From assembly GCF_039555335.1 (NCBI RefSeq), contig NC_092646.1, positions 58,010,946 through 58,074,945 of the forward strand: DNA of 64,000 bases. Reading direction: 5' to 3'. Origin of the DNA: Amphiura filiformis (Eukaryota). The notes below the pieces were generated by a model. The model was not told the origin of the DNA and did not search any database. It saw nothing but the letters and a program-made list of their open reading frames with translations. Shown here one piece after another: positions 1-64,000 of the stretch. How positions within the stretch are numbered: the first letter of the stretch is position 1; each line of letters opens with the position of its first letter. The position numbers were made by a program, and so were the translations under genes.

Positions 1-3000
1 ACCAGTAGTGTCCAAGGGGTTAGGTTTTCAGTCGTCACTACAAGTGCAACACAAATATATCCGCAGTGAAGACAACCAATGGATTTGGTTTATTTACATT
101 CTTATATGTGTACCATATCCGTTCCATTAACTGCCCACGACGCTATAAGCGCCCACCCAGTACAACAAGCAAACTGATATTAGTTTATTAATGGCCCAAT
201 GCAAATCTGTCTTGTTGGCCTAAACAATGTAAAAAATAAGCGTCCACCCAAAATGATTTGATTAAGTGCCCTGGGTGGTTTACAAATACGGTACATCCAT
301 ATCAAAAGGATGCACTTGCTGGCTGCTACATGTCTCTTTTTACAAAATAGCTAAAAATAAATACCAGACTCGCCTCATTTGAGACCTGTCACTTCAAATC
401 ATCACCAAGTTACATGGGCTAGGAATATACAGAGAATATGTGACCATCCACCATGAAGTGGTAGTAAAGTCGGACCTGTCATTTTCTGTTTATTGCAGAT
501 TTTGAAAGAATGCATTTTCAGCTTTAATATGACACACAAAGTATCACAAATTATTATTTAAGCCCTATACTTTGTCTATACTTTATTTAACACGCACAAT
601 ATAGACCAGACAGATCAACAATATCCCTCTTAACCTGGGTCTACTTCAGGGGCGGATCCAGGAATTTTCAATAGAGGGGGCGCCGAGCCACCACCGCCGC
701 TGCTGCGGCTCGGCGCCCACACAAAGTCAGGCGCCGCTCTGCAAAAATACACAGAGTCAGGCGCCGATCTGCAAAAAATAGAGGGGGCGCGCGCCGGGTG
801 CGCCCCCTCTAAATCCGCCACTGTACTTTTCAGCGTAGTGGTCAAAACCTAACCATTCCCGCCGATTACGAACTGATCAAACTATAGTTACTATGTAAAA
901 AGAGACATGCAGCCGGCAAGTGCATAATTTTATTATATGTACACATATATTAAAGAGAGGGAAAGATATTGGTGGTACAAAAGTCATGTTTCTCAATTAG
1001 ATCATTCTCTTTGGTATATAAAACAAAAATAATTTAAACTCACACAGTGTGTTTTGTGTCCTGAAACTTACATCTATAAAATATATAATTTGGTACAAAA
1101 AAAATAATACATCTATATAAAACTTGATATCTGAAGAAATCTTATACATTTATAAAATATAATCCATATGCTACATACAGGATGTATCAAACTGATTGGT
1201 ACACCATCCATTTCCTGCAGTTATGGAACACATTAGATTTCACAACCTGAAGAGAATTGATCAATAAAATTGAATTCCATCCTGAGGTTGGTACATGTAT
1301 CTGTCAATGAGTTATTGAGTTGACTAAATCACTAGGATGTCATTAGAGCTAGAGGCAGAATATGACACAAATGGGTCAACAAGTAACATAGAAATGACCT
1401 TGTGTGGTATTTAGTTCCCAGAAAGTGAGTTTTTCCTGAGGCAATTTGTGGTTAACTGTTGATCCCTCACTATAATAGTTATTAACCGTCGATTTGGTTG
1501 GAAAAGGAGGTGAGACATGATCAATTCTGTTCAGGCAGTAAAACCTAATGAAAAGTACATAATTATTATACACATTGCTTCAAATCTTTTATATAATATA
1601 AAAACAGTAAATACTATACTCTTGCTTTCCTTTAATTGACTCTCAGATAGCACCAATTTCACACATTTATTTTTGATATGATTTTGAAAAACTATATTGA
1701 TTTCAATTTTTCTAAACTCATTATATAAATATTTCTTTTCCTTCTTAAATTTTGCCTAATTTTAATTAGGCCTAATCAGAAATTATCTATACAATATATT
1801 TTGCATCACTGATCCAAGCATCAGACCCCCGGGGGGTACTCAAGTTTGGTTTTGGTAGGGACGAGCCGCTGAGAATTTGAAAGTGGACCCATAAATATAC
1901 CAATTTTTCAAGAAATTTGGACCCATTTATATACCAAAAGTCAAAATTTTCGGCCGAATTTAACCCAAATTGTCTTAGTTTTTACAAATTTTCCCAAAAT
2001 TTTGGGAAAATTTTGAAAATTTTGGCTAGGTTAAGGAAAAATTGGGCTATTTTCCGAAAAAATTGAGAAAATTTTGAAAAAGGACCCATTCATATACCAA
2101 AATAGGCTTTGAAAAAGGGGTCATTGATATACCAAGAGGCTGAAAATGCTACCCATATTTATGCACGTCCCCCGTATGGTCATTTGTACCAGTAATTCCC
2201 GATCAGACCACGAAGGCTAAGTAAAAAATATAACATGTATATCGTCCGAACTTTTTCAAAAATCAGTAAGGGAGGCCCTTATTATTTGCTATTATGTTAT
2301 TTTTTTATCATTCATTTCTGTGTAACCTACCCCTATGAAGAGAGTGTTTGCAATGTGTTTATAAATGATAATCAAGAACTTCTTAACATGCCTTTTCATT
2401 ATATAATTTTAGAAACAAAGTAAGGGAGCAAAGAAGAAAAATAACAAAAATATTTGAAAATCTCCGAAAATCGGTGGAGGCGGGAACGATATATACATGT
2501 TATTTATTTTACTTGGCCTAATTATAAATAAGCAAGTTTTTTTTATTTCTTTAACATTTATTCAAATATAAATAGAGGTAACATGTTAATGTACATAGAA
2601 AATTAAATCTTATTCATATACATGATATATAGTTAATCCAGTAAATACAAGTCTTGAGGATGTGTGCTCATACATGATATGTGACATGATCAAGGGGAAT
2701 GGGTCACATGTCGACCCTGGTCGAAAATGAGTTTTACATATATTTCTAAAGAGGACATTTAGAGCTTTCTGAAACTGAAAACCCCATATCATGTTGATAC
2801 GACTTTTCTTTGCAAAGTTACATCAATTTATCAATCATTGAAAACAATATAAAACAAAAGAATTTTAACACTTTCTTTGCCATTATCTCAAAATCACTAT
2901 TAGCGACATCCGACTCATTTCCCTTGATCGTGTCACATATATAGTTAATCCAGTAAATACAAGTCTGAGGATGTATGCCCATTCAAGGATCTCATAGAAA

Positions 3001-3339
3001 AAAGACCCTGTGATCACACTGAAGCAATGGACACACATCCCCTGCTACCTGTGCAATTATATTAGGTAAGTTTTATCTATATTGCAACTGTGAAGGTTTC
3101 TGGGAGTTGACAATTCCCAATATTGATAAAAACCAAACCAGTAACTGCACATGTAGGTTTGCTGTCAACAACTGATATATTGGCATAATATTTTAGACTA
3201 AAATAGTTCAAATTGTATAAAGTCTCTTATCATTGTAAGGCTACATGCAGTGTTCTACCCAGCCGGTCAGGGATATCCGGCATAGAGTCTTCCCGACTGG
3301 CATCAAGCTTAAATATATTGGTCACCAACCGGCGGGTCT

Positions 3340-3470
3340 CCCTGTCAGTCCGAAAATCTAATTGAAGTTATGGTTATGGTTAGGGTTAGGGTTGACGTCT
3401 TTTTCAATTAGATTTTCGGACTGACAGGGGTTCGGATTGACAGTGTTTCGTACTGACGAGGTGTACCCCG
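3340..3470. repeat. Hairpin element with (TTAGGG)2.5 in its loop
   Basis: ccctgtcagtccgaaaatctaattgaa ... ttcaattagattttcggactgacagggg; the loop reads gttatggttatggttagggttagggttgacg. Confidence 0.7.
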
Positions 3471-3849
3471 ACCGGCACAAAAAATCTTTGAAATCGCAGA
3501 AAATGCACAAGTTACAACCAAAATGTTGTGTTTTTTACCTGAGAGAACAGTAAGAGATGAATTAGTCCATGTGGGGAGATTACGAGATAAATTTGTCCGT
3601 GGTGTAGCTATGTGTAAGGAGGGAGAACACCTACACCACAGATAAATTCATCTCTTAATCTGCCTACATGGATAATTCATCTCTTATCTCCCTCCTTACA
3701 TACACTCAGCTACTAAAATGAGCCAGCGCTAAAATTGTGCTGGCTATAACTCTGGCTACATGCCAGAATGGCTTCCACATACTTATGCATGTTGGTTTGA
3801 GTGACAACCTTTTCCCCCCATTGGTATCTTAATGTATCTCATACCCAAG

Positions 3850-4071
3850 TATAATGTACCCAACTTCAAGCCAATTCTGAGTTGTGAAGCCTGGAAAAGC
3901 TGAGTATAGTAGACCAGGGTGCAAATCCTGCTGATTATTGAACCATTCTAGTCCCTTAGATACAGCACTACTGATCTTGTCAGCATTGGTAACCATGGAA
4001 ACATCAGTCAACTCCTGCAGGAAATGTTCCAGCTGTAGGAATGCTAAGACTGTTGCTAGGATATGCTTCAC
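3850..4071 (-). CDS. Candidate exon (KHILATVLAFLQLEHFLQELTDVSMVTNADKISSAVSKGLEWFNNQQDLHPGLLYSAFPGFTTQNWLEVGYIIL), possibly a VWA5A-like C-terminus
   Basis: An 80-aa open frame ends at a GG|gtatga donor. The composition resembles the VWA5A C-terminal region (ATILAV.WLH...EWELL..KA). Confidence 0.3.
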
Positions 4072-4239
4072 TGTGGTGATGGTTGAAGTTCCTAAATTGG
4101 GGAAAGAAAAATGGGAGCGACCTCATTAGTTTGAAGGGTCATTGGTATGAAAAGGGGTTTAGGGCATTTTAAGGTTAGGATTAAGTGGGGGTTAATGTTA
4201 GGGTTAAGGGTTAGGGTCAGTAGTAAGGTTAGGTTCCAA

Positions 4240-4385
4240 CTGTGAACTCGGGTATGAGTGCAGTGGTTAAGAATCTGGACCGGTAACCCAGCGACTAGGG
4301 TTCAATCCCCAGAGAGTCCTGATTTTTTCTCTCTAAAAATGTTCACATGTCAGTTTGCTCGAGCCCCAAACACGTCATTTAAATC
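4240..4385 (+). mobile_element. tRNA-derived SINE (family 3), copy 1
   Basis: The head carries A/B-box-like motifs (cagtggttaag ... ggttcaatccc). It is nearly identical to the copy at 4565-4700. Confidence 0.7.
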
Positions 4386-4564
4386 ATAATTTCTTTGGCT
4401 TGCATCATTTATTTCCGATCCTTGCATATATCAATTGTGTCTTGCATTGTCTAACACCCTGCTAGGGTGAAGCATATAGGCCGCCTCCTTCTTCATTATT
4501 TAATATATAATTGGCCGCTGACACAATGAGAGAGTTATCATGGGGACTTAAGTTGAGGTTACCT

Positions 4565-4700
4565 GAGTACCAACTGTGAACTCAGGTAGTACAGTGGTTA
4601 AGACTCTGGATCGGTAACCCAGCGACGGGGTTCAATCCCGCTGAGTCCTGATTTTTTTCTCTCAATGTTTTCATATGTCAGTTTGCTTGAGCTCCAAACA
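4565..4700 (+). mobile_element. tRNA-derived SINE (family 3), copy 2
   Basis: Same as copy 1, in direct orientation 325 bp downstream. Confidence 0.7.
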
Positions 4701-4759
4701 CGTCATGAAAATATTCTTACCATTGTACTCATAAACATTCAATTTTGTATACTATTATT

Positions 4760-5390
4760 TGTGACACAATCTGGTCCATGGAGGCCAAGGAGGCATTTTG
4801 GAAAATTGAGTTACTACAATTAGGCCAAAAAAAAATATTGTTGTGTTGCCCTCAACCGTCCTACCCTAAATCCTGAAAAATCAGGGTTAATTTTTTTTTT
4901 TTTTTTTTTTGGAATGATGATTTTTACAGATTTGTTCAAAAACTCAATGTTTTTCACTTAAAATAAATATTTTATTGTAAGACTAGTCTTTAATTGTTGT
5001 CTAACAGGTATCCAGAAGTCAAAATTGACAAATGTCCCCTAATTGAACAAGCATTATTTGAGGGGATTTTTAAAAATTGGAAGGTTTAAAAAAAAAAAAG
5101 GAAAAAAAAATAATAATCCGACCGTCCTACCCAAATTTCCCATTTTTCCACTTGAGGGCAACACAACAATATTTTTTTTTTTGGCCTTATCACCTTATAT
5201 ACAAACATTAGGCTATCATATACTGAAAACACCAAAGGTCTAGCATACTTGCTTCTAAAGTTATGAAATGTTGTGATGTCTATTTTCTTATGTATTGTAT
5301 TGTTTTTTTATTCCATATTTTGGCATAATCTTAATTTCAAATTTGCCGCCTTTGGCCTCCATGGACCAGATTGTGTCACATTTTATACCA
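4760..5390. mobile_element. MITE/foldback family T (TIR TGTGACACAATCTGGTCCATGGAGGCCAA), about 630 bp
   Basis: The termini at 4760-4790 and 5360-5390 are inverted complements. Internal sub-repeats are inverted, and there is a poly-T tract. Confidence 0.75.
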
Positions 5391-5411
5391 CTTACCTGAG
5401 ACATCAATACC

Positions 5412-5516
5412 TGCATCCTGTAATAATATGCACACACTAGATGTCTGAATGTCAAGTAAGTCTTCCAGAAGATACTCAGAAAAAACCCAAGAGCCATCCT
5501 GAAATGTAGAGTAAAA
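5412..5516 (-). CDS. Candidate exon (DGSWVFSEYLLEDLLDIQTSSVCILLQDAGIDVS), possibly the C-terminal region of a second VWA5A-like copy
   Basis: The acceptor is tctacatttcag| and the donor CAG|gtaagt. The approximately 103-bp exon sits within these approximate coordinates (its boundaries were not base-verified). The DGSW motif is as in VWA5A C-termini. Confidence 0.35.
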
Positions 5517-6589
5517 GTCAAAGGTCAACTGAAGGGTAATATCATAAACTATGAAAGAGATGCAAAGACACTGAAATGAGCTGGCCAGTGCTATTGTTAT
5601 GTAAATGTATCCTTTGAATCATTGCTCAATATAGCAAGTATCAAAATACTGAAAATACACTGAAATACTTCTGAAACACAATTTCAGAGTTGACTTTCTT
5701 TTGTTCTGGTCATTTCAGTGTTGAGGTTTGCTTTTCAATGCTTTTTTCATTGACAAAATTTCATAGTGGATCTAGATCAGAAAAAAATGTGTAGAAAATG
5801 ATAACCAATGTTTAAAAATTTACAAAATGATGACCAAAGGATCAACAGGGTTGCTCAGATTTTGACAAAAGCCACGTCAAAGTATTCCGCTGGTCATAAC
5901 GATTCAGAAAAAGTAAAGTTTGACCTGCGACATACTATTCTTGAGTTAAAAGCAAATAGGTCAAAGTCAGGGGGTGGTAAGTTTGTTTTGGCTACACAGG
6001 GGTCAGAAACTAAAAGTACTCATATTTCTACAAAAATGTATGGTCTCAAATTGTTGTGATTTCAACTGGAACAGCTCAAAGTCTATCTCCAGGGTAGCGA
6101 AGCATCTCTGAGAGTCGCTTCAAATTAATATTAAACCAATACTAGGTTTGTTTGTACTCATTTTAATGCATTTTTCATGCTGATTACAAATATGGTCATG
6201 AAAAGATTATACAATTCTGGAATTTTGTAAATTAAAAAAACCCTTGAAACTTGTCATCTGCAGTCGACACCCGCATGTCAAGAGTTAATTCACACTTACA
6301 TGTTGCTGTAGTTGCAGATTCATATTCACTGTAGAAGAAGTACAGTTCTTCTGCATCTTTCGCAGACATTTCACTTCAACTGGGGTGACATCATAATGGT
6401 ATGTTATAGGCTCATCGGGCGATATTTGATTAGTTGTATCTTCATTTAAGATCTGTTAAAAGTATAACCAGAATTGTACACATTACATATTTGTTCTCAT
6501 CATAATTATTTACTCAGTTTCGGGGTGGGGGAGGGGGGGGGCATGATAAAAATTTTGGTGGGTATGCTCCCCTTTGGGAACTAAAAGCG

Positions 6590-6840
6590 TTACGTAAAAG
6601 AGGGCTCTTTCAGAGTTGGGTATGGTCAAAATCAAGGGTCTTTCCTAGCTTTCTGGTTAAAAATCGCCTTGAAAAAAACCAACAGAAATGTGAGGGATCT
6701 TATAGAGCTGGAATTATCAAAATCAAGGATCTTTCAGTACTCTGTTTTGGTAAAATTCAGGGGTCTTTCGAAGCTTCAAGGTACAAAAACAGGGGTCTTT
6801 CGAAGCTTCAAGGTACAAAAACAGGGGTCTTTCTGGGGGA
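6590..6840. repeat. Degenerate 36-40-bp minisatellite (caaggg(g)tctttc...)
   Basis: caggggtctttcgaagcttcaaggtacaaaaa repeats perfectly twice at 6757-6835, with degenerate copies upstream. Confidence 0.7.
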
Positions 6841-6916
6841 TTATATGTGCATGGTCATTTGTGTTGAGTGCCCCCCATTCAATTATAAGTCATTTTCATC
6901 ATTTATAATCTTAAAA

Positions 6917-7036
6917 TGGGATTTCAAATGGGGTTTCCTGAAAGGATGACTCCATTTGAAATATCTACACCCCTGTGTGGATTAAGGTCATGTCTTCCAT
7001 AGGGGGTTTATGGATTTCAACTGGAATAGCCCAATG
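6917..7036. mobile_element. MITE family A (palindromic, about 190 bp), half copy
   Basis: The terminus is ccatagggggtttatggatttcaactggaatagcccaatg. Confidence 0.7.
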
Positions 7037-7489
7037 CACTATCAGTGATTCCTGTGCATCGTTGGGCAGGAAAAACCTCCTATGTGCTTGTGGACCCTGA
7101 ACAGGTTTAAAACAAAACTGCCAACTGATTACATTTAGAGGTTTTGCTTTAAACATGTTCAGGGGCAAGAGATTTTTCCTGCCCATTAACGACACTGTGA
7201 AAGTGTACACAAAGTTCAACTCAGTAGGAACAGCTTTAGCTTAAAGCAGAGACTAAATTAAAATACCCAAGGGAAGAATATGCCAACTGTCATTGGGTTT
7301 TTTAATAAAATGATATGAACAGTGCCGTAGATTACTTTTTTGACACCGAGTTGGTAAAATATTCATGAATCCAGCATCTTTTGGCGACAGAATAAGTTTA
7401 ATGTGTGTGAAGATTTTTTGGCCATATTGAAGCTAAAAACTGGAATAGCCAGTTTAGCGGTAAAACCAATAGCTGAGTACAAAGTACTA

Positions 7490-7798
7490 AGGACCAACCT
7501 GACTGACATCTATCCAATCCAGCGTTTCTTTGCCCTTATTCTTAGCCTGCATATCATCTTTCCATTCAGCGTCCTGTGCTTTGTATTTCTCCGCATCAGT
7601 AACCATCTGTTCTATCTCTTCTCTGGAAAGACGCCCTTTGTCGTTGGTGATAGTGATGTTATTCTTCTTGCCGGTGAGCACGTCTTGGGCAGACACATTG
7701 AGGATACCGTTGGCATCAATGTCAAAGGTCACCTCGATTTGTGGTACACCACTAGGTGCTGGAGGAATGCCAGACAGTGCAAATTTGCCCAAAAGATT
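7490..7798 (-). CDS. HSP70-family exon (C-terminal substrate-binding/lid region); the 3' boundary is uncertain
   Basis: The translation [39 protein letters not shown]...[29 protein letters not shown] matches the cytosolic HSP70/HSC70 consensus. An AG acceptor (catatgcag|AAT) lies at 7799-7801 on the minus strand. The sequence after AKN no longer resembles HSP70. Confidence 0.7.
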
Positions 7799-8693
7799 CT
7801 GCATATGGATAAAGAAGTTAAAACTTTTCATTGGTTTAATTAAAATGTGTTTTAATCCTATGGATTAGTAATGCAATGTTTTAATTAGGGACTGTTCAAT
7901 ATTTATACCAGGGGGATGGGAGTTTTGACAACAACAAAAAATTAACAAAACGATCAAATAGTAATTTGGTATGGTATCAATCGCCATAGTATTATGTCAA
8001 CTGGGTCAGTAATTCTTCCCGTTTTAGTGATTGCTCCAGTCTGTGTTCCTCCCTCACGTCCGCTCAAATTTTTTGGATTCCCCAGTGGCGCGCCACAAGT
8101 TATACTGAATTGAATGGAAGAAGATAGAATTTCAAAAGTGGGGGTGGCAGGGGGGGAACGCCCTGGGCAATTGACCAATTCAGCATGATTCTGGGCCCCC
8201 TCTTAGCGATGAAAGTCAAAATTTTGCGCATTTCAGCACAAAATCATTTGAAAGATCAATGTAAGACCAATATTCAACTTCATTATAACTAAAATTAATG
8301 AGTGATATGCCCTATTTGTGCAAATTTTCACACGTTTCGCGCACACTTGTTTCAAAAATTGGGGAGGGGCGCCATTATGCATCCTTAGCCCTGGGCGCCA
8401 AAACCCCTAGCTACACCACTGGATAGATCAGCATTCACTCACCGTGCTCATATTAGCGTGTTTCGAGAGTCTATGTAAGTTTTGTCAATTATGAAATACT
8501 CTCTTTTTTATTCAAATTGTTGCATAGTGTCGAATGAGGTATCAAAATGTGCAGAACTAAATTCTCCATTTATTGATTGCTTCATTTGGTAAATTAAGTT
8601 TTTAAACTGTCTTCAGATATTGCTTTTGTGTGCAGTATATTATCAACAAGTATACATGTACCTAGCTAACCAAATCTGTGCCTTATCACTTAC

Positions 8694-8884
8694 GTTATCT
8701 CTGGTCATGCCACGCTCTCCCTCATACACCTGAATCAATACTCCAGGCTGGTTATCCGAGCTGGTGGTGAATATCCGAGTCCGTTTGGTCGGGATGGTTG
8801 TGTTACGCTTGATGAGTGGTGTCATGACACCACCGGTAGTCTTGATACCAAGCGACAGAGGAGTGACATCAAGGAGAAGAAGGT
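8694..8884 (-). CDS. HSP70-family exon (substrate-binding domain)
   Basis: It encodes [64 protein letters not shown], flanked by a ttttcag acceptor and a GTAAGT donor. It is in frame and in phase with the exon at 7798. Confidence 0.75.
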
Positions 8885-10149
8885 CTGAAAAAGGAATTCA
8901 ACAAGAGAGAATGTGTAGAATAAGTCTACCGTGGATTTTTTTTTTCTCACAATGTTTTCTTCCAATTGCAATCACAAAATTCAAAGACTTGACACAAGTC
9001 TAAGCATTCAAAATCTTGAATATAGGCTAAATGTTTGTTCTTAATTTTAATGTTTTTGTTTGATTTTTTGTTAAATAATTGGTTATAAAAAAGATTAGAA
9101 AATGTGTTTTCAAAAATAAAGAATGCTTAACTTGAAATTAGTATTTGTACAAGTCTTTGGGTTTGATTGTCACAGCATATTAAAACACCCTTAAAACATA
9201 TTTTTGGCCCTTATTTCCAAACTTTGGTCAAACAAAAAGAAAGAAGTTAGCAATTAAAAATTGTACTTTCATTGCCAGTTAATTCTAACTAAAGGATTAG
9301 GATTTGGCTATGTTTCATTAGGCAAAACAAGATAATATTTTTTTACTCCCAAATATTTAGTGCTGTATTTTTCTGGAATCCGGAGTAATACACAACGATT
9401 TCTGTTACATACACTGACCAGTGTCTTTTGCCCCCAGTAAAAACCTAAAAGTACAAAATTTTCCACTTTTTGCTGCGATTTTGTGTAAAATTTGATGATT
9501 GTGCCCCCCCATTAAATTTGCCCCCCCCCCCCGGAAAAATTCTTGGCGCTGCCACTGACACTGACCATTCATTGATTTCCTCTTCTGAAGGCTTGTCATC
9601 ACATCCCCTCTTGGCAACAAAGGACTGCCATGACTGTCCTCCACTTTTTCCTTTACTTGTGACCATACTTTGAGGTTGGAATCCCAGACAATGTTTGCTT
9701 CTTCTGATAGGGTTGTTGATATGACTGTTAAAATAAAGGTGACAAAATAAAAAGTATATGTAATAAAAAAATTTAAAAAAAGAAATTTGAACAAATCGTA
9801 GCGTAGCATGAAAATCACAAAAATGAACTTTGCTGACAGGAGGACTCGAACCAACGACCTTGGCGTTACTAGTCGCCTTAAATAAAATATACAATTAATT
9901 TAATCAATATGTATATTTAAATGGAGCTGCTAATGTGTTCATGACATTTGAAATTCATACTCCTCATGTGGTAGATATATACAAAATCATCCACATGGGT
10001 AGTGTGGATTTTAAATGGAATATTCCAACGTGTGCCAAATATCTCTTTCCCTCCTTTTGACTTAATTGCCTCAGTTTGATAATTCCTCTGAGAAGTAGTC
10101 CAATCTATATATCCCTTGCTTTTATTAACAGTGCAGCCAGTGTAAAGTA

Positions 10150-10930
10150 CTATTTATTTATTTATTTATTTGGCTTCATACACTGGTTACAATATCAAAT
10201 AACAAAGTTAGATAAAAGATGGATAAATATATTGCACAAAGTAAAAGTATAAAAGACATATATATATACATGTGAATAAAACGCACCACGGATCCAGCAC
10301 ATGTAGGAGAGATACCAGTGTAGAGGATTGGGATGAACAGGTGCATATCACCTCTAGGACCATCCCACCTCAAGATCAAAAAATTAATTAAGACACCTAC
10401 AAATAGCACAGCTGCATCACGGAAACCCACGTACAAATGTCATGCAGCCGGCCGAAAATTTAACTCAAAATGAGAATGCAAAAAATGAACCACATTGCTT
10501 TTAAAAACAGAAAAAGATGAAGAGGACCTAACACTAAGGGGAAGCTGATTCCAAATTGGCACAATGCGGTTAAAAAAACTGGACTTAAAAGCTTCCGTTT
10601 TGCAGAAGGGGATCCTAAGGCGCAAGGTGTCACATGTTGATCTTGTGTTGGGACGGTCTTGCCCAATCTCTGACTTGTAAAACTTGACATACTTGTAGAC
10701 ATCCAGATCGTAATTGTCAGACAAGGACTTGTAAAATAAACAAATATCAAGTTGCTCTCTGAAGCGTGAGGGTAACATACCCAGATGGCACAACCGCTCC
10801 CGATAATCCAGATCAGGATAGTGCATGATGAACTTGGTAGCTCGCCTTTGAACACCTTGAGACACTGAATATTGTGTCTGGATGTACCACTCAAAGGCAG
10901 CTACCAAATTCAAGATCACTCCTGATCAAT
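10150..10930 (-). mobile_element. 3' fragment of a non-LTR (LINE) retrotransposon ending in an (AAAT)n tail
   Basis: The 159-aa ORF at 10440-10919 ends in the conserved LINE ORF2 C-terminal tail motif ...RIPFCKTEAFKSSFFNRIVPIWNQLP. An (ATTT)5 microsatellite sits at 10150-10175. Confidence 0.6.
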
Positions 10931-11086
10931 GAATTATACAGGGCTTTGGTGATTTTTTCAGGTGCCTTAAAACCAACTGTGCGCATGATGAGACCCATTT
11001 TTTATTGCACTTTTGCACTTTTTTTTTTTTTTTTACTCACACCTATCTTCTGATATCATGTGTGTTATGTAACCCATATGAACATG

Positions 11087-14028
11087 TGTGACACGATCTG
11101 GTACATGGGAGGCATTTTTGAAAATTGAGTTATTGTAATTATTACATTATACATACAAATAGGCTATCATTTACTGAAGATTTCACACCACCAAATAGTA
11201 TATATGGTTGTGCGCCCTTGAATTTCACTTCTCAGAAAAACCCATTGATTCTGAATATAAGCATTAAAATGAGCAGAAATTTGCATAATTTTAGCCAAAT
11301 TTGGATTGGTCATGATTAGTAATATTAATTCCTGCAAGTGTACCACAGATGGGAGAGATCGAATAACTTTTAATGATTTTAAGCAGCCTTTTCTTTACAG
11401 AAACACCGGCATGGTTTTGCCTGAAAAAAGGAAATTCCCAGACATCGTGAGACTTTGAGGGCCAGTCGTAAAAAATAATGACGGTCAACCTATATTTTTC
11501 CCAGCCAGAGGGATCAGGCAAGGGCTGATTTCAACCATCATAGCTGTCGCTTAAAACTGAGTCGCTCCTGTGAAGAAAAAATGACGTTTTCTTAAGGCAA
11601 ATTTAGCACATATCTCTATGGGACTCTGATTTGGTGGTGTGAGATCTGAATGGAGCTGTGTGTGTGAGTCTCAACTTTTGATTGAGCAAGTTAGCCCTGT
11701 GCCTAATTCGTGTTTGGATTCACCGAAGAAGTGCATTGACTGAATTTATGTAATTAAAGGCTAAAATTGAAGAGAACTGCAACATTTGCTACTAATATAC
11801 CAGTGCTAAGGTGAGTTTATGCCCCAAAATGTGTGTTTGAGTGAAAGATTCCATTTCGTAGAGTGACTTAGGCCCATGCAATGTAATCATAATATTTTGT
11901 AAGCTTACATCATCAATGGCATGCAATGACTCAGTGCCAGATAGAGAAGACATTGCAGTATGGTGCTAGGGTACTGGTCGGAACTCATGAAATAGGCGCC
12001 TGGATCAGGTAAGCTTACGGTTTGTGTGTTGGTGGGGGGGGTAGGCTAATTAAGCTTATGATTCCACTACTGGTAACCCAGGTAATGTTTACAATCATGA
12101 TGGTATGCAATGACTCAGTGCCAGATGTAGAAGACATCAGTATATGGTGGCACGTGGGCTAGGGCACTGGTTGGAGCTCATAAAATGTGTCCATGGATCA
12201 GGTAAGCTTAGGGGGGGTTAGACTTAAGATTTCACTAATAGGCCATATAATTCAAAACTTATAATTCAGACATTGTGGTCATGTTCTTCTTTGCTTTTGT
12301 GTGTCTGCCTGGTTACTTGTCCCTCTTGACTGTAAATTGCTGAAAGCCTAAGTCTTGGTGAATTTTTAACATGGTAATCACAATGCTATCTTCAGTAGAT
12401 AGCAGATGTCACAGACACAATGATTCTGCTTGAAAAAAAATTTAACCAGCTTCTTGCTCAAATTATGCTAAAAATAAGTTAATTAGATTAAAATAGTCTG
12501 AAATTAAGGATAATCAGAAACATGTTGCATCATGAATGGAGCTGTGTGTGTGAGTCTCAACTTTTGATTGAGCAAGTTAGCCCTGTGCCTAATTAGTGTT
12601 TGGATTCACCAAGAAGTGCATTGACTGAATTTATGTAATTAAAGGCTAAAATTGAAGAGAACTGCAACATTTGCTACTAATATACCAGTGCTAAGGTGAG
12701 TTTATGCCCCAAAATGTGTGTTTGAGTGAAAGATTCCATTTCGTAGAGTGACTTAGGCCCATGCAATGTAATCATAATATTTTGTAAGCTTACATCATCA
12801 ATGGCATGCAATGACTCAGTGCCAGATAGAGAAGACATTGCAGTATGGTGCTAGGGTACTGGTCGGAACTCATGAAATAGGCGCCTGGATCAGGTAAGCT
12901 TACGGTTTGTGTGTTGGTGGGGGGGGTAGGCTAATTAAGCTTATGATTCCACTACTGGTAACCCAGGTAATGTTTACAATCATGATGGTATGCAATGACT
13001 CAGTGCCAGATGTAGAAGACATCAGTATATGGTGGCACGTGGGCTAGGGCACTGGTTGGAGCTCATAAAATGTGTCCATGGATCAGGTAAGCTTAGGGGG
13101 GTTAGACTTAAGATTTCACTAATAGGCCATATAATTCAAAACTTATAATTCAGACATTGTGGTCATGTTCTTCTTTGCTTTTGTGTGTCTGCCTGGTTAC
13201 TTGTCCCTCTTGACTGTAAATTGCTGAAAGCCTAAGTCTTGGTGAATTTTTAACATGGTAATCACAATGCTATCTTCAGTAGATAGCAGATGTCACAGAC
13301 ACAATGATTCTGCTTGAAAAAAAAATTTAACCAGCTTCTTGCTCAAATTATGCTAAAAATAAGTTAATTAGATTAAAATAGTCTGAAATTAAGGATAATC
13401 AGAAACATGTTGCATCATTCAGATTTCACACCACCAAATAGTATATATGGTTGTGCGCCTTGAATTTCACTTCTCAGAAAAACCCATTGATTCTGAATAT
13501 AAGCATTAAAATGAGCAGAAATTTGCATAATTTTAGCCAAATTTGGATTGGTCATGATTAGTAATATTAATTCCTGCAAGTGTACCACAGATGGGAGAGA
13601 TCGAATAACTTTTAATGATTTTAAGCAGCCTTTTCTTTACAGAAACACCGGCATGGTTTTGCCTGAAAAAAGGAAATTCCCAGACATCGAGACTTTGAGG
13701 GCCAGTCGTAAAAAATAATGACGGTCAACCTATATTTTTCCCAGCCAGAGGGATCAGGCAAGGGCTGATTTCAACCATCATAGCTGTCGCTTAAAACTGA
13801 GTCGCTCCTGTGAAGAAAAAATGACGTTTTCTTAAGGCAAATTTAGCACATATCTCTATGGGACTCTGATTTGGTGGTGTGAGATCTGAAACACCAAAGG
13901 TCTAGTTATGTTATGTTAAGTTATGAAGTTTTTTGATGTCTATTTTCTTGTTTTTTACTCCATATATTTACCTTTATCTCAGTTTCAAATTTGCCGCCTT
14001 TGGCCCCATGGACCAGATCGTGTCACAT
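11087..14028. mobile_element. Second family-T MITE carrying a 2.7-kb nested insertion
   Basis: The ends match the 4760-5390 copy. The internal sequence tactgaa|aacaccaaagg is split by the insert. Confidence 0.7.
11180..13886. mobile_element. Nested insertion with TIR GATTTCACACCACC/GGTGGTGTGAGATC and a TGAA target-site duplication; internal structure is A-B-B-A (about 470-bp A copies, about 880-bp B copies)
   Basis: The uninterrupted target is visible in the paralogue at about 5205. A recurs at 11180-11659 and 13416-13886, and B at 11660-12535 and 12536-13415. Confidence 0.65.
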
Positions 14029-14146
14029 ATTACCTGTGTGTGCTGTAATATAAATGAGTATGCACTACGCAGGTAATACAGATTTTTATCCAAATGATGT
14101 TTGACCAATAAGAATACAGAATTCATAAAGGCTGATAAATAGTTAC

Positions 14147-14258
14147 CTTTTTTTGGAACGGAAGCCATCTTTAATTCACAAGGCTCTTCAGGTTTGGATG
14201 GTGCACCAAATACTTTTCGATGAACTATACCGGGTGATGAAGGCTTGGCTAAAGGTAT
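14147..14258 (-). CDS. Module exon X (IPLAKPSSPGIVHRKVFGAPSKPEEPCELKMASVPKK)
   Basis: The acceptor is tattgcag| and the donor AAG|gtaact. The phase is 0 to 1. The exon and about 70 bp of flanking intron are conserved against the copy near 17.1 kb. Confidence 0.5.
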
Positions 14259-14761
14259 CTGCAATATTATGAAAAACAGTTAAGCATCATTAATTTGATT
14301 TTGTGCGCTTGTTTGTAATGCGCCTGTCAATTGCAATACTGGGACTTAGCCGGGACTGTTACATGTTTGTAACAGTTTCGAAAATTACGTCCCTGCTAAG
14401 GTCCCTGCTATCCCAGGGTCGGGGGCAGGGAATGCAACTGACATTATTATATGACGCTGGTGGGTAAGTATCATTAAGTGCATGATCTTGTACTAAGTCC
14501 TGTTAAGGCTGTAACTCCATTTTTTATTAAATTGAGGTAAGTTCATTCTTAGGTAAATTGAGGGTGCTATTTTCATTTCAGAAAGTCTTATAATCTCTAA
14601 ATCAGATAGCATATACCCTATATCACACACATTTTGAAATTTTTACTACTTTGTTCATCTATATCTACATCTACAAAATACTCAATAACGTTGTAATTGA
14701 CTTATTTGTTATGTTATGTGTTATGGCAGAAGAACTTCTCTTCCCATCAAAAGTTGAGTCT

Positions 14762-14875
14762 GGTTTATCAGGGACAGTCTGTGTAGCTTAGCATGATCCA
14801 ATTAAAGGTCTGGGGCTCAAGTCCCCACACTGGCAGTATGTCCTGAGTTTTTTCTCTGGCTTATCTGCCTACGTA
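14762..14875 (+). mobile_element. tRNA-derived SINE (family 2)
   Basis: It carries gtctgtgtagcttag...ggtctggggctcaagtcccc. A paralogue lies at 17590-17752. Confidence 0.6.
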
Positions 14876-14969
14876 TGTTATTAATTATATTTCCATTGTA
14901 ATATCATGATTGAATGATAATCTTTCTGAAAAGTAGTGCAATCTACAGATTCATCAGGATCGGTATAGT

Positions 14970-15505
14970 AAACTGGTTAACAAAGTTCTTTGTATCTGAT
15001 CCAGAATTTTCACTTACTTGTGTACGTTTCAACAACACCTGTTGTCTTTATCAACACTTGATGGGTAGTGACTGCTACTGACAACCGGCGCTAGAAGTAG
15101 TTCCAGCGTTGATCTTGGAGTTGCCAGTTGGTTTTCCTCGAAGGGATTTTTGGGTCCCTGTTTCAGAAACTCATCAAATATGTGAGATAGTTGGTACTGT
15201 CCTTCATCTCTGTTCATGTTCTCTGTTCAAATAAGAAAGAGGAGGGGCACCACCATGAACAGAGATGAAGGACAGTACCAACTATCTCACATATTTGATG
15301 AGTTTCTGAAACAGGGATCCAAAAATCCCTTGGAGGAAAAACCAACTGGCAACTCCAAGATCAATGCTGGAACTACTTTAGCTAGCCGGTTGTCAGTAGC
15401 AGTCACTACCCATCAAGTGTTGATAAAGACAACAGGTGTTGTTGAAACGTACACAAGTAAGTGAAAATTCAGGATCAGATACAAAGAACTTTGTTAACTA
15501 GTTCA
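14970..15505. repeat. About 535-bp near-perfect palindrome (foldback)
   Basis: 14970-15230 is the reverse complement of 15235-15505. This explains the mirrored ORFs MNRDEGQYQLSHIFDEFLKQG... on both strands. Confidence 0.85.
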
Positions 15506-15599
15506 ATCTATTCCTTGCTGTATGTAAAGATGGCAAAAATAAAATAAGCTTGACAAATGATATCAAATTTTTTTTGTTTTTTGGGGGGTACCATTATGT

Positions 15600-16300
15600 A
15601 ATGTCAATTTAGAAACTAAACTACAATCTGCCCAAAGAGCAATGGAACGGCAAATGTTAAACATCTCACTGCGAGACAAAGTAAGGTGCTCAACCTTCAG
15701 ACAGCTGACCGGTGTTGCAGACATTTTGAGGAAAATCAAACAATCAAAAAGGAGATGGGCTGGACATGTTGCCAGAAGAAATGATAACAGATGGACAAAG
15801 AGATTGTTAGAATGGCAACCAAGAATGTGAAAAAGAAGCAGAGGTACACAGAAGAAGAGGTGGAGAGATGATATAACATCATATATTGGTACAACATGGG
15901 CGAGAGTAGCATTAGATAGAAAGGTATGGAGTGATCATGAGGAGGGCTACATCCAACAGTGGATTGACATAGCCTAGATGGATAGATAGCACAGAATTAG
16001 AGAAGGAGAACCGGGACTCCCTATACCGGCATGTACAAATGCGCCGATCAGCTATGGGGAGAAAATTGGGGGTATTCGGGTCCTTGCCGACGGTGCGCGG
16101 AGACGAACGAAAACAATTCTGCGTTTCATCTGAAGCGTCTTGGTACTCGCGTGCAGGTCGCATCAAGTGCGACTCTCAAATGCGCCCATCATCCATGTCG
16201 CGTTTGCATGACAACGAATGCCAATTTTTGCTCCATGCCTGTATCAAGATGGCGGTCGAGTCCCGGTTCTCTGGTTTTAATTCTGTGATAGATAGATAGA
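15600..16300 (+). mobile_element. LINE ORF2 C-terminal fragment plus 3'UTR ending in (GATA)n
   Basis: ERQMLNISLRDKVRCSTFRQLTGVADILRKIKQSKRRWAGHVARRNDNRWTKRLLEWQPR is the classic reverse-transcriptase tail motif (AMER.MLGISLRD...W.WAGH.AR). (GATA)4 lies at 16285-16300. Confidence 0.65.
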
Positions 16301-16344
16301 TGATGTCAATGGTTCTTTAAGAAACCCCCATGTCTTTCACTTAC

Positions 16345-16460
16345 ATGAGTTTCACTTGCCAAACTCAATCCCTTTCTCATTGATCTTCTAGTTGGTTTGG
16401 GTTTTTGACGTGGCATCGCCTCATTCCGCGACATATCCAACATAACTTCTGGCATATCAT
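16345..16460 (-). CDS. Module exon Y (DDMPEVMLDMSRNEAMPRQKPKPTRRSMRKGLSLASETH)
   Basis: The acceptor is tctgttgcag| and the donor CAT|gtaagt. The phase is 1 to 0. Confidence 0.5.
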
Positions 16461-17111
16461 CTGCAACAGATAAATATGATATGATACCAATAAAGACATA
16501 ATAATAAATAACATTGGCCCAACAATTAGGCAAAAAAACAAATTGTTTGCTTGTCCATAGATTACTTTCAGAAGTTGGGTTGGTCGGTCAGTCGGGAAGA
16601 ATTTTTTTCTTGTTTTTTTTTTTTCTTATATCTATTTTTTCAAGTGTTCACTTCAAAATTTATTCAAGATATAGACTCCAAATCTGTGAAAAAAAAATAA
16701 AAATCGCAAAAAAAAATAAATAAAACAGATTTTTTAATTTTTTGGAAAATCATGGTGCGTTTTTTGGCCTCCAAAATCCTGTATTCTTAGCAGCCCTATA
16801 TTAACCGCCCATGCCCCTATAATCACCCACCCAGTGACTTTACAACAAGCAAACCGATATTAGTTTATTAACTGCCCATGCAAATCTGAATCATGGTCTG
16901 ATGCATATGACACACTGATGATAGATGAATATTTTGGGCCATTTTTACATCTTCTTGGCCTTAACAATGTAAAAAATAAGCGCCCACCCAAAATGATTTT
17001 ATTAAATGCCCTGGGCCATTAATGTAGTGTGTAGGTATATAGATTTATATCCAAGTGATGTTTGACCAATGGGATTACAGAATTCATGTCAAAAGCATGA
17101 TGAATAGTTAC

Positions 17112-17223
17112 CTTTTTTTGAAACGGAAGCCATCTTTAATTCACAAGGCTCTTGTGGCTTGGATGGTGCACCAAATACTTTTCGATGAACTATACCGGGT
17201 GATGAAGGCTTGGCTAAAGGCAT
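17112..17223 (-). CDS. Module exon X' (MPLAKPSSPGIVHRKVFGAPSKPQEPCELKMASVSKK)
   Basis: The acceptor is ttccag| and the donor AAAAAAG|gtaact. It is nearly identical to the exon at 14147-14258. The phase is 0 to 1. Confidence 0.5.
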
Positions 17224-17589
17224 CTGGAATATTAAGAATAACAGTAAGCATCATTTGATTTTGTGTGTTAGTTTGTAATGTTATGGTGTGCCTCTTCCCT
17301 TAAGCTTGTTTCTATTATATTACACGGAATTGATCTTACACGCCGGTGGACATGTGTTGTGTACTTTCTTATGAATTTGAAACTACATTTAGCACAGATT
17401 CAAGTTTAAAAAAGATACCTTTAGGCCTACTTTGCAAAAATTGGCCATTTAACATCTGTGTTACTGCTACAAAAAAGCCTTATTCTGTGTTTTAGTTCAC
17501 AAGCATGCTTACAATTGTTGTATATGAGTGCCCCCCCAAGTGTTGTTTGTAATGTACTGTCTTCTCTTACCGCTCACATCTTTAAGTAC

Positions 17590-17752
17590 CAGATTTAAGC
17601 TCTGTTTATCAGGGACAGTCTGTGTAGCTTAGTGGTTAGGGTATCAGATGCATGATCCAAAGGTCTGGGGCTCAAATCCCTGCACAGGCAGTAACATCCG
17701 GAGGTTTTTCTCTGGTTTATCTCCGTGATTTATCTGCCTGTGCATGTTATAT
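17590..17752 (+). mobile_element. tRNA-derived SINE (family 2), fuller copy
   Basis: The tRNA-like head is gtagcttagtggttagggtatcagatgcatgatccaaaggtctggggctcaaatccctgcacaggcag. Confidence 0.65.
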
Positions 17753-17756
17753 GTTT

Positions 17757-18620
17757 CCATTTCATAATGGGCTATTCCAGTTGAAATCCACACTACCCCT
17801 GTGGAAGATTTTGGAAATATCATACACAGGGGGAGTATGTTTTTCAAATTTAATTGGTCAGAGTTAATGATTTTGAAACACATACTCCCCCTGTATTATG
17901 GCTTTACCGTTATCTTCCACAACTGGAGTAAGTATTTCAAATGGAAGTTACGCAATTGTTTATTCTACTAACAATTGATACTCCCTCTGTGGAAGACTTT
18001 AGCTAAATCTTCCACAGAGGGATATTAAATGGAATAGCCCAATTGAATGATAATCTTTCTGAAAAGCTTGACAAATGGGCTATTCCAGATGTATTCCGCC
18101 CCCCCTATGGAAGATATTTAAAAAAAATACAATTCCAGCTGGAATTGAGATGTGTCTAGAATTCCAGCAGTCATTTTTAGCAGAGATTCCGGCTGGAGGG
18201 TATGGAAGACATTGAGATTAGGTGAAATTCCGGCTGCTAAAATAAACGAAAAAACAAGAGTGGGGATTGTGAAAGGCCATGATGTGCCTATGGAAGACAG
18301 TCACATTTCTTAATATTCCGGCTGGAAAATGGTCAAAAATGCTCCAATTCCAGCAGAATCTTCACTTATGATCACCATCTCGATTAACCTATGAAAGACA
18401 TTTACTTGAATTCTGGCTGGAAACAAAATGTTCTAGTTCCAGGTGGAACCCTATGGAAGACATTTACATTTACGTGAATTCGCTGGCCATATTAGACATA
18501 TTACCACAATTCCGCAGTGTCCTCCATGGGTTTTTCCTGACATGTGAATTCGCTGTCAATTTAGCCCGTATTCGGAAGTGTCTTCCATAGGGGGTGCGGA
18601 ATACATCTGAATAGCCCAAT
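17757..18620. mobile_element. Cluster of MITE family A copies, including a 545-bp expanded variant at 18075-18620
   Basis: The terminal repeat gggctattccag...ccctatggaagat occurs repeatedly. The internal motif attccagctgga is iterated. Confidence 0.65.
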
Positions 18621-19201
18621 GACACCAAATTTGGTTTTGGTTTTTGGTACCCTTATTTGATGTCAATGGTTCTTCAGAGGTGTGAGAGGCCACAGACCAA
18701 AACTGAGGAAAATCATTAAAAATGCAGATGCAAAATGAAAGAAAACACATAAAATTTGGCATTCAAAAAAAGAAGAAATCAGCAGAAAAGAAGAACTCTC
18801 ACACCTAGATCTGCCAACCTACCTAAGTCAGAATAAGGGACATTGAGGCCAAAACCTTGCACATGTACACAAACCAGATACCGCCAAATTCAAAGACTTG
18901 AGGTGTGCAATACTTTCAGAATTCAGGGAAGGTTTTGCAGGTCTAAATTTATCACAATTGACTAAAGAGAATGCTTTAAAAAAAATTTAAAGTGAAATTT
19001 GCATCATTTCTGCTATTCTTACATTTAAATTTGCCATCACTGAAATTTTCAGAAGACAGGATTGTCCCTCTTTTTCACTTTGGAAAACCCCAAATGAGGG
19101 ACAGTCCCTCAAAATGAGGGACAGTTGGCAGGTGTGCACACCCCTGGTTCTTTGAGCAACCCAGGAGCCACATATTCCTTGTGTCCATGTCATTTACTTA
19201 C

Positions 19202-19308
19202 TTGGGTTTCACTTGCCATGAATCCTGATCTCTTTGCTCTTCTACTTTTTGTTTTTTCTCTTTGAGGTGGCATCGGCCCACTCTGCAACGCTTCTAGCAA
19301 ATCATCAT
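19202..19308 (-). CDS. Module exon Y' (DDDLLEALQSGPMPPQREKTKSRRAKRSGFMASETQ)
   Basis: The acceptor is tctgatgcag| and the donor CAA|gtaagt. It is a diverged paralogue of the exon at 16345-16460 with the same phase (1 to 0). Confidence 0.5.
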
Positions 19309-20472
19309 CTGCATCAGATAAAAATGAATATGGATATCAATTCGTCGCTGTTTTGACATACTGTCGTATGACGATTTTTGGGCAAAATGAGTTATATAAA
19401 CGTTCATAATCTGTGAATGAAACTCTATATATTCACAGTTTGAAGATCTAAATGTAATTAGTTTTAAATGAGATATGGCACTAATTAGTACGATACGACA
19501 TAATTTTTATGTAACCCCCCCCCCATCGTCATTCTGTATTTTGACATACAGTCGTATCATGATACGTTGCCATAGGCCACCGTGTAACTGTAGTTGCCTA
19601 TTGTTGTGACATACTGTCGTATCACAATGTCGTATCATTATTAATACATAGGTTTTCAAAATGTGCATATTTTGTCGTATGAGTTTGCAGATTAATTACT
19701 ACTAATTAGTAAATGAATAAACAGTTTGTATTATGTTGAGAACAAAGACAGATATATTATTGATTATATTCTTTGATAATAATAAACATATTTTACTTTG
19801 GTGCTCTTCAGTGGGTCTTCAAAAGTTGGAAAAACTTTAAATGTGATTTTCTCAAAACTGCATTTTCGTCATACGTCAAAACAGTGACGAATTACATATA
19901 TCAAGCTTTTGTAATGGAGGAAATGGCTAAAAATGGGGATTAAAGGGTCAATTTTTGGCCAAAATGACCCAAATCACTAAAAACATGCATTTTATAGTTA
20001 CCTATGAATTTCATGAGGTCATAGGTCAAAACCATAGGTCACAGATCCAAACATCCATCTTAATATAGATCAAAAATCAACTGGCGCAGGGCCACCGCTA
20101 AAATCTGTCCCTGATTGGCAATGGTATGTCCTTTGTGAATGGGAACAGAATTGAAAACAGAGTACAACATATTGCATCCCCATATCACTGCTAATGCAGG
20201 TGTCTTAAACAAAGCACAGCAACTCAACAGTTGGAATGTCTCAAAACTCCAAACTTGTGACTTAACGCTCATTTGTGGGAGCGGGTCACATATTTGCAGC
20301 TACTGAATTTTTACGTACCAAAATACCAGACTCCCAGGTAAAGAAAGGTAGTATCTGCTATATAATATTATTAGCAGTTACTGCATTATTGCTTATGATG
20401 GCATTTAGTGCTCACCTGACGAAGGCTTTGGTGAAGAAGTTGCTAAATTCTCGGTACCACCAGCATCTGCAG

Positions 20473-20772
20473 CTAGTTGAGCATCCTTTTGTTTGGTTGA
20501 ATCTGTTCCTTTGTCAGAGCAATATGCCAATGTCCCGGACTGTGACAGCTCTCCCCACCGTGTACTCGATGTTGCGGGAGGTCCTTTAATAGGTTCTGGG
20601 GCAGATCTAATAAGGCTTGTTTCGTTGGCATGGAAGCTGATGTAGATTTTTTTTCAAATGTAGATCCAAACAATCCTGCTGTATCTGATGCATTCAGTGG
20701 TAGCAATGGAGCTTCCCCACCAAATCTTCCAGCGAAGCCAAATCCTCCTGAACTTGACATGGAAACTGGCAT
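20473..20772 (-). CDS. Probable continuation of the FG-repeat coding region in the +1 frame (GGFGFAGRFGG...AGLFGSTFEKK...)
   Basis: This ORF is contiguous with E6 and in frame once the 1-bp indel at about 20900 is removed. Its FG-type composition matches the upstream repeats. Confidence 0.35.
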   Translation of the reverse strand: MPVSMSSSGGFGFAGRFGGEAPLLPLNASDTAGLFGSTFEKKSTSASMPTKQALLDLPQNLLKDLPQHRVHGGESCHSPGHWHIALTKEQIQPNKRMLN

Positions 20773-20881
20773 TGATCTCCCTCTAAAACCTTGCTGTTGT
20801 TGTTGTTGTTGGGCAGCTCCAAACAGACTTGCTCCACTTGGTTCAATGGTCTTACGCTGTGCAGCTCCAAAAAGACTTGGT

Positions 20882-21584
20882 TCAGTTGGTTTTCCAAAAC
20901 CTTTTTCTACTTAATCGAGGCTGTGTAACTCCAAACAGACTTGCTCCACTTGGTTCTTCTATGGTCTTACGCTGTGCAGCTCCAAAAAGACTTGGTTCAG
21001 TTGGTTTTCCAAAACCTTTTTCTACTAATCGAGGCTGTGTAACTCCAAACAGACTTGCTCCACTTGGTTCTTCTATGGTCTTACGCTGTGCAGCTCCAAA
21101 CAGACTTGCTCCAGTTGGTTCTTCTGCAGTTGGTTTTCCAAGACCTCCAGCATACTCAGCATCAAGTCGACTGCCCATTGCAGATCCAAACAAATCCCCA
21201 GCATGCGGTGGCAACGATAGAGGTTGAGCTACAGTATCAGGAACATATGTTGGCAACGACATTGTCAACATAGCTGAAGCTAGGATATCACCTGTTGGGA
21301 AGCTAAATCCTGGAGGGGGTGGTGGAGGAGATGCACCACCAAGTTGCGGAGGCGGTGAGGGTGGGAGGCCAAATCCTGGAGGTGGATGAGGTGGAGGTGC
21401 ACCATCAACTGACAGAGTCTTTCTCCTGAGGTCTGGTGGTGGTGGAGGGCCAGCTCCTTGAGATGGGGGTGGTGGGGGTGGGATTCTGTGTTCAATGGGG
21501 CCTTTCAGGGTCAGAATACCTCTTTTACTCTTGGCCTCATGACCAACGTAGCAATCTTTCTGCCCCATGCCGACCATCACTCCC
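20882..21584 (-). CDS. Exon E6: actin-like continuation ([32 protein letters not shown]), then polyproline, then SLFG/FG repeats; terminated by an apparent frameshift
   Basis: The acceptor ctgcag|GGA resumes the actin sequence exactly after RHQ. A 232-aa ORF follows, with roughly 120-bp tandem coding repeats at 20817-21130 whose last copy carries a 1-bp insertion. Confidence 0.55.
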
Positions 21585-22367
21585 TGCAGTAATTATAAAA
21601 CGGAAAAGGAAAAAGATGGGTTCAGAAAAAGTGATAAATAGAGATTAAAAAAAAAAAGCACACACACCAAAATCCGGTTTATTTTCCCCACCTGGGGTGT
21701 TTAACCGTACAGAGCTTGAACTTGAACAAAAAGAAGGGAGTAAAAATCAAAATATTGAACACTTCATGTTGCAAAAATGTCAACAGTAGCTGATGGCTAT
21801 GCACCGGCTTGGGCAGTCTTTTATAGTTCGCAGTTTTTGAAGGCACCCGTTTTCTTAACGGCGTGGTAGGTAGGACACCCTCGCCGATAGGAAGTTGAGC
21901 GATGGCGCACGACCAAAGTCACAAGGGTATGATTCCATTAGTCTGACACGATATGAGCTGTAAGTTATTCAGTCGTCATAACACACATAACATGCACAGT
22001 TGTAGACTAGACTGCTGCCCTCAGTCGTCAACCGTCTGGATTGACGACTGAGAAAACTACGTGGAAAAAAAGTGACGGATTTTGCAACAGGATTCCTGTG
22101 GCATAGAGCATGCGCAGTTGTGTCCAAATTGACCTTTTGACCGAGTTTGTTGTTTTTAGAAGTTCAGAGCGCGATCTTGTCACAGCGGCGCGGTACAGCG
22201 ACGCGATACACGGGCGCCGCTAGTCAGTCGCGCTACGGCGCACAACCAAAGTCGCATTGCATAGTTTTCGGAAGTCCGTCATGATATTGGCTGTAAGATA
22301 ATCAGTCGTCACTACGAAGCACAGTATGCGAAGTGTAGACGGCTGATTGGAATTAGTCTAGTTGTAG

Positions 22368-23268
22368 ACGACAAAGGTTGCAGTCTAGCAAAAAGGTAGA
22401 TTGGGCTAATCCACTTGTAATCCACACTCCCCCCATGGAGATTGTCTTCTACAGGGGGAGTATGAATTTCAAATGGAATGAACACATTAGGCAGCTCCAT
22501 TTGAATTTCATACACCCTCTGAGTAAGATTCAACCTGAATCTTCCACAGTGAGTTTCAAATAAAAGAAGTTAATGTGCTAATTCCAAATTTTTTGGGTTT
22601 TTTTAAATTGTCTGCAAGATACATGTACAGGTATGGCTCTCTGTACAAAAGACAGACGACTTAACGTCCCCTCCAAAGGATGGTGTACTTTCATGATTCA
22701 TTTACCCAATTCTAAATAAACCATGGGGAGAGCGGAAGTCTGAATTTAATCTACAGAATTTGCCAATTAATTTCAGACTTTTTTTTCCAAGTCAATATCC
22801 CAGCAAATCGCCACCGCCGGGTTGCAGTCTAGCAAAAAGGTAGATTGGGCTAATCCAGTTGTAATCCACACTCCCCCCATGGAGATTGTCTTCTACAGGG
22901 GGAGTATGAATTTCAAATGGAATGAACACATTAGGCAGCTCCATTTGAATTTCATACACCCTCTGAGTAAGATTCAACCTGAATCTTCCACAGTGAGTTT
23001 CAAATAAAAGAAGTTAATGTGCTAATTCCAAATTTTTTTTTGTTTGGAAATTGTCTGAGAGATACATGTACAGGTATGGCTCTCTGTACAAAAGACCGAC
23101 TACTTAACATCCCCTCCAAAGGATGGTGTACTTTCATGACTCATTTACCTAATTCTAAATGAAGCATGGGCAGAGTGTAAATCTGAATTCAATCTACAAT
23201 GGTTGTCAATGAATTTCATATATTTTTCCCCAAGTCAATATCCCAGCAAATCTCCACCACCAGGAATT
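22368..23268. repeat. Two tandem copies of a 445-bp composite unit (MITE-A copy plus SINE body)
   Basis: 22395-22560 and 22845-23003 are near-identical MITE-A copies, as shown by the duplicated ORFs MQSSKKVDWANP.../MNLTQRVYEIQ.... Confidence 0.8.
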
Positions 23269-23345
23269 GAACATGGGACCTCATGTACTAAAGGCAAGTA
23301 CTCTAATCTAACCATTAGGCCATGCTCTCCCTACAAGACATGCAG
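23040..23345 (-). mobile_element. tRNA-derived SINE (family 1) with a tRNA-like head at 23269-23340
   Basis: The reverse complement reads GGGAGAGCATGGCCTAATGGTTAG...GGTCCCATGTTCAATTCCTGG. The same head recurs at 63903-64000 on the plus strand, and its 3' part at 48.5-48.85 kb. Confidence 0.6.
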
Positions 23346-23396
23346 TGGAGTCACTACTAAACTCAAAACGACATAGGGAATAGTTTTATTGCAAGC

Positions 23397-25464
<2,068 letters not shown>

Positions 25465-25670
25465 CTGGTGTCTTGGTCGACCTACTATACTAGGGAAAAC
25501 TACCCTAGGTGCATCGTCACCAGCAAACCCTGCCTTGGTCGTATCAAGCCCAAGGTCAATAACCACCACTGCTACATCTTCATCGTCAGGTGATAGCTCT
25601 TCCATTACTGTTATAGGTGGTGGCGGTGGTGGTGCAGGAATGTCAGGTGGTATTCCAGAGGATGCCAAAT
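25465..25670 (-). CDS. Exon E5: proline-rich linker plus actin-like N-terminal segment ([69 protein letters not shown])
   Basis: [24 protein letters not shown] is the actin N-terminal signature. The donor CAG|gtaagt falls exactly at the conserved actin codon-41 intron position. The acceptor is tcttcatctag|. Confidence 0.6.
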
Positions 25671-25917
25671 CTAGATGAAGATAGAGAAATGGTGGCTGAA
25701 TTAAACTGATAAAAATTGTCAACTACAAAAGTGTAATTTTCATATGTGTATAGACCACTTGACATGTGACGTCATTGCCTGGCAGTATGCGCACAAATTA
25801 TGGCAAAATCTTTCATCCATGCTATGTTAAAAGTGCTAGATAAGTCTCTATTATTATTACCATCATTATCATTGACATTGTTATTACCATTATCATTATT
25901 ATCAAATCACACTTTAC

Positions 25918-25979
25918 CTTCATGGAAGTACAATCTCAAAGCTTCTACAAGATTTGGGCACTTTTGCTCCTTTGAAATC
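25918..25979 (-). CDS. Exon E4 (RISKEQKCPNLVEALRLYFHEG)
   Basis: The acceptor is tgtcaatag|G and the donor GAAG|gtaaag. The phases chain correctly to E3 and E5. Confidence 0.5.
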
Positions 25980-26619
25980 CTATTGACAAAATAAAAAGAA
26001 CACCAATACCATAATTTAAAAGTTGTAATTGTACAGAGTATAGTGGGAAGTATGACCTTATGGTTAGGCACTATTGAAACTGCAGAGTACCGCTGGGAAA
26101 CTATACAATTGATAATACCACTGAAATATAGCAACAAACAGAGTTATTTCGTTATCATGTTAATACCTAATCGCACTGACACATGAGTGGTCATTCATTA
26201 TCAGTGTTCGAATTAAGGAAAAATAATTAGTTGTCCCACGGACAACCAGGTTACAATTTCTGGTTGTCCGTCTAAGTTTTTGGTTGTCCGTATATTACCA
26301 GCTAAAAGATACACATACAAAGGTGAGTTTTGGCTACACATTTATGGTTGTCCGGCGGACAACCGAATCAGTATTTTTGGTTGTCCGGCGACTTTTTTAG
26401 TTGTCCCGGGCAACCGGACAACCAAAATTTCGAACACTGTTCATTATCCCACTGAAATGGTGCTATTAAAGCACACTGAAATGTATTAGACCATGCTATT
26501 GTTATGAAAATTAATCCATGGACAGCAGCCACACTGAAAATTACATTGAAAATATACCCACTGAAAATACTCAGAGTAACGCTGTGAAAATGGTAGGGTA
26601 CTTGCCTTTGGTGCATAAT

Positions 26620-27190
26620 AATGTCACGGAGGTATAAGTGCGTTAGTGTTATAGACCTGACGGGGAAGTCCTCTTTTGGTCTATACGCTAGTGCGCTCGC
26701 CTCTTAAACCCAGGGTCGTGGGTTCGAGTCCCGGCAGGACCGGAAGTGGCTCGAGGAGGCGCAGGATATTTCCGCGAGGGGTTTGTGACATAAATGGTGG
26801 TAGCGGTGGTCCCTGGTGTTTCTTAACACCAGGGGGACCACCCATCGGAAAGGGTTAGGCGTTCATAAAAATGGCTGGCCGAGTATGCCTTGTATCAAGG
26901 GCGACCAGTCTGGCCGAGTATGCCTTGTATCAAGGACGACCAGTTTAAACAGAGGAAGTAAGGCGCGAGGAAGAGGAAGTAAGGCGCGAGGACGCGGCTT
27001 ACGAGGAGGGGGGAGCATGTCACGGAGGTATAAGTGCGTTAGTGTTATAGACCTGACGGGGTAAGTCCTCTTTTGGTCTATACGCTAGCGCCTTCGCCTC
27101 TTAAACCCAGGGTCGTGGGTTCGAGTCCCGGCAGGACCGGAAGTGGCTCGAGGAGGCGCAGGATATATCCGTGAGTGGTTTGTGACAATA
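26620..27190 (+). repeat. Tandem duplication (about 395-bp unit) containing a tRNA-like sequence; copies at 26665-26790 and 27060-27185
   Basis: The sequence is ggtctatacgctagtgcgctcgcctcttaaacccagggtcgtgggttcgagtcccggcaggacc with a B-box GGTTCGAGTCC. I could not fold it into a canonical cloverleaf. Confidence 0.5.
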
Positions 27191-27342
27191 ACACTATGAA
27201 AGTTTGACACTGAAAATCACACTGAAAACCATTTTCAGCATTACTCTAGCCATTTCCATTGTTACACTGGGTATTTTCAGTGTGGCTATTGTCAAAGGAT
27301 ATAACAATAGCATTTAAGCCCTAGGATGCTAAATTTATTTAC

Positions 27343-27409
27343 CTTCTGAAGAAAATCTTCACATCCTCCTGAAAATCATCATCAAGTTTGTCCTCCATGT
27401 CACCATAAT
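27343..27409 (-). CDS. Exon E3 (NYGDMEDKLDDDFQEDVKIFFRR)
   Basis: The acceptor is ctcaatag|ATT and the donor CAGAAG|gtaaat. It is open only in the phase dictated by E2. Confidence 0.5.
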
Positions 27410-28398
27410 CTATTGAGAAAAGGAAAGAATTAATTATAAAGTGTTCACAGTGGCTCACAAAATGTATATACCATATTTGTCCAAGTATTATTAGCCCCAC
27501 CCCTTTTTTAGGTGAAAAAATTCTAAAATTGGGGGAGTAGGATTATACAAGAATTTTTTTCAAAAATGTTTTTTTTTTATTTTAATTTTTGGGTTTTTTC
27601 TTTTCAGATTTGGAGTGTCCTTAGACCTAGAGCTAAATGCTAGAATCATTTGTGGTTGACCTAAAAAAAAATAATAAATAAACATTTTGTGTCTTCAATA
27701 TTGTAAATTAATAATTTATATTCATTTCACACTCTATTAATGATTTCAAACTGGATACAAATCCAATGCATTTTGAAATCATTAATAGATTACGAGGTGA
27801 ACACAAATTATAACTTTGCATATTGAAAACATGTTGCATTTTGCAAAATCAACCATGAATTTCCTTGTCAGTGAGAAGAACAAACCGTATCCTGTATTCA
27901 TACACTCTTCGATAGCGAGAACCAATCAGAGCAAGCGTTAGAAAAATCCAAACCATGCATTGATTGTGTCTAATTGCACTCCAGCATTACTACTGGCGCA
28001 GTGTTTCGTCTTGGCGTTCAGCGTCGCGTAGGATTGATTCATTTTTCGGGCGGGTTGATGCATTTACATTTGGTTCTATTTTCCAATATTTTTAGTGATA
28101 ATTTTGTTATAAAAAAAGTAAAAATCATGTGTTTTTTTCTTCTCGTGTATGAAATAGGTTAATGAACTTGTATTACTTGTTGCTCGAGAAATTAGACAAA
28201 ATAATGCACTTGTGCTGATGTTGTGTCTAATGCACTCCCCCTTCGGGGCTCGTGCATTAGACGCATCAACATCAGCGCGTGCATTATTTTGTCCAATTTA
28301 TCTCCCAACAAGTAATACGCGTTCATTAACCTATAATTACGGCCTAATAATTAAAACTTGCAATTTTTGCTTGTAGAACTGGGCAAGGTATTCCTATT

Positions 28399-28592
28399 GG
28401 GCTAGCTATAGTCCAGTTGAAATTATACATCCCCTATGGAAGACATTACCTTAATCTCCAACACAGGGGGTGTATGTTTTAAATGGAGTCACTCATTCAG
28501 GTAACCCCATTTGAAATTCACACTCCCTGTGTAGAAGATTAAGGTCATGTCTTCCATAGGGGGTGTATGGATTTCAGCTGGAATAGCCCAAT
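28399..28592. mobile_element. MITE family A, complete copy
   Basis: The arms gtccagttgaaattatacatcccctatggaagacattaccttaatct...agattaaggtcatgtcttccatagggggtgtatggatttcagctggaatagccc are inverted complements. Confidence 0.8.
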
Positions 28593-28639
28593 AAGCCCTC
28601 AACTGTAGTAATGTTGATAGAAAGCAAAATTATACTTTT

Positions 28640-28920
28640 TACGCTACTCAAATTTCACTCACCGGAGCGCTTTCACCGGGTCAACCGGCGTCTTCAGCAG
28701 ATGTTATTGCTCTGAAGATTTGTTGTTGCTAGTGATATTTGGAACAACCTCCTGACTCCCGGAACCAAGGGGGCGCCACAATATCTTCAAGTTTGATGTC
28801 ATCTACATCTGTGACGTCATCGGAGGTCTCTCAATAACATCAATAGCAACAACAAATCTTCAGAGCAAGAACATCCGCTGAAGATGCCGGTTGACCTGTT
28901 GAAAGTGCTCCGTGAGTGAA
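28640..28920. repeat. About 280-bp palindrome
   Basis: ctcaaatttcactcaccggagcgctttcaccgg... is inverted against ...ccggttgacctgttgaaagtgctccgtgagtgaaatttgag. Confidence 0.75.
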
Positions 28921-29087
28921 ATTTGAGTATAATTTTGTTTTCTATTTACGTTTATCGCACGTATGAATACACATCATTATGTAGTAATGTTGTAGAGTAT
29001 TCCCAGTGCTGCCAACAAAGGGGGAAAGGTCCAGGGGTGCTGTTTCAATTTACACCAGATTCATTGTGGATGGTCATACATACTTAC

Positions 29088-29175
29088 TTTCTAATGACCC
29101 AACATCAAATATCTCTTCTACCTTCCCTGGGTGATCTTGGATGTCATAGAAGAATTTGGCAGCATTCACCAAGGC
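29088..29175 (-). CDS. Exon E2 (ALVNAAKFFYDIQDHPGKVEEIFDVGSLE)
   Basis: The acceptor is cttacag|GCC and the donor GAAA|gtaagt. The phase is 0 to 1, compatible with E1 and E3. Confidence 0.5.
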
Positions 29176-29235
29176 CTGTAAGAATTAAGTAATATATGAA
29201 GATATGATTCAATTGCCCCAGGTGGTGGCCGCATT

Positions 29236-32200
29236 GCATTCTCTAAATTCAGTAAATTTTCATCATCAACCGTGTAATTGAATGGGATTATTTTGAAATT
29301 TTAAAACGCTTGAAATATCACAAACAAATAGGCCTATGTTGATAAATAATATAAATACAAGCTAAAACCGTTGGGGTTCGATAATGAACCCCACAAAACT
29401 AAACGACTATATTGAAAATGCCATACGGCCGGGCGGTTTCACAAGTTGCCGGCTCGATCATGTCATCCGCCGCCTGAATTGCCCCTTCATGTCAGTAATC
29501 ACAGCAGCTGAAAGGACTATCCCATTATGCTTTGCGGTGTCATACAAACTGTACACAAAATCATCCCTCTCTTCAACTTTCAATCACTCGCTTAAATCTT
29601 TGTTTGAAAAGATATGACACTATCCATAGCTCTCAATATTTAAGCAGCTCTTACTTATGTTTTGTATGCATTTGCTATGGACCAAGCAGATCTACTGCAA
29701 TGCATGATGGGATACTCCCTTCAGCTGCTGTGGTCAGTAACCATGGACGAAAGAGTTAACAGACCGCATACAACCAGTCAAAGTTCCTGTGTATTGTATG
29801 CTGTGAGTTCTCGCATATTCATGAGGGCCGATTGTTCAATCGTGCCTTGTCTAACAATCACGCCAGCATTGCGTGCCTTCGCGTATACGCGATATAGCGA
29901 CAGAGCATTGCGTGCTTTAGCAATTACGCGTTATACCGTAAAAATAATCCAAAAGTGCGTAGCAGTCTCGCCTGTCGCATTTTATTGAACAATCGGCCCT
30001 CATTATCGGGTGATGCTGAGACTTTGACTGATTGTACGCAGTAATATCTCTTTTGTCCATTAAGTGAAGAGCTCTAGGGGCAGAGCCTAGGGCAGTGGCT
30101 AGAACAAGATATACAAAAAAAACCACAGCTATTGCTCAATTTAAGGGCTGGGGTATGAAGCGTTTGGACAGTATTTATTTTGGGACATCAGAGCATCAGA
30201 CATATCGCATTGCACTCTGAACACGAAGAATGTCATTCTGATATCAAATAATTTTGATTTTTTGAAATTCCCAATTTAATACACATTTTATGGCAAATCA
30301 TTAAAAATTGATATTTTTGATATTTAACAGTACTTGAAGTAAACTTTATAAATCTGATGATTTATACTTAAAAAGTGTATGTAGGTGGGATGAAAAGCCG
30401 ACGATCAATTGAAAATTTTGACCTTTCAGTATTGAAGATATGGATTTTTTTCCCAAAACACAAAAAAAAATTAGGTCTTTTTGGGAAAAAAATCCATATC
30501 TTCAATATGAAAGGTCAAAATTTTCAATTGACCATCCGCTTTTCCTTCCTGCTACATACACTTTAAGAATATATCATTAGATTTATATAATTTACTTCGA
30601 GGACTGTTATATATCAAAAATTTGAAAAATATCAAATTTTTATAATTTGTCATAAAATTTGTATTATATTGTGATTTTCAAAAATGAAAATTATTTGATA
30701 TCAGAAAGACATGCTTCAGATTCGAATGCAATTCGATAGGTCTGAGGTGCTCTCATGTCCCACAAAAAATACTGTCGAAACCCAATAAACGCTCATTTTA
30801 GATCCCTTAAGGGGGTACTACACCCATTGATTTTTTTTTGCATTTTTTTGCATTTTGTGAAGAAATTACAAAAAAAAACTGGACAAAGTGGTATGCAAAA
30901 TGAAGGGGCAAATCTTCTCGTTTTATTGGTGGCATCGGTATCAATGTAGCTTACATGCTTTTGAAGATAGAAGCCAAAAGGAGGTACATCACTGATGATT
31001 TAAATTCACTTCATTTTGGAAAGCTTACTATCAACGAATTTCGTTAAAATTTTGGATATGTGTTGCTAACACATTAGGGAAATAATGTTGATATGTAAAA
31101 TGGGAATAAGTGGTCCCTGATTTCTTTTATGACTTCATGAACTTGGTGCTCCACAACTATCAAAAAAACGAACCGGTTAAAATGCTTCTATTTTCAATGT
31201 CGAGCTATATTTTGTATTTTGAACTTGCAACACTATGTCACTGAAACTTAATTAAGCCATAGGTAACAGGTTACCACAACCACACTACAGCAATGTTGAA
31301 AAAGATTGTATTTTTTGTCACCTATACCACCATATTAGGTAGTTTTCCGTAAGCTTCATTTTTGTGATTTTGGTAACTATTTTATATTTATTTGCCCAAT
31401 CCAACTCAACTAGGCAATCTAAATTGTACTCACCATTTACATCCCAAGGTATTTTAGCATATCCACCTCACACATTTCCATTATATATCCAGTAACAGAC
31501 AAAATATCAAAATTGATGCCTCATTATGACATGTATGATATCACAGACTATCACATGTATTCAAAATTGATGCCTGAATTTGACCAGAACCAATTGACCT
31601 ATAACCTGACCTTTGATGACCTTATAGCCTTTTTTAATCTCTTTTCCTAACAACATATTATAGAAGATACATACATGGTGTAGTGTTAATTGTCTATGTG
31701 GAAGAGATTATTTAGGCCTATTTAATTTATTCAGTGTTATAATCAGTGAGTATATTTCTATAGATAGTATAACAAAGGATTTAATGTATTCTATTCATGT
31801 ATTCTACTTGGACATGTTCAATAGAATATATTATGGTTTGTTATGAAACATACATCTCAGTTACCAGGATACAGTAAACAACAAAATATATAGGGCTAAA
31901 ATGATTTTCTAAAATGGTCTAATACCACTTTGTATGTAGAGATATTTTATAAATTCAGGACATGAGATGATGAACATATAAATATACTTTATAAATTTGC
32001 AATAAAAAAAAGAAGATGGGTACTGATGAAAATCAGGGTATTAAATCGCCTTAAGCAATTATTTTTGATAAAATTTGTGAAATATGCCTTTTTCATCTGA
32101 ATTTTTACACATTATTCCATTTGCTCACTATATCATTTTCAATTTCCTTTGTGAGTAGACCTGAGATGTCATCACTGGACGTCACCTCGATACGCAAATC

Positions 32201-32575
32201 GTTACTGCGCACTTCACAGCTTTGAAATGCACAGTAGGGATGTTCACTAAACGATGTGCGTATCGGCGTGACATCAACTGTCGCAAAGGCTTATGGGATT
32301 TATCGAAAAAGAAAATTCCAGTTGAAATCCATACACCGCCCAGGCGGCGGATGACATGATTGAGCCGACAACTCGTGAAACCGCCCGGCCGTATGGCATT
32401 TTCCATATACTAGGTTAGTTTTGTGGGGTTCATTATCGAACCCCAGCGGTTTTAGCTTGTATTTATATTATTTATCAACATAGGCCTATTTGTTTGGGAT
32501 ATTTCAAGCGTTTTAAAATTTCAAAATAATCCCATTCAATTACACGGTTGACGATGAAAATTTACTGAATTTATG
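29236..32575. mobile_element. About 3.3-kb segment bounded by roughly 250-bp inverted duplications; foldback B (30141-30811) lies inside
   Basis: 29240-29480 on the plus strand matches 32300-32570 on the minus strand. The duplicated ORFs both encode ...ENAIRPGGFTSCRL(D/N)HVIRRL.... Confidence 0.55.
30141..30811. mobile_element. Foldback family B, second copy
   Basis: It is about 95% similar to the copy at 23397-24066. Confidence 0.8.
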
Positions 32576-32600
32576 GACTGCACGTCATACACCACCTGAC

Positions 32601-32876
32601 ACCGCCTATGAATTACATGACCTTAATCTTCCACAGGGGGTGTAGATTCAAATGGAGTCACCCATCCAGGTAACCCCATTTGAAATTCACACTCCCTGTG
32701 TGGGAGATTAAGGTCATGTCTTCCATAGGGGGTGTATGAATTTCAACTGGAATAGTCCATTTAAGAACAGACGACACTGAATGGGAGACTCCATTTGAAA
32801 TTCACACTCCCTGTGTGGGAGATTAAGGTCATGTCTTCCACAGGGGGTGTATGAATTTCAACTGGAATAGTCCATT
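32601..32876. mobile_element. MITE family A, 1.5 tandem copies
   Basis: Same consensus; the unit is duplicated internally. Confidence 0.75.
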
Positions 32877-33493
32877 CTAAAAAGGTTGAGAATGACTTCT
32901 CTAATATTTTTGCTACAAATCAAATCATATCGATCCATCAATATAGACTTTATTTCCATAAATCAAATTACATATCACGAGTAAAAAGACACCAAAAATT
33001 TCACTATTTTTGAAGAAAATATTTGACCAATTCAACCAAATATAGTTGATAACAGTCTTTTTTTTTTTTTTTTAAGTAAAATGCTAGAGTTAACAATAGC
33101 CCATGAGAATGACACAAGTCAAGAACTTATATAGGCACCTATGCACTATAAAAGACAACCACATGGGCCAGTCAGTGGTTCACAGCAGCTTAGGAACCAC
33201 AAGAGTGAAGGAGTACAGTAAAGCATCAGACAGACACAAGTAATAAGATGCTTATAGTGCATGAAGGATGGTGCACCATTGTCAGATATGTCTCTGACCA
33301 CTCCATCTGGTAGGCTATTGCTATGTCCGGTATATTCATCAATCTTCCGTGTGAATTTAGCAATATTCGGACTGAAACTGACAAAGCTAAAACATACATA
33401 CAACATATATCCCTATTTATAGTAAGATACAAGACAACAGTGATTGTGCAAGAGCAATCCAGTGGCCTTAATGAGGCTAGCAGCGACTGCCCT

Positions 33494-33771
33494 TGGGCTA
33501 TTCCAGTTGAATCCATACACCCCCTATGGAAGACATGACTTTAATCTTCCACACAGGGGGTATGAATTTCAAATGGGGCTACCTGAATGGGTGACTCCAG
33601 TTGAAATCCATACACCCCTATGGAAGACATGACATTAATCTTCCACACAGGGAGTGTGAATTTCAAATGGGGTTACCTGAATGGGTGAATCCATATGAAA
33701 TCTACACCCCCTGTGTGGATGATTATGGTTATGTCTTCCATAGGGTGTATGGATTTCAGTTGGAATAGCCC
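33494..33771. mobile_element. MITE family A, 1.5 copies
   Basis: It runs from gggctattccagttgaatccatacaccccctatggaagacatgac to catagggtgtatggatttcagttggaatagccc. Confidence 0.75.
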
Positions 33772-33789
33772 TTTTTGAACTAATCATAC

Positions 33790-33936
33790 CTTGAAATAGA
33801 GAGGATCATCATTGCTACAATTGTCTTTTGCAAACTCTAGAGCCTCTTCATAGTATCGCTGAGCAGACATGATGGAGAAAGTCTCCTCTTTATGTGCCTT
33901 TTGGAGTAAGTCTTGCACAGTTTCTTCAGGGGAGAT
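33790..33936 (-). CDS. Exon E1 of a multi-exon gene (ISPEETVQDLLQKAHKEETFSIMSAQRYYEEALEFAKDNCSNDDPLYFK); it may contain the start codon
   Basis: The acceptor is ccttcctttttcag| and the donor AAG|gtatga. The exon is 147 bp, phase 0 at both ends, with an open frame. Confidence 0.5.
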
Positions 33937-34329
33937 CTGAAAAAGGAAGGGAACAAAATTTAGGTTTTCCCCAATGAGGTAGAATCAAAGAGTACCAACT
34001 CTGCCACGTTTGCGTGTCGCTCATGGAGGCGGATTACTTCGCTATTCGCCCAGCAAACGATCCAAAGTGGGTGCTTGTTCACGTTCTGTATGTAACATGT
34101 TGTTCAAAAACACGATCCAAGCACTGTGTAGACAAACCTTAGTAACAAAAGATGCAAATTTGTTGTTCAATTTCGGCCCTCTCTCGATGAATGCAGGAGG
34201 TACGTTATCTACCCTCCATGATGAGCACCAAACCAAGATGGTGGACTTACATGTAGCATTACATATGGTACAATTTTGAGTCAGTAAACTTTAGTATCTT
34301 TGGTTTGTCCACATGTATAGGTCTATGTA

Positions 34330-37060
34330 TTTATACTTACTTCCAGGGTCTGTGATTGTCCAGGAGGACTCTTGGTTGGTTCCCATCCCATATAGGTATG
34401 TGTATCAATACTTACTTCTAGGGTCTGTGGTTGTCCAGGAGGACTCTTGGTTGGTTCCCATCCCATGTGGGTATGTATATTATCAATACTTACTTCTAGG
34501 GTCTGTGGTTGTCCAGGAGGACTCTTGGTTGGTTCCCATCCCATGTGGGTATGTATATTATCAATACTTACTTCTAGGGTCTGTGGTTGTCCAGAAGGAC
34601 TCTTGGTTGGTTCCCATCCCATATAGGTATGTGTATCAATACTTACTTCTAGGGTCTGTGGTTGTCCAGGAGGACTCTTCATTGGTTCCCATCCCATGTG
34701 GGTATGTATATTATCAATACTTACTTCCAGGGTCTGTGGCTGTCCAGGAGGACTCTTCGTTGGTTCCCATCCCATGTGGGTATGTATATTATCAATACTT
34801 ACTTCTAGGGTCTGTGGTGGTCCAGGAGGACTCTTCATTGGTTCCCATCCCATGTGGGTATGTATATTATCAATACTTACTTCTAGGGTCTGTGGTTGTC
34901 CAGGAGGACTCTTGGTTGGTTCCCATCCCATGTAGGTGTGTGTATCAATACTTACTTCTAGGGTCAGTGGTTGTCCAGGAGGACTCTTGGTTGGTTCCCA
35001 TCCCATGTAGGTATGTGTATCAATACTTACTTCTAGGGTCTGTGGTTGTCCAGGAGGACTCTTGGTTGGTTCCCATCCCATGTAGGTATGTGTATCAATA
35101 CTTACTTCTAGGGTCTGTGGTTGTCCAGGAGGACTCTTGGTTGGTTCCCATCCCATGTGGGTATGTATATTATCAATACTTACTTCTAGGGTCTGTGGTT
35201 GTCCAGGAGGACTCTTGGTTGGTTCCCATCCCATATAGGTATGTGTATCAATACTTACTTCTAGGGTCTGTGGTTGTCCAGGAGGACTCTTGGTTGGTTC
35301 CCATCCCATGTAGGTGTGTGTATCAATACTTACTTCTAGGGTCCGTGGTTGTCCAGGAGGACTCTTGGTTGGTTCCCATCCCATGTAGGTGTGTGTATCA
35401 ATACTTACTTCTAGGGTCTGTGGTTGTCCAGGAGGACTCTTCGTTGGTTCCCATCCCATGTGGGTATGTATATTATCAATACTTACTTCTAGGGTCTGTG
35501 GTTGTCCAGGAGGACTCTTCGTTGGTTCCCATCCCATATAGGTATGTGTATCAATACTTACTTCTAGGGTCTGTGGTTGTCCAGGAGGACTCTTGGTTGG
35601 TTCCCATCCCATGTAGGTATGTGTATCAATACTTACTTCTAGGGTCTGTGGTTGTCCAGGAGGACTCTTGGTTGGTTCCCATCCCATATAGGTATGTGTA
35701 TCAATACTTACTTCTAGGGTCTGTGGTTGTCCAGGAGGACTCTTCGTTGGTTCCCATCCCATGTGGGTATATGTATTTAGAGAATAAGCGATAGGAATTT
35801 TTATTTTGCCTATCCTCTACCGTGTGATAGGCGACAGGCAGGTCCAATATTTTGAGTAGTGGATGCCGCGCAGCCGGTATCCACTACGATAAAAATATTG
35901 GACCTGCCTGTCGCTCATCATAGGTAGAGGATAGGCAAAATAAAAATTCCTATCGCTTATTCTCATTCAGTTAAATATTATTTTAATAACTGTAAACAAT
36001 TTTTTTAAAGTAAAAACTAAGTTACCGTCATAAAAACTCCCCTCATTATAAAATGAACGAAACTGGTTTACAACTTCACGTATTCTCATTTTATGCAGTA
36101 CTGCTAGCGCGCTTTTGCGTATTCCGCACTAGTCTACGCATCCAGCGCGATACATACGCCGCATCTCTACACGCGTGTTACGCATTATCCAGACGCATGA
36201 TGACGTGGGGTCGCTCTCACGGCCTGATAGACGGCACCGAAATCATGCGATTGTCTAATCAGAAATGTGTCTACGAACTAGACCACTCCCACTGACTAAG
36301 AAATTATCAATACTTACTTCTAGGGTCAGTGGTTGTCCAGGAGGACTCTTGGTTGGTTCCCATCCCATATAGGTATGTGTATCAATACTTACTTCTAGGG
36401 TCTGTGGTTGTCCAGGAGGACTCTTGGTTGGTTCCCATCCCATATAGGTATGTGTATCAATACTTACTTCTAGGGTCTGTGGTTGTCCAGGAGGACTCTT
36501 CGTTGGTTCCCATCCCATATAGGTATGTGTATCAATACTTACTTCTAGGGTCTGTGGTTGTCCAGGAGGACTCTTCGTTGGTTCCCATCCCATGTAGGTA
36601 TGTGTATCAATACTTACTTCTAGGGTCTGTGGTTGTCCAGGAGGACTCTTCGTTGGTTCCCATCCCATGTAGGAGTGTGTATCAATACTTACTTCTAGGG
36701 TCTGTGGTTGTCCAGGAGGACTCTTCGTTGGTTCCCATCCCATGTAGGGGTGTGTATCAATACTTACTTCTAGGGTCTGTGGTTGTCCAGGAGGACTCTT
36801 CGTTGGTTCCCATCCCATGTAGGAGTGTGTATCAATACTTACTTCTAGGGTCTGTGGTTGTCCAGGAGGACTCTTGGTTGGTTCCCATCCCATGTGGGTA
36901 TGTATATTATCAATACTTACTTCTAGGGTATGTGGTTGTCCAGGAGGACTCTTTGTTGGTTCCCATCCCATATAGGTATGTGCATCAATACTTACTTCTA
37001 GGGTCTGTGGTTGTCCAGGAGGACTCTTGGTTGGTTCCCATCCCATATAAGTCAATGTAT
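34330..37060. repeat. Satellite B: 75/78-bp unit x about 30, in two blocks (34330-35785 and 36300-37060)
   Basis: The unit is tacttacttctagggtctgtggttgtccaggaggactcttggttggttcccatcccat(a/g)t(a/g)ggtatgt(gt)atcaa. ORFs are open on both strands (493 aa on the plus strand, 479 aa and 320 aa on the minus strand). Confidence 0.9.
35780..35964. repeat. 185-bp near-perfect palindrome interrupting satellite B
   Basis: agagaataagcgataggaatttttattttgcctatcctctac ... gtagaggataggcaaaataaaaattcctatcgcttattctc; centre at about 35872. Confidence 0.85.
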
Positions 37061-37237
37061 CAATCTCTTCTTTTCTCAGCAGCTCTTCTATGTCTACTGC
37101 TTTCATCTCCTTTTTGTCTTCGTCCTTCATAAATAACAATAAGAGTATGATAATAATGAAAACTATTATTATAGACAGTTTGTATTCTTTGGAGCATTTG
37201 CTTGATGATGAAAGCACTCATATGGCAACATGCAATG

Positions 37238-37424
37238 TGCTATTCCAGTTGAAATCTCTACACCCACTATGGAAGACATGACCTTAATCTCCCATACAGG
37301 GAGTGTGAATTTCAAATGGAGTTACCTGAATGAGTGACTCCATTTGAAATCGACACCCCCTGTATTTGAGATTAAGGTCATGCCTTCCGTGGGGAGGGGG
37401 GATCTCAACTGGAATAGCCCAATG
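37238..37424. mobile_element. MITE family A, complete copy
   Basis: Same consensus with terminal inverted repeats. Confidence 0.8.
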
Positions 37425-37477
37425 ATATTGTAAAATCAGGCTTTTGCATGCCCAATTGATACACCACAGTTACATGC

Positions 37478-40400
37478 ACACCAAGTTTTCTTATGGCCAG
37501 TTAGTGAGTGGCCTATAGCAGAGTTACTACAGAGCTACTCCAAGCTGGAGTAGCTCTGCAGTATCTTCAGAACCACTGCATAGCTATTCCACTATAGAGT
37601 ACCGAAGTGATGACGTCACAAGAAACTTTTTTTGCATTTCAGCGTTTTGAATACCATGTATCAGTGGAGCATGATGAAAAATATCCACAGTCCAAATTTG
37701 GTGGGAATCGGATCATGAGGGCCCGAGATATGGTCGCATGAATACCTAATTAGTGTAAATTGGCCTGGTTCCAAACAGTTATGAGACCAGGCCAATTTAG
37801 AGGGCGCAACACTAAATCACTCCGCATTTTATGTAACAACAAAATTCGGCTAATATAGTCCATAGTGAATATGAGATTGCAGCGACCATATCTACCGACA
37901 TGTTCACTTTAAATCACTCAATATCGGCTCATATGAATTCGACAAGTGTCTTTAATGATAACATGCAGATAAAAACTGAACAATTGATCTCAAAAGCAAT
38001 TCTCTGTGGCGGATTAAGAGAAAACCCGATTTTGAAATGTGAGTGGTGAGTTTAGCATATTTTTAGCTCTTTTTTTTTGCACCGAAAATTAAGAAAAAAG
38101 TCAATGGTCATCGATATATGCCGACAAAAGTTTTGGAATCTAGAGAAACAGAGCTTTAATTTGATACCAAATTTATTTTGCCAAGTATTGCAGGGACGCC
38201 AGAAATGGCGCTTGAAGTAGGCGAAATCACACGTTATCCTATGGGACGCTGAATTAGTGCTGCTCCCCCTTGTAACGGCCGTCATTATGAACGCGTTCCT
38301 TTTACATTCTTGGCAAGCAAAATAAGAGACGCGCTTCACAAAATGTGTTCTATTTCCATCATGATGATAAACAAGTATTACAAAAAGTCATCCTCATGAA
38401 AAATTATTGGAAAAAACACTTTATTGGCCGAGTAGGCGCCTTCAAAGTCAAGAAATGCATCCAAAAATCCTCAAAAAGGTTCATAAATGGATTTTAAGGT
38501 TAATAGACATTATTAATCTGCATGAAGCCGTTTTGCTGAATATTCAGTAGGCCTACTCAAAAAGATCGCAATTGTTACTACTGGAAGGGGGGTATTTATA
38601 CTTGAGACTCAGTAATAAATGATTTCCAAAAAAAATGGCAACACTGATAATCTAGAAAAGAAATTAATCTTGGTTCAAAGACGTGCTCAAATTGTCGTCT
38701 GTCACTAATTTTGTGAGTTTTGTATAAACTTTCGCATATTGGAGGAAAAGTCGAAATATTCGATTTTCGGCATTTCGGCACTGATCTTTAAAACATCATT
38801 TCTCTTGAACGGAATGTCATGAGAGCCATGAAATCTTCGGTGTTGAGCTTCAAATTTTCTCTAGTTTACTTAATGAGTAATAAATGTGGATTTTGAAAAC
38901 TTTTAACACCTTATAAGAGGCGCAACACTAAATCACTCCGCATTTTATGTAACAACGAAATTCGCTAATATAGTCCATAGTGAATATGAGATTGCAGCGA
39001 CCATATCTACCGACATGTTCACTTTAAATCACTCAATATCGGCTCATATGAATTCGACAAGTGTCTTTAATGATAACATGCAGATAAAAACTGAACAATT
39101 GATCTCAAAAGCAATTCTCTGTGGCGGATTAAGAGAAAACCCGATTTTGAAATGTGAGTGGTGAGTTTAGCATATTTTTAGCTCTTTTTTTTTGCACCGC
39201 AAATTAGCGAAAAAAGTCAATGGTCATCGATATATGCCGACAAAAGTTTTGGAATCTAGAGAAACAGAGCTTTAATTTGATACCAAATTTATTTTGCCAA
39301 GTATTGCAGGGACGCCAGAAATGGCGCTTGAAGTAGGCGAAATCACACGTTATCCTATGGGGCGCTGAATTAGTGCTGCGCCCCTTGTAACGGCCGTCAT
39401 TATGAACGCGTTCCTTTTACATTCTTCGCAAGCAAAATAAGAGACGCGCTTCACAAAATGTGTTCTATTTCCATCATGATGATAAACAAATATTACAAAA
39501 AGTCATCCTCATGAAAAATTATTGGAAAAAACACTTTATTGGCCGAGTAGGCGCCTTCAAAGTCAAGAAATGCGCCCAAAATCCTCAAAAGGTTCATAAA
39601 TGGATTTTAAGGTTAATAGACATTGTTAATCTGCATGAAGCCGTTTTGCTGAATATTCGGTAGGCCTACGCAAAAAGTCCGTAATTGTTACTACTGGAAG
39701 GGGGGCGTATTTATACTTGAGACTCAGTAATAAATGATTTCCAAAAAAATGGCAACACTGATAATCTAGAAAAGAAATTAATCTTGGTTCAAAGGCGTTG
39801 CTCAAATTGTCGTCTGTCACTAATTTTGTGAGTTTTGTATAAACTTTGATATTGGAGGAAAAGTCGAAATAGTCGATTTTCGGCATTTCGGCACTGATCT
39901 TTAAAACATCATTTCTCTTGAACGGAATGTCGCAGAGACATGAAATCTTCGGTGTTGAGCTTCAAATTTTCTCTAGTTTACTTAATGAGTAATAAATGTG
40001 GATTTTGAAAACTTTTAACACCTTATAAGAGGGCGCAACACTAAATCACTCCGCATTTTATGTAACAACGAAATTGCTAATATAGTCCATAGTGAATATG
40101 AGATTGCAGCGACCATATCTACCGACATGTTCACTTTAAATCACTCAATATCGGCTCATATGAATTCGACAAGTGTCTTTAATGATAACATGCAGATAAA
40201 AACTGAACAATTGATCTCAAAAGCAATTCTCTGTGGCGGATTAAGAGAAAACCCGATTTTGAAATGTGAGTGGTGAGTTTAGTATATTTTTAGCTCTTTT
40301 TTTTTTTGCACCGCAAATTAGCGAAAAAAAGTCAATGGTCATCGATATATGCCGACAAAAGTTTTGGAATCTAGAGAAACAGAGCTTTAATTTGATACCA

Positions 40401-41866
40401 AATTTATTTTGCCAAGTATTGCGGGGACGCCAGAAATGGCGCTTGAAGTAGGCCGAAATCACACGTTATCCTATAGGGCGCTGAATTAGTGCTGCGCCCC
40501 CTTGTAACGGCCGTCATTATGAACGCGTTCCTTTTACATTCTTCGCGCAAAATAAGAGACGCGCGCTTCACAAAATGTGTTCTATTTCCATCATGATGAT
40601 AAACAAATATTACAAAAAGTCATCCTCATGAAAAATTATTGGAAAAAACACTTTATTGGCCGAGTAGGCGCCTTCAAAGTCAAGAAATGCGTCCAAAAAT
40701 CCTCAAAAAGGTTCATAAATGGATTTTAAGGTTAATAGACATTATTAATCTGCATGAAGCCGTTTTGCTGAATATTCAGTAGGCCTACTCAAAATATCGC
40801 AATTGTTACTACTGGAACGGGGGGGTGGGGTTATTTATACTTGAGACTCAGTAATAAATGATTTCCAAAAAAAATGGCAACACTGATAATCTAGAAAAGA
40901 AATTAATCTTGGTTCAAAGCGTGCTCAAATTGTCGTCTGTCACTAATTTTGTGAGTTTTGTATAAGCTTTCGCATATTGGAGGAAAAGTCGACATATTCG
41001 ATTTTCGGCATTTCGGCACTGATCTTTAAAACATCATTTCTCTTGAACGGAATGTCGCAGAGCCATGAAATCTTCGGTGTTGAGCTTCAAATTTTCTCTA
41101 GTTTACTTAATGAGTAATAAATGTGGATTTTGAAAACTTTTAACACCTTATAAGAGGGCGCAACACTAAATCACTCCGCATTTTATGTAACAACGAAATT
41201 CGGCTAATATAGTCCATAGTGAATATGAGATTGCAGCGACCATATCTACCGACATGTTCACTTTAAATCACTCAATATCGGCTCATATGAATTGACAAGT
41301 GTCTTTAATGATAACATGCAGATAAAAACTGAACAATTGATCTCAAAAGCAATTCTCTGTGGCGGATTAAGAGAAAACCCGATTTTGAAATGTGAGTGGT
41401 GAGTTTAGCATATTTTTAGCTCTTTTTTTTTTCCTCAAATTAGCGAAAAAAAGTCAATGGTCATCGATATATGCCGACAAAAGTTTTGGAATCTAGAGAA
41501 ACAGAGCTTTAATTTGATACCAAATTTATTTTGCCAAGTATTGCAGGGACGCCAGAAATGGCGCTTGAAGTAGGCCGAAATCACACGTTATCCTATGGGG
41601 CGCTGAATTAGTGCTGCGCCCCCTTTACACTGATTTCAATGGGGCTAATTAGGTATTCATGCAGCCAGATCTCGGGCCCTCATGATCCGATTCCCACCAA
41701 ATTTGGACTGTGGATGTTTTTCATCCTGTTCTCATGAAAATGCTGAAATGCAAAAAAAAAAATTTTATGACGTCACACTTCGGTACTCTATGCAGTAGCT
41801 CATAGTGGAATAGCTGTAACTCTGCTATGGGCCACCCACTAACTGGCCATAAGAATATAGTTGTGT
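37478..41866. mobile_element. Large element with about 330-bp terminal inverted repeats enclosing 3.4 copies of a 1.1-kb tandem repeat
   Basis: 37478-37800 is the reverse complement of 41620-41866 (ggccagttagtgagtggcc...gtaactctgctatgg). Internal units start at about 37800, 38920, 40022 and 41155. Confidence 0.75.
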
Positions 41867-41899
41867 ATTACAAGAACTGGTGCCACCATCGGCATATTG

Positions 41900-42300
41900 T
41901 GATAAAAATTTTGTTTGCAAATACAACCAATAATGTGATTGCAACATACAGCTTTAAAATAGGATATATTCCTCCCAGCAGAGGTCAGGCTCATGGTAGA
42001 CAATTAAGAAACAATGCCAATCTCTCCCAACTCCGTGCCTGTACTGACAGGTTTGCTAGGAGTCCAGTTCCTTACTTTGTTAGGCTGCTAAACAGCAACC
42101 CATCCTAATCATGGTTCATCCCTTGCATTGCTTTGCTGTGGATCCTGTTTCTCTTTGGCTGCCATGAGTTCTGACCTCATTTGTTGTTTATATTTATTTA
42201 TTATGTTGTTATATATATATTGCTTTTCTCATTGTTGTTTTTTGCTTATACTTTGTGTACAATAATGTAATTCGGCCTCCGGGCCGCGATTTTGTGCCAA
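41900..42300 (+). mobile_element. LINE 3' fragment
   Basis: The ORF ends ...RACTDRFARSPVPYFVRLLNSNPS, the same family tail motif as the fragment at 10.4 kb. An AT-rich tail follows. Confidence 0.45.
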
Positions 42301-42399
42301 TAAAATCATATCAAAATCATATCATATCATATATTCACAAGTTTTGTAGCTCAAATGTCAAAATGTCCAAAATTAGACTTAATTGGAACAGATCACAAT

Positions 42400-42705
42400 A
42401 AATGTAACCTGCTACCACGAAATGAGCATAAAGTCGCAAGTTGCTATTTTCAAGACATCCTGGCTACGTATACTGCGTTGATATTCTTTGTTTCACACAC
42501 ACCTGTTCAAGCCAATAGCATGTCTGTATGTCATTGGTGAATGGAGGCACATGGGGCCATTCACAAAGGACATACTACTGGCTTGTACAGGTGCGTGGCA
42601 AATTAAGAACATCAACTCAGCAGCCAGGATGTCTCAAAACTAGCATCTTGCAACTTTACACTCATTCTGTGGTAGCAGGTCACATATTTGATTCCATACC
42701 TTGTC
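42400..42705. mobile_element. Small TIR element (family C; TIR CAAATATGTGACCTGCTACCAC) beginning exactly at the donor of the exon at 42700
   Basis: The inverted arms lie at 42408-42480 and 42625-42700. A partial paralogue lies at 20090-20292. Confidence 0.5.
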
Positions 42706-42882
42706 TCTCGTTTCCACGGCAACAAAACTAGTGAATTGTGTCACAATTGAGTACTCTTTACTCAACTCGATTATGTAGTTTTTCTGCTCCGTTTTCTTCA
42801 CTTCATGTTCTGTTCGGTTGACATCAAGCGTTCCATCCTCCCAGTCTCTTATGATGGCACGTGCTGTCAGCTGATGCAGCAT
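42700..42882 (-). CDS. VWA5A/ITIH-like C-terminal exon (MLHQLTARAIIRDWEDGTLDVNRTEHEVKKTEQKNYIIELSKEYSIVTQFTSFVAVETRDK)
   Basis: The LSKEYSIVTQFTSFVAVE motif is typical of the VWA5A/ITIH C-terminal region. The acceptor is ttgtag| and the donor AAG|gtatgg. The exon is 183 bp, phase 0. Confidence 0.55.
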
Positions 42883-43427
42883 CTACAATGGGTCAAAGGT
42901 CATATTCAAGTATGTTCACTGTCTACTAAACCAACCAAAATTTTCATCCAATGGAATACAAATTAGGGTACAATATTGGCTCAGACTGTCAACAAAAAAT
43001 ATGGATATTGGTCCCAGATAGGTCGACCGAAGATATGAGACAATTTTGTTTGTATTTTATGCAATATAATCACATTTTTATTTCCACAAGTTTAGCTTTC
43101 TTACAGGTTCTTGAGCTGAGACAAATAATGTATCAAATAATGTAAAAAAAAAGTTATGGAAATTTTTTCATTATGAAAAAATCATACATATGAGTCGGAA
43201 ATAACACCTTATATCAAACCTTAAGATCTCCTTTATAGAAACCATAACATTCCTCTTCAACTTTATTTGTCTCAATATTTAAGTGCAAGCTATTAATATC
43301 TTAAATATATAACTAACACCTTGCCCATCAGAAAAAAATCTTTAGTTTTGGGACCAATGTACAAATTCTGTATCAAAATGTAAACTAAATATGTTCCGCT
43401 AATATAGCTAGTTGACCTTTGACCTAC

Positions 43428-43508
43428 CTTGCCTTCAGTGATACTGAGGTCATGAGTAGATACCATAGTTGAGACTTCCTTCCCAGCAATCATTGCTTTC
43501 AGTGTTGC
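43428..43508 (-). CDS. Probable C-terminal exon of a VWA5A-like gene (ATLKAMIAGKEVSTMVSTHDLSITEGK)
   Basis: The acceptor is ttttacag| and the donor AAG|gtaggt. The exon is 81 bp, phase 0 to 0. Confidence 0.45.
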
Positions 43509-44149
43509 CTGTAAAATGTCAACAATTACAGTTATAATAATTACCGGTACGATTACACTCTGAATTTCAAGTACAGGACGTTTTTTGTTTGAAGTGGCTT
43601 GACCAGATTGACATCCCTCATCCCCCACCACTTTAACCCCTTCAAAATATAGATTTAAGGTCATATTGTTCTCATAACCCCAGTGAAATTCCAGGCCTGG
43701 AATATGTTTTCGTACAGGTGGTATGAAAAATAACATGGTAAAGCATTTTCCACCCTGATGTGGCAGTGATGTCAGTGCGCATTTCATTGGGCTCAGCTAC
43801 AAATCACGTACACATGCACACACTTAAAGATGCCGCATAGATGCGTGCACAAAACAGCTGCCTAAACGCTTTGCATCACTGCTACATCAGGGTGGAAAAT
43901 GCATTAACTAGGCGATTACATTAACACCTGAAGTTGTGTACTTTTGCTATGGGCCATTACAGTTTGTCCACTCTGAAATACAAAGTGACAACGCGCGCGT
44001 AAACAGTGCGTAGTGCTGCATCTCTGCTGCAGGTATGCGTGCCTTCCTTCAAAGTCGGCACAATGTGTGCGTCCGCGTCGATACTTTGTACTTCAGACTA
44101 GACAGACTGTAGGGTACACAAGTTTGCTTCTATAATCCAAATTGCTTGA

Positions 44150-46621
44150 GCAATTTAACTCCAAACTCAGAATAAGAATATTTGGGTGATTTGGCCTCAA
44201 TGTGAGGTAGAATACACAATGTGTTACACTTGGACCACAATCTGGTCATGCACCTTTAACTCCAAACTCAGAATACGAATGTTTGGGTGATTGGCCTCAA
44301 TGTGAGGTAGAATACACAATGTGTTACACTTGGACCACAATCTGGTCATGCACCTTTAACTCCAAACTCAGAATACGAATGTTTGGGTGATTGGCCTCAA
44401 TGTGAGGTAGAATACACAATGTGTTACACTTGGATCACAATCTGGTCATGCACCTTTAAGGGTGATTGGCCTCAATGTGAGGTAGAATACACAATGTGTT
44501 ACACTTGGACCACAATCTGGTCATGCACCTTTAACTCCAAACTCAGAATAAGAATGTTTGGGTGATTGGCCTCAATGTGAGGTAGAATACACAATGTGTT
44601 ACACTTGGATCACAATCTGGTCATGCACCTTTAAGGGTGATTGGCCTCAATGTGAGGTAGAATACACAATGTGTTACACTTGGACCACAATCTGGTCATG
44701 CACCTTTAACTCCAAATTCAGAATAAGAATATTTGGGTGATTGGCCTCAATGTGAGGTAGAATACACAATGTGTTACACTTGGACCACAATCTGGTCATG
44801 CACCTTTAACTCCAAACTCAGAATATGAATGTTTGGGTGATTGGCCTCAATGTGAGGTAGAATACACAATGTGTTACACTTGGACCACAATCTGGTCATG
44901 CACCTTTAACTCCAAACTCAGAATAAGAATGTTTGGGTGATTGGCCTCAATATGAGGTTGAATACACAATGTGTTACACTTGGACCACAATCTGGTCATG
45001 CACCTTTAACTCCAAACTCAGAATAAGAATGTTTGGGTGATTGGCCTCAATGTGAGGTAGAATACACAATGTGTTACACTTGGACCACAATCTGGTCATG
45101 CACCTTTAACTCCAAACTCAGAATAAGAATGTTTGGGTGATTGGCCTCTCTGTGAGGTAGAATACACAATGTGTTAACAACACTTGGACCACAATCTGGT
45201 CATGCACCTTTAACTCCAAACTCAGAATATGAATGTTTGGGTGATTGGCCTCAATGTGAGGTAGAATACACAATGTGTTACACTTGGACCACAATCTGGT
45301 CATGCACCTTTAACTCCAAACTCAGAATAAGAATGTTTGGGTGATTGGCCTCAATGTGAGGTAGAATACACAATGTGTTACACTTGGATCACAATCTGGT
45401 CATGCACCTTTAAGGGTGATTGGCCTCAATGTGAGGTAGAATACACAATGTGTTACACTTGGACCACAATCTGGTCATGCACCTTTAACTCCAAACTCAG
45501 AATAAGAATGTTTGGGTGATTGGCCTCAATGTGAGGTAGAATACACAATGTGTAACACTTGGATCACAATCTGGTCATGCACCTTTAAGGGTGATTGGCC
45601 TCAATGTGAGGTAGAATACACAATGTGTTACACTTGGACCACAATCTGGTCATGCACCTTTAACTCCAAACTCAGAATAAGAATGTTTGGGTGATTGGCC
45701 TCAATGTGAGGTAGAATACACAATGTGTTACACTTGGATCACAATCTGGTCATGCACCTTTAAGGGTGATTGGCCTCAATGTGAGGTAGAATACACAATG
45801 TGTTACACTTGGACCACAATCTGGTCATGCACCTTTAACTCCAAACTCAGAATATGAATGTTTGGGTGATTGGCCTCAATGTGAGGTAGAATACACAATG
45901 TGTTACACTTGGACCACAATCTGGTCATGCACCTTTAACTCCAAACTCAGAATATGAATGTTTGGGTGATTGGCCTCAATGTGAGGTAGAATACACAATG
46001 TGTTACACTTGGACCACAATCTGGTCATGCACCTTTAACTCCAAACTCAGAATACGAATGTTTGGGTGATTGGCCTCAATGTGAGGTAGAATACACAATG
46101 TGTTACACTTGGATCACAATCTGGTCATGCACCTTTAAGGGTGATTGGCCTCAATGTGAGGTAGAATACACAATGTGTTACACTTGGACCACAATCTGGT
46201 CATGCACCTTTAACTCCAAACTCAGAATAAGAATGTTTGGGTGATTGGCCTCAATGTGAGGTAGAATACACAATGTGTTACACTTGGACCACAATCTGGT
46301 CATGCACCTTTAACTCCAAACTCAGAATAAGAATGTTTGGGTGATTGGCCTCAATGTGAGGTAGAATACACAATGTGTTACACTTGGATCACAATCTGGT
46401 CATGCACCTTTAAGGGTGATTGGCCTCAATGTGAGGTAGAATACACAATGTGTTACACTTGGACCACAATCTGGTCATGCACCTTTAACTCCAAACTCAG
46501 AATAAGAATGTTTGGGTGATTGGCCTCAATGTGAGGTAGAATACACAATGTGTTACACTTGGATCACAATCTGGTCATGCACCTTTAAGGGTGATTGGCC
46601 TCAATGTGAGGTAGAATACAC
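44150..46621. repeat. Satellite A, block 1: about 28 copies of alternating 100-bp and 75-bp units
   Basis: The unit is gggtgattggcctcaatgtgaggtagaatacacaatgtgttacacttggaccacaatctggtcatgcaccttta[actccaaactcagaataagaatgttt]. Confidence 0.9.
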
Positions 46622-48423
46622 AGCGGTTTTCCACTTTTTAAGCCCAGTACTGGGCCAGTGTTGGGCAAGATCTAGCGGCACGGATTGAGCTATAAAAATG
46701 CCCCAATACTAGGCGGCAAAAGTGACACTTTTATTGGGCCAATTCTAGCGTACTCGCAATTGCCCAGTTCAAGCCACAAGTACTGGCCCAGTTCTAGTAG
46801 TACTACGGGCTGTCCCTAAAGTTGCCTGAAATTAAAATTATTTTCATGGGACGCCGTGTTTGGTTATCATGTTTATTGTATTTATTCTCGGAACCAGTAC
46901 TATTTACCCAAAAAGCTAACATTTAGCAGTATGAATAAGCAGTATTATAGACGTGTGAATTGGTTTGTGAGTTTGGCACAGCTTTAACTACTGAGTGAAG
47001 TTCAACACCGTGGTGTTTTATGTAACGGTAAGTAAATCATGACATTTTTTAATGAGTATGATACATGGATAAGCCGCAGTATGCATGTCATTGTATGCAT
47101 GTATCAATACTATCATTGTATCAATGTATGCATGGTATGCATAGTCACTGTAGTAGACTTGTAGTATAGCATGGCTAAGCCTAGAGCTTTTTGATTGTTT
47201 TATTTTTGTTTCAATTTCTCTAACCAGTTGTGTATGGCACCGTATAAATATCGTCATGATCATTAAGCTTAATCATTGTCAGGTAGGCCTAAAGTATTAT
47301 TCAGATTTCCTTTTACAAATTAAGCGTACTGCTAGCTGTCCAGCGCATCTTATTTTGCACATGGTCCAATGCACACGCTTGACGTCGCGCACGTATATGC
47401 GATGGTTAATTTGTAAAAGGAAATCTGAATATTACTTTAGTGTTCATACATACGTGTTATATTGGTCGATAGGCGGGCATAAACAACATTTATGCCCTGC
47501 TTTCTGGTCGTAAACAAGCCGCGTCAGAACCGATGAACGCCATGAGTAGGATATCTGCAGCGTATGCTTATGAAAGCTATTTACATAAAGCGCGAATGAT
47601 GTCTGCGATGTTCGTGGCGTCCAAACACGGTGGACTGAGCAAGTAAACGTTTTCTTACAATTAGCAATGGAAAAACTTTTAAAAAGGATTAGAAATTGAT
47701 AGTTTTTAGACTAAAATGACGATATTTTTTAGTTGTGGAGGAAAATAACAGCACTCAGAATGTTGTGTATGTATGAACGGGGTTCATTCATATATTTTCA
47801 GGACTAAACGTTGTTTATGCCCTCGGGCATAAACAATTGTTTAGTCATGAAAATATATGAATGAACCCCTAAATCATCAGTGACAGTGGCGTGCCATGCC
47901 CCCCACTTTTGTTGGTCATTCGGGGGAAAATGTTAAAAACGTCAAAATTTGCTGCTAATCAGACTCCATTCGGGGAACTTAACAACCTGCCCACCCCCCC
48001 CCCCCCCCCACCCCACTTTCAATGTGCTGGCCACGCCACTGGTCATCATAGGTAGATGGGAGAAATTTTGTCCCCGGAATTTTGTTTGCACAAACCATGA
48101 CTGGGCCGCTATTTAAAACGCTATACTGGCAAAAAGTGCCAAAGAACTACATGTACGGTAGTGTAGGCCTACCATTCTACTATCTTTCTTCAACTCATTT
48201 GACTCGTAACAATTTGATAGAGAGAGACTGGGGAGTGCGCGCATTTGTGAGCACAGTGCATTTTTTTATGTCGAGCATATCTACATGTAGGCATTAAACC
48301 ATGTTAACAGCTGAAATCTGGGCGATAATGCTGACGAAACTTCGACCAGGCACAATTAGTGACCTGGTGAACGAAGGGGCCGCCGTGGATAGCTGGTCGG
48401 GGATTTTTTGCAGGACAGTCAAG

Positions 48424-48890
48424 TGTAGCCAACAATCAGGCTTATTACCCTGATTGGAACCGACTGTAACATCAAGGTCTTTTGTCATTGGTCATCTGCC
48501 CTGCCATTACCAGATGAGCCACGGGAAGAGCAGAATTATTTTTTTTTGTCCTGCGAGGAATTGAACCGGGACCTCTTGCACAAAGTGTGCTTTGCGATAT
48601 TATGCGTGACTGACACATGCTTTTATGAATTTATACAAGTGTAAATTGTGACTTGTAGCCAACAATCGGGCTTATTACCCTGATTGGAACCGACTGTAAC
48701 AAGGTCTTTGTCATGGGTCATCTGCCCTGCCATTACCAGATGAGCCACGGAAGAAGCGGAATTAATTTTTTTTGTCCTGCGGGAATTGAACCCGAGACAT
48801 CTTGCACAAAGTGTGCTTTGCGTGACATGCGTGACTGACACATGCTTTTATGAATTTATGCGAGTGTAAATTGGGACTTTTGGGCAACAA
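48424..48890 (-). repeat. Two tandem copies (about 232 bp each) of a tRNA-derived SINE-like unit
   Basis: There is a near-identical duplication. The minus strand shows GGGTTCAATTCC and GGTTCAATTCC T-arm-like boxes. Confidence 0.55.
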
Positions 48891-49755
48891 AAACAATATT
48901 AAATTTCCTAAAATTGTAAAATGTTGCTAATTAAAACAGTGTTTAATTAAATCGAATATGAATGAGAATAAACAATATGATATAAACCCAAGGTAGGGGG
49001 TCACTGTCATCAAAAGCATGGACTCTGATTGGGACTCCCTTTAGTCTATATAAAATTGATGTTTTGGTTCTTGCCCTCTCCCTCCTGGCCTCATCAGTGT
49101 CTGGGGTTTGTCAGATTTTTTTTTCTTTTCTCAAAACATTAATTTTATACGACCTTACAAGCCTTGGGCCATTTGATTCGAGCACTTCAGGCTACAAAAA
49201 GTTGGGGGTCAACAACAATAACTGGGCAAAAAATATTTCCGTCAGTACATTCACAGGTTTGGGGTGCCAATTTGTATCCTTTCCCCTGCGCACCACAAAC
49301 CCGGATTAGCACACAGGCACTTATAAACAATGAGTGAAGCTTATCACAGGTAGGCAGGCTCACATCACACACTATAGGTGGTGCTATTCGTCCATAGGGA
49401 AGTGGAATGTGCCTGTACGGTCCAAAAATGGCTTTACTGTGGGGCTCAATGGAAAAAATCAATATATTTTGACAACCAAAACCTAAATGACTTTGACTTA
49501 CTTTGGTACTGGCATAATACTGGATTCATAACATAGTGCAATATATATGATCCACCAAGTCGACACTCGTTAAAGCGCAAATGCAATTTGTGTGTAAATC
49601 AAGACCAACCAAAACAGCTTTCTTGCAGTAAAGAATAGGAGGTCATCTGGGGTCACATACAGTAGTGTACATTGTACATGTGCCTACTGTCACAATTTCA
49701 CACACAAAACTTTGGGCAATTTGGTGACGCTATTTTTGTCTGTAACTTCAAAACA

Positions 49756-50048
49756 GGGCTGTCAACTCTCACGCATTGGCCGTGAGTCTCACGCATTGGG
49801 TCACTTTCTCATGGTCTCACGCCAAGGTAGTATAATCTCATGCCTGAAAGTAAATCTCACGCAAAAAGCTGAAAATTGAGTAAAATCTCACGCATCGCCA
49901 TGAAAAAATTGTTGTTGCTACCCCCAGCTTTTCACATTTTCGAGCGCCGTGGCTTAGATAATCATGGGTCAAAATGAACATTGAAGTCGGCAAATCCCGG
50001 TACGCCTGTCTCACGCCAAGCAATTCCAAAAAGTTGACAGCCCTGCTT
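49756..50048. mobile_element. Small MITE (TIR CAGGGCTGTCAAC) with six internal tctcacgca motifs
   Basis: cagggctgtcaactct at 49756 pairs with ttgacagccctg at 50037. Confidence 0.6.
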
Positions 50049-50261
50049 CAAAAGTATATGCACTAGAAACATCATTGACCCCTTATTGTTTAGGTAATTT
50101 GATTCTCTTTCAAATGAAAGAACTTTCAGCTAAAAAATATTAAACTTCAAAATTTTATGAACATCCCTATCACAGGCATGAGACTGCACTTTCCTAAAAA
50201 AACTAAAATGCAAGTACCCAAAAGCCATTGCACTATAATCATGTCAAAAAGTAAATTTTAA

Positions 50262-52170
50262 CCTAGGGAGTGTTCAGAAATACACTGGTGGGGGGCTGGA
50301 AAATATACACTATGACCAGCTCTTAATAGGCGGGAATTATTTGGTTTTTGTTACTGCGCTAGTCAATCAAGTTCCAACTTACGCACGCGTATATTCACAA
50401 AAGCACGCGTCTTAACGCAAAGCGCAGTTCGCGTAACTGCTGCGCCCAGCTGTGTGTCACAAACCAGTTCACACGTCTATAATACTGCTTATCTATATCA
50501 AATTATCAATGTTATGAGTCCCCGCCTATTAAGAGCTGATCAGAGTATAGGGGGTCATAAAATTTTAGGAGTTCTGAATAGGGGGGTAAAAAGTTTTGGG
50601 TGTATATGAACAGGTGGGGTTAAACAATTTTCGGTACGTAGGAGGGGGTAAAAAACTTTTGTACCAGTATTGAACCACAACAAAAGTGCATTTGATCCAG
50701 TGTTAAAAATTGCCTGGCCTCCAGACTTGTACCCGAGTCCAGCTCATCCGAGTCCGGATTGGAGTCCAAGTCCAGTGGTGACAAGTCCGAGCCAAGTCCG
50801 AGTCCAACAAAAATAAGCCCCAAGTCCAGCTCAAGTCCGGACTCGGTCAGAGTTCATGCCATTTTTTTGGGGGGAGGGGGGTCATTACTGACAAAATTTT
50901 GAAAGAAGGGGTTCATTTGGTATAACATTTTGAAAAAAAATGGATCACCGGGTGGAACATAATTTCAAAAAATGGAGCAAAATTTAATATTTTGTTTCTA
51001 ATTTAAAAATTTGACAGTTTCTGCTTTTAAATTATATGGAATTTTGAAGATAAAATTGTACAAAAAGAAGGTCATTGGTCAAAGATCACTACACCCCACC
51101 ACATATTGCTCTCCTATACAAACCCACCCTACCAAACCCCACCCCACCCCATCAACCAACCATACATATTTCACTTCAAAGACACATACATGTACAGGTA
51201 ACTCCTGAAGGTACTACATGTATCAGACCACCTGTATCAGAAAGCAGTCAGGTGGGGGTATTTGCGTGTGTGCCGGGGTACGGGTGTGACACACAGCTAC
51301 ACACTGCATGTATTGTCAACTCACAGTGCCATGCCCTATAGGTTGTGTGCAGCATACATGTAAATGAAGGGCAATGTATTCAAATATTATAGAAAAATAT
51401 CATCATCATCATCATCATCATAACTGAAAGTTACCTTTTCAGAAATATTTGGCTGTGTGATATTAATTAATATTTATAAATTATAAACATCTCAAAATTG
51501 GACAAATGTCCCAGACAAATGTGCAGTGAATAGTGAGCACACAGACACCCTAGCCCTCAGGGATGAGTACCAATTTACTGGGTGGGAGCTGAGATGTATA
51601 TGGCCCAGTCTCTCTAAAAACAAAACCGGTATGTATTTGCAACTGCAATTTCTTTTTTCGTCTGTGCCACTGTGCTACGCCCCTGAATTTTGGGCTAAAA
51701 TGGTCTAAGATTTTTGCGTGTCACCGCGCAACAAAATTCCCAGTAAAACCAGAACAAAATATACTCGTCCCCGACCCCCCTAAATTATAATGTTTCCGTC
51801 GCCACTGATTCCAATCATAAATGTATAGTTTATTAATACTCAGGGGGTTCAGTGGGTTGCATAAACATACTTATGCTACTTTAATTTGGAACATTTCCTC
51901 AATTCCACATATTCTATACCAATGAAATGAGTACTATTTCATTGCACATGAATACAAATTTTAGCATCATTAATATGTTTCCTCTGCCATTTGATGTAGA
52001 ATGGTACATTATGATGGGGGGGGGTTAAAATAGTTTTGAACCTATATGAAGGGGGGTCAAAAAAGTTGTGGGTTCGCGAAGAGGGGGGGGGTTAAAAAAA
52101 ATTTCGACATGAAAAATAATTTTTTCCAGCCCCCACCAAAGTATTTCTGAACACTCCCCTATAAAGGATC
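50262..52170. mobile_element. Putative 1.9-kb TIR element
   Basis: gggagtgttcagaaatac...ctggaaaa at 50265 is inverted relative to ttttttccagcccccaccaaagtatttctgaacactcccc at 52125-52165. There are subterminal ggggg(t)aaaaagttttg repeats. Confidence 0.4.
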
Positions 52171-55100
52171 CACAGGCTGTAAGATTCCACTGCCCCTATT
52201 AAATACATGATAAAAGGCTACCAAAAACTTTCATAATTTTGTAAAAAACTTAACAATTTTATGTTAAAAAGTATTTAGAGAGAACTTAGAATGTGTGAAA
52301 ATTTGAAGACCCAATTTTGAAAAAACCTTATTTCCCAGGGAAAGATCTGAGAGCAGGCCACACCATGACCAGATGATTAAACTAAGCCATGCAGTATGTA
52401 TTTCTCAAACACTATCCATAGTTTGTTCTTATTAAGCCCATTGCACGGTTCTGCCATTCATGCAAGGAGAGCCTCGATCTGGCAGCATGCATGAATGGGA
52501 ATTGAACCAGTCATATAACATTGCGTAAAGTTACGTAATACTTCCTTTCATGTCTATTGCCAGTTCAAAGTTCTCCTCGCATATGGCGGAATGGTGCAAT
52601 AGGCGAATTGAACATGTTGAATGGGTTCTATGGATGAAGGAGGCATGGACTCCAACATGTTTCTTTGCATCTGGGCCAGTGATTTATAACAAAACTGTAT
52701 CTTCAGGCAATACTGAATTTTGTGCTTGTTATTTTGTTGCAATTTTTGCCTAAGTCACTTGTGTGGGTGTGCATGCATATTTTCCTCATCATGTTCATTT
52801 GCTATTTTTAAATGATTAATTTCAGTATGCTTAAATTTATACATGTACATCTCTTGTCTTTTATTTTCTGGGGTATTAACTATAATAAGGGTCTGGTTTT
52901 TGTTTTATTATTCAGGTGCAGATCACTTCAGATCACAGAAGACTTGTACATGTATCAATCGAGGACATGTTTTCTGCATATTGATCATCATTAAATACAT
53001 GTAAATTGATGTAATGCTGCAATACATAAAGGCACCCTGGTGGAAGGTGTCAGAAGTCACAACTGACAGAAATTTATGCAATGAAATTGCTATTTTGACC
53101 AGACTAATAACAGAACAAAATTAATGTAAGTGTGAATCGCTGAATTACTGTAAGTCACAATGTATGGTTTTAAATGAATTTCTTTATCAAACCTGATTTG
53201 TTTTGCATATATTTGTTTACACATGTCCCATCTTAATGAAATCCAGCCAAGTTCATCAATTGTGCCTGAAGGACAACAGAGCAATTTAAAGATATTAAAT
53301 CTCCTACAAAACACCACAGTTAAGCAGTAAGTGCATGGGTAAGATATAGTAAACTTGTGGATTTGCTGACCAAATTCATTTGCCCGGTACCGTAATTAAG
53401 TTGTTCTGGGACACCCTGTACATCTACATGTATGTATTTTCTCAAATGCATTGCTAGAATTGGTATGGTACCCTTCTTTGGTAGCAAATTATCCACCCTC
53501 TTTTCTGTCATGGACTAGTAAAGGTGGGTGACTAGATTGCCAGCCTCATCCCGGAGCCTCATCCCCCCACTTAATTGGTATCCCATCAGTATGCAGATTT
53601 TGTTATCAGGTGAAATCTCATAATTTCTCATAACCCCAGTGAAATTTTAGGACTGAAATAGATAGTTGAGGCAGTATGAACAAAAACATGGTAGTTGAGT
53701 GGTTATAACCCCAGTAACAGGGCGCAAATTTGCCTGCCCTTTTTAGATCGGCCGAAGGAAAAGACCTTATGGCATCATGAGCACAGCATTTTTATACAGT
53801 TAGTTTGGAATTGGGTGGAGTTAAAAATGGGTCCAGAGCATAAAATCTCAAAACAGCGCCCTCTCCCGAGGGACGGATAACCTTGTGGACAGTTCGCTAT
53901 GGTCACGAAATTTACAGGGTAGAATTATGTTGATCCACCCTTACCGTGTGCTATTAGGCAACTTCCTATTGAAACTCCTTCAAGATGTACTGTTCTATGA
54001 AAAACTGGAATACAGATAATTCTAGAATCCAAATCACTGGAGCAAATTTGGAATAAGAATGTTTGGGTGACGTGCCTCAATATGAGGTAGAAAACAAAAA
54101 GTGTTACACTTGGACCACAATCTGGTCACACACCCTCAAGATTTTTAATGATGTTGATTTCAAAATATCATTGAACAACAAGGTTTAAAATAGTCGGGGT
54201 TGTTGTCTACTGAAGATAACACTATGCTTGAAATATCATTAGTGAGTAGTGTAATGTAACAAATAAGATGGACTGTAAAAATAATACATAGGATTGAAAG
54301 TGCAGCCTGGGAAGTGCAAGGATTTTAAGAACATTTTACACTATAACTTGACAGGCTTCAGCTGTGGATAACAATAATTTCACAGGCTTCTGCTGTGGAT
54401 AATAATAATGAAATTGTCCAACAACTCTGTTTATAACTTTTGTATCAATATTGTTATTTTGTTGTTTCAGAAAGGACCGTCAGAAAGTACCATGACTTGA
54501 TCAACAGCGTTGACAGTGCCATGGTGGCAGTGAAAGTAGTCGATTGGGATCACTGAAAATCAATATCATGGAGACCTCACATCTTCCACTGTAATGCTTG
54601 TTAAAATGCTCGGACTCTACATATCCTTAGCCTTCACTATGATAGGAATGCATGCCTTTCAGACCAATTGCAGCTACATGTACCAACCAGGCTGGAATGC
54701 CTTGGACACTTGAACACAAAGTGGAAATATACTAGTACCTTTATTTCCAAGCAAGTAAATGTGAAGCTGGAAAATGTGGAAAATAGACTTTTAAACTCAA
54801 AAATTTCAGAAAACTGTTGGTGTTCTACATACACAATCAGTATCATGACTTCCAATTGGTGGAGAATCAGGAAAGCAATCACTTTATTGCACAAATATTC
54901 TCACAGGATAGATTAGCAGAATATAATAAGGTGGTTGAAAATCCTCAGTAATGCTATGAAACATTTTTAATTCTGGATTGTGAGGGTAACAGATTATCTG
55001 ATTAAGAAATAAAGGGTAAATCCGTCACTCGGCGGAAAAGCCTCATATGCACTTTTGGCCATTGAACATATGAATAAAGCCTTGTAGGTGTAGACTTTAT

Positions 55101-56299
55101 ATTGAAGAGTTTGCTTCATCCATGTTCAAGGGCCAAAGTACATGCAGGAAAAAAGTCATATTTACTTTTGGCCCTTGAACATGGATAAAGCCTTGTAGGT
55201 GTAGACTTTATATTGAAGGGTTTGCTTCATCCATATTCAGGGGCCAAATGTACATATGACAAAATATTTATACTACCCTAAAATCAGAAAGGTTCTACAT
55301 GAAATAAACTTGAGACTGAAAAGAAGACTGAAAAGAAGCATGATCATTTATTATGCACCAAACATGAAGGTACATGTTTTATACATTTATGTCACTCTAG
55401 GATTTATGACACCTAATGATGATATTAATGGTTCAATCCTAAATACTGAAGGTCAAATCTATTAAAAAGCAGATTTAAGATAAGATGTGAAAATTGCAAT
55501 TTTGTTCAAACCTAATACAAGGTTGATTTTTAAATTTCAATTATATTTGAAATAACTGCACTTCATTGAGCGAGTCTCAGTCTCCATTATTTTTTTAGGT
55601 CAAGTAAAATAACATGTATATTGTCCCTTCCCTCATCCATTTTTGGCAATTTGTTCAAGCTAGTGGTAGTAATACCGTCAAAAATATCAGGGCCTCCACA
55701 TTTTTATGTGTTGACAAAGCCTTTGCAATTGAAATTTTACACAGAAATGAATAGTAAATTTGTAACAAATAATAACTGCTTCCAGACAATATACATGTTA
55801 TTTATTTTACTTGGCCTTAATATGTAATCTTCCAGGACTTATCAGGCAAATATAATAACCCTGGAATTACGGGCTATTGGGCTATGTGATTGCAAATTGT
55901 TTTTATTAATGCCTTTTTTAATAAAAATTTGGGCCAAAAAAAAACCTGTTTATATTTTTTTTGGGGGGATTTTCTCCAAAAAATAGTATTTTTGCCTAAA
56001 TTTGACCTCACAGATGAATCCATCAAGTTATGAGGATGAGGCCCAAAAATGTTCATAATTCCTGGGTTAAAACCACCCATTAACTCTTTCAATGACATTG
56101 TAAAAAACAAAAAGGGGGTTCAAGGCTTATTTGGGGATTTTTGTACGGGGATGTACCACACTTTCAGATGCTGATTCTACCTACTTCTTGCTGTTTTTAC
56201 CACCCCGTCAGTATACTAATTGCCTTGGGCGCTTTTAGGGGCACTTGTGGTGGGGTCTCCCCTGTCAGTCCGAAACACCGTCAATCCGAACCCCTGTCA

Positions 56300-58320
56300 G
56301 TTCGAAAGTCATTTCAGAAAGAAACAAATTTTGCATAATTTCAGAAAAGGAACTTTTTACAAAGACGTCATTTCAGAAAAAGGCGACTTTTTTAAAAGGA
56401 TGTCATTTCAGTAAAAGTGATTTTTTTAAAAGATGTCATTTGAGAAAAGGCAACTTTTAGTCAGAAAAAAAAATATATTTAAAGACATTTAAAAAATTGG
56501 TGACTTTTTATTTAAAAAGAAGTCATTTCAGAAAAAAGCGACTCTTTTTAAAGACGTCATTCCAGAAAAAAAGGTGCTTTTAAAAGACATTATTTTAGAA
56601 AAGGTGACTTAAAAAGAAGACATCATTTCAGAAAAAGGCGACTTTTTCAAAAAGAGACGTCATTTCAGAAAAAAGGTTGACTTTTTAAAAAGATGTCATT
56701 TGAGAAAAAAGGCTACATTTTATAAAAAGATGTCATTTCATAAAAGGCGATTTTTTTTTTTAAATACGCCATTTTAGAAAAGGCAACTTTTTCGGAAAGA
56801 TGTCATTTTTAAAAAGACGTCATTTCAGAAAAAGGTGACCTTTTTAAAAAGACGTGATTTCAGAAAAAGCGACCTTTTTTAAAAAGACATTTCAGAAAAA
56901 GGTGGCTTTTAAAAAGATGTCATTTGAGAAAAAGGCTACTTTTTATTTTAAAAGATGTCATTTCAGAAAAAGGCGACTTTAAAAGACATTTCAGAAAAAG
57001 GCAGCTGTTTTAAAAAGAGATTTCGTAAAAAAGCGACTTTTTAAAAAGACATTTCAGAAAAAAATGTGACTTTTTATAAAGACGCCATTTCAGAAAAATG
57101 TGACTTTAAAAACGTCATTTTAGGGAAAAGGCTCACTTTTTTAAAAACGTCATTTCAGAAAAAAAGGCGACTTTTTTAAAAAGATGTCATTTCAGAAAAA
57201 GCAACCTTTTTAAAGACATTTCAGAAAAAAGGGGACTTTTTAAAAAGATGTCATTTGAAAAAAAGGCTACTTTTTATTTTAAAAGATGTCATTTGAAAAA
57301 AAGGCTACTTTTTATTTTAAAAGATGTCATTTCAGAAAAAGGCGACTTTTTTAAAGATATTTTAGAAAATGGCGGCTATTTTAAAAAGACATTTCAGACC
57401 TTTTGTAAAAAGACATTTCAGAAAAAGGTAACTTTTAAAAGACATTTCAGAAAAAGGCGGCTGTTTTAAAAAAAGACATTTAGAAAAAACGCGACTTTTT
57501 AAAGACGTCATTTAAGGAAAAAAACAGGAAAAAACAACTTTTAAAGACGTCATTTCAGAAAACGGTGACTTTTAAAAGACATTTCAGAAAAAGGCAGCTG
57601 TTTTAAAAAGACATTTCATAAAAAACTACTTTTAAAAAAAACATTTCGGAAAAAAAATGTGACTTTTTATAAAGACGCCATTTCAGAAAAAAAGGTGACT
57701 TTTTTAAAAAGATGTCATTTCAGAAAAAGCGACCTTTTTAAAGACATTTCAGAAAAAAGGTGACTTTTTTAAAAAGATGTCATTTGAAAAAAAGGCTACT
57801 TTGTATTTTAAAAGATGTCATTTGAAAAAAAGGCTACTTTATATTTTATAGATGTCATATCAGAAAAAAGCAACTTTTTTAAAAAGATGTCATTTCAGAA
57901 AAAATTTGACTTTTTTTAAAGACGTCATGTCAGGAAAAAAAAGCAGACATTTCAGAAAGGCGACTTTTTATAAAGACGCCATTTCAGAAAAATGTCACTT
58001 TTTAAAGACGTCATTTTAGGGAAAAGGCGACTTTTTAAAAAAGATGTCATTTCAGAAAAGAAGAAACTTTTTAAAAAAGACGTCATTTCAGAAAAAGGCG
58101 ACTTTTTTTAAAAAGTCGTCATTTCAGAAAAAAGGCAACTTCAGTAAAAAGACGTCATTTCAGAAAAAAAAGTGATTTTTTCAAAGATATTCTTTAAAAA
58201 TGCGACTTTTTAAAGACGTTATTTCAGGGCAAAGGCAATTTTTTTAAAGACATCATTTCAGAAAAAGGAGACTTTTTTAAAGATGTCATTTCAGAAAACA
58301 AAAAGCAAGACTTCCTTTTT
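56300..58320. repeat. Satellite C: about 35-bp minisatellite (aaagacgtcatttcagaaaaaggcgacttttttaa) x about 55
   Basis: The periodicity is clear. Most units carry GACGTCA, which is 7 of 8 positions of the CRE palindrome TGACGTCA. Confidence 0.85.
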
Positions 58321-59526
58321 GGCAGAACCCCAAAAGTCCGAAGCCATGTCAGTCCGAAACCCCGCTAAACACAGGGGCTAAACAAAAACGACTTAGATGA
58401 AAAAAAGATGGCATTTTAGGAAAAAAGCTTAGGCCTTTTTTTTTTTTTATAAAGACGTATTTTTAGGAAAATGCTACTTTTCATAAAAAAGCAACCTTTT
58501 AAATTAAAAAACGACTTTTAGTAAAAATTATTTTTTGTCGGAACCCCATCAGTCTAAAACCCCACATCGTTTTTGTAAAAAAAAAATTATAAAGACTTTA
58601 GTTTTAGAAAAAGGCTTAACATTGACAAAAAAGAGATAGTGAAATTTCCGATTCACACCTTTAAAATATGGCCTAGCCTAAAATGGATTTTTTATTTACA
58701 AATAGGCCTATGGCCTAGCTCAAAAATTGCCTTGCACTTGCTTTTTCACTGAGAAAGAACACTGATCGAAACCGTTAAACTAATAGGCCTAGGCCTAAGC
58801 TGATCCAAATAAATTGCATTTCGGCTACACACAAGGCATGTACTGTAGGCCTACCGTATCATTTTTTTGAAGGCCGTTACCATTTACAACTCTCATTGTA
58901 CTGATTCCTTATTTAGGCCTACTCGAACGTTCAAAAAATAGGGTGTTACATAATTTATACACTATATATATACAGTACAAGTTGGAATAGACATATAGTC
59001 TTGTAGACGTAGGCCTGGTATTCGTGCATTTGCTATGCCTATGCGTATGCATGAGGCTTGGCAAAGCCAGGCTTGTTTTTAATATAAATTGCTTAAAAGT
59101 TGCAATTTATATTATACGAAGGCTCAGCATCGGGGCCTATAATTCATATCCACAACGAGGAAGTTCTAATATTATTTAAAAGCCTAAAAACTGGCTTCCA
59201 AATCCAGACGCGTGAACATGGTGAAACGGGTGAAAAAACTCAAAACATAATTGATTGGGAACTGTTTCGCTAGTACGAGCGCGTCACCCACAAGTACTTG
59301 GCCAGATCTGGTGAAATAATTACTGGGCCAGTCAAAGTCGGCTGGCACTAGGCACAGATCCGGCGCAATTGCGAGCCCAATACGTGGCGCTAGTAGTTGC
59401 CCAGTACTAGCCGACTTTGTCTTGCCCAGTGCTAGCGCTGACTTTTTCTAGCCCAGTACTGGTGCTAGTACTGGGCGAGTGATAAAGCGGCTTATTACTG
59501 GCCCAGTACTGGTAGAAGTTAGCTGT

Positions 59527-60960
59527 GTACACAATGTGTTACACTTGGACCACAATCTGGTCATGCACCTTTAACTCCAAACTCAGAATACGAATGTTTG
59601 GGTGATTGGCCTCAATGTGAGGTAGAATACACAATGTGTTACACTTGGATCACAATCTGGTCATGCACCTTTAAGGGTGATTGGCCTCAATGTGAGGTAG
59701 AATACACAATGTGTTACACTTGGACCACAATCTGGTCATGCACCTTTAACTCCAAACTCAGAATAAGAATGTTTGGGTGATTGGCCTCAATGTGAGGTAG
59801 AATACACAATGTGTTACACTTGGACCACAATCTGGTCATGCACCTTTAACTCCAAACTCAGAATAAGAATGTTTGGGTGATTGGCCTCAATGTGAGGTAG
59901 AATACACAATGTGTTACACTTGGATCACAATCTGGTCATGCACCTTTAAGGGTGATTGGCCTCAATGTGAGGTAGAATACACAATGTGTTACACTTGGAC
60001 CACAATCTGGTCATGCACCTTTAACTCCAAACTCAGAATAAGAATGTTTGGGTGATTGGCCTCAATGTGAGGTAGAATACACAATGTGTTACACTTGGAC
60101 CACAATCTGGTCATGCACCTTTAACTCCAAACTCAGAATAAGAATGTTTGGGTGATTGGCCTCAATGTGAGGTAGAATACACAATGTGTTACACTTGGAT
60201 CACAATCTGGTCATGCACCTTTAAGGGTGATTGGCCTCAATGTGAGGTAGAATACACAATGTGTTACACTTGGACCACAATCTGGTCATGCACCTTTAAC
60301 TCCAAACTCAGAATATGAATGTTTGGGTGATTGGCCTCAATGTGAGGTAGAATACACAATGTGTTACACTTGGACCACAATCTGGCCATGCACCTTTAAC
60401 TCCAAACTCAGAATATGAATGTTTGGGTGATTGGCCTCAATGTGAGGTAGAATACACAATGTGTTACACTTGGACCACAATCTGGTCATGCACCTTTAAC
60501 TCCAAACTCAGAATAAGAATGTTTGGGTGATTGGCCTCAATGTGAGGTAGAATACACAATGTGTTACACTTGGATCACAATCTGGTCATGCACCTTTAAG
60601 GGTGATTGGCCTCAATGTGAGGTAGAATACACAATGTGTTACACTTGGACCACAATCTGGTCATGCACCTTTAACTCCAAACTCAGAATATGAATGTTTG
60701 GGTGATTGGCCTCAATGTGAGGTAGAATACACAATGTGTTACACTTGGATCACAATCTGGTCATGCACCTTTAACTCCAAACTCAGAATATGAATGTTTG
60801 GGTGATTGGCCTCAATGTGAGGTAGAATACACAATGTGTTACACTTGGACCACAATCTGGTCATGCACCTTTAACTCCAAACTCAGAATATGAATGTTTG
60901 GGTGATTGGCCTCAATGTGAGGTAGAATAGAATAGAATAGAATAGAATAGAATAGAATAG
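59527..60960. repeat. Satellite A, block 2, ending in (GAATA)7
   Basis: Same unit; the microsatellite lies at 60925-60960. Confidence 0.9.
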
Positions 60961-61215
60961 ATTTATTAGTGGAGGCGCACTCCAAACACAATCTTACATG
61001 GCAGTGTAACCAAGCTCAACATGACCGAAAAAATGTATGAACCATATCACTTCGCAGCAAAACTGCAGCCACAAAAAGGCGCAAACTGACAAGGTTACAC
61101 AACCTTGAAGTGATATAGAAAATACATTAGTACAATTGAGCAGAATTACACTGAATTGCATAAAATTGGTGACAAAAACACAAACAAGCAAAACAAAAAG
61201 GATAAAAACTGAAAG

Positions 61216-61557
61216 TTATGAACCACCACAAGGGTGGCAATTGTCTCGATGACAAGGCCAATGTTCAGATTGATGACGAGTTGAACAGTACTTTACAGTT
61301 TTACATCTAGCACAAAAACGGAGACCAAACTTGTTTGACGAATCTGCCGAGCAAGTAGGCAGAGCACAAAAATGCAATGAGTCATTGGCGTCCGGAATTC
61401 CAGGAGTAACCATAGAAACGCATGGCAAAGATGGTGTCAAAAGTTCAGAATTGGTTGCATATGTTGAAATTGATGATGAATTACTTGAAATTGGAGTTGA
61501 AATCTCACAATGTGTTACACAATGTGTAACACAAATGTGTAACAATGTGTAATACAC
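61216..61557 (-). CDS. ORF ending in a MYND-type zinc finger (CALPTC...FCARCKTVKYCSTRHQSEHWPCHRDNC)
   Basis: The spacing C-x4-C...C-x2-C...YCS-x2-HQ-x3-W-x2-H-x3-C fits the MYND consensus; it is the HQ variant seen in the EGLN-type MYND. The ORF lies between satellite blocks and its N-terminus derives from satellite-like sequence. Confidence 0.4.
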   Translation of the reverse strand: MYYTLLHICVTHCVTHCEISTPISSNSSSISTYATNSELLTPSLPCVSMVTPGIPDANDSLHFCALPTCSADSSNKFGLRFCARCKTVKYCSTRHQSEHWPCHRDNCHPCGGS

Positions 61558-62405
61558 AATGTGTTACACTTGGACCACAATCTGGTCATGCACCTTTAAC
61601 TCCAAACTCAGAATATGAATGTTTGGGTGATTGGCCTCAATGTGAGGTAGAATACACAATGTGTTACACTTGGACCACAATCTGGTCATGCACCTTTAAC
61701 TCCAAACTCAGAATATGAATGTTTGGGTGATTGGCCTCAATGTGAGGTAGAATACACAATGTGTTACACTTGGACCACAATCTGGTCATGCACCTTTAAC
61801 TCCAAACTCAGAATACGAATGTTTGGGTGATTGGCCTCAATGTGAGGTAGAATACACAATGTGTTACACTTGGACCACAATCTGGTCATGCACCTTTAAC
61901 TCCAAACTCAGAATATGAATGTTTGGGTGATTGGCCTCAATGTGAGGTAGAATACACAATGTGTTACACTTGGACCACAATCTGGTCATGCACCTTTAAC
62001 TCCAAACTCAGAATAGGAATGTTTGGGTGATTGGCCTCAATGTGAGGTAGAATACACAATGTGTTACACTTGGACCACAATCTGGTCATGCACCTTTAAC
62101 TCCAAACTCAGAATACGAATGTTTGGGTGATTGGCCTCAATGTGAGGTAGAATACACAATGTGTTACACTTGGACCACAATCTGGTCATACACCTTTAAG
62201 TTAGTGTTTTCTATATCCATGGTGATTGGCCTCAATGTGAGGTAGAATACACAATGTGTTACACTTGGACCACAATCTGCACCTTTAAGTTAATGTTTTC
62301 TATATCCATGGTGATTGGCCTCAAGGTGAGGTAGAATACACAATGTGTTACACTTGGACCACAATCTGGTCATACACCTTTAAGTTAGTGTTTTCTATAT
62401 CCATA
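61551..62405. repeat. Satellite A, block 3 (uniform 100-bp units with degenerate terminal units); it abuts the donor of the vWA exon at 62461
   Basis: Same unit. Confidence 0.9.
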
Positions 62406-62460
62406 GTAATTCCAGACAATAATAAATAACAAAGCTACTTCCATTTTTACCTTAGTACAA

Positions 62461-62721
62461 AATGGCACATATCCATAGACAACTTGTCGAGATCCACTAA
62501 ACAATGAAGTGATCTGACTGGGTGCTTGAATTGGTCTTGGTGCGTGGTTATCAAACTGTTGCCATTCCACACTGACTGATGTCAACACCGGATGAGAAGA
62601 TTTGTTCAGTTGAGACTTGATCTTTCCTTCCCATTTGGATTTCACTTTGCTGTCAAAGAACTGGAATGCTCCAGCACCGACTCGTGCAAGCGCCCTCAGT
62701 AGATGACGATTGGCTGTGGAA
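62461..62721 (-). CDS. Next exon of the VWA5A-like gene (SSTANRHLLRALARVGAGAFQFFDSKVKSKWEGKIKSQLNKSSHPVLTSVSVEWQQFDNHAPRPIQAPSQITSLFSGSRQVVYGYVPFCTK)
   Basis: Its phase is compatible with the exon at 63126. The acceptor is atttatctcag| and the donor AAG|gtaaaa. It encodes the end of the vWA domain plus following conserved region. Confidence 0.65.
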
Positions 62722-63125
62722 CTGAGATAAATGCCATAAAACACAATTACCAAAAAAAGACCGAAACCTTATTTCTTTCTCTCTTACAGTTACAGTTGAT
62801 CGCTGAACAATAGGCCCTCAATTCACTCAACAAGGGAGGCGGCTTACGTCACAACTTGGCAGAAGATCCCTCAGAGGTTTGGCTCATCTTGACCTGTGGC
62901 ACAACATCCGCATCACAAGTCAACAAACTTTTGCCATGCTAACATCAGTGGGCCTGATGATGCATCCGAGATAAGATGTGAAATATTGCCACTCATCAAA
63001 ACATAAGTCCAGTAGATCAAATTATAATATCTCAATGCAAGTTCATACTTTCGTATAATACATATAGTTCAAAAAATGTGTATTTCACGATAAGTTTTCA
63101 GTTTTAATTATCAAGACATTCTCAC

Positions 63126-63384
63126 CTGACACCAAATGTAAACAAGCGAGTATACATAGCGTTGTCATGTACGGCATTCAATGTAGCTTCTTCATTGTTG
63201 ATGTGCCCGTCAGATATCAAGAACACATTCCGCAGTGTCTCCGCTTTGAGTAAAAAGTAAGCATGTAATGGATGCCAGGCTTCTGTGCTACCCATGGAAG
63301 CCTCTAAGCTGTTGACGAATGTCTGGGCTTTCTTTGTGTTGATGTCATTCTTGGGTTGGCTGCTTGCGAAAAGTTCATCAAATG
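63126..63384 (-). CDS. vWA-domain exon of a VWA5A/ITIH/PARP4-family gene (FDELFASSQPKNDINTKKAQTFVNSLEASMGSTEAWHPLHAYFLLKAETLRNVFLISDGHINNEEATLNAVHDNAMYTRLFTFGV)
   Basis: LEASMGSTE...PL and VFLISDG...RLFTFG match the vWA motifs of the ITIH/VWA5A family (ADMGGTEI..PL and FLLTDG...FsFGIG). The acceptor is cactcccag| and the donor CAG|gtgaga. Confidence 0.7.
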
Positions 63385-63437
63385 CTGGGAGTGAAGACAA
63401 TAATATTGGTGAGTAGATTAGATTCATGAATATTTAA

Positions 63438-63625
63438 CTATTCCAGTTGAGATCCATACACCCCCGTATGGAAGATATGGCCTTAATCTTCCACAAAGGA
63501 GGTGTAGATTTCAAATGGAGCTATCAATTCAGGTAACCCCATTTGAAATTCACACTCCCTGTGTGGAAGATTCAAGTTATGTCTTCCATATGGGGCGTCT
63601 GTATTTCATCTGGAACAGCACAATG
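63438..63625. mobile_element. MITE family A, complete copy, immediately 5' of the vWA exon
   Basis: Same consensus. Confidence 0.8.
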
Positions 63626-63902
63626 CAGTAACTGCTTTGTCAATACTTTCTTTTCATTGGAAAACAGGTGACAAAAAGCTGTAGATTTTACATCACCAAA
63701 TACTGTCTCTTGAGTACTTCCGTCCCGATCGGCAGTGTTTTTATATTGTGAATACTGTGACACACCTATATATATCAATATTAAAACCACAAAAAACTAA
63801 TTTAAAAAAAAGTAAAAAAAAGTTCCAAGGCCTTTATCATACATAATTTATAGCTTAAAAAGCGTGTGTAAAAAAGAAAAAGAAAAAGAAATGTATATTC
63901 GT

Positions 63903-64000
63903 CTCAGGTGAGAGCAGCATGGCCTATTGGTTAAGGTCTTTGACACTGGTGCAGGAGGTCCCTGGTTTGATCCCCAACGGAAGCAATGTTCATATTCAAT
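63903..64000 (+). mobile_element. tRNA-derived SINE (family 1), truncated by the window end
   Basis: It carries gagagcagcatggcctattggttaag...ggtccctggtttgatcccc. Confidence 0.55.

Follow-up and report, generated by a model that had tools for sequence, protein, structure and literature searches.

What is the palindrome of about 190 bp that recurs throughout this window (the whole 64,000-nucleotide stretch analysed), and is its long hairpin what selection has kept or a result of the way the element is built? We find that it belongs to a small non-coding family of cut-and-paste MITEs, called family A here, an ordinary genomic parasite whose construction is somewhat unusual.

A dispersed family with common termini

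Searches with blastn and nhmmer recovered a family member at every coordinate at which the sequence-only reading had placed an abundant dispersed repeat. Family A occupies 12 loci, comprising ~21 hairpin units and ~2.5 kb (3.9% of the 64-kb window), with each copy delimited by its GGGC and GCCC termini. Earlier counted as at least 12 copies, the family does have 12 loci but only 11 independent insertions, because one pair of copies (22403–22561 and 22847–23005, counted once) is a local duplication; the proposed density of about one copy per 5 kb is supported. Within the window the motif GGGCTATTCCAGNTG, with up to two mismatches, has 16 matches versus 0.35 expected, and CCCCCTATGGAAGACAT has 14 versus 0.00. 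The copies and their relatives are:

6919–7035, minus strand: truncated dimer, unit type a complete, linker plus a 15-bp remnant of the partner (nhmmer unit match 7036–6937, 97 bits)
9915–10033, unstranded: old degenerate unit, ~30% off the main consensus (nhmmer 30–37 bits, weak)
17769–18040, plus strand: three-unit copy of 272 bp, older subfamily, inside a tRNA-derived SINE-like repeat
18077–18617, unstranded: related non-autonomous element of 541 bp, AAT flanks on both sides
22403–22561, plus strand: two-unit copy of a diverged subfamily (nhmmer, divergence from consensus)
22847–23005, plus strand: duplicate of copy 22403–22561 (444-bp tandem segmental duplication)
28399–28589, plus strand: full inverted dimer, unit a then reverse complement of unit b (nhmmer, fold, alignment)
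32315–32340, plus strand: left arm fragment of a split full dimer
32597–32758, plus strand: rest of the split dimer, namely the remaining unit a, linker and reverse complement of unit b
32777–32873, minus strand: solo unit of type b, absent from the earlier listing (nhmmer 94 bits)
33495–33771, minus strand: trimer of units U, U and rc(U), tandem period 94 bp (TRF, unit HMM)
37237–37420, minus strand: full inverted dimer, AAT on both sides (nhmmer, fold, alignment)
63437–63621, plus strand: full inverted dimer, left terminus degenerate (blastn)

The termini of the family are GGGCTATTCCAG...CTGGAATAGCCC, flanked by A-W-T. Flanks differ among the 11 loci, while the boundaries are base-identical at GGGC...GCCC; in the truncated copy 6919–7035 the outer terminus (GGGC, reverse complement) ends at 7032 with AAT adjoining. 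Element sizes range from 97 to 541 bp, the consensus has stops in all six frames, and no Pfam domains were found in the neighbouring ORFs tested. The view of a MITE-like, dispersed and non-coding repeat is borne out by the sharp ends that the copies have in common, by the lack of similarity between their flanks and by one precise insertion for which a paralogue supplies the empty site: the elements are shorter than ~800 bp and non-coding, with terminal inverted repeats (TIRs) at shared ends and, at a single site, a target duplication with an empty counterpart. A full-text literature search with six element k-mers found no paper. Public metagenome protein sets already include open frames of family A as spurious small 'proteins'.

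Units of the main subfamily lie 5–17% from their own consensus and those of the older subfamily 23–32%, two divergence classes which suggest successive bursts. The later history of single copies is varied. The duplicated pair lies in a tandem segmental duplication of 444 bp (22375–22700 versus 22819–23142, 96% identical), and a hAT-like MITE (32341–32596), nested with an 8-bp duplication ACACCGCC, splits one full dimer. Since this element inserted into one of them, the copies behave as neutral DNA. One copy has a gene context: the vWA exon lies on the minus strand (63384–63128) with its acceptor, ..ttgtcttcactcccag|CATTTGATG, at about 63384, and copy 63437–63621 is intronic, starting ~45–50 bp upstream of that acceptor. 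The proximity to the vWA exon pointed out before is thus confirmed, but the broader statement that copies often lie in introns and next to exons is verified for this copy only.

The palindrome is an inverted dimer of a hairpin unit

The basic module is a unit of ~95–100 bp in which two conserved arms of ~32 bp are inverted around a variable loop. Its layout is AWT|GGGCTAT-[outer arm TCCAGTTGAAATCCATACACCCCCTATGGAAGA]-loop of ~11–15 bp-[inner arm]-GTCACCC|AWT, where the inner arm is the outer-arm sequence inverted and ~80% alike, and each arm carries two conserved sub-sites, ATTCCAGYTG and CCTATGGAAGACA. The 190-bp palindrome is a head-to-head inverted dimer of the ~95-bp unit: in every dimer a unit-level HMM recognised the two halves, oppositely oriented, with scores of 89–98 bits. 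Halves within one copy are 76–85% identical, and the central linker gives the orientation of the copy.

Folding of full copies gives one stem of ~95 bp each, with RNA free energies of −124 and −121 kcal/mol (z = −15), and z = −12 when folded as DNA. The hairpin potential proposed in the sequence-only reading is therefore real; its 190-bp palindrome does fold as a hairpin, but the palindrome is imperfect and is an inverted dimer, not the elementary element. The solo unit 32777–32873 forms an imperfect hairpin of ~40 bp in which the termini AAUGGG and CCCAUU pair (z = −7.4).

Besides dimers, the window holds trimers, the solo unit and the 541-bp relative, and the unit number per copy ranges from 1 to 3. 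The description of some copies as 1.5-fold internally duplicated was right for 33495–33771 (U, U, rc(U)) and for 17769–18040. What had been taken as an expanded copy at 18075–18620 is instead a separate, longer relative of 541 bp with its own TIRs of ~45 bp, which consist of a 34-nt core (91% complementary) plus TGGGCTATTC/GAATAGCCCA and contain the same arm as family A. Its interior comprises about five direct modules of ~90 bp with ATTCCRGCWG and CCTATGGAAGACA; seven of the eight window-wide matches of the module motif fall within 18077–18617, with 0.38 expected.

Related units are present in several marine metagenome assemblies. When the window was compared with units of five other marine datasets, the ~32-bp arms proved nearly unchanged and the loops diverged, and the unit also occurs in direct tandem arrays, with a period of 112 bp at locus L006 and about 120 bp at L009.

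Insertion site and target duplication

The three-unit copy inside the SINE-like repeat has AAT on either side (17766–17768 and 18041–18043), and a paralogue of that repeat lacks the insertion:

14908–14910, plus strand: paralogous empty site, GAT within TCAT-GAT-TGAATGATAATC, in a SINE-like copy without the insertion (alignments)

When the element 17769–18040 and one AAT are removed, 29 of 30 bases match the paralogue at 14.9 kb across the junction, so that, judged from the alignment at this single empty site, insertion is precise and only 2–3 bp were duplicated. The paralogue is only ~74% identical upstream, with indels 5–10 bp from the junction, and the insertion also fits A|AT|T if the element includes one A.

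Across the family the 3-mers next to GGGC have A at −3 in 16 of 21 termini, W at −2 in 20 and T at −1 in 19, while AT stands directly before GGGC in only ~9 of the 21, the remaining ones having TT. Of the five complete elements, three are bordered by AAT at either end, one by ATT/AAT (28399–28589, which also carries a 6-bp insertion near its left terminus) and one by CTT/TTT (33495–33771). Matching AAT/AAT flanks are weak evidence of duplication, as about half of the pairs would match by chance if only ATT and AAT were available, and the ATT...AAT flanks of 28399–28589 and of the L006 units look less like a duplication than like a continuation of the inverted repeat.

Superfamily assignment

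GGG-starting termini together with a target duplication of 2–3 A/T bases indicate the PHIS superfamily, and we give a probability of about 0.6 to family A being a non-autonomous, PHIS-type MITE of inverted-dimer build. Among PHIS groups, Pangu (ANT) is the best-fitting candidate and ISL2EU (AT) the second, a ranking within which 11 old copies do not separate AT from AWT. As a candidate Pangu or ISL2EU derivative, the family would join a group with few described animal MITEs.

Several other types were considered and rejected. PIF/Harbinger proper duplicates TWA, and TTA or TAA flanks occur at 0 of 21 termini. A Tc1/mariner (Stowaway-like) origin disagrees with the termini, which have no TA adjoining, and with the empty site TCATGATTGAATG, which has no TA. 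The flanks and termini differ from those of piggyBac-type CMITEs (TTAA, CCC... repeats); a hAT-type duplication of 8 bp finds no room in an empty site that allows 2–3 bp only; and Helitron derivatives have 5'-TC...CTRR-3' ends, A/T insertion and no inverted repeats, whereas family A has GGGC...GCCC ends and long inverted repeats.

It is nevertheless conceivable, if unlikely, that family A is a MITE of another superfamily: Tc1/mariner or pogo (TA), piggyBac (TTAA), PIF/Harbinger (TWA), hAT (8 bp) or Spy (no duplication). The evidence for PHIS is confined to the flanks, and the window and the fetched loci L005–L011 contain no transposase gene and no longer ORF-bearing element with these termini, including no autonomous partner with the DDE_Tnp_4 / DDE_Tnp_1_6 transposase of the Pangu group; a related species' locus contains a THAP9/P-like transposase fragment. 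A Spy-like origin gains from the flanks of 28399–28589 and the L006 units, where ATT...AAT could belong to the inverted repeat and leave no duplication at all. Yet no terminus among the 21 has TA, TTAA, TTA or TAA next to GGGC, and types that duplicate 5–9 bp are excluded by the empty site, which has room for 2–3 bases only. Spy targets AAA|TTT (PMC4482050), a motif not seen at family A copies, and in the piggyBac-type elements of corals the termini are CCCTTT and the duplication is TTAA (PMC2872659).

Origin of the dimer and meaning of the hairpin

On the PHIS-type reading, the arms would be TIRs whose sub-sites ATTCCAGYTG and CCTATGGAAGACA are likely binding sites, by prediction, for a protein acting in trans, either the transposase or its DNA-binding partner. 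A head-to-head dimer, U + rc(U), may have become the master copy and then been amplified, and unequal recombination or slippage between similar arms could have produced the trimers, solo units and tandem arrays. The long hairpin would then be a by-product of the arrangement of repeats conserved for protein binding (as predicted), and not a selected RNA structure; the arms pair at ~76% but without covariation. In 28 units, 75.9% of cells were paired versus 75.7% in shuffled controls, the covariation score was 0.095 versus 0.094, and 216 of 500 shuffles reached at least the observed value.

The same result bears on the proposal that this is a gene family kept for its pairing, whose hairpins work as structured RNAs or give rise to small RNAs (hpRNA, miRNA-like, siRNA). 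Stable folds (z = −15 for dimers, up to −7.4 for single units), arms conserved across datasets and one copy that is probably transcribed since it is intronic all speak in its favour. Pairing and covariation at the level of shuffled controls do not; RNAalifold gave no consensus hairpin for family A units, and no copy matched an Rfam family at gathering score. The two halves of one copy (76–85% identical) are as decayed as separate copies are, and copies have been truncated, interrupted and duplicated like neutral DNA, so we hold this proposal to be highly improbable. It is likewise very unlikely that the family is immobile, a short satellite or a repeat of foldback type that spread through recombination, segmental duplication or replication slippage. 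Such processes would suit the direct arrays at L006 and L009, the variable unit number (1–3), the pair of copies from the 444-bp segmental duplication and the Foldback-like internal subrepeats of the 541-bp relative. They agree poorly with eleven loci that have unrelated flanks and base-identical GGGC...GCCC boundaries, or with an element inserted precisely into a SINE-like repeat whose paralogue is empty, and the L006 and L009 arrays include flanking spacer, as if an inserted element had been amplified secondarily.

The arms might also be kept by selection at the level of the host and not by recurrent activity of the transposon, either as arrays to which a domesticated protein of PHIS origin (HARBI1- or NAIF1-like) binds or as a genome-wide supply of hairpin siRNA from copies in introns. 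This is a long shot; if true, the family would form a regulatory network and would not be junk.

Under the preferred reading, a mobile PHIS-type MITE, family A changes no general view, and it illustrates clearly how a tiny hairpin unit gave rise to an amplifying inverted dimer and to tandem arrays. For annotation, it means that ~4% of the window is one MITE family, which should be masked as units and not only in the 190-bp form; without masking, its open frames yield spurious small 'proteins'.

Comparison with known systems

Foldback elements (Drosophila FB, sea-urchin TU) have long inverted repeats of iterated short modules, with hardly any or no unique sequence between them; FB elements measure kilobases and duplicate 9 bp. 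The 541-bp relative at 18077–18617 resembles this build, but the empty site of family A allows 2–3 bp where FB has 9.

The closest systems are PHIS elements. Pangu elements have ANT/AWT duplications and terminal repeats of 11–40 bp starting with AG or GG, and ISL2EU elements an AT duplication and terminal repeats of 6–259 bp starting with GG (Han et al. 2015, PMC4482050). Family A is alike in its short, A/T-rich duplication of 2–3 bp, apparently of A-W-T form, its GG(G) start and its arm of ~32–45 bp, in the reported range, and its GGGC start with this arm agrees with the terminal-repeat description of Pangu. Both groups occur in marine invertebrates, namely Acropora, Crassostrea, Hydra, Branchiostoma and Ciona, with short derivatives such as the 199-bp Pangu_PStr (PMC4482050). 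The nested inverted-dimer build of family A is not described in that paper, whose supplementary files contain neither the terminal sequence GGGCTATTCC nor any of four 10-mers taken from the arms.

Coral CMITEs (Acropora; Wang et al. 2010, PMC2872659), with their TTAA duplication, CCCTTT-type terminal repeats of 13–14 bp and link to piggyBac, are likewise marine invertebrate MITEs of ~100 bp that form tandem arrays and lie in introns, and they were described as targets for, or builders of, new elements. Their internal region is conserved, whereas in family A the arms are conserved and the loop is variable. Bacterial REPINs are inverted REP doublets (PMC3116915). They are mobilised by RAYT (IS200/IS605-like) transposases via single-stranded DNA, with no target duplication, and share the form of family A, mobile and non-coding with two inverted short palindromic units and a long hairpin, by analogy and not by homology. 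Transposon dimers that arise by double insertion and seed satellites (McGurk and Barbash 2018, PMC5932611) are similar in that multi-unit copies and arrays, here those of L006 and L009, derive from a mobile unit. Those dimers are direct, whereas the dominant form of family A is an inverted dimer which has itself been amplified.

Family A in the window

Family A is a real and abundant MITE family with a nested architecture, and it is an ordinary kind of element. Searching the window by blastn with the copy at 63438-63625 matched, on both strands, all sites listed by the sequence-only reading, and an HMM trained on five full copies recovered the same sites, which confirms a copy at every one of them. 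Two diagnostic motifs of the family occur 16 and 14 times in the window versus 0.35 and 0.00 expected. In total there are 12 loci with ∼21 units, or ∼2.5 kb (3.9% of the window). The earlier count of at least 12 copies thus stands for loci. It falls to 11 for independent insertions, since the copies at 22403-22561 and 22847-23005 represent a single insertion doubled by a local 444-bp tandem duplication with 96% identity. The pieces at 32315-32340 and 32597-32758 are likewise one element, interrupted by a 256-bp hAT-like MITE. Candidate extra termini at 6063-6077 and 7437-7451 were rejected, as they appear to be chance occurrences or eroded remnants.

Features that affect the count of family-A copies
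22375-22700 versus 22819-23142: tandem segmental duplication, 444 bp, 96% identical, one family-A copy per repeat
32341-32596: hAT-like MITE, 256 bp, terminal repeats CAGGCGGCGGATGAC / GTCATACACCACCTG, 8-bp duplication ACACCGCC, within a family-A copy
29235-29455, minus strand: paralogue of this hAT-like MITE, 95% identical to it and 3 kb apart

Architecture of the unit and the dimer

Full copies fold into a single ∼95-bp stem (RNA dG –124 and –121 kcal/mol, z = –15; DNA z = –12), so the hairpin potential noticed from sequence is borne out. The palindrome is nested: elements run from GGGCTATTCCAG to CTGGAATAGCCC and carry four copies of the ∼32-bp arm TCCAGTTGAAATCCATACACCCCCTATGGAAGA in alternating orientation, the first of them forward. 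A model of the half-dimer (the unit U, ∼100 bp) scores 89-98 bits for either half of each dimer, on opposite strands. With this model 33495-33771 reads as U, U, rc(U), in keeping with the 1.5x internal duplication described earlier for several copies, and 32777-32873 is a solo unit. The latter folds into a ∼40-bp imperfect hairpin in which the terminal AAUGGG/CCCAUU is also paired; the unit is therefore a miniature inverted-repeat element in itself.

The two halves of the dimer are consistently distinct, type a with GGGGGTGTAGATTTC and type b with GGGAGTGTGAATTTC, and the linker GTCACCCATTCAGGTAAC is asymmetric, so that copies can be oriented. Identity is 85-95% between correctly oriented copies versus 76-85% between halves of one copy, which points to a master that was an imperfect inverted dimer whose halves have not been homogenised. 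Concerted evolution of the halves was rejected, the within-copy identity being equal to between-copy values.

The stretch at 18075-18620 had been taken for an expanded copy. Its iterated modules are real, but we find it (at 18077-18617) to be a separate, longer relative, whose ∼45-bp terminal repeats consist of the family-A arm and which has ∼5 direct internal modules of ∼90 bp. The arm sub-sites are ATTCCAGYTG and CCTATGGAAGACA; of the arm, the modules keep only the two sub-motifs ATTCCRGCWG and CCTATGGAAGACA.

Such a stable fold might reflect a selected RNA structure. Arm-to-arm pairing is indeed found in 75.9% of cells (28 units) versus 28-46% with the partner slid. Shuffled controls, however, give 75.7%, with a covariation score of 0.094 versus 0.095 observed, so the pairing comes from two conserved inverted sequences. 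RNAalifold gives no consensus hairpin for family-A units and no Rfam family is matched by any family-A copy. We reject a selected RNA structure because pairing and covariation equal those of shuffled controls and the RNAalifold consensus is lacking; two conserved inverted arms fit putative protein-binding terminal repeats, as expected.

Insertion sites and superfamily

Flanks of family-A copies are mutually unrelated. One copy, at 17769-18040, lies in a SINE-like repeat that has an uninterrupted paralogue in the window.

Host repeat of the 17769-18040 copy
17604-17768 and 18041-18070: tRNA-derived SINE-like repeat, Rfam tRNA match at 17618-17690 (35 bits)
14763-14945: paralogue of this repeat, uninterrupted, without family-A insertion

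ARAGORN found no tRNA in the host repeat. A second family-A relative lies 36 bp downstream of it. Removal of the copy together with one AAT gives TCATAATTGAATGATAATCTTTCTGAAAAG, the paralogue being TCATGATTGAATGATAATCTTTCTGAAAAG, and 29 of 30 bases agree over the junction. This argues for a precise insertion with 2-3 bp duplicated and excludes duplications of 5-9 bp, an estimate that comes from one empty site and a paralogue with nearby indels. For 21 termini, taken from the window and from other datasets, the 3-mer just outside GGGC has, position by position, A in 16, W in 20 and T in 19, and no terminus is flanked by TA, TTAA or TWA. Among five complete elements, AAT stands on both sides of three, ATT/AAT flanks one and CTT/TTT another, although AAT/ATT pairs would agree by chance about half the time.

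In the PHIS superfamily, the Pangu group combines an ANT/AWT duplication with repeats beginning AG or GG and the ISL2EU group an AT duplication with repeats beginning GG; both are recorded in marine invertebrates (Han et al. 2015, PMC4482050). With its probable short A-W-T duplication and its GG(G) termini, family A is provisionally assigned to PHIS. Within it a Pangu-like origin appears slightly favoured: less than half of the termini have AT directly beside GGGC, an argument against ISL2EU. The terminal and arm strings have no match in the supplements of the PHIS paper (PMC4482050). Identity of family A with coral CMITEs was considered and rejected.

Relatives in other datasets

DNA pattern scans gave no match in the viral collection (three scans) or in GTDB genomes (two scans), and a single contig in JGI metagenomes (L005). 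Family A is absent from the related locus L001, and its repeat sequences have no match in searchable full-text literature. Because copies hold short open frames, their translations were also turned into a peptide profile, and a search of the protein collection with it led to ORFs on related units.

Loci with related units
L006 (ENA ERZ25074889): four direct tandem units, 112 bp each including a 16-bp spacer
L007-L009 (ENA ERZ25070167): inverted pairs and an array of ∼120-bp period
L010 (JGI 3300034774): related units
L011 (TARA scaffold): related units

Divergence from the window consensus is 10-20% for L005 and L006 units and 24-37% for L007-L009, with 23-32% for the older subfamily of the window. 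Arms are conserved and loops variable across units of all datasets; flank pairs from L007-L010 are too eroded to inform on the duplication. Among P0045-P0051 and at L006, L010 and L011 there are metagenome "proteins" that are translated family-A copies (e.g. ...AIPVEIHTPP..., ...PFEIHTPPVEDL...). Translated MITE copies in public metagenome protein sets are thus a source of spurious ORFs, and a peptide profile can be used for locating DNA repeats.

Gene context and other repeats

The window is eukaryotic (∼38% G+C) and holds spliced genes along with numerous satellites. Exons were mapped by tblastn with ORFs from related loci; their closest matches, 64-73% identical, come from ENA metagenome assemblies, on contigs resembling host DNA, and from the NCBI draft GCA_029782575.1.

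Genes and other repeats
63384-63128, 62759-62448, 61557-61216, 43514-43407 and 42879-42700, minus strand: VIT-VWA (VWA5A/PARP4-like) gene exons and a MYND-finger ORF
∼7487-8300, minus strand: HSP70-like gene in two or more ORFs (Pfam HSP70 E = 8e–31 for 7487-7831)
34316-37064: 75-bp (25-codon) tandem repeat, ∼36 copies, open on both strands, MGWEPTKSPPGQPQTLEVSIDTHTY...
44154-46622, 59528-60929 and 61551-62383: satellite with interleaved 75/100/175-bp periods in three blocks, GGGTGATTGGCCTCAATGTGAGG...
24062-25538 and 56338-58298: 170-bp satellite (8.7 copies, 93% matches) and long A-rich 33-38-bp minisatellite
10440-10919, minus strand: ORF like the C-terminal tail of a non-LTR retrotransposon protein (LINE reverse-transcriptase tail)

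The copy at 63437-63621 is intronic, 45-50 bp upstream of the acceptor of the minus-strand vWA exon 63384-63128. Copies had been described as often lying in introns and next to exons; this holds at the vWA exon, and an intronic position is established for that copy only. VIT-VWA exons are conserved with loci L001-L003. After 63384-63128, the vWA gene family has its next conserved exons at 62759-62448, and the ones that follow lie as far away as 43514-42700. This gap of ∼19 kb, spanning satellite blocks, is either a very long intron or a boundary between two tandem paralogues. Two of the three 75/100/175-bp satellite blocks are inside or beside the vWA gene. A family-A copy lies ∼450 bp downstream of the HSP70-like gene.

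In the repeat at 34316-37064 the plus strand is open for 493 aa and the minus strand has two ORFs, of 479 and 320 aa; the repeat may be a satellite or else the exon of a repetitive protein. The best public match of the 10440-10919 ORF is 78% identical (L004, ENA ERZ23495691).

Possible mode of spread

[quoted passage not shown] Two units joined head to head would have become a successful master. The dimer could have arisen by insertion at the A/T-rich flank of a unit already in place; for such adjacent insertion we offer the likeness of the junction ..CACCC-ATT-CAGGTAACCCC to ..CACCC-ATT-GGGTGACTCC. Trimers, solo units and arrays would then follow from recombination or slippage between similar arms. 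Coral CMITEs (PMC2872659) and transposon double insertions (PMC5932611) offer known cases of such arrays and dimers, and family A resembles both in its multi-unit copies and arrays.

Follow-up and report, generated by a model that had tools for sequence, protein, structure and literature searches.

Positions 11087-14028 of the window, the 64,000-nucleotide stretch of Amphiura filiformis DNA analysed here, hold a MITE of family T that is split by one 2.7-kb insert, with TGAA at both of the insert's borders. On balance, we read this insert as one young copy, non-autonomous and moved as an A-B-B-A composite, from a family of cut-and-paste DNA transposons. In this family, a body (B) would be bracketed by two like-oriented copies of a ~470-bp module (A) with 18-bp inverted repeats, and in autonomous relatives the body carries two convergent genes, one for a Mutator-type DDE transposase and one for a small I-PpoI-like His-Me nuclease. 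Neither gene is left in the window copy, where the body remnant occurs twice. It is read as young because its A copies differ at 3 columns and its B copies at 4, while the T copies are only ~77% identical. Nesting, a duplication and an empty site are routine; the build of the family and a 4-bp duplication are unusual for the Mutator superfamily.

The insertion site

The order within the insert is A1-TGAA-B1-TGAA-B2-TTCA-A2, and the host element and its target site are arranged as follows.

11087-11174, forward strand: left arm of MITE T, with TIR TGTGACACGATCTGG..., 77% identical to paralogue 4757-4822
11175-11178, no strand: TSD copy 1, TGAA, read at the junction; the paralogue has a single TGAA at 5224-5227
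13887-13890, no strand: TSD copy 2, TGAA, read at the junction
13891-14028, forward strand: right arm of MITE T, 77.6% identical to paralogue 5227-5385
4760-5380, forward strand: MITE T paralogue with unbroken target tacTGAAaacacc at 5221-5234

A self-comparison of the window matches the flanks at 11084-11141 and 13889-14032 to 4757-4822 and 5227-5385 at ~77%, in agreement with the original prediction of a family-T MITE interrupted by a 2.7-kb insert, and TGAA stands where it had been expected, at both outer junctions (tacTGAA/GATTTCAC... on the left and ...GAGATC/TGAA/acacc on the right). When the two T arms are joined with one TGAA, they align straight over tacTGAAaacacc with ~41/46 columns identical, the sole local difference at the empty site being one extra A in the paralogue's A-run. 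The similarity thus crosses the insertion point, where a mistaken reading would have had it stop short, and the uninterrupted site claimed for the paralogue is preserved. The reading as a nested insertion into T, with a short target duplication in direct orientation and an empty site kept in the paralogue, is supported. A different nested MITE lies at 4822-5190 within the T paralogue.

Modules of the insert

The modules, spacers and joints of the insert, together with one further candidate end in the window, are listed below.

11179-11646, forward strand: A1, 468-bp terminal module, with 18-bp inverted repeats at 11179-11196 (GATTTCACACCACCAAAT) and 11629-11646
11464-11592: strongly conserved block of A1, >90% conserved against relatives L017 and L020 (rest of the unit ~70%)
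11647-11650, no strand: inner spacer A1/B1, TGAA, which prolongs the right inverted repeat; inherited part of the unit
11651-12532, forward strand: B1, 882-bp body remnant, made of the 5' ~720 bp and 3' ~165 bp of a longer body
11905-12020 and 12089-12213: older internal ~125-bp duplication in B1
near 12366-12372: internal deletion joint of B1
12385-12403: conserved hairpin motif of B1, GCTATCTTCAGTAGATAGC, exact in L001, L003, L018, L020, L021 and L022
12533-12536, no strand: B1/B2 joint, TGAA, an A-less unit-to-unit junction
12537-13417, forward strand: B2, 881-bp body remnant, second copy, 99.55% identical to B1
near 13250-13256: deletion joint of B2
13269-13287: hairpin motif of B2
13418-13421, no strand: inner spacer B2/A2, TTCA, the reverse complement of TGAA, which prolongs the left inverted repeat
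13422-13886, forward strand: A2, 465-bp terminal module in the orientation of A1, with inverted repeats at 13422-13439 and 13869-13886
13704-13832: conserved block of A2
63684-63703, forward strand: possible end of a related element, GATTTTACATCACCAAATAC, with TGTA directly before it

A1 and A2 (11178-11650 against 13421-13890) are 99.4% identical over 473 bp and differ at 3 indel columns, with no other difference, and B1 and B2 (11647-12533 against 12533-13418) are 99.55% identical over 888 bp and differ by 1 substitution and 3 single-base indels, which bears out the A-B-B-A order of direct repeats. The terminal inverted repeat proposed for the insert is likewise present, but its length is 18 bp (17/18 positions matching) and not 14 bp; a longer inverted-repeat arm was searched for in A and none was found, and the repeat measures 22 bp once the inner spacers are counted. 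The ends of A read GATTTC...GAGATC, and 4-mers of the form TNNA adjoin all of them. With <=2 mismatches, the 14-mer of the repeat occurs at 5 sites in the window against 0.52 expected (0/100 shuffles reach 5). Four of these sites are A ends and the fifth is the diverged end at 63684, where the interior is unlike A and the window stops before any partner repeat could appear. Neither a solo A nor a second dispersed copy occurs in the window, no solo A occurs in any contig examined, and none of the 11 loci returned by a scan of JGI metagenome contigs for the inverted repeat is A-like. A sequence key for finding copies of A, to be used on both strands, is GATYTCACACCACCAAAT.

Module A has no coding capacity. 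Across families, conservation exceeds 90% in its right ~130-200 bp and is ~70% elsewhere, and A is read as functional because this part is far more conserved than the remainder. The conserved block corresponds to no Rfam family, a permissive scan of the insert giving two chance-level matches only (E 0.93), and the most conserved A block had no match in GTDB genome or IMG/VR scans. Four ORFs within A and B gave no record in exact look-ups. The window's B is an internal-deletion derivative, as 11647-12366 and 12370-12533 align with opposite ends of longer units, and in relatives the longer body encodes the His-Me nuclease and the Mutator-type transposase.

The near-identity of the copies raises the question of assembly artefact, where the duplication of B or the missing middle A would be false and the true locus would be A-B-A or a longer (A-B)n. 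Most of the differences between A1 and A2 and between B1 and B2 are single-base indels, several of them in homopolymers and like long-read consensus errors, and the window is full of tandem arrays. However, a substitution and indels outside homopolymers also separate B1 from B2, each A carries changes of its own against the population consensus, the B/B joint is clean, and an independent A-less joint occurs in L003, so that we consider an artefact very improbable.

The inner junctions read ...GAGATC/TGAA/TGGAGC... (A1/B1), ...GCATCA/TGAA/TGGAGC... (B1/B2) and ...GCATCA/TTCA/GATTTC... (B2/A2). The TGAA noted earlier at the B-B junction is there, but the 4-mer is not re-used at every joint, since B2/A2 reads TTCA. 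A1 alone has TGAA/TGAA, and the TTCA/TGAA flanks of A2 are not a direct repeat. The A-less joints read gcatca-TGAA-tggagc in the window and gcatca-TTCA-tggagc in L003, and the filled state TTCA-(A)-TGAA is found in L001, L002 and L018; compared as static sequences, each A-less joint is the filled joint minus A and one 4-mer. The TGAA between B1 and B2 is best read as what may remain of a precise loss of the middle A, with the TTCA of L003 as the probable alternative outcome. Duplication of B by replication slippage was rejected, since both breakpoints lie 1-4 bp from A ends and the same joint is present in L003, as was a tandem dimer of one unit, A-B-B-A not being head-to-tail. An insertion of A by homing, after cleavage by the His-Me nuclease, was also rejected, as a staggered cut gives direct flanks and those observed are inverted.

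Linkage of A and B in relatives

Adjacency of A to B and of B to A is found in eight independent marine metagenome or assembly contigs, relatives that are 72-87% identical included, and in the data reached A never occurs apart from B. At 97-99% identity, L001, L002 and L018 hold the full order B(end)-TTCA-(A)-TGAA-B(start), and L015 and L016 hold A-TGAA-B(start) alone; with the more distant L020 included, the B-TTCA-A joint is common to L001, L002, L018 and L020 and the A-TGAA-B(start) joint to L001, L002, L015, L016, L018 and L020. The diverged L017 (80-87% identity) reads A'-TGCA-B', with TGCA as its spacer, and L020/L021 (~72-76% identity) again read TTCA-(A'')-TGAA. Because the same joints recur in relatives, the inner 4-mers are taken to be inherited with the unit. 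L001 consists of a single A+B unit, interrupted at a poly-G tract only, while L020 and L021, from two different metagenomes, were assembled as circular permutations of a ~2.26-kb unit with exact terminal overlaps.

This linkage bears directly on the earlier suggestion of a small element that integrates into or recombines with itself, which is not supported: the A-B joints recur in relatives, and A and B are modules of one family. A wider form of the suggestion would make A an independent MITE-like element that prefers TGAA and has inserted repeatedly or recombined with itself, B local or captured DNA, and the TGAA at the B-B joint a re-used target. The clean 18-bp inverted repeats, the lack of coding capacity, the TGAA/TGAA flanks of A1 alone and the TNNA 4-mers at all A ends would suit such an element. 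However, the A-B and B-A joints and their spacers are kept in relatives down to ~72% identity, A2 is flanked by no direct repeat, and B is the remnant of a gene-bearing body of the same family, with no ends of its own with which to use a target. An independent A is largely refuted by the conserved linkage and seems quite improbable.

In longer relatives, the place of the internal deletion in the window's B is occupied by two convergent genes, for a Mutator-type transposase (PF20700) and an I-PpoI-like His-Me nuclease. The nuclease ORF matches PF05551 at 40 bits (cut-off 27), and its nearest solved structure is I-PpoI. ORF fragments of L022 tile PF20700 positions 32-357 of 357, and the full-length proteins P0017, P0023, P0024 and P0043 (658-711 aa) match PF20700 at E 1e-44 to 1e-53, within a transposase family of 545 clusters. 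P0017 is encoded on a 4.75-kb Logan contig, P0012 on a contig of 11.2 kb and P0014 on one of 13.3 kb. The order in L022 is transposase, hairpin motif, A-like module and unrelated DNA, from which A is taken as terminal. The window is linked to the transposase through short metagenome contigs, by way of L017 (80-87%) and then L019 (94% overlap with L017), which reaches the transposase C-terminus; the sole backing of this chain is the motif and module order in L022, a point against our preferred explanation. No remnant of the transposase or the His-Me gene was found anywhere in the window, and scans of viral contigs with the transposase and of GTDB genomes with the transposase alignment gave no match.

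The same genes weigh on an LTR-type retroelement (TRIM- or LARD-like), where A would serve as LTR, TGAA as the 4-bp duplication made by an integrase and B as internal region, with LTR-internal-internal-LTR arising by aberrant reverse transcription or recombination. Such an element would have direct terminal repeats of ~470 bp with a 4-bp duplication, as here; B begins with TGG, A has a promoter-like conserved block, and the 'circular' contigs are explicable as collapsed-LTR cycles. Yet A ends in GA...TC and not TG...CA, inverted repeats of 18-22 bp are long for an LTR, the start of B is a (TG)n run, and the relatives encode a DDE Mutator-type transposase without reverse transcriptase or integrase. 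No polypurine tract is present at A2 (the best upstream 12-mer has 9/12 purines and does not abut A2), and there is no primer-binding site, the best match to the window's only tRNA-like gene being 9/18. That gene, at 17618-17690, is the sole Rfam match at gathering thresholds, and an ARAGORN tRNA search found none. We regard a retroelement as hardly credible. Two further identities were rejected. Helitrons are marked by 5'-TC...CTRR-3' ends, a 3' hairpin and insertion between A and T without duplication; the insert ends in GAT...ATC with inverted repeats, and its target (tactgaa/acacc) lacks AT at the insertion point. For a tyrosine-recombinase element (Crypton/DIRS), no recombinase was found, and a DDE transposase was found instead.

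A proposed route to A-B-B-A

For the mobilisation in trans by the outer repeats, the doubling of B and the order of these events, we infer the following route. An unequal exchange between direct A repeats would have produced a dimer, A-B-A-B-A, from which the middle A would have excised precisely together with one flanking 4-mer, leaving TGAA; an equivalent outcome would follow if, on sister chromatids, the two B-facing A ends were cut and the B flanks then joined. A transposase supplied in trans would then have brought together the two outer inverted repeats, the left one of A1 and the right one of A2, and the whole A-B-B-A block would have been cut out and pasted into the old MITE T at TGAA, with duplication of 4 bp. 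Excision of the MULEs Muta1 and Os3378 is predominantly precise. In yeast, >90% of Muta1 excisions remove the element and one TSD copy (PMC5499845), and MULEs with extra internal termini and aberrant end choice have been described (PMC3310237). Use of termini from two nearby elements, with circularisation of the segment between them, is known, as is the footprint that an element at a duplication joint leaves after excision (PMC3744419). Several observations weigh against the composite: A at both ends of one element is seen directly in the window only, the inner TTCA/TGAA flanks are inverted and not direct, neither a solo A nor a second dispersed copy was found in the window, the window has no transposase, and the duplication of 4 (or 5) bp comes from one insertion and falls short of the 8-11 bp of MULEs.

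A two-step origin would yield the exact structure observed, with inner flanks TGAA/TTCA the same as in the free unit. Here, a solo A would have inserted into T, duplicating TGAA, and an A-B-B donor, circular or tandem, would later have recombined with this A, through ectopic gene conversion or the Campbell-type integration of a circle, placing A-B-B-A between the old duplication copies. The closed ~2.26-kb cycles of L020 and L021 in two metagenomes and the single A+B unit of L001, broken only at its poly-G tract, are in keeping with such donors, and inward-facing end cuts are known to release the intervening segment as a circle (PMC3744419). However, two events are required where one suffices, cycles in short-read graphs also come from collapsed terminal repeats or tandem arrays, and a solo A is nowhere seen, in the window or in the JGI metagenome contigs. 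The 'circular' contigs fit a collapsed-A A-B-A, tandem arrays and true circles equally well. We consider a two-step origin unlikely, and prefer the movement of the whole composite in one step.

Duplication length and membership of the Mutator superfamily

The outer flanks share TGAA, or at most CTGAA, and no 8-11-bp direct repeat (n = 1 insertion); a 5-bp duplication, CTGAA, is possible because A ends in ...ATC. The TSD of MULEs is 8-11 bp (PMC6446971, PMC5499845), and the 4-bp duplication of this one insertion does not fit canonical MULEs. Because TGAA or TGCA follows every right end of A, the right-hand TGAA could have travelled with the element, in which case there was no duplication. MULE TIRs are typically >100 bp, with a reported range of 14-500 bp and some families without TIRs (PMC6446971); the inverted repeat here (18 bp, or 22 bp with the inner spacers) falls inside the published range and far below the typical length. 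A Mutator-type DDE transposase is present in relatives only, and the window copy has none. As in a composite or macrotransposon, complete A1 and A2 modules, 99.4% identical, bracket a segment, and the duplication is found at the outermost ends only. A alone does not have the form of a MITE, as A2 and every metagenome A are flanked by TTCA...TGAA and always stand beside B; the hints of solo mobility are the diverged end at 63684 and the A-less joints, which imply excision.

It is possible, although we propose this tentatively, that the family represents a Mutator-superfamily branch, so far undescribed, from a marine animal. Such a branch would combine an LTR-like build (a ~470-bp promoter-like module with 18-22-bp inverted repeats, in direct orientation at both ends) with 4-bp TNNA duplications, a convergent I-PpoI-like His-Cys-box nuclease and tandem or circular multiplication of A+B. 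On this view, seamless excision, with pairing between the 4-nt flanks and repair towards one or the other, would account for both A-less joints, TTCA and TGAA. A piggyBac-like model, where 4-nt flank overhangs travel with the element, fits all junctions and is kept within this tentative branch only. To our knowledge, such flank behaviour has no precedent for Mutator-type enzymes.

Significance

The insert mainly shows recent movement of the family in this genome. If confirmed genome-wide, a 4-bp-duplicating Mutator-type lineage would loosen a feature by which the superfamily is defined and annotated, direct-repeat end modules with two usable ends each would offer a transposase four termini, and the pairing of a His-Me (I-PpoI-like) nuclease with a DDE transposase would be an unexplored combination. 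Alternative or precise excision, so far documented mostly in engineered or genetically tracked maize and Drosophila stocks, seems to have left a natural trace here in the A-B-B-A copy and the two A-less joints. The element is also present in a foraminifer draft genome and in ocean metagenomes, which makes it a useful marker of contamination or prey DNA.

Comparison with known systems

The relatives of the insert resemble MULEs (MuDR, Muta1, Spectre) in encoding a PF20700 'Mutator-like transposase'. As in MuDR, a second ORF is convergent with the transposase, and the conserved promoter-like sequence of Mu TIRs has its counterpart in the end modules; the mostly precise excision of Muta1 would be mirrored by the loss of A and one 4-mer. 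Unlike MULEs, the duplication is 4 (or 5) bp and not 8-11 bp, the end modules are direct and not inverted, each with its own short inverted-repeat pair, and what accompanies the transposase is the gene for an I-PpoI-like His-Me nuclease; the window copy is gene-less.

Also comparable are the multi-TIR MULEs, non-autonomous elements with four terminal sequences and a TSD at the outermost pair only (Ferguson & Jiang 2012; PMC3310237), for which aberrant use of one external and one internal terminus has been proposed (PMC3310237). Like the window insert, they have internal termini without a TSD. Those plant elements have additional TIRs of >=100 bp, arranged in tandem at either end; in the insert, each end forms a whole mini-element with left repeat, interior and right repeat, and one end repeats the other in direct orientation.

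Features in common with LTR retrotransposons and TRIMs are terminal repeats in direct orientation, a few hundred bp long, a duplication of 4-6 bp, derivatives of the tandem form LTR-internal-LTR-internal-LTR, and the collapse into cycles in short-read assemblies. In contrast, the insert is without TG...CA ends, primer-binding site or polypurine tract, and its relatives have a DDE transposase.

In composite elements and macrotransposons (bacterial Tn9-type with direct IS copies; maize Ac/Ds, PMC3744419, PMC4270019), two end-bearing modules bracket a co-moving segment, as they do here. In such systems, the ends of different copies can pair, inward-facing cuts join the intervening flanks, and tandem duplications linked by an element keep a short footprint upon its excision. 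Their transposase is encoded in the flanking modules or on an element elsewhere, unlinked to them, and what they bracket is passenger DNA; in the family described here, by contrast, it is the body that holds the genes of the family, and diverged lineages share the arrangement, which is no one-off.

Nested insertion into an older MITE

The window is eukaryote-like, with a G+C content of 38.6%, and is rich in MITEs, foldbacks and tandem arrays. A copy of MITE family T lies at 11087-14028, with termini TGTGACACGATCTGG...CCAGATCGTGTCACA, and its two arms, both ~77% identical to the paralogue at 4760-5380, are separated by a 2.7-kb insert. The original prediction of a nested insertion in T is real and correctly located: the arms match the paralogue, the arms plus a single TGAA align across its intact empty site tacTGAAaacacc with one extra homopolymer A as the sole exception, and the outer junctions read tac-TGAA-A1...A2-TGAA-acacc, placing TGAA on both outer sides as claimed. 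The target-site duplication (TSD), estimated from this one insertion, could be 5 bp (CTGAA) rather than 4, and the right-hand TGAA may have moved in with the element. The paralogue has its own, different nested insertion, a Tourist/PIF-like MITE at 4822-5190 (TIR GGCCAAAAAAAAATATTGTTGTGTTGCCCTC, TTA on both flanks), so that each T copy keeps the other's uninterrupted site. Read as GTGACAC...GTGTCAC, T is flanked by ATTT/ATTT in the first copy (4757-4760 / 5380-5383) and by ATGT/ATAT in the second (11084-11087 / 14027-14030), and this host family, too, may make 4-bp duplications.

Other features observed in the window
7487-7831 (-): HSP70 C-terminal exon-like ORF
10440-10919 (-): LINE reverse-transcriptase tail ORF, directly upstream of T
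14071-14866 and 17033-17722: segmental duplicate right of T (14071-14320 vs 17033-17280, 88%; 14763-14866 vs 17604-17722, 74%)
17618-17690: sole Rfam tRNA match (35 bits; no ARAGORN call), within the second duplicate; may be a tRNA-derived SINE
14971-15503, 23417-24037 and 30162-30781: large near-perfect foldback-type palindromes (copies 23397-24066 and 30141-30811 are 94.7% identical)
20882-21580 (-): ORF with an actin-like N-terminus, then proline-rich repeats
24062-25538: ~170-bp satellite
34313-37217: 75-bp minisatellite with long periodic ORFs on both strands, 25-aa unit e.g. MGWEPTKSPPGQPQTLEVSIDTHTY
37799-41625: ~1.1-kb tandem unit, ~3.4 copies at ~97% identity
44154-46622, 59528-60929 and 61551-62383: three blocks of a ~100-bp tandem family, the last two interrupting or adjoining MYND and VWA-like exons near 61216-62753

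A and B as parts of a single repeat unit

The insert is built of end modules (A) and body modules (B) in the order A-B-B-A:

11179-11646: A1, 468 bp; left flank tac-TGAA
11651-12532: B1, 882 bp; TGAA between A1 and B1
12537-13417: B2, 881 bp; TGAA between B1 and B2
13422-13886: A2, 465 bp; preceded by TTCA, followed by TGAA-acacc

Three indel columns are the only differences between A1 and A2; four changes separate B1 from B2, one a substitution and the other three single-base indels. Each A begins and ends with an 18-bp inverted repeat (GATTTCACACCACCAAAT / GATCTCACACCACCAAAT), with no longer arm present. The repeat matches the window five times against 0.52 expected, a count reached by none of the shuffles, and the matches are the four A ends and one diverged site. 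The latter (63684-63703, GATTTTACATCACCAAATAC), which follows a TGTA, resembles the left repeat apart from 2-3 mismatches in 20 positions; its interior is unlike A, the window stops before a possible partner repeat, and the site may mark one end of a related element.

Marine metagenome contigs carry an exact match to a 53-aa ORF within B, and others carry near-identical variants of it. Among the related contigs (L001 to L022), three (L001, L002 and L018), in window orientation, read B(end)-gcatca-TTCA-complete A-TGAA-tggagc-B(start) at 97-99% identity, two more (L015, L016) read A-TGAA-B(start), and L001 is a single A+B unit whose sole break falls at B's poly-G tract. The same order persists in diverged relatives: L017 reads A'-TGCA-B'(start), with A 87% and B 70-80% identical to the window, and L020 and L021 (~72-76% identical) carry TTCA-A''-TGAA in a ~2.26-kb unit. 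This unit occurs as circular permutations in two different JGI metagenome assemblies, with exact terminal overlaps of 99 bp and 90 bp; such "circular" contigs fit collapsed terminal repeats, tandem arrays or true circles alike. A and B are thus modules of one and the same unit. Because the same spacers recur across relatives, TTCA and TGAA are inherited parts of the unit rather than fresh target sites, and they lengthen the A inverted repeat to 22 bp. TGAA does stand at B1|B2, as noted previously; B2|A2 carries its reverse complement, TTCA. The earlier reading of a small element integrating into itself gives way to that of a composite element, non-autonomous and Mutator-related, whose body is doubled.

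Across families the rightmost ~130-200 bp of A shows >90% conservation, versus ~70% elsewhere, and has TGACG-type and TATA-like motifs but no Rfam match, which points to a putative regulatory or transposase-binding role. The most conserved A block found nothing in the GTDB genome and viral-contig scans, and a JGI metagenome contig scan with the A inverted repeat returned no locus resembling A. One A-TGAA-B copy, 98.9% identical to the window, lies in a foraminifer draft assembly, that of Globobulimina (L015, PJEL010959996.1, GCA_003358065.1), and others occur on a Tara metagenome scaffold (L002, TARA_SAMEA2189669) and in other marine metagenomes; given the foraminifer and Tara copies, the source is probably a common marine animal, present in the samples as contamination or prey DNA.

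B as a deleted gene-bearing body

B is the internally deleted body of a gene-carrying element. In the window it retains ~720 bp from the 5' end and ~165 bp from the 3' end of the longer units, joined across a deletion near 12366-12372; in relatives, two genes occupy the gap. One gene (L017, L019) codes for a ~135-aa His-Me finger protein, whose fragment matches PF05551 and HNH_3; the full-length P0006 reaches 40 bits with PF05551 (cut-off 27). Among solved structures I-PpoI comes closest, though only weakly (E 0.05), and the alignment covers the SH.CH...C.NP.HL...N core. The C-terminus of a larger protein lies convergently on the opposite strand. On the 15.6-kb contig of L022, three consecutive ORF fragments, this C-terminus included, tile positions 32-357 of 357 of PF20700 ("Mutator-like transposase"). 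Full-length relatives of 658-711 aa match PF20700 at E 1e-44 to 1e-53, and the family falls into 545 clusters at 50% identity; transposase queries found nothing in the viral-contig or GTDB genome scans, and no remnant of a transposase or nuclease is present in the window.

The 3' part of B contains a 19-bp perfect hairpin, GCTATCTTCAGTAGATAGC (7-bp stem, 5-nt loop), between the 5' side of the transposase and the A module:

12385-12403 and 13269-13287: hairpin, both window copies
L020, 1139, and L022, 8284: hairpin in relatives

It is exact in both window copies and in L001, L003, L018, L020, L021 and L022, identical across families although its surroundings have diverged by at least 25%. L022 reads transposase, hairpin, A-like module (...GGGACTCTGAATAAGTGGTGTACAACC) and unrelated DNA, so its A-type module lies outermost in a transposase-bearing element, just as A2 does in the window insert.

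Probable precise loss of A and likely history of the insert

The filled joint, gcatca-TTCA-A-TGAA-tggagc, is present in L001, L002 and L018, and as halves at A1|B1 and B2|A2 of the window. Two joints lack A: B1|B2, with TGAA, and that of L003 (95% identical, with a different internal deletion), with TTCA. Because the filled state also occurs in the diverged lineages of L017 and L020, the A-less joints are derived on grounds of parsimony, and their different 4-mers and deletions suggest that they arose independently. Either one is what remains when A and a single adjoining 4-mer are taken out of the filled joint, which is the form that a precise excision has; when the MULE Muta1 excises in yeast, the element leaves together with one TSD copy in >90% of cases (PMC5499845). 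Since the mismatched flanks agree only at T..A, either 4-mer could survive, and both are seen. The middle A would have been lost from a dimer, A-B-A-B-A, produced by unequal exchange between direct terminal repeats. Alternatively, cuts at the A1 right and A2 left ends on sister chromatids, with the B flanks joined, would give A-B-B-A directly. In maize Ac/Ds, the termini of two elements pair and the intervening segment circularises, and an element excising from a duplication joint leaves a footprint (PMC3744419).

Most likely, the A-B-B-A composite, mobilised in trans via the A1 left and A2 right repeats, would then have entered the far older T at TGAA. The main rival holds that T first received a solo A and that an A-B-B circle or array later recombined with this resident A, a two-step route that predicts the identical structure; however, no solo A was seen. 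The insertion is an ordinary nesting event, and a recent one, since the A copies and the B copies hardly differ among themselves and match the metagenome copies at 97-99%, while the T paralogues are ~23% diverged. The insert is of moderate interest as a natural record of alternative or precise excision.

Comparison with known systems

An LTR-type element is ruled out by the ends, primer-binding site, polypurine tract and gene content, and Helitrons and tyrosine-recombinase elements by the ends, target and enzymes. By its transposase, linked to the window through short contigs, the family belongs with the Mutator superfamily, and it behaves in a cut-and-paste manner. In contrast to the 8-11 bp TSDs of that superfamily (PMC6446971), the single insertion here has 4 bp, and the inverted repeats lie near the lower limit of the length range. 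The end modules also differ in being direct repeats with two usable termini each, for which the nearest described case is that of plant MULEs with multiple TIRs, where the TSD flanks only the outer pair and an aberrant choice of ends has been suggested (PMC3310237). The arrangement differs from theirs, and the family is a probable new structural variant of the Mutator superfamily, of moderate interest.

Follow-up and report, generated by a model that had tools for sequence, protein, structure and literature searches.

What kind of gene carries the first exons of an actin behind exons of another protein? The question is raised by six exons, E1 to E6, on the minus strand of a 64,000-nucleotide stretch of Amphiura filiformis DNA (the window). 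The initial annotation read them as a six-exon gene, in which unique N-terminal exons had been shuffled onto the 5' exons of an actin gene. At the level of splice signals that reading holds. The AG acceptors and GT donors are in place, and the lengths of E1 to E5 (147, 88, 67, 62 and 206 nt) reproduce the phases by which the exons had been chained.

33790..33936, minus strand: E1, start of a 14-3-3-like module (AG/GT; 14-3-3 matches)
29088..29175, minus strand: E2, 14-3-3-like module continued (AG/GT; ortholog in relative L004 at 18507-18593)
27343..27409, minus strand: E3, resembling the last helix of 14-3-3 (LDDDFQEDVKIFFRR; AG/GT)
25918..25979, minus strand: E4, short linker exon (AG/GT and correct phase only; the frame needs it)
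25465..25670, minus strand: E5, poly-Pro, acidic stretch and actin residues ~1-41 (AG/GT; Pfam Actin and alignment)
20912..21583, minus strand: E6 in frame 0, actin residues 42-74, poly-Pro and the first SLFG repeats (Pfam Actin and alignment)
20473..20911, minus strand: E6 continued in frame +1, last SLFG repeat, poly-Q, GFGFAG.. and a stop at 20473

As a stand-alone unit the six exons do not survive a look upstream. E1 opens at an acceptor and is no N-terminus, and five further exons (63384-36996) lie ahead of it. From the vWA domain onward these splice in frame into E1 with no stop.

63126..63384, minus strand: vWA-domain exon, the gene's most upstream exon within the window (AG/GT)
62451..62721, minus strand: second vWA-region exon (AG/GT), matching the Anneissia PARP4-like protein and L004 and 61% identical to L002
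43428..43508, minus strand: conserved exon (ATLKAMIAGKEVSTMVSTHDLSITEGK; AG/GT), with colinear matches in L002, L004 and P0274-P0281
42700..42882, minus strand: conserved exon (LHQLTARAIIRDWEDG...FTSFVAVETRDK), typical of the post-vWA region of PARP4/VWA5A proteins
36996..37124, minus strand: YMGWE exon (DEDKKEMKAVDIEELLRKEEIDTLTYMGWEPTKSPPGQPQTLE), phase 0 at both ends and splicing to E1, as read from the sequence

Together the 11 exons from 63384 to 20912 all have AG/GT boundaries and form a single frame with 0 stops (44 and 52 in the alternative frames); every splice junction in the window is a predicted one. The joined upstream exons match Pfam VWA_3 (E=5.9e-7). Exon by exon they are 59-80% identical to the Anneissia PARP4-like protein, from 59% for 63126..63384 (91% to its L004 counterpart, Ka/Ks ~0.02) to 80% for 42700..42882 (94% to L004, Ka/Ks 0.03). 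The nearest named proteins are PARP4-like, the whole query being 64% identical to the Anneissia and 62% to a Lingula protein. The exon at 62451..62721 is undivided in the window, and an intron splits its counterpart in L004. The YMGWE exon has homologs in P0278, P0280, L002 and L004, and in P0280 its peptide continues directly into an E1 homolog ('..AEISPEQ..'). Thus one large minus-strand gene of the PARP4-like (vault-PARP, clade 5) family contains E1 to E6 as internal and 3' exons. It extends at least from 63384 to 20473, and probably down to about 5400. Its visible part starts at the vWA domain; any VIT and PARP exons would lie past position 64000.

Nor are E1 to E4 unique. The best PDB matches of these exons, about 55, are all 14-3-3 proteins, and the alignment crosses the E1-E3 junctions. 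The Pfam 14-3-3 profile gives the window's own sequence 20.8 bits, under the 33.2 cut-off, and the homologous stretch of P0280 34.8 bits, above it. E1 to E3 are also colinear conserved exons in the VIT-vWA gene of L004, where E1 has an ortholog at 16352-16498 (Ka 0.24, Ks saturated) and E3 a weak colinear match at 19887-19964. L008 has a peptide of 26 residues where E3 stands in the window. No homolog of E4 was found among the relatives, and E4 is the least certain of the six exons.

The relatives tell how old the arrangement is. L004 has orthologs of VIT, vWA, YMGWE, E1, E2 and E3 in the window's order; its introns cannot be aligned with those of the window, Ks is saturated and Ka is 0.03-0.25. 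L002 is colinear with the window on one strand, with PARP catalytic, VIT, vWA, helical and actin exons, poly-Pro and a DGSW exon. Intron-free, transcript-like contigs carry the parts in one molecule. In P0278/L005 the end of vWA is joined to the helical region and to the actin part (Pfam Actin E=6.8e-10 for P0278). L008 has vWA, 14-3-3, PPPPPP and, already spliced at the codon 41/42 junction, actin 1-70. Across genomic loci and spliced transcript contigs the family order is vWA, 14-3-3-like, poly-Pro, actin 1-74 and a disordered linker, and in three genomic relatives a PARP4 MINT-type C-terminus stands at the end. Some members carry more. L002 and L003 have WH2-like 'LLxxIRxG..LK' motifs (a weak WH2 match in L002, E=0.068), an acidic stretch with Trp, and an 'EEMGFGLFD' motif similar to the tail of a ribosomal stalk protein.

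The combination has in fact been on record since 2014. PARP4-like VIT+vWA proteins with an appended 14-3-3, some with a C-terminal actin domain, were described from amoebae, Capsaspora, Branchiostoma floridae and Strongylocentrotus purpuratus (Perina et al., 2014, DNA Repair 23:4-16, PMC4245714). These clade 5 proteins and the window share the order vWA, 14-3-3-like, actin-like. PARP and VIT exons lie upstream in the window's relatives, whereas in the window itself the gene is visible from vWA onward. The domains of Perina et al. came from SMART/Pfam only. Their paper does not state that the actin part is residues 1-74 or that the ATP loop is lost, and is silent on the partial nature of the 14-3-3, on the poly-Pro/FG linkers and on the MINT-type end (PMC4245714). 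The window goes beyond the clade 5 proteins in its tandem exon-junction arrays and possibly in an HSP70 fragment. Human PARP4, the vault PARP, consists of BRCT, PARP catalytic, VIT and vWA domains, a disordered region and a MINT domain for binding to the major vault protein (PMC12280208). The window resembles it in a homologous post-vWA region, a long disordered proline-rich stretch between vWA and MINT, and a C-terminal domain homologous to its residues 1581-1704. We know of no 14-3-3-like or actin-derived module in human PARP4.

That E5 and E6 encode actin is confirmed by a Pfam Actin match (E=3.4e-15) over profile positions 2-67. Identity to actin is 77-86% across residues 1-74 (77.5% over residues 3-42, 85.7% over 42-76). 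The intron between E5 and E6 also sits where it had been placed, at the conserved actin position between RHQ and GVM, codons 41/42. Another likeness to actin is a possible C-terminal remnant, SIVHRKCF. However, the window holds only about 20% of the actin fold, with subdomains 3 and 4 missing and subdomain 1 largely absent, and DNGSG in the first phosphate loop is replaced by DLGLD, as had been noted. The gene product is not a functional actin, and it is not an Arp; to judge from its sequence, the module cannot be an ATP-binding, polymerising actin. What remains is well kept. An alignment of actin with seven family members has 38 invariant columns, mostly within residues 35-67, all of them intact in the window copy. 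The derived loop G-x-D-T-x-K is found in the window and four relatives (ELGAW stands there in both L001 copies), the poly-Pro/acidic/'IDxGxDTxKAG' arrangement of E5 recurs in L008, and actin similarity stops at one common point in all family members. The module lacks the ATP-binding loop, whereas subdomain 2 with the D-loop is nearly as invariant as in actin. On this pattern the PARP4-like family has long had the actin piece as a conserved module, and no recent shuffle produced it. The near-identity of the piece to actin may also be maintained by repeated gene conversion from actin genes, which is hinted at by array-copy differences (see below) that are mostly synonymous and patchy.

Actin residues 42-74 occupy 21482-21583 of E6 and a poly-Pro region follows at ~21310-21480. 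The proline runs described after PIEH are there (P5-P7), as are the tandem SLFG/FG repeats, in 2.7 copies of a 114-nt (38-aa) unit (Pfam Nucleoporin_FG 37.1 bits, cut-off 32.2). Neither a WH2 motif nor an FH2 domain was found in the window. E6 is not one frame to 20473. The third FG repeat contains a 1-nt insertion, an additional A near 20911, and frame 0 therefore ends at a stop at 20882. The sole strong donor downstream of E6 is at 20416/20415, in phase 1, which does not fit the first of the following candidate exons.

17112..17223, minus strand: IVHRKVF exon (PLAKPSSPGIVHRKVFGAPSKPQEP..), candidate actin C-terminus remnant (SGPSIVHRKCF)
14147..14258, minus strand: duplicate of the IVHRKVF exon (93% identity along 154 nt)
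8694..8884, minus strand: HSP70 substrate-binding-domain exon A, HSP70 residues 390-453; phase fits the IVHRKVF exon
7499..7798, minus strand: HSP70 exon B, residues 454-540 and 13 further residues; ends in phase 0, fitting the DGSW exon
5396..5498, minus strand: exon DGSWVFSEYLLEDLLDIQTSSVCILLQDAGIDVS, start of the PARP4 C-terminal (MINT-like) domain

The IVHRKVF exon at 17112..17223 and HSP70 exon A would belong to the PARP4-like gene. 'GPSIVHRKVFG' of the former also occurs in P0257, an L001 family member. HSP70 exons A and B chain together (Pfam HSP70 E=5.6e-61), and no counterpart of them was found in any relative compared. A profile of the DGSWVFSEYLLEDLLDIQTSSVCILLQDAGIDVS exon with the L001-L003 C-termini matches only human PARP4 1581-1704 (E=3.1e-10), a segment containing the MINT-domain residues given in the vault structure paper (PMC12280208). 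The predicted protein would begin, as far as the window shows it, with vWA and the YMGWE linker, go on with a partial module of 14-3-3 type (E1-E3/E4), poly-Pro and actin 1-74 (E5/E6), and then have a disordered poly-Pro/SLFG region. It probably ends with an actin C-terminus remnant and a PARP4 MINT-type C-terminus, possibly with a fragment of the HSP70 substrate-binding domain between them.

Two tandem arrays lie within the gene.

24062..25538, minus strand: 170-nt tandem array, nine copies (TRF 8.7 copies, 93% matches)
34316..36995, minus strand: 75-nt minisatellite, ~35 copies (TRF and sequence)

Each 170-nt unit consists of the 69-nt tail of E5 (23 residues), GTAAGT and ~96 nt of intron. 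The earlier reading had used only copy 1, which forms the end of E5. The eight others lie within the E5-E6 intron, and copy 8 is identical to copy 1. The 75-nt unit is built alike, from the 3' end of the YMGWE exon, a GTAAGT donor and the first intron bases. Its sequence is single copy in L004, and no AG acceptor could be read within the 75-nt units. Both arrays are most likely intronic minisatellites derived from duplicated exon-intron junctions, and the normal splice probably runs from E5 (25465) to E6 (21583). What if the eight extra 69-nt copies are used, as 23-residue tandem repeats or as mutually exclusive alternatives? Each is a multiple of 3 with AG before and GTAAGT after, the 69-nt piece is a separate exon in L002 and L003, and variation common to several copies falls at third codon positions in 8 of 12 variable sites. 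However, their acceptor ('ctgaattgcccaag' / 'cccaag') is weak compared with all others in the gene, with A at -3 and a poor pyrimidine tract; copy 3 has a TGA in frame and copy 7 two Pro-to-Ser changes. The exon part of the array has diverged by 7.0% and the intron part by 3.7%, the opposite of what selection on exons would lead one to expect, and L002, L003, L005 and L008 each have a single copy. Use of the copies as exons is rather unlikely.

Could the whole be a lineage-specific gene after all, made by recent shuffling of novel N-terminal exons onto the 5' exons of an actin gene? The phases of E1 to E6 do chain, a word-based database search gave no relative of E1-E4, and the codon 41/42 intron means that the actin part came from genomic DNA and not from a processed mRNA copy. 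Against this, E1 lacks a start codon, the five vWA-side exons join it in frame, L004 has E1-E3 orthologs after VIT and vWA exons, transcript contigs of relatives link the vWA, 14-3-3 and actin parts, and distant relatives share the truncated module with its derived loop and end point. A recent local shuffle is thus largely refuted, and we regard it as extremely improbable. It is very improbable, too, that E5, E6 and the 170-nt array are untranslated debris of an actin pseudogene turned minisatellite within a PARP4-like intron. Nine tandem copies, one with a stop codon, the frameshift in E6, the abundance of minisatellites in the genome and mostly non-synonymous singleton changes among array copies would suit such debris. 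Yet the E5 frame is open from poly-Pro through actin and chains to E6 without a stop, every family-invariant column is intact, L008 shares the layout of E5, and spliced transcripts of relatives carry the module. The doubts raised at the outset, that E1-E4 and E5-E6 belong to separate transcripts or that E5-E6 is a decayed pseudogene, are not upheld.

The gene might be the same and its purpose different. The actin 1-74, 14-3-3-like and possibly HSP70 pieces could be baits or decoys for pathogen toxins or enzymes, fused to a PARP4-like sensor/effector and working like the integrated decoys of plant immune receptors. At least two of the proteins copied in part, 14-3-3 and actin, are abundant in the cytosol; the HSP70 exons are on the same strand and phase-compatible, and the ribosomal-stalk-like motif of L002 and L003 fits as well. 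Several enzymes and toxins that modify actin are known to act on the D-loop, and PARP4 counts among the rapidly evolving PARP genes. Rapid evolution of PARP genes has been reported (PMC4038475). However, long-term near-invariance of the module equally fits a conserved partner, and the HSP70 exons, seen in no relative, have only a putative place in the gene. R177 and T148, the actin residues known to be ADP-ribosylated by toxins, lie outside the fragment. We consider decoys quite improbable.

The best joint explanation, which we hold to be highly probable, is a PARP4-like gene with an old actin module that may dock on actin, and with intronic arrays. The D-loop and residues 61-65 make contacts along the actin filament. 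The module would show actin's pointed-end face, with the D-loop and the 61-65 loop, and on the pattern of conservation might dock on actin monomers or filament ends at their barbed-end cleft. We know of no case in which actin subdomain 2 folds or binds in isolation. The flanking poly-Pro tracts may recruit profilin-actin, and some relatives have WH2-like and acidic/Trp motifs as well. The P5-P7 runs on both sides of the actin piece recall formin FH1 and WASP-family proteins, and the WH2-like motifs and acidic stretch with Trp of L002 and L003 recall the latter; in the window, however, SLFG repeats stand where WH2-like motifs would be.

Primates offer a parallel in the POTE-actin genes, whose expressed product is a chimera of actin-derived sequence and an unrelated protein. 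Both join actin to something else. However, POTE-actin contains a whole actin retrogene and is recent, whereas the gene in the window keeps only the first 74 residues, with an actin intron, and its fusion is old and widespread. Of the original chimera, an actin-derived segment within a non-actin protein stands; the unique N-terminal exons do not, and neither do a stand-alone unit and a recent local shuffle. A PARP4-like gene has long carried 14-3-3-like and actin pieces, a combination that had been published before, and the six exons therefore do not represent an actin chimera of new origin. Perhaps the module ties the PARP4-like protein to actin or to actin assembly.

The core observation is genuine and lies far beyond chance. 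In this stretch of eukaryotic DNA (about 38% G+C, rich in minisatellites and short transposons), the six flagged exons are placed as follows:

E1, 33790-33936, minus strand, AG acceptor and GT donor
E2, 29088-29175, minus strand, AG acceptor and GT donor
E3, 27343-27409, minus strand, AG acceptor and GT donor
E4, 25918-25979, minus strand, AG acceptor and GT donor
E5, 25465-25670, minus strand, AG acceptor and GT donor
E6, from 21583, minus strand, start of the last flagged exon

The AG/GT borders are as the initial annotation gave them, and the exon lengths give exactly the phase chain that it stated. E5 and E6 together are indeed actin-derived (Pfam Actin E=3.4e-15, profile positions 2-67), with 77.5% identity to canonical actin over residues 3-42 and 85.7% over residues 42-76. 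The intron between them falls between RHQ and GVM, which is codon 41/42, the actin position claimed for it. An intron at this position is common to many animal actin genes. The replacement of DNGSG is also borne out, the window reading DLGLD, as is the view that this is not a canonical actin or Arp: a tblastn search with full actin finds only residues 3-76 and, at E about 3, an 11-residue C-terminal remnant.

Beyond PIEH, the reported poly-Pro tract is present as runs of P5-P7, and so are the SLFG/FG repeats. The latter are a recent tandem repeat with a unit of 114 nt (38 aa), present in 2.7 copies at 95% identity. The FG part scores 37.1 bits against Nucleoporin_FG (cut-off 32.2), so the FG label stands; a nucleoporin identity does not, no nucleoporin domain being found. 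Nor does E6 run as one frame to 20473. Frame 0 stops at 20882 after an extra A near 20911, where the third SLFG unit reads 'TTAAG' vs 'TTAG' in the second, and FG-like sequence continues free of stops in frame +1 to 20473. The extra A arose through a very recent mutation or else reflects an error in the assembly.

The exons E1-E4 had been called unique. Alone, they give no match in a word-based protein search. Against Pfam 14-3-3 their peptide scores 20.8 bits, below the cut-off of 33.2, while its roughly 55 best PDB matches are all 14-3-3 proteins (residues 142-218, E about 0.02), in an alignment that runs across the E1/E2/E3 junctions. The homologous stretch of a relative's protein, P0280, does pass the Pfam threshold (34.8 vs 33.2 bits). 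Coverage in the window is limited to the last third of 14-3-3, and E1-E4 are thus best read as encoding a partial 14-3-3-like module. They are not N-terminal either. E1 opens at an acceptor and therefore cannot be the first exon.

What lies upstream of E1 on the minus strand is a set of ORFs of von Willebrand factor A (vWA) type, from which five exons can be joined:

upstream exon 1, 63126-63384, minus strand, AG/GT borders
upstream exon 2, 62451-62721, minus strand, AG/GT borders
upstream exon 3, 43428-43508, minus strand, AG/GT borders
upstream exon 4, 42700-42882, minus strand, AG/GT borders
upstream exon 5 (YMGWE exon), 36996-37124, minus strand, AG/GT borders

These five and E1-E6 share one frame with no stops, against 44 and 52 stops in the other two. 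The joined upstream exons contain a vWA domain (VWA_3 E=5.9e-7, above cut-off), and their best named matches are PARP4-like, from Lingula (62%) and from the crinoid Anneissia japonica (64%). The region after the vWA, like the vWA itself, is most similar to PARP4-like proteins. The 14-3-3-like module follows the vWA region in frame, and the actin module lies downstream of it, an order repeated in P0278, L008, L002 and L003. The window reaches the gene from the vWA exon onward; PARP and VIT domains would fall beyond 64000 and are read in relatives, where the PARP catalytic domain (PF00644) lies upstream on the same strand in L002 and VIT precedes vWA in L004 (PF08487/PF13757) and L002. On this evidence the flagged exons very probably form the part of a PARP4-like gene that encodes its 14-3-3-like module, actin residues 1-74 and a disordered linker.

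Several features of the upstream introns were also recorded. A MYND zinc finger ORF (61216-61557, minus strand, Pfam E=5e-8) sits in the long intron that separates the vWA exons from the 43.5-kb exon; no counterpart was found at that place in L004. Large arrays of one 100-nt satellite (44154-46622 and 59528-62383, with higher-order periods of 175, 275 and 375) swell the 62451-43508 intron to about 19 kb, the same interval being about 1.5 kb in L004. The second vWA exon (62451-62721) is unsplit in the window, and its L004 counterpart (9458-10411) is split by an intron of about 680 nt.

Looking in relatives, as the initial annotation had proposed, yields orthologs of E1-E3 in L004 and the actin module in L001, L002, L003, P0278/L005 and L008. 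The family is not easily seen. A search of the whole conceptual protein against a set of 5.8 billion proteins is dominated by actins and mis-annotated tandem actins and gives no ortholog. Exhaustive HMMER with the E6 ORF gave no match below 1e-30 and no relatives of the poly-Pro/FG part. What exposed the family in that search was P0257, together with short 'GILTLxSPFER' ORFs: non-actin proteins that retain actin residues from about 19 to 70 and then diverge.

L004 is the nearer relative, with exon amino-acid identities of 82-94%, and carries VIT, vWA, YMGWE and then the E1, E2 and E3 orthologs with order kept. Its introns cannot be aligned with those of the window, and Ks has reached saturation; Ka stands at 0.03-0.10 in the vWA exons and at 0.24-0.25 in E1/E2. 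This marks E1-E3 as conserved coding exons of the VIT-vWA gene. L002 gives the fullest picture. On one strand it has PARP catalytic, VIT, vWA, YMGWE and helical exons, then actin exons (one ending 'IIDTGMDTVK', a separate 69-nt exon and one ending GILTLSSPFQRR), then poly-Pro exons with WH2-like motifs, and then the DGSW exon. Its conserved exons (vWA, YMGWE, actin) are colinear with the window. Intron-free contigs from JGI samples are transcript-like: that of P0278/L005 unites the vWA tail, YMTWE, the helical region and IDTGMDTVKAGYSGDD..RPRHR, and L008 has vWA, the 14-3-3 region, 'PPCPPPPPP..DEEEAVIIDTGMDTVKAG..' and then the actin piece, with the codon 41/42 junction spliced.

L001 is a different case. 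At 584-10888 it has four tandem intronless ORFs of 396-721 aa with a common layout: helical at the N-terminus, then the actin 1-70 piece, then disordered sequence that varies. A MINT-type C-terminus closes three of them, and P0257, the fourth, finishes in 'GPSIVHRKVFG'. The actin module here follows a different N-terminal region, and the vWA and 14-3-3 exons are absent. The ORFs have the appearance of a short family form that was retro-copied and amplified locally.

When actin and seven family members are aligned, 38 columns are invariant, among them SKRGILTL, and they cover essentially all of subdomain 2 with its D-loop. DNGSG is absent throughout, phosphate loop 1 reading DLGLD in the window vs DTGMD, DIGMD or ELGAW in relatives. 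A derived loop G-x-D-T-x-K replaces GSGMCK in the window, L008, P0278/L005, L002 and L003, with ELGAW in two L001 copies, and actin similarity ends just past residue 70 in every aligned member. Such a shared loop and common end point argue for a single ancient origin of the module. The window copy is the most actin-like (67% vs 52-56% in other members). The module can neither bind ATP nor adopt the actin fold, and its subdomain-2 face appears to be under actin-like constraint.

Other identities can be weighed against this background. The actin similarity might suggest a functional actin or Arp, but the complete four-subdomain fold (about 375 residues) is not there and DNGSG is lost. A processed actin pseudogene is ruled out because the codon 41/42 intron survives and because relatives conserve and transcribe the module. 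The SLFG repeats could be those of an FG nucleoporin and the poly-Pro tracts those of a formin or WH2 nucleator, the tracts having been likened to FH1. Both are rejected because the defining domains are absent: the repeats lie inside a PARP4-like protein with no nucleoporin anchoring domain, and in the window no FH2 or WH2 Pfam match stands beside the poly-Pro tracts, a WH2 pattern search also being empty. Among the loci compared, WH2-like motifs are confined to L002 and L003.

In L002 (11827-11853) and L003 (15060-15086), the poly-Pro, WH2-like and acidic/Trp region is followed by 'EE(D/E)MG[FY]GLFD', similar to the conserved tail at the C-terminus of the ribosomal stalk P proteins; searches of the window for the GFGLFD and RLELG patterns gave no match. 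PIDD1 carries a set of ZU5/UPA and death domains. In L003, ORFs that by eye resemble these domains (16703-17269 and 19579-19923) come after the PARP4-like gene, on its strand. A 2026 paper ties human PARP4 to PIDD1 (PMC13127586).

The locus also contains two tandem arrays, each made of copies of an exon 3' end, its donor and the start of its intron. In one (24062-25538, period 170), the unit consists of 69 nt from the end of E5, GTAAGT and about 96 nt of intron and occurs in nine head-to-tail copies, copy 1 being the same as copy 8 and copy 3 having an in-frame TGA. The other concerns the YMGWE exon:

75-nt array, 34316-36995, minus strand, about 35 copies of ~50 nt from the 3' end of the YMGWE exon, GTAAGT and the first intron bases

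It is open in the frame of the gene over hundreds of codons, and L004 has a single unit. Both arrays are taken as intronic, since the 75-nt units have no AG and so are not separate exons, and the 170-nt units have a weak 'cccaag' acceptor and, in one case, a stop. The 69-nt unit has exactly the extent of a free-standing exon in L002 and L003, and the intron that follows 'DTVK' in these two loci is absent from the window (25465-25670, compared with 9780-9959 of L002). Across the nine copies, third codon positions make up 8 of the 12 variable exon sites, and divergence is 7.0% in the exon part vs 3.7% in the intron part. This pattern may hint at patchy gene conversion, with a true actin gene as the donor. 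Two elements of about 670 nt (23396-24065 and 30141-30810; 87-96% identical, with inverted ends and TTAA flanks) fit a piggyBac-type miniature transposon, and one of them clips the last unit of the 170-nt array. A tRNA scan of SINE-like elements in the window found none. The two tandem arrays illustrate cleanly how an exon can start to duplicate, and are a pitfall in gene prediction.

Downstream of E6, further candidate exons lie on the same strand:

IVHRKVF exon, 17112-17223 and a copy at 14147-14258, minus strand, 112 nt, AG/GT borders, encodes PSSPGIVHRKVFG
HSP70 exons, 8694-8884 and 7499-7798, minus strand, substrate-binding domain, residues 390-540, intact
MINT-domain first exon (DGSW exon), 5396-5498, minus strand, encodes DGSWVFSEYLLEDLLDIQ..LQDAGIDVS

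A profile built from the last of these and the C-termini of L001-L003 has a sole PDB match, human PARP4 residues 1581-1704 (E=3.1e-10), a stretch that includes MINT-domain residues contacting the major vault protein (PMC12280208). Of the MINT domain, the window yields this first exon only; a search of it for the remaining exons found none. The IVHRKVF exon copies are 93% identical over 154 nt with diverged flanks, and including both breaks the frame. The peptide PSSPGIVHRKVFG, also present in P0257 of L001, is likely what remains of an actin C-terminus. A splice from E6 into the IVHRKVF exon was rejected, the phases being incompatible at the only strong donor. The MINT and IVHRKVF exons probably belong to the gene under study.

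For the HSP70 exons (Pfam E=5.6e-61; 86% and 75% identical to human HSPA8) membership is possible. In phase they are compatible with the IVHRKVF exon on the upstream side and the DGSW exon on the downstream side (..SVSKK|D|LLLLDV.. and ..IDVSQ|DGSW..), no other HSP70 exons lie nearby, and the piece was not found in relatives. Possibly the PARP4-like gene captured them as a module; they could also be an intronic, partial duplicate of HSP70. An ORF that by eye resembles a fragment of a retrotransposon reverse transcriptase (10440-10919, minus strand) lies in the presumed IVHRKVF-HSP70 intron.

It had been proposed that the gene is an exon-shuffled chimera. A recent shuffle does not fit with relatives sharing the derived loop and end point of the actin module, nor with a domain combination already in the 2014 literature. 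PARP4-like proteins with an appended 14-3-3 were described in amoebae, Capsaspora, amphioxus and sea urchin, and some have an extra C-terminal domain such as actin (Perina et al., 2014; PMC4245714). Further full-text searching found no other papers on the PARP4-like/14-3-3/actin architecture, and a 'tinkering loci' preprint proved to be about Drosophila and irrelevant here. It therefore appears to be known as a domain list and to be otherwise unstudied. The locus is an old, already listed architecture with some local peculiarities, and this gene provides no evidence of recent gene birth. The flagged feature is a real coding feature, rightly read as actin-derived but wrongly framed.

What might the actin module do? 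In filaments, the D-loop and residues 61-65 touch the barbed-end cleft of the next subunit. Because of these contacts, the most plausible docking site of the module would be the barbed face, either of an actin monomer or at the end of a filament. Poly-Pro flanks the module in the window and L008, and poly-Pro, WH2-like and acidic/Trp sequences follow it in L002 and L003; the poly-Pro tracts could recruit profilin-actin. Docking and recruitment would then tie a PARP4-like, possibly vault-bound, protein to actin. Judged from sequence, the docking mechanism is a tentative proposal and rather doubtful. A role of the module as bait or decoy remains as its alternative, and so does the explanation that gene conversion alone upholds its actin-likeness.

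A broader and quite improbable scheme is that the PARP4-like proteins of many animals keep an actin subdomain-2 'pointed-face mimic', possibly with the last eight residues of actin, in a disordered poly-Pro linker, and that here the gene also took in 14-3-3 and HSP70 pieces, as a bait/decoy platform for toxins and enzymes that target such proteins, or a vault adaptor for actin and chaperone clients. If true, the protein would have gathered up fragments of abundant proteins of the cytosol. The neglected feature is that a vault-PARP-related family keeps actin 1-74 with the D-loop nearly unchanged and the ATP site discarded. Should docking on actin hold, the module would serve as a natural minimal 'subdomain 2' probe, and ADP-ribosylation or vault biology would be linked to the cytoskeleton in invertebrates.

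Follow-up and report, generated by a model that had tools for sequence, protein, structure and literature searches.

A Satellite Built from an Exon End and Its 5′ Splice Site: A Probable Exon-Junction Minisatellite in an Invertebrate PARP4-Like Gene

The 75/78-bp satellite discussed here is most probably an exon-junction minisatellite within a PARP4-like gene, spliced mainly from the most upstream of its donors. It lies in a 64,000-nucleotide stretch of Amphiura filiformis DNA, called the window below. Judged from sequence comparison, the repeat unit shares homology with the end of a coding exon of this gene (exon C), the orthologous intron of a related species lacks the array, and the predicted spliced product with one copy is colinear with the orthologue and the other homologues. 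The PARP4-like array joins the exon-junction minisatellite type already known from F7, IFI6, CBS, LMNB2 and PDGF. A satellite that seemingly codes on both strands is thereby explained as an expanded exon end plus donor, and a false annotation as a 'secreted repeat protein' is avoided.

Structure of the Array

Anchoring on a conserved motif resolved the array, in this one assembly, into 29 head-to-tail units on the minus strand at 34335-37064, of which 20 measure 75 bp, eight measure 78 bp and one is interrupted. The satellite that the original prediction had placed at 34330-37217 is real. Tandem Repeats Finder reported the 75-bp array at 34318-37064 (score 2678), counting 36 copies across the insertion. 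No part of the satellite was found by motif anchoring in the rest of the window, and all 29 occurrences of GAAGTAAGT in the 64 kb fall on the gene strand within 34300-37130. Read on the minus strand, the unit runs ATTGAT...CTAGAA followed by GTAAGT, and the donor GAA|GTAAGT is present in all 29 units. The minus-strand donor predicted for each unit is thus genuine in origin, being a copy of an authentic 5′ splice site, although its boundary had been misplaced: in GAAG|gtaagt one G was counted twice. The positions of all features are collected in Table 1.

Table 1. Features of the PARP4-like locus, in coordinates of the window.
Feature	Position	Strand	Description
Exon B	42700..42882	-	MLHQLTARAIIRDWEDG...FTSFVAVETRDK; acceptor cattgtag|ATG, donor GACAAG|gtatgg
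3′ end of intron B-C	37125..37217	-	AT-/pyrimidine-rich tract ending ...ctcttattgttatttatgaag; translated, IIIVFIIIILLLLF
Exon C	36996..37124	-	129 nt, 43 codons, DEDKKEMKAVDIEELLRKEEIDTLTYMGWEPTKSPPGQPQTLE; phase 0 at both ends
Repeat copy 1	36990..37064	-	last 69 nt of exon C (ATTGAT...CTAGAA) plus authentic donor GTAAGT (36995-36990)
Repeat copies 2-10	36312..36989	-	eight of 75 bp and one of 78 bp; stop-free; in frame with exon C
Non-repeat insertion, 524 bp, within copy 11	35780..36303		flanks TTA/TTA (35777-35779, 36304-36306)
Distal piece of interrupted copy 11 and copies 12-29	34335..35779	-	GAA|GTAAGT in each
Unique rest of intron C-D	33937..34334	-	opens ATAAATACATAGACC... right after the last GTAAGT; acceptor cccttcctttttcag at its end
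Exon D	33790..33936	-	147 nt, 49 codons, ISPEETVQDLLQKAHKEETFSIMSAQRYYEEALEFAKDNCSNDDPLYFK; phase 0, donor AAG|gtatga
Exon E (next conserved downstream coding segment)	29083..29178	-	QALVNAAKFFYDIQDHPGKVEEIFDVGSLESK; tblastx against L001 18504-18599, 56% identity, E 1.2e-7

Copies 2-10 each terminate in GAA|GTAAGT, with donors at 36920, 36842, 36767, 36692, 36617, 36542, 36467, 36392 and 36317. Beyond the insertion, 11 of copies 12-29 are 75 bp long and seven are 78 bp long, and the last donor is located at 34340-34335. Identity among the array copies is 94%, and they differ by structured variants (75- and 78-bp types, ACC/ACG, TAT/TAC). As the two species compared share only 71% identity in exon C, the array is young or homogenised. 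Copy 1 keeps a conserved Leu (IDTLTY) where copies 2-29 carry His; alignment A1 shows Leu or Ile at this position in the orthologue and in each of the other five homologues. The 18 distinct variants among copies 2-29 comprise six synonymous and 12 non-synonymous changes and no stop (expected proportions 0.24/0.71/0.05, P = 0.26), which gives no sign of purifying selection, at the low power of 18 events. The same comparison of synonymous and non-synonymous changes departs from the neutral expectation in none of the six frames, again with little power. In scans of metagenome contigs, neither the array unit junction nor a degenerate YMGWEPTK pattern found a match.

The 524-bp insertion opens with a near-perfect palindrome of 185 bp (35780-35964), whose 42-nt outer arms are 100% complementary. 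Its TTA/TTA flanks are possibly a target-site duplication, and we take them to recall the target duplications of PIF/Harbinger-type elements. No terminal inverted repeats were detected between its two ends, no further copy was present in the window or in the related-species contig L001, its 93-codon open frame had no Pfam match, and the insertion itself had no Rfam match.

The Host Gene and Its Orthologue

PARP4-like homologues map colinearly on the minus strand of the window by tblastn (63385-63128, 62741-62454, 43508-43428, 42882-42700, 37091-36990 and 33945-33790). The best named protein matches come from the crinoid Anneissia japonica (62%) and then Lingula (56%); the best matches are named PARP4-like and carry PF13768/PF00092. 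The host gene is accordingly designated PARP4-like (vault PARP), a name taken from best matches at 56-62% identity, with no PARP catalytic domain seen in the window. A vWA-type domain followed by a conserved FTSFVAVE...LPYMGW segment is present, with the exons colinear. The window covers the part of the gene from the vWA domain to the C-terminus, its upstream part, where the PARP catalytic, BRCT and VIT domains of the family would be expected, lying outside the window (>64000); in L001, an ORF with a VIT domain is found upstream. The resemblance to PARP4 rests on the vWA-region exons and on the ...FTSFVAVE...PSIxELVxKExVDxLxYMGW... segment, which match PARP4-like proteins of Anneissia, Lingula, Saccostrea and Bulinus. 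Unlike most of these matches, which are partial, the host gene has a C-terminal 14-3-3-like region, otherwise seen in homologue P0007.

Exon B shows 57-80% identity to five homologues (tblastn, E down to 2.5e-26) and 95% amino-acid identity to its orthologue at L001 13285-13467. Exon C, which encodes DEDKK...IDTLTYMGWEPTKSPPGQPQTLE and terminates at GAA|GTAAGT, matches P0007 (E 2e-4), P0001, P0005, P0002 and P0008 by tblastn. Its 5′ boundary is the acceptor tttatgaag|GAC, where homology to PARP4-like proteins starts (K|DED...), and the minus-strand frame noted in the original prediction derives from genuine coding sequence. Exon D opens with ISPEETVQ and begins the 14-3-3-like helical region; it matches P0007 (tblastn, E 1.2e-5) and L001 16352-16498 (63% amino-acid and 79% nucleotide identity). 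The 14-3-3 Pfam match is weak in the exon D region and lies above the curated cut-off in P0007. The splice sites, as read straight from the sequence, are all in phase 0, and the conservation of exon E indicates that the PARP4-like gene extends beyond the array.

The orthologous locus was taken from L001, a contig of a related species (ENA assembly ERZ25070167). There, exon C (15128-15256) also has 43 codons, the segment repeated in the array is single-copy, and the donor is GAT|GTAAGT. The orthologous intron C-D measures 1.1 kb, and Tandem Repeats Finder found no tandem array in it; the counterpart of the intron sequence ATAAATACATAGACC is GTAAGTAGAAATAATG. Alignment A1 required no gaps between the spliced product of exons B, C (with one copy) and D and the orthologue (75% identity), nor between this product and P0007 through YMGW, 14 residues and ISPE. 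A protein search with the spliced B-C-D-E product returned single-copy relatives only.

Proposed Origin

The source segment would comprise 75 bp, namely the 3′-terminal 69 nt of coding exon C and the first 6-8 nt of the intron (GTAAGT[AT]). This segment would have been duplicated in tandem and grown to 29 copies on the minus strand, most likely via replication slippage or unequal exchange and with neutral evolution. Copy 1 would represent the functional exon end, and copies 2-29, later split by the insertion, would make up most of the 3.06-kb intron C-D. By analogy with human precedents, and in view of the orthologue-like length of the one-copy product, the pre-mRNA is expected to be spliced mainly from the donor at 36995 to the exon D acceptor (33937/33936), the other 28 copies being lost as intron. 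The predicted product would carry the one-copy junction peptide GQPQTLEISPEETVQDLLQK. Since the units of 75/78 nt are stop-free and both junctions are in phase 0, any leaky splicing from donors 2-10 would keep the frame, each adding 25-26 residues (VS-IDTHTYMGWEPTKSPPGQPQTLE) in the poorly conserved linker, while donors 11-29 would include the stop codons of the insertion.

Alternative Readings

Exon C might instead extend across several of units 1-10, or across all of them, to a downstream donor, which would place up to 10 modules of 25-26 residues in the linker as a translated repeat domain, or would give graded isoforms by donor choice. We consider this unlikely. The frame is indeed open through the 10 units, both unit lengths (75 and 78) are divisible by 3, the C/D junctions are in phase 0, and no copy has a stop, as expected of a translated repeat; however, an open frame is expected anyway when 69 of the 75 nt per unit are recent copies of coding sequence. 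The linker after YMGW differs in length and sequence among homologues, but a single copy is present in the orthologue and in each homologue seen. The change of the conserved Leu to His in copies 2-29, the neutral substitution pattern (18 events, low power) and the splitting of the array by a stop-bearing insertion also speak against translation. Human precedents point both ways: the next two donors are used as well in IFI6 and CBS, whereas LMNB2 and PDGF, and likewise F7 IVS7, are limited to the authentic upstream donor (PMC1557585). Peptides predicted from read-through only are TLEVSIDTHTYMGWEPTK and TLEVSIDNIHTHMGWEPTK, and TLEVSID would be contained in the read-through product. That donors 1-10 form an in-frame 'donor ladder', in which the linker between the vWA domain and the 14-3-3-like C-terminus of PARP4-like isoforms is lengthened stepwise by 25-26 residues and population copy number tunes the range, seems quite improbable.

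The remaining readings detach the satellite from the PARP4-like gene. An ordinary non-genic satellite resembling an exon by coincidence, or an assembly artefact inflating the copy number, is very unlikely. The window is rich in satellites (72 Tandem Repeats Finder rows), and near-identical copies in long arrays are hard to assemble, so that one assembly cannot exclude a copy-number error; yet the unit is continuous with a conserved exon end to which it is 91% identical, with place, strand and frame all right, and structured variants together with a unique insertion are not expected from simple collapse or expansion. Still less credence can be given to an independent minus-strand gene for a secreted repeat-containing protein, suggested earlier from the minus-strand ORF at 36255-37217 with a hydrophobic run as signal peptide. 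The 320-codon open frame does contain this run, followed by P/T/Q-rich repeats (10 and not 11, as first counted), but it opens at GTG directly after a stop and its first ATG comes after the run, so that no ORF starting with ATG could have this run as its N-terminal leader. The run forms the pyrimidine/AT-rich tract of the conserved acceptor of intron B-C, the orthologue has two in-frame stops at its position, and the sequence 3′ of it belongs to the PARP4-like exon. Neither the repeat ORF nor the repeat peptide has a homologue among 5.8 billion proteins, and the Pfam matches to Tissue_fac and KAR were rejected as sub-threshold only and inflated by the repeats. The orthologous locus of the related species is single-copy and free of any array. 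The caveat attached to the original prediction, that the hydrophobic stretch might be a coincidence in an AT-rich flank, was correct. Plus-strand mini-exons, with a 49-nt exon per unit between tacttacttctag| and |gtatgt, have a negligible probability. Most units do contain the motifs tacttacttctag|G and ATAG|gtatgt, and the plus strand has one open frame, but reverse-complementing the motifs gives exactly CTAGAA|GTAAGTA and the codons ACA CAT ACC TAT, so that they mirror the exon end and donor of the gene strand. Moreover, an exon length of 49 nt is not divisible by 3, the plus strand showed no gene context, and the implied introns of 26 nt are, to our knowledge, too short for animal spliceosomal introns. 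The repeats are stop-free in two frames, one per strand, as had been observed, but five in-frame stops on the gene strand in the insertion leave neither frame open through the entire array. Shuffled 75-mers of the same composition have a mean of 1.58 open frames among six (P(>=2) = 0.51), so that two open frames, including the antisense one, are at chance level.

Two further candidates were set aside. Gene-strand micro-exons of the form cag|ACCCTAGAA|gtaagt, giving 9-nt exons and 66-nt in-frame introns per unit, were considered and not adopted. An array of spliced-leader ('mini-exon') RNA genes would similarly consist of tandem units, each with a short exon-like segment ahead of a 5′ splice site; here, in contrast, the unit copies a protein-coding exon inside a gene intron, has no Sm-site-like AUUUUG and matches no Rfam SL family. 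No Rfam family was detected in 33500-37500 at E<=1, save for sub-threshold miRNA-like matches on flanking palindromic elements and hairpins.

Comparison with Known Exon-Junction Minisatellites

In the preferred reading as an exon-junction minisatellite, the closest parallel is the 37-bp VNTR in IVS7 of human F7, whose first monomer spans the exon-intron boundary, so that an authentic donor is followed by identical intronic donors (Borensztajn et al. 2006, PMC1557585). This intron serves as a model for the choice among identical 5′ splice sites, of which the most upstream is used (PMC1557585). The PARP4-like locus has the same organisation: minisatellite-sized units form a head-to-tail array, the first monomer lies across a genuine exon-intron boundary, and the donor is reiterated identically downstream in the intron. 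The F7 unit, however, consists of 4 nt of exon and 33 nt of intron in 5-9 copies, is not a multiple of 3 and bears the weaker donor TGG|gtgggt, whereas the PARP4-like unit, from an invertebrate, has 69 nt of exon and 6 nt of intron in 29 in-frame copies with the near-consensus GAA|GTAAGT, and its donor use is predicted.

The 12-nt minisatellite of human IFI6 (6-16) likewise reiterates donors at an exon end with an in-frame unit, donors 2 and 3 adding whole codons (Turri, Cuin & Porter 1995, as cited in PMC1557585). On the same account, IFI6 has an authentic donor plus 25 pseudo-sites and gains 4 residues per step, as compared with 25-26 residues per step, drawn from the exon's own coding sequence, in the PARP4-like array. 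The repeats of human LMNB2 (100-bp), PDGF (81-bp) and CBS (31-bp) are also tandem, in 10-20 copies that occupy much of the intron and reiterate the exon/intron junction (cited in PMC1557585). They differ from the PARP4-like array in being mammalian and of other unit compositions, and none is reported as split by a transposon-like insertion.

The array has 29 near-consensus donors that are identical and lie 75 nt apart, and ten of them preserve the frame, which makes it an exceptionally clean natural substrate for the study of 5′ splice-site choice in a non-mammal. The rule that the most upstream donor wins has so far been based on few human genes.

A Second Array in the Window

A second exon-plus-donor array (170 bp, with an actin-like exon) was observed in the same window, 9 kb from the PARP4-like array. 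Given this second case nearby, a wider and equally improbable reading arises, in which some mechanism in this genome may favour transcribed exon-intron junctions as the seeds of tandem duplication. Annotation pipelines can mis-call reiterated-donor arrays as long repeat exons or frameshifted genes, and two such arrays per 64 kb suggest that reiterated donors are likely to be frequent in the gene models of this repeat-rich genome.

Host Gene and Genomic Context

The window has a G+C content of 36-44% and consists of repeat-rich eukaryotic DNA, in which minus-strand stop-free segments on either side of the array look exon-like. A protein query assembled from four such segments matched proteins annotated as PARP4-like from Anneissia japonica (62% identity), followed by Lingula anatina, Ridgeia, and Bulinus, and PARP4-like proteins were colinear on the minus strand by tblastn. 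For the context, we regard the comparison of homologue and window sequences at both ends of the array as decisive. After ...FTSFVAVE... the homologues continue with ...PSIEELVAKEDIDILPYMGW, and the homologous protein P0007 then has 14 residues before ISPEQ...; beside the array the window reads ...AVDIEELLRKEEIDTLTYMGW-EPTKSPPGQPQTLE, and ISPEETVQ... follows 400 bp past the array's far end. The splice boundaries of exons B, C, and D are all phase 0. A further conserved coding segment is present, and the PARP4-like gene therefore extends beyond the array.

Other repeats occupy introns of the same gene. A ~1.1-kb unit (recurrent ORF fragments ..NIVHSEYEIAATISTDMFTLNHSISAHMNSTSVFNDNMQIKTEQLISKAILCGGLRENPILKCEW), repeated about four times in tandem, makes up much of the B-C intron; its period is above the Tandem Repeats Finder limit used. 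One complex satellite (75/100/175/275-bp periods, unit GGGTGATTGGCCTCAATGTGAGG...) lies in two different PARP4-like introns and is unrelated in sequence to the exon-derived 75-bp array. An intron also contains a MYND-zinc-finger-like ORF (..CARCKTVKYCSTRHQSEHWPCHRDNC..).

Coordinates of the main features (window coordinates unless the related species' locus L001 is named; slash, splice boundary)
Feature	Position	Strand	Size	Acceptor	Donor	Product
tblastn segment	63385-63128	minus
tblastn segment	62741-62454	minus
tblastn segment	43508-43428	minus
tblastn segment	42882-42700	minus
tblastn segment	37091-36990	minus
tblastn segment	33945-33790	minus
Exon B	42882-42700	minus		cattgtag/ATG	GACAAG/gtatgg	MLHQLTARAIIRDWEDG...FTSFVAVETRDK
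Exon C	37124-36996	minus	129 nt, 43 codons	ctcttattgttatttatgaag/GAC	CTAGAA/GTAAGT	DEDKKEMKAVDIEELLRKEEIDTLTYMGWEPTKSPPGQPQTLE
Exon D	33936-33790	minus	147 nt, 49 codons	cccttcctttttcag/ATC	TTCAAG/gtatga	ISPEETVQDLL...DDPLYFK
Conserved coding segment	~29178-29083
75-bp array	34318-37064
Copy 1	37064-36990
Insertion	35780-36303		524 bp
L001 exon C	15128-15256		43 codons	ttttacag/GAT	GAT/GTAAGT	DEESDMKKEVNIDELLQNEAVDALTYMGWEPTKIPPGQPQIQD
L001 exon D	16352-16498
~1.1-kb tandem unit	~37840-41600
Complex satellite	44154-46622 and 59528-62383
MYND-like ORF	61219-61563	minus
Actin-like array	24062-25538	minus
114-bp repeat	20817-21120
Palindromic element	37212-37400, 33500-33780, 32600-32920, 28490-28630, 22300-23010, others
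HSP70-like exon fragments	7490-7864, 8646-8897	minus

Structure of the Array

Tandem Repeats Finder reported the array with a score of 2678. Anchoring on a conserved 12-mer counted 29 units (20 of 75 bp, eight of 78 bp, and one interrupted), spaced by 75 or 78 bp apart from a single 606-bp spacing; the satellite does not recur elsewhere in the window. The long spacing is due to a non-repeat insertion inside one unit, flanked on each side by TTA. Its first 185 bp form a near-perfect palindrome (42-nt outer arms, 100% complementary), and the insertion introduces five stops into the gene frame after copy 10. Its two ends share no terminal inverted repeats, it is single-copy in the window, and neither Pfam nor Rfam gave a match; we take it for a mobile element, unclassified and probably young.

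On the gene strand, the unit register is ATTGAT...CTAGAA+GTAAGT. In each unit, the 69-nt 3' end of exon C (IDTxTYMGWEPTKSPPGQPQTLE) precedes the donor hexamer, and copy 1 is the real end of the exon. Copies abut at GTAAGT/ATTGAT, and past the last copy the intron continues as GTAAGT/ATAAATACATAG, similar to the start of the orthologue intron, GTAAGTAGAAATAATG. Since the only occurrences of GAAGTAAGT in the window are 29 on the gene strand, the minus-strand donor of the original prediction is genuine: it is a 29-fold copy of a true 5' splice site, with the boundary at GAA/GTAAGT.

The orthologous locus L001, from a 38-kb ENA contig encoding the search hit P0017, matches the gene exon for exon and in unchanged order (63-100% amino-acid identity). 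Its C-D intron is 1.1 kb long and contains no array (Tandem Repeats Finder, minimum score down to 30), so that the orthologous comparison suggested with the original prediction goes against a repeat-protein gene. The product of B, C with one copy, and D aligns without gaps to the orthologue (75% identity) and, over the C/D junction, to P0007 (49%); more distant relatives have a single YMG[WFY] segment as well. These data show that the unit, with its 29 tandem donors, derives from exon C, that the one-copy product matches the orthologue, and that the related species lacks the array. It is very likely that the array arose from, and consists of copies of, the end of exon C plus its donor. Elsewhere, at 9575-10234, L001 has a ~660-nt intron (GGAAAG/gttagc...tgtacag/GTGAAG) between KWEGK and VKSQL of a vWA-region exon; the window lacks it at 62618-62624 and reads through uninterrupted (GGAAAGATCAAG).

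Alternative Readings of the Repeat

A secreted repeat-protein gene had been raised as a possibility on the basis of open frames and a hydrophobic leader. There is indeed one stop-free frame per strand across the repeats; in 75-mers shuffled at constant composition, 1.58 of six frames are open on average and at least two in 51%, and openness alone is therefore no signal. The minus-strand ORF at 36255-37217 holds ten repeats rather than the 11 claimed, opens at a GTG right after a stop, and has its first ATG only past the hydrophobic run. This supposed leader (IIIVFIIIILLLLF, 37125-37217) is the AT-rich, pyrimidine-rich tract directly upstream of the exon C acceptor, and the orthologue has two in-frame stops at its position. 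The repeat ORF had no homologue among 5.8 billion proteins, and a secreted-protein gene was rejected. The plus-strand acceptors and donors, once likened to mini-exon boundaries, proved to be mirror images of the gene strand: tacttacttctag is the reverse complement of CTAGAA/GTAAGTA and gtatgt that of the codons ACA-(C)AT-AC, and their use would need 26-nt introns and 49-nt exons. A spliced-leader array was also rejected, given the coding-derived unit and the lack of an Rfam match or Sm-like site.

Predicted Splicing and Constraint

Judged by sequence, the array has the defining features of the exon-junction minisatellites: a tandem array, a first monomer straddling a genuine exon-intron junction, and reiteration of the donor. 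Unlike in the described examples, the unit is almost all exon (69 of 75 nt) and in frame, there are 29 near-consensus donors, a transposon-like insertion splits the array, and the host is an invertebrate PARP4-like gene. In F7 IVS7 (37-bp VNTR), the identical downstream donors are functional and only the most upstream is used (Borensztajn et al., PMC1557585). LMNB2 and PDGF, with units of 100 and 81 bp, use the authentic donor alone, and IFI6/6-16 and CBS also use the next two donors (PMC1557585). On these human precedents, splicing would run mainly from the first donor at 36995 to 33937/33936, excising 3,059 nt (28 copies plus the insertion), and predominance of this donor seems fairly likely. 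As the units are all 75 or 78 nt and stop-free, donors 2-10, if used, would add whole blocks of 25-26 residues; donors 11-29 would import a premature stop.

The Leu of IDTLTY is kept in copy 1, is Leu or Ile in the other aligned sequences, and is His in copies 2-29. The latter are mutually 94% identical, compared with only 71% for exon C between the two species; therefore, the array either postdates the species split or undergoes homogenisation. In the gene frame, copies 2-29 contain 18 distinct variants, six synonymous, 12 non-synonymous, and none a stop (expected fractions 0.24/0.71/0.05; P = 0.26, with low power), and no other frame performs better. Nothing in this low-power test suggests selection on a translated repeat.

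Second Array and Other Features

A second exon-junction array comprises ~9 copies of a 170-bp unit, formed by the 3'-terminal ~73 nt from an actin-like first coding exon, CAG/GTAAGT, and ~97 nt of intron. The next exon starts from ~21583 at ctgcag/GGAGTGATGGTC (= ctgcag/GGAGTGATGG), and splicing from the first donor would yield a product with a Pfam Actin match (positions 2-67, E = 6e-16) that then becomes proline-rich. As 170 is not divisible by 3, the genome tolerates reiterated donors regardless of frame, which weakens the argument from the 75/78 periodicity. Downstream of the actin-like exons, a 114-bp repeat (2.7 copies) lies in a proline-rich, FG-like coding region, and this repeat may be truly coding.

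A short palindromic element with the ORF signature ..IHTPPMEDMTLI.., ..HPLWKT has many copies in the window; the hairpin at 37279-37380 gave a sub-threshold Rfam match resembling MIR5649 (52.6 bits, cut-off 100). The window also contains HSP70-like exon fragments.

Follow-up and report, generated by a model that had tools for sequence, protein, structure and literature searches.

Anatomy of the locus

The locus lies in a eukaryotic, repeat-rich window of 64 kb, the whole stretch of DNA that was analysed, which also carries a VWA/PARP4-like exon elsewhere. It is a 4.4-kb structure composed of a tandem array placed between two inverted arms. Its best boundaries, 37475 and 41867, differ by 1–3 bp from the limits of the original prediction (37478–41866). 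The array of about 3.4 units of 1.1 kb that had been described was recovered by self-BLAST and by a repeat finder as 3.43 copies with a period of 1112–1126 bp, extending from 37799 to 41625; TRF (longest period 500) missed it. Terminal inverted repeats (TIRs) of about 330 bp had been proposed. This length is correct on the left (37475–37799, 325 bp), and on the right the repeat measures only 240–264 bp. The palindrome TGACGTCA is indeed present once in each of them, and the expected lack of a convincing open reading frame is borne out, since the longest stop-to-stop frame (111 aa) is unconserved among the copies and has no Pfam hit. We distinguish an outer element (O) from an inner element (I), with the following features.

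37470–37474: left candidate 5-bp target-site duplication (TSD) of O, TTACA, from a systematic boundary scan
37475–37799 + 41628–41867: O, reconstructed, 565 bp, a palindrome after removal of 37800–41627
37475–37769: left arm of O, 295 nt, with TGACGTCA at 37611–37618; 92.8% identity to the right arm
37522–37566: palindrome of a 54-bp segment specific to the left arm of O; local hairpin of -16.1 kcal/mol, z -5.0
37770–37785: apical loop of O, 16 nt, TCCAAACAGTTATGAG, from DNA folds
37786–37799: innermost 14 nt of the right arm of O, ACCAGGCCAATTTA, the last 4 nt being TTTA (37796–37799)
37796–37799: left candidate 4-bp TSD of I, TTTA; left flank ...CCAATTTA
37800–41623, + strand: inner element I, 3824 bp, A1-B1-A2-B2-A3-B3-A4
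37800–37819, + strand: p, left inverted end of I, GAGGGCGCAACACTAAATCA; also opens the A modules at 38917, 40029 and 41154
37800–38269, 38917–39384, 40029–40501, 41154–41623: A modules of I, 468–473 bp (about 470 bp)
38270–38916, 39385–40028, 40502–41153: B spacers of I, 644–652 bp (about 647 bp)
41604–41623, - strand: q, right inverted end of I, reverse complement GGGGGCGCAGCACTAATTCA
41624–41627: right candidate 4-bp TSD of I, TTTA; right flank TTTACACT...
41628–41867: outer 240 nt of the right arm of O, with TGACGTCA at 41768–41775
41868–41872: right candidate 5-bp TSD of O, TTACA, from the same boundary scan

The arms close into a hairpin

When positions 37800–41627 are removed, the two arms join into one palindrome. 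The junction reads AGTGTAAATTGGCCTGGT, 16 nt, ACCAGGCCAATTTACACT, and its stem is continuous with the arms of O: positions 37786–37799 and 41628–41631 together complete a perfect 18-bp apical stem. The reconstructed 565 nt fold as DNA into a single hairpin of -223.7 kcal/mol, compared with -60.3 ± 4.7 kcal/mol for shuffled sequences (z = -35). In this palindrome the arms (295 and 254 nt, a difference of 41 nt) align with 219 matches, 17 mismatches and 14 gap events, which corresponds to 92.8% identity over the aligned bases.

The inverted similarity is made of collinear blocks: 37488–37527 with 41816–41855 (95%), 37582–37595 with 41802–41815 (14/14), 37594–37753 with 41645–41791 (82.6% including gaps, E=6e-43), AGTGTAAA at 37752–37759 and 41624–41631, and 37799–37819 with 41604–41624 (18/21). 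Conservation of the arms is higher in their inner part than at the extreme ends, where 8 of the outermost 13 bp match. Tandem subrepeats are almost absent from the arms: with TRF at a minimum score of 30, an 11-bp x1.9 trace was found on the left and none on the right. On the basis of the closure, the ‘TIRs’ are best read as the arms of a hairpin MITE-like element. O appears to be old, because its arms are 7.2% diverged, contain many indels and are CpG-depleted like the surrounding genome.

The ends of O read TGCACACC and TACACAAC, the right end being ...TATAGTTGTGTA. TTACA is directly repeated on the two sides of O and is the only exact direct repeat of at least 4 bp that coincides with the end of arm similarity, with about 1.4 exact 5-mers expected by chance over the boundary combinations scanned. 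TA, TTAA and 8-bp TSD options were not found in the boundary scan, and there is no direct repeat of at least 8 bp at any plausible boundary of O, even with one mismatch allowed. The flanks of O (37445–37474 and 41868–42400) are unique within the window. A paralogous empty site was sought nearby and the only repeat encountered is an unrelated palindromic MITE of about 190 bp at 37231–37424. The motif TGACGTCA occurs at four sites in the whole window, against 0.53 expected; it was not retained for tracing related elements, because the sequence around the remaining two (25767 and 28812) is unrelated.

The inner tandem array

Each A module of the array opens with p and closes with q, the three internal q copies being at 38250–38269, 39366–39384 and 40482–40501. 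The sequence p matches the reverse complement of q at 17 of 20 positions, for which a binomial estimate at fixed ends gives a chance probability of about 3e-8. The tandem similarity of the array ends within 1–2 bp of p and q, and an extension of the inverted similarity past them was ruled out (score 34 versus 32 ± 6). Directly repeated TTTA adjoins both ends of I; it has only 4 bp and, as TAAA/TTTA, could also simply prolong the inverted repeat. The internal A modules are not flanked by separate TSDs; a composite origin of the array permits this but draws no positive support from it.

The copies are 97–99% identical over whole units and 98.0–99.6% identical by module (A, 98.5–99.6%; B, 98.0–99.1%), so that the modules of I are 0.4–2% diverged, compared with 7.2% and 14 indel events for the arms of O. 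They differ by distinct substitutions and indels that show no sign of constraint. Compared with shuffled sequences, B shows no excess similarity to A or to either of the arms. A derivation of spacer B from decayed right and left arms, by a rolling-circle or dimer origin, is ruled out by the fact that B resembles neither arm.

The existence of the 4.4-kb structure is confirmed. Assemblies are notoriously prone to error at tandem arrays and inverted repeats, and a picture of this kind could in principle come from a palindromic chimera among the long reads or from a wrongly expanded tandem repeat. Fold-back artefacts, however, have near-identical contiguous arms, whereas those of O are 92.8% identical with 14 indel events and a 41-nt length gap, and the unit copies bear distinct substitutions and indels. 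We regard an assembly artefact as extremely improbable.

CpG content of arms and array

The ratio of observed to expected CpG is 1.18 in the array unit (44 CpG in 1112 bp) and 0.40 in the arms of O taken together (10 in 565 bp). The value for the window is 0.50, and 1.1-kb windows outside the array give 0.48 ± 0.24. Only one other tandem array in the window (56.2–57.9 kb) reaches a comparable ratio. The contrast between 1.18 and 0.40 suggests that arms and array have had different mutational histories, the array being probably the younger of the two; the high CpG content of the array could instead mean a lack of methylation. CpG-type changes account for 8 of the 49 differences among the copies, a count that is partly alignment noise near indels, and for both reasons a CpG-decay signature among the copies was dropped as evidence.

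Coding capacity, RNA content and further copies

The structure has no coding or known RNA content. A six-frame search with the arms and one unit found no protein relative at E <= 0.01 among 5.8 billion proteins (the query was a concatenation of ORF pieces of 1367 aa, with 1483 word-sharing candidates), and there is no Pfam signal. Nothing in the structure reaches an Rfam gathering score, two sub-threshold miRNA-like hits falling on the left-arm palindrome of O, and no tRNA is found by ARAGORN; an RNA gene array is ruled out on these grounds. A functional tandem locus more generally, whether as an array of non-coding RNA genes or as a regulatory array rich in CpG with CRE (TGACGTCA) sites in the boundary elements on its flanks, would agree with a unit that is CpG-rich relative to the genome and with the conservation of TGACGTCA in both arms. 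We consider it very improbable in view of the Rfam, tRNA and protein-ORF results, the last showing no relative in other organisms, of a GC content of only 36% and of copy indels without sign of constraint.

Both arms and the unit were also compared with the other 59.5 kb of the window, the element being masked (BLASTN, word size 7, E up to 10), and only chance hits of 11–26 nt were obtained. JGI metagenome contigs, GTDB genomes and IMG/VR contain no exact match to 24-mers taken from the core and the terminus of the arm, and six 20–22-mers gave none in full-text papers. Outside the locus, no further copy of O, A or B came to light in the window or the collections searched, so that mobility is only putative for every part.

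This lack of further copies is what would be expected of a non-mobile local structure, that is, a macrosatellite flanked by an inverted segmental duplication produced, for example, by fold-back or template-switch replication errors. The stronger conservation of the inner part of the arms points the same way, and both TSDs are short enough to arise by chance. The arms nevertheless form a complete short-loop hairpin, like the dispersed palindromic families of the window, and direct repeats adjoin both boundaries. A divergence of about 7% between the arms does not fit a recent replication accident, and the contrast in CpG speaks for an array that is foreign to them. We therefore judge a local duplication unlikely; a transposon-derived origin is the best reading for the 4.4-kb structure.

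A proposed nested origin

The original prediction treated the locus as a single element of 4.4 kb. This does not hold well, as the arms close into a 565-bp hairpin and the array has its own ends and a distinct CpG content. We propose instead that two non-coding relics of class II (DNA transposon-type) are nested in the locus, I inside O, a reading to which we give about an even chance of being correct. The nested structure fits better than a single element because of the hairpin closure, the ends proper to the array and the CpG contrast. It also explains the 40-bp perfect palindromic ‘insertion’ that would otherwise be peculiar to the left arm.

We infer transposition of O or I, the order of events and the composite origin of I from the sequence. 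O would be a palindromic MITE-like element whose two ends, being of identical type, would have been recognized by a transposase that mobilized it in trans; it would have inserted at TTACA, in a site that would read ...CAGTTACAAGAAC... before insertion. Later, I may have landed 14 bp to the right of the apical loop, at TTTA; before its arrival O would read ...GGCCAATTTACACTG.... In the proposed history of I, two copies of a small TIR element, A, would first have become placed on either side of a DNA segment, B. Joint use of the outermost p and q ends would then have mobilized A-B-A as a composite ‘macrotransposon’; A-B-A could also be the product of a transposon-end-mediated tandem duplication. 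In the last step, the A modules, which are direct repeats, would have recombined by unequal crossing-over to give A(BA)3. These three steps would be the most economical account of the A/B organization. A more specific version, to which we hold only tentatively, is that A is a live or recently live MITE of about 470 bp, two copies of which would have captured a 647-bp passenger, moved with it as a miniature macrotransposon into the apex of another hairpin MITE and then been expanded by unequal exchange.

Under the alternative of one non-autonomous long-TIR DNA transposon of 4.4 kb with a tandemly amplified middle domain, p and q would be the innermost 20 bp of TIRs of about 345 and 264 bp, and the left arm would have gained a 40-bp palindrome later. 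The inverted blocks are indeed collinear from the outer ends through AGTGTAAA into p and q, the candidate 5-bp TSD sits at the outer ends, the whole is devoid of coding capacity, and TIR elements with internal arrays are of a known kind. The possible reading of TTTA as a continuation of the inverted repeat (TAAA/TTTA) also leaves some probability to this alternative. It requires, however, an ad hoc perfect palindrome of 40 bp in the left arm only, which happens to extend the flanking TAAA, and it leaves unexplained the complete p...q pair in every unit and the source of spacer B, which resembles neither the arms nor A. Nor does it account for the threefold difference in CpG ratio that separates the arms from the interior, unless the interior escapes methylation. 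We consider a single element of this type rather unlikely.

The locus is possibly an early stage of a satellite repeat. If the composite reading is true, it would represent a first stage, with CpGs not yet decayed, in the passage from a pair of TIR elements to a satellite with a 1.1-kb unit; should A + B arrays or solo A elements with TTTA-type TSDs occur elsewhere, it would be a clean animal case of satellite birth driven by a composite transposon. If the nested reading is true, the locus would record a hairpin MITE as landing site, a composite bounded by MITE ends and an early expansion with its CpGs intact, and would be a useful worked example for the question of how transposons give rise to satellites (PMC12628747, PMC5932611). 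For annotators there is a warning: long ‘TIRs’ on the two sides of an array can come from one palindromic MITE that was split in two, and automated tools would mis-call such a locus as one 4.4-kb long-TIR family.

Comparison with known systems

The locus belongs to known kinds. All of the component mechanisms have been documented before, no general principle is altered and nothing points to a host function.

The original prediction had likened the structure to Foldback elements. The anatomy and the transposon-derived origin agree with this, and the locus shares with Foldbacks the absence of coding sequence, snap-back inverted arms and an association with tandem repeats and satellite birth. Strict Foldbacks (Drosophila FB, Tetris of D. 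virilis, Galileo-like) have very long TIRs made of tandem subrepeats and a variable middle domain; in FB and Tetris the TIRs reach 1.7 kb, the middle domain is non-repetitive and the TSDs are of 8–10 bp (Mutator-like) (PMC4079207). The arms of O are long and snap back (295 and 254 nt, hairpin z -35) but lack tandem subrepeats, the array lies between them with its own ends, and the best candidate TSD is the 5-bp TTACA. Because its arms are without tandem subrepeats, the locus is not a Foldback in the strict sense.

A TSD of 5 bp classically defines the Transib superfamily (PMC1131882), and O resembles it in the 5-bp direct repeat TTACA on its flanks, a candidate TSD where about 1.4 such 5-mers are expected by chance. 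Transib prefers GC-rich targets, and its ends open with a CACAATG heptamer whose CAC is invariant, followed after a 23-bp spacer by an A-rich nonamer (PMC1131882). With the TTACA duplication, O starts instead with TGC/TAC, its CAC lies 2 bp inward and its target is AT-rich; an A-rich nonamer at +30 is absent from its ends, and shifting the ends to the inner CAC loses the TSD. Transib is ruled out for O by these end sequences. A PIF/Harbinger assignment of O was also rejected, since TTA...TAA is inverted and not direct, hence no TSD. Helitrons and Helentrons have no long TIRs, carry 5' TC and a 3' hairpin followed by CTRR, and insert at AT/TT without TSD. A Helitron or Helentron with a central array is ruled out by arms of at least 250 bp and by the lack of CTRR at the right end.

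At 565 bp, with inverted ends and without any ORF or protein hit, O corresponds to the description of MITEs as short (less than about 800 bp), non-coding elements with inverted ends. Comparable hairpins are found in the window: a 670-bp palindromic family with two copies (23397–24066 and 30141–30811, 94.7% identical) and TTAA flanks, another palindrome of 533 bp (14971–15503), also with TTAA flanks, and the family of about 190 bp with at least seven copies, one of which (37231–37424) lies 50 bp upstream of O. Hairpin elements of the size of O are dispersed repeats in the same genome. O is like them in forming a near-perfect hairpin with a short loop, without ORF and with flanking direct repeats, in the same size class. 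Unlike them, it has no sequence similarity to the others, is seen in only one copy and is flanked by TTACA, versus TTAA in the neighbours checked.

MITEs and non-autonomous TIR elements with expanding internal arrays include miDNA4 and Xstir of Xenopus, DTC84 of Donax and the pearl elements of bivalves (reviewed in PMC12628747). The present locus shares with them inverted ends around a tandem array, a copy number that can change and the possibility of seeding a satellite. In elements of this type the internal monomers have roughly 100–200 bp and, to our knowledge, do not each hold a full copy of the element's own inverted ends. In contrast, the unit here is of 1.1 kb and every unit is a complete p...q-bounded module with a spacer.

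A parallel for these features of I lies in composite elements. Their precedents include the Wc locus with Tam3L and the alternative transposition of Ac/Ds (10.1101/082677, PMC3744419, PMC9910405), and dimers of transposable elements are known as seeds of arrays (PMC5932611). I has terminal inverted repeats (p and q, 17/20), all four of its A modules are complete copies that start with p and end with q, and TTTA, 4 bp that can also be read as inverted-repeat continuation, is directly repeated at its ends. As in macrotransposons, two like elements would flank a passenger, the outermost ends would be used jointly and unequal crossing-over would provide the expansion. At the maize Wc locus, a macrotransposon formed and was then amplified in tandem, with transposon sequence interspersed between the repeats (10.1101/082677); the locus described here differs from it in scale, 1.1 kb versus 28 kb, and in that the process is deduced from structure only.

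An array between inverted repeats

The 4.4-kb structure (best bounds 37475–41867) had been predicted, at 37478–41866, to be a Foldback-type element with a tandem array and flanking inverted repeats. Self-BLAST and a repeat finder delimit a head-to-tail array at 37799–41625, with a period of 1112–1126 bp and 3.43 copies; TRF, limited to periods of at most 500, missed it for that reason alone. The inverted blocks around the array are collinear:

37488–37527 and 41816–41855, inverted block, 95%
37582–37595 and 41802–41815, inverted block, 14/14
37594–37753 and 41645–41791, inverted block, E = 6e-43
37752–59 and 41624–31, inverted block AGTGTAAA
37799–37819 and 41604–41624, inverted block, 18/21

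The palindrome claimed for each arm, TGACGTCA, is present once per arm (window total 4 versus 0.53 expected). These results confirm the original observation, as does the coding content: no convincing ORF had been seen, and the longest open frame in the 4.4 kb, of 111 aa, is not kept between copies and has no Pfam match. The arms and one unit (the ~1.1-kb period), translated in six frames and joined into a single query, matched nothing among 5.8 billion proteins. In the same structure nothing reached the Rfam gathering score, the only sub-threshold hits being two miRNA-like matches on a local palindrome, and ARAGORN called no tRNA. There is no evidence for a host function of the locus, and a functional RNA or regulatory array, for which no supporting signal appears, is very improbable.

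A proposed outer hairpin element

The left arm carries an apparently private perfect palindrome of 40 bp (37756–37799). When 37800–41627 is removed, the junction reads ...CTAATTAGTGTAAATTGGCCTGGT-TCCAAACAGTTATGAG-ACCAGGCCAATTTACACTG... and the rejoined apex is a perfect 18-bp stem, continuous with both arms; this palindrome is thus the apex of a long hairpin. The reconstructed outer element O (37475–37799 plus 41628–41867; 565 nt) folds as a single hairpin that begins at its first bases and closes in a loop of 16 nt (−223.7 kcal/mol versus −60.3 ± 4.7 for shuffles). Its arms measure 295 and 254 nt; in their alignment 219 positions match and 17 mismatch, with 14 gap events, an identity of 92.8% among aligned bases. 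The two predicted terminal inverted repeats (TIRs) are therefore best read as halves of one hairpin element.

In a scan of all plausible boundaries, TTACA (37470–74 and 41868–72) was the sole exact direct repeat where arm similarity ends. As a target-site duplication (TSD) it is suggestive only, since chance alone should yield ~1.4 exact 5-mers across the scanned combinations and the terminal 13 bp of the arms match at only 8/13 positions.

A proposed inner tandem element

The array starts with a 20-bp end, p (GAGGGCGCAACACTAAATCA, 37800–37819), and finishes with its inverted counterpart, q (41604–41623, the reverse complement of GGGGGCGCAGCACTAATTCA), the two matching at 17/20 positions. Tandem similarity ceases within 1–2 bp of these ends; inverted similarity past them was looked for and is absent. 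TTTA stands in direct orientation at both array ends (37796–99 and 41624–27). As every unit has a full p...q pair, the layout is A-B-A-B-A-B-A, and the 3.43 copies are explained as n units plus one extra A:

37800–38269, 38917–39384, 40029–40501 and 41154–41623, A modules, 468–473 bp, 98.5–99.6% identical
38270–38916, 39385–40028 and 40502–41153, B spacers, 644–652 bp, 98.0–99.1% identical

No relationship of B to A or to the arms was found. Having ends of its own, the array is best taken as a separate unit, here called I (37800–41623).

Composition and divergence

The unit, with 44 CpG in 1,112 bp, has a CpG observed/expected ratio of 1.18; the arms, with 10 in 565 bp and a TpG/CpA excess of 1.33, have a ratio of 0.40, compared with 0.50 for the whole window and 0.48 ± 0.24 for 1.1-kb windows outside the element. 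Comparable values outside it occur only in the tandem array at 56.2–57.9 kb. This AT-rich minisatellite of 32–38 bp (56201–58298; GC 27–30%, CpG o/e 1.0–1.2) is the sole other part of the window without CpG depletion; it too is a tandem array. Divergence is 7.2 per cent between the arms, with many indels, and 0.4–2 per cent between modules. An assembly artefact is scarcely credible, given how far the arms have diverged and that each copy has differences of its own.

This contrast suggests that the arms have long resided in a genome that loses CpG, and that the array is either young or methylation-protected; in both cases, a single element whose ends and middle always travelled together is hard to reconcile with the data. 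The predicted anatomy, long inverted arms around a tandem interior, is real, and a single long-TIR element with an amplified middle keeps some plausibility because the TTTA may instead simply extend the inverted repeat. However, the arms close into O and the array has its own ends; amplification within one element calls for a palindrome inserted ad hoc into one arm, offers no source for B and leaves the CpG contrast unexplained. We consider it unlikely.

Other elements of the window

The window is eukaryotic (GC 38%), and tandem arrays and palindromic repeats are unusually abundant across it. Hairpin elements of the O class are clearly dispersed repeats in the genome, as the two copies of a 670-bp palindrome indicate. 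The palindromic elements are:

23397–24066 and 30141–30811, 670-bp palindrome, 94.7% identical, with ends TTAA/GGGCT...ATCCC/TTAA, the flank pattern of piggyBac/Kolobok-type elements
14971–15503, 533-bp near-perfect palindrome, present once in the window, with 91.6% identity between its arms, 98% between nested arms of 87 nt, and TTAA on both sides
37231–37424 (50 bp upstream of O), 28409–28592, 32599–32876, 33493–33771, 63438–63627, 6920–7038, 22410–22998 and 17751–17808, ~190-bp palindromic MITE-like family, abundant, with 7 or more copies across 64 kb, 70–91% identity, some adjacent or nested (32.6–33.8 kb)
29219–32598, second structure with long inverted repeats, its arms of 258 nt sharing 93% identity and separated by 2.9 kb, ends starting CAGGTGGTG, no internal tandem array, the 670-bp palindrome at 30141–30811 nested within; it lacks a clear TSD and is not similar to the 4.4-kb structure
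42402–42685, 284-bp palindrome, ~530 bp downstream of the 4.4-kb structure, 64-nt core arms 84% identical, partial relative at 20212–20296

A local inverted duplication in which transposition was never involved is improbable: it fits poorly with a complete hairpin architecture common to dispersed families in the window, and with direct repeats flanking both boundaries.

A 75-bp minisatellite (34316–37064; ~36 copies, 303-bp higher-order period) has ORFs of 320–493 aa open on both strands, and the ORF at 36255–37217 (minus strand) opens with a hydrophobic, lysine/glutamate-rich non-repeat segment. Three arrays of a 75/100/175-bp satellite family (44154–46622, 59528–60929 and 61551–62383; units up to 99% identical) stand on both sides of a MYND-finger exon.

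Exon-like fragments comprise Hsp70, actin, the MYND finger and a VWA/PARP4-like gene, and a retrotransposon-like ORF is also present. The closest protein-level relatives of a conserved exon are ORFs on ENA contigs (71–73% identity). An isolated Hsp70 fragment (7490–7864, minus strand; Pfam HSP70 positions 443–538, E = 6e-31) probably represents an exon or part of a processed pseudogene. Two ORFs resembling the actin N-terminal exon (20885–21592 and 25429–25722, minus strand; Pfam Actin, 5.5e-12) have a 170-bp tandem array of 8.7 copies (24062–25538) between them; in one of them the frame stays open through a region that is rich in proline and resembles FG repeats (Nucleoporin_FG, below cut-off), and they may represent an unusual actin-fusion gene or a pseudogene. 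A tRNA-like sequence (17618–17690, plus strand), above the Rfam tRNA gathering score (35.1 bits) and not called by ARAGORN, adjoins partial copies of the small (~190-bp) palindromic MITE and could thus be a degenerate tRNA gene or the head of a SINE.

Proposed history and comparison with known families

Overall, the locus is best taken to be an old hairpin MITE in which a young tandem composite, bounded by TIRs, is nested. O would be a decayed hairpin MITE, mobilised in trans, and I would have come later, landing 14 bp from the O loop. A 647-bp passenger, B, may have been bracketed by a pair of copies of a ~470-bp TIR element, A, whose outermost ends were then used jointly to give a composite or 'macrotransposon'; alternatively, a transposon-end-mediated event may have produced A-B-A. 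Both routes are proposed because complete small TIR modules are expected from them at both ends and at every junction. Unequal crossing-over between direct A repeats would finally have yielded A(BA)3.

The Foldback-type interpretation holds in part. The structure behaves as a foldback-forming element; however, Foldback elements sensu stricto have tandem subrepeats within their TIRs and 8–10-bp TSDs (PMC4079207), whereas the arms here lack such subrepeats and the boundary scan gave no TSD of that length. The candidate 5-bp TSD of O recalls Transib, which was rejected for O because its ends lack the invariant terminal CAC/CACAATG heptamer-spacer-nonamer (PMC1131882). Ginger2 is capable of 4–5-bp TSDs (PMC10045372).

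The components of the locus are already known in kind, and it is a new member, a further case. A review covers MITEs whose internal arrays grow into satellites (PMC12628747). Related precedents are the TE dimers that seed arrays (PMC5932611) and reversed-ends Ac transposition, which is reported to lead to tandem direct duplications (PMC3744419). A documented precedent for the history proposed for I, at a larger scale, is the maize Wc locus, where macrotransposition by a Tam3L pair preceded tandem amplification and transposon sequence punctuates the resulting repeats (10.1101/082677).
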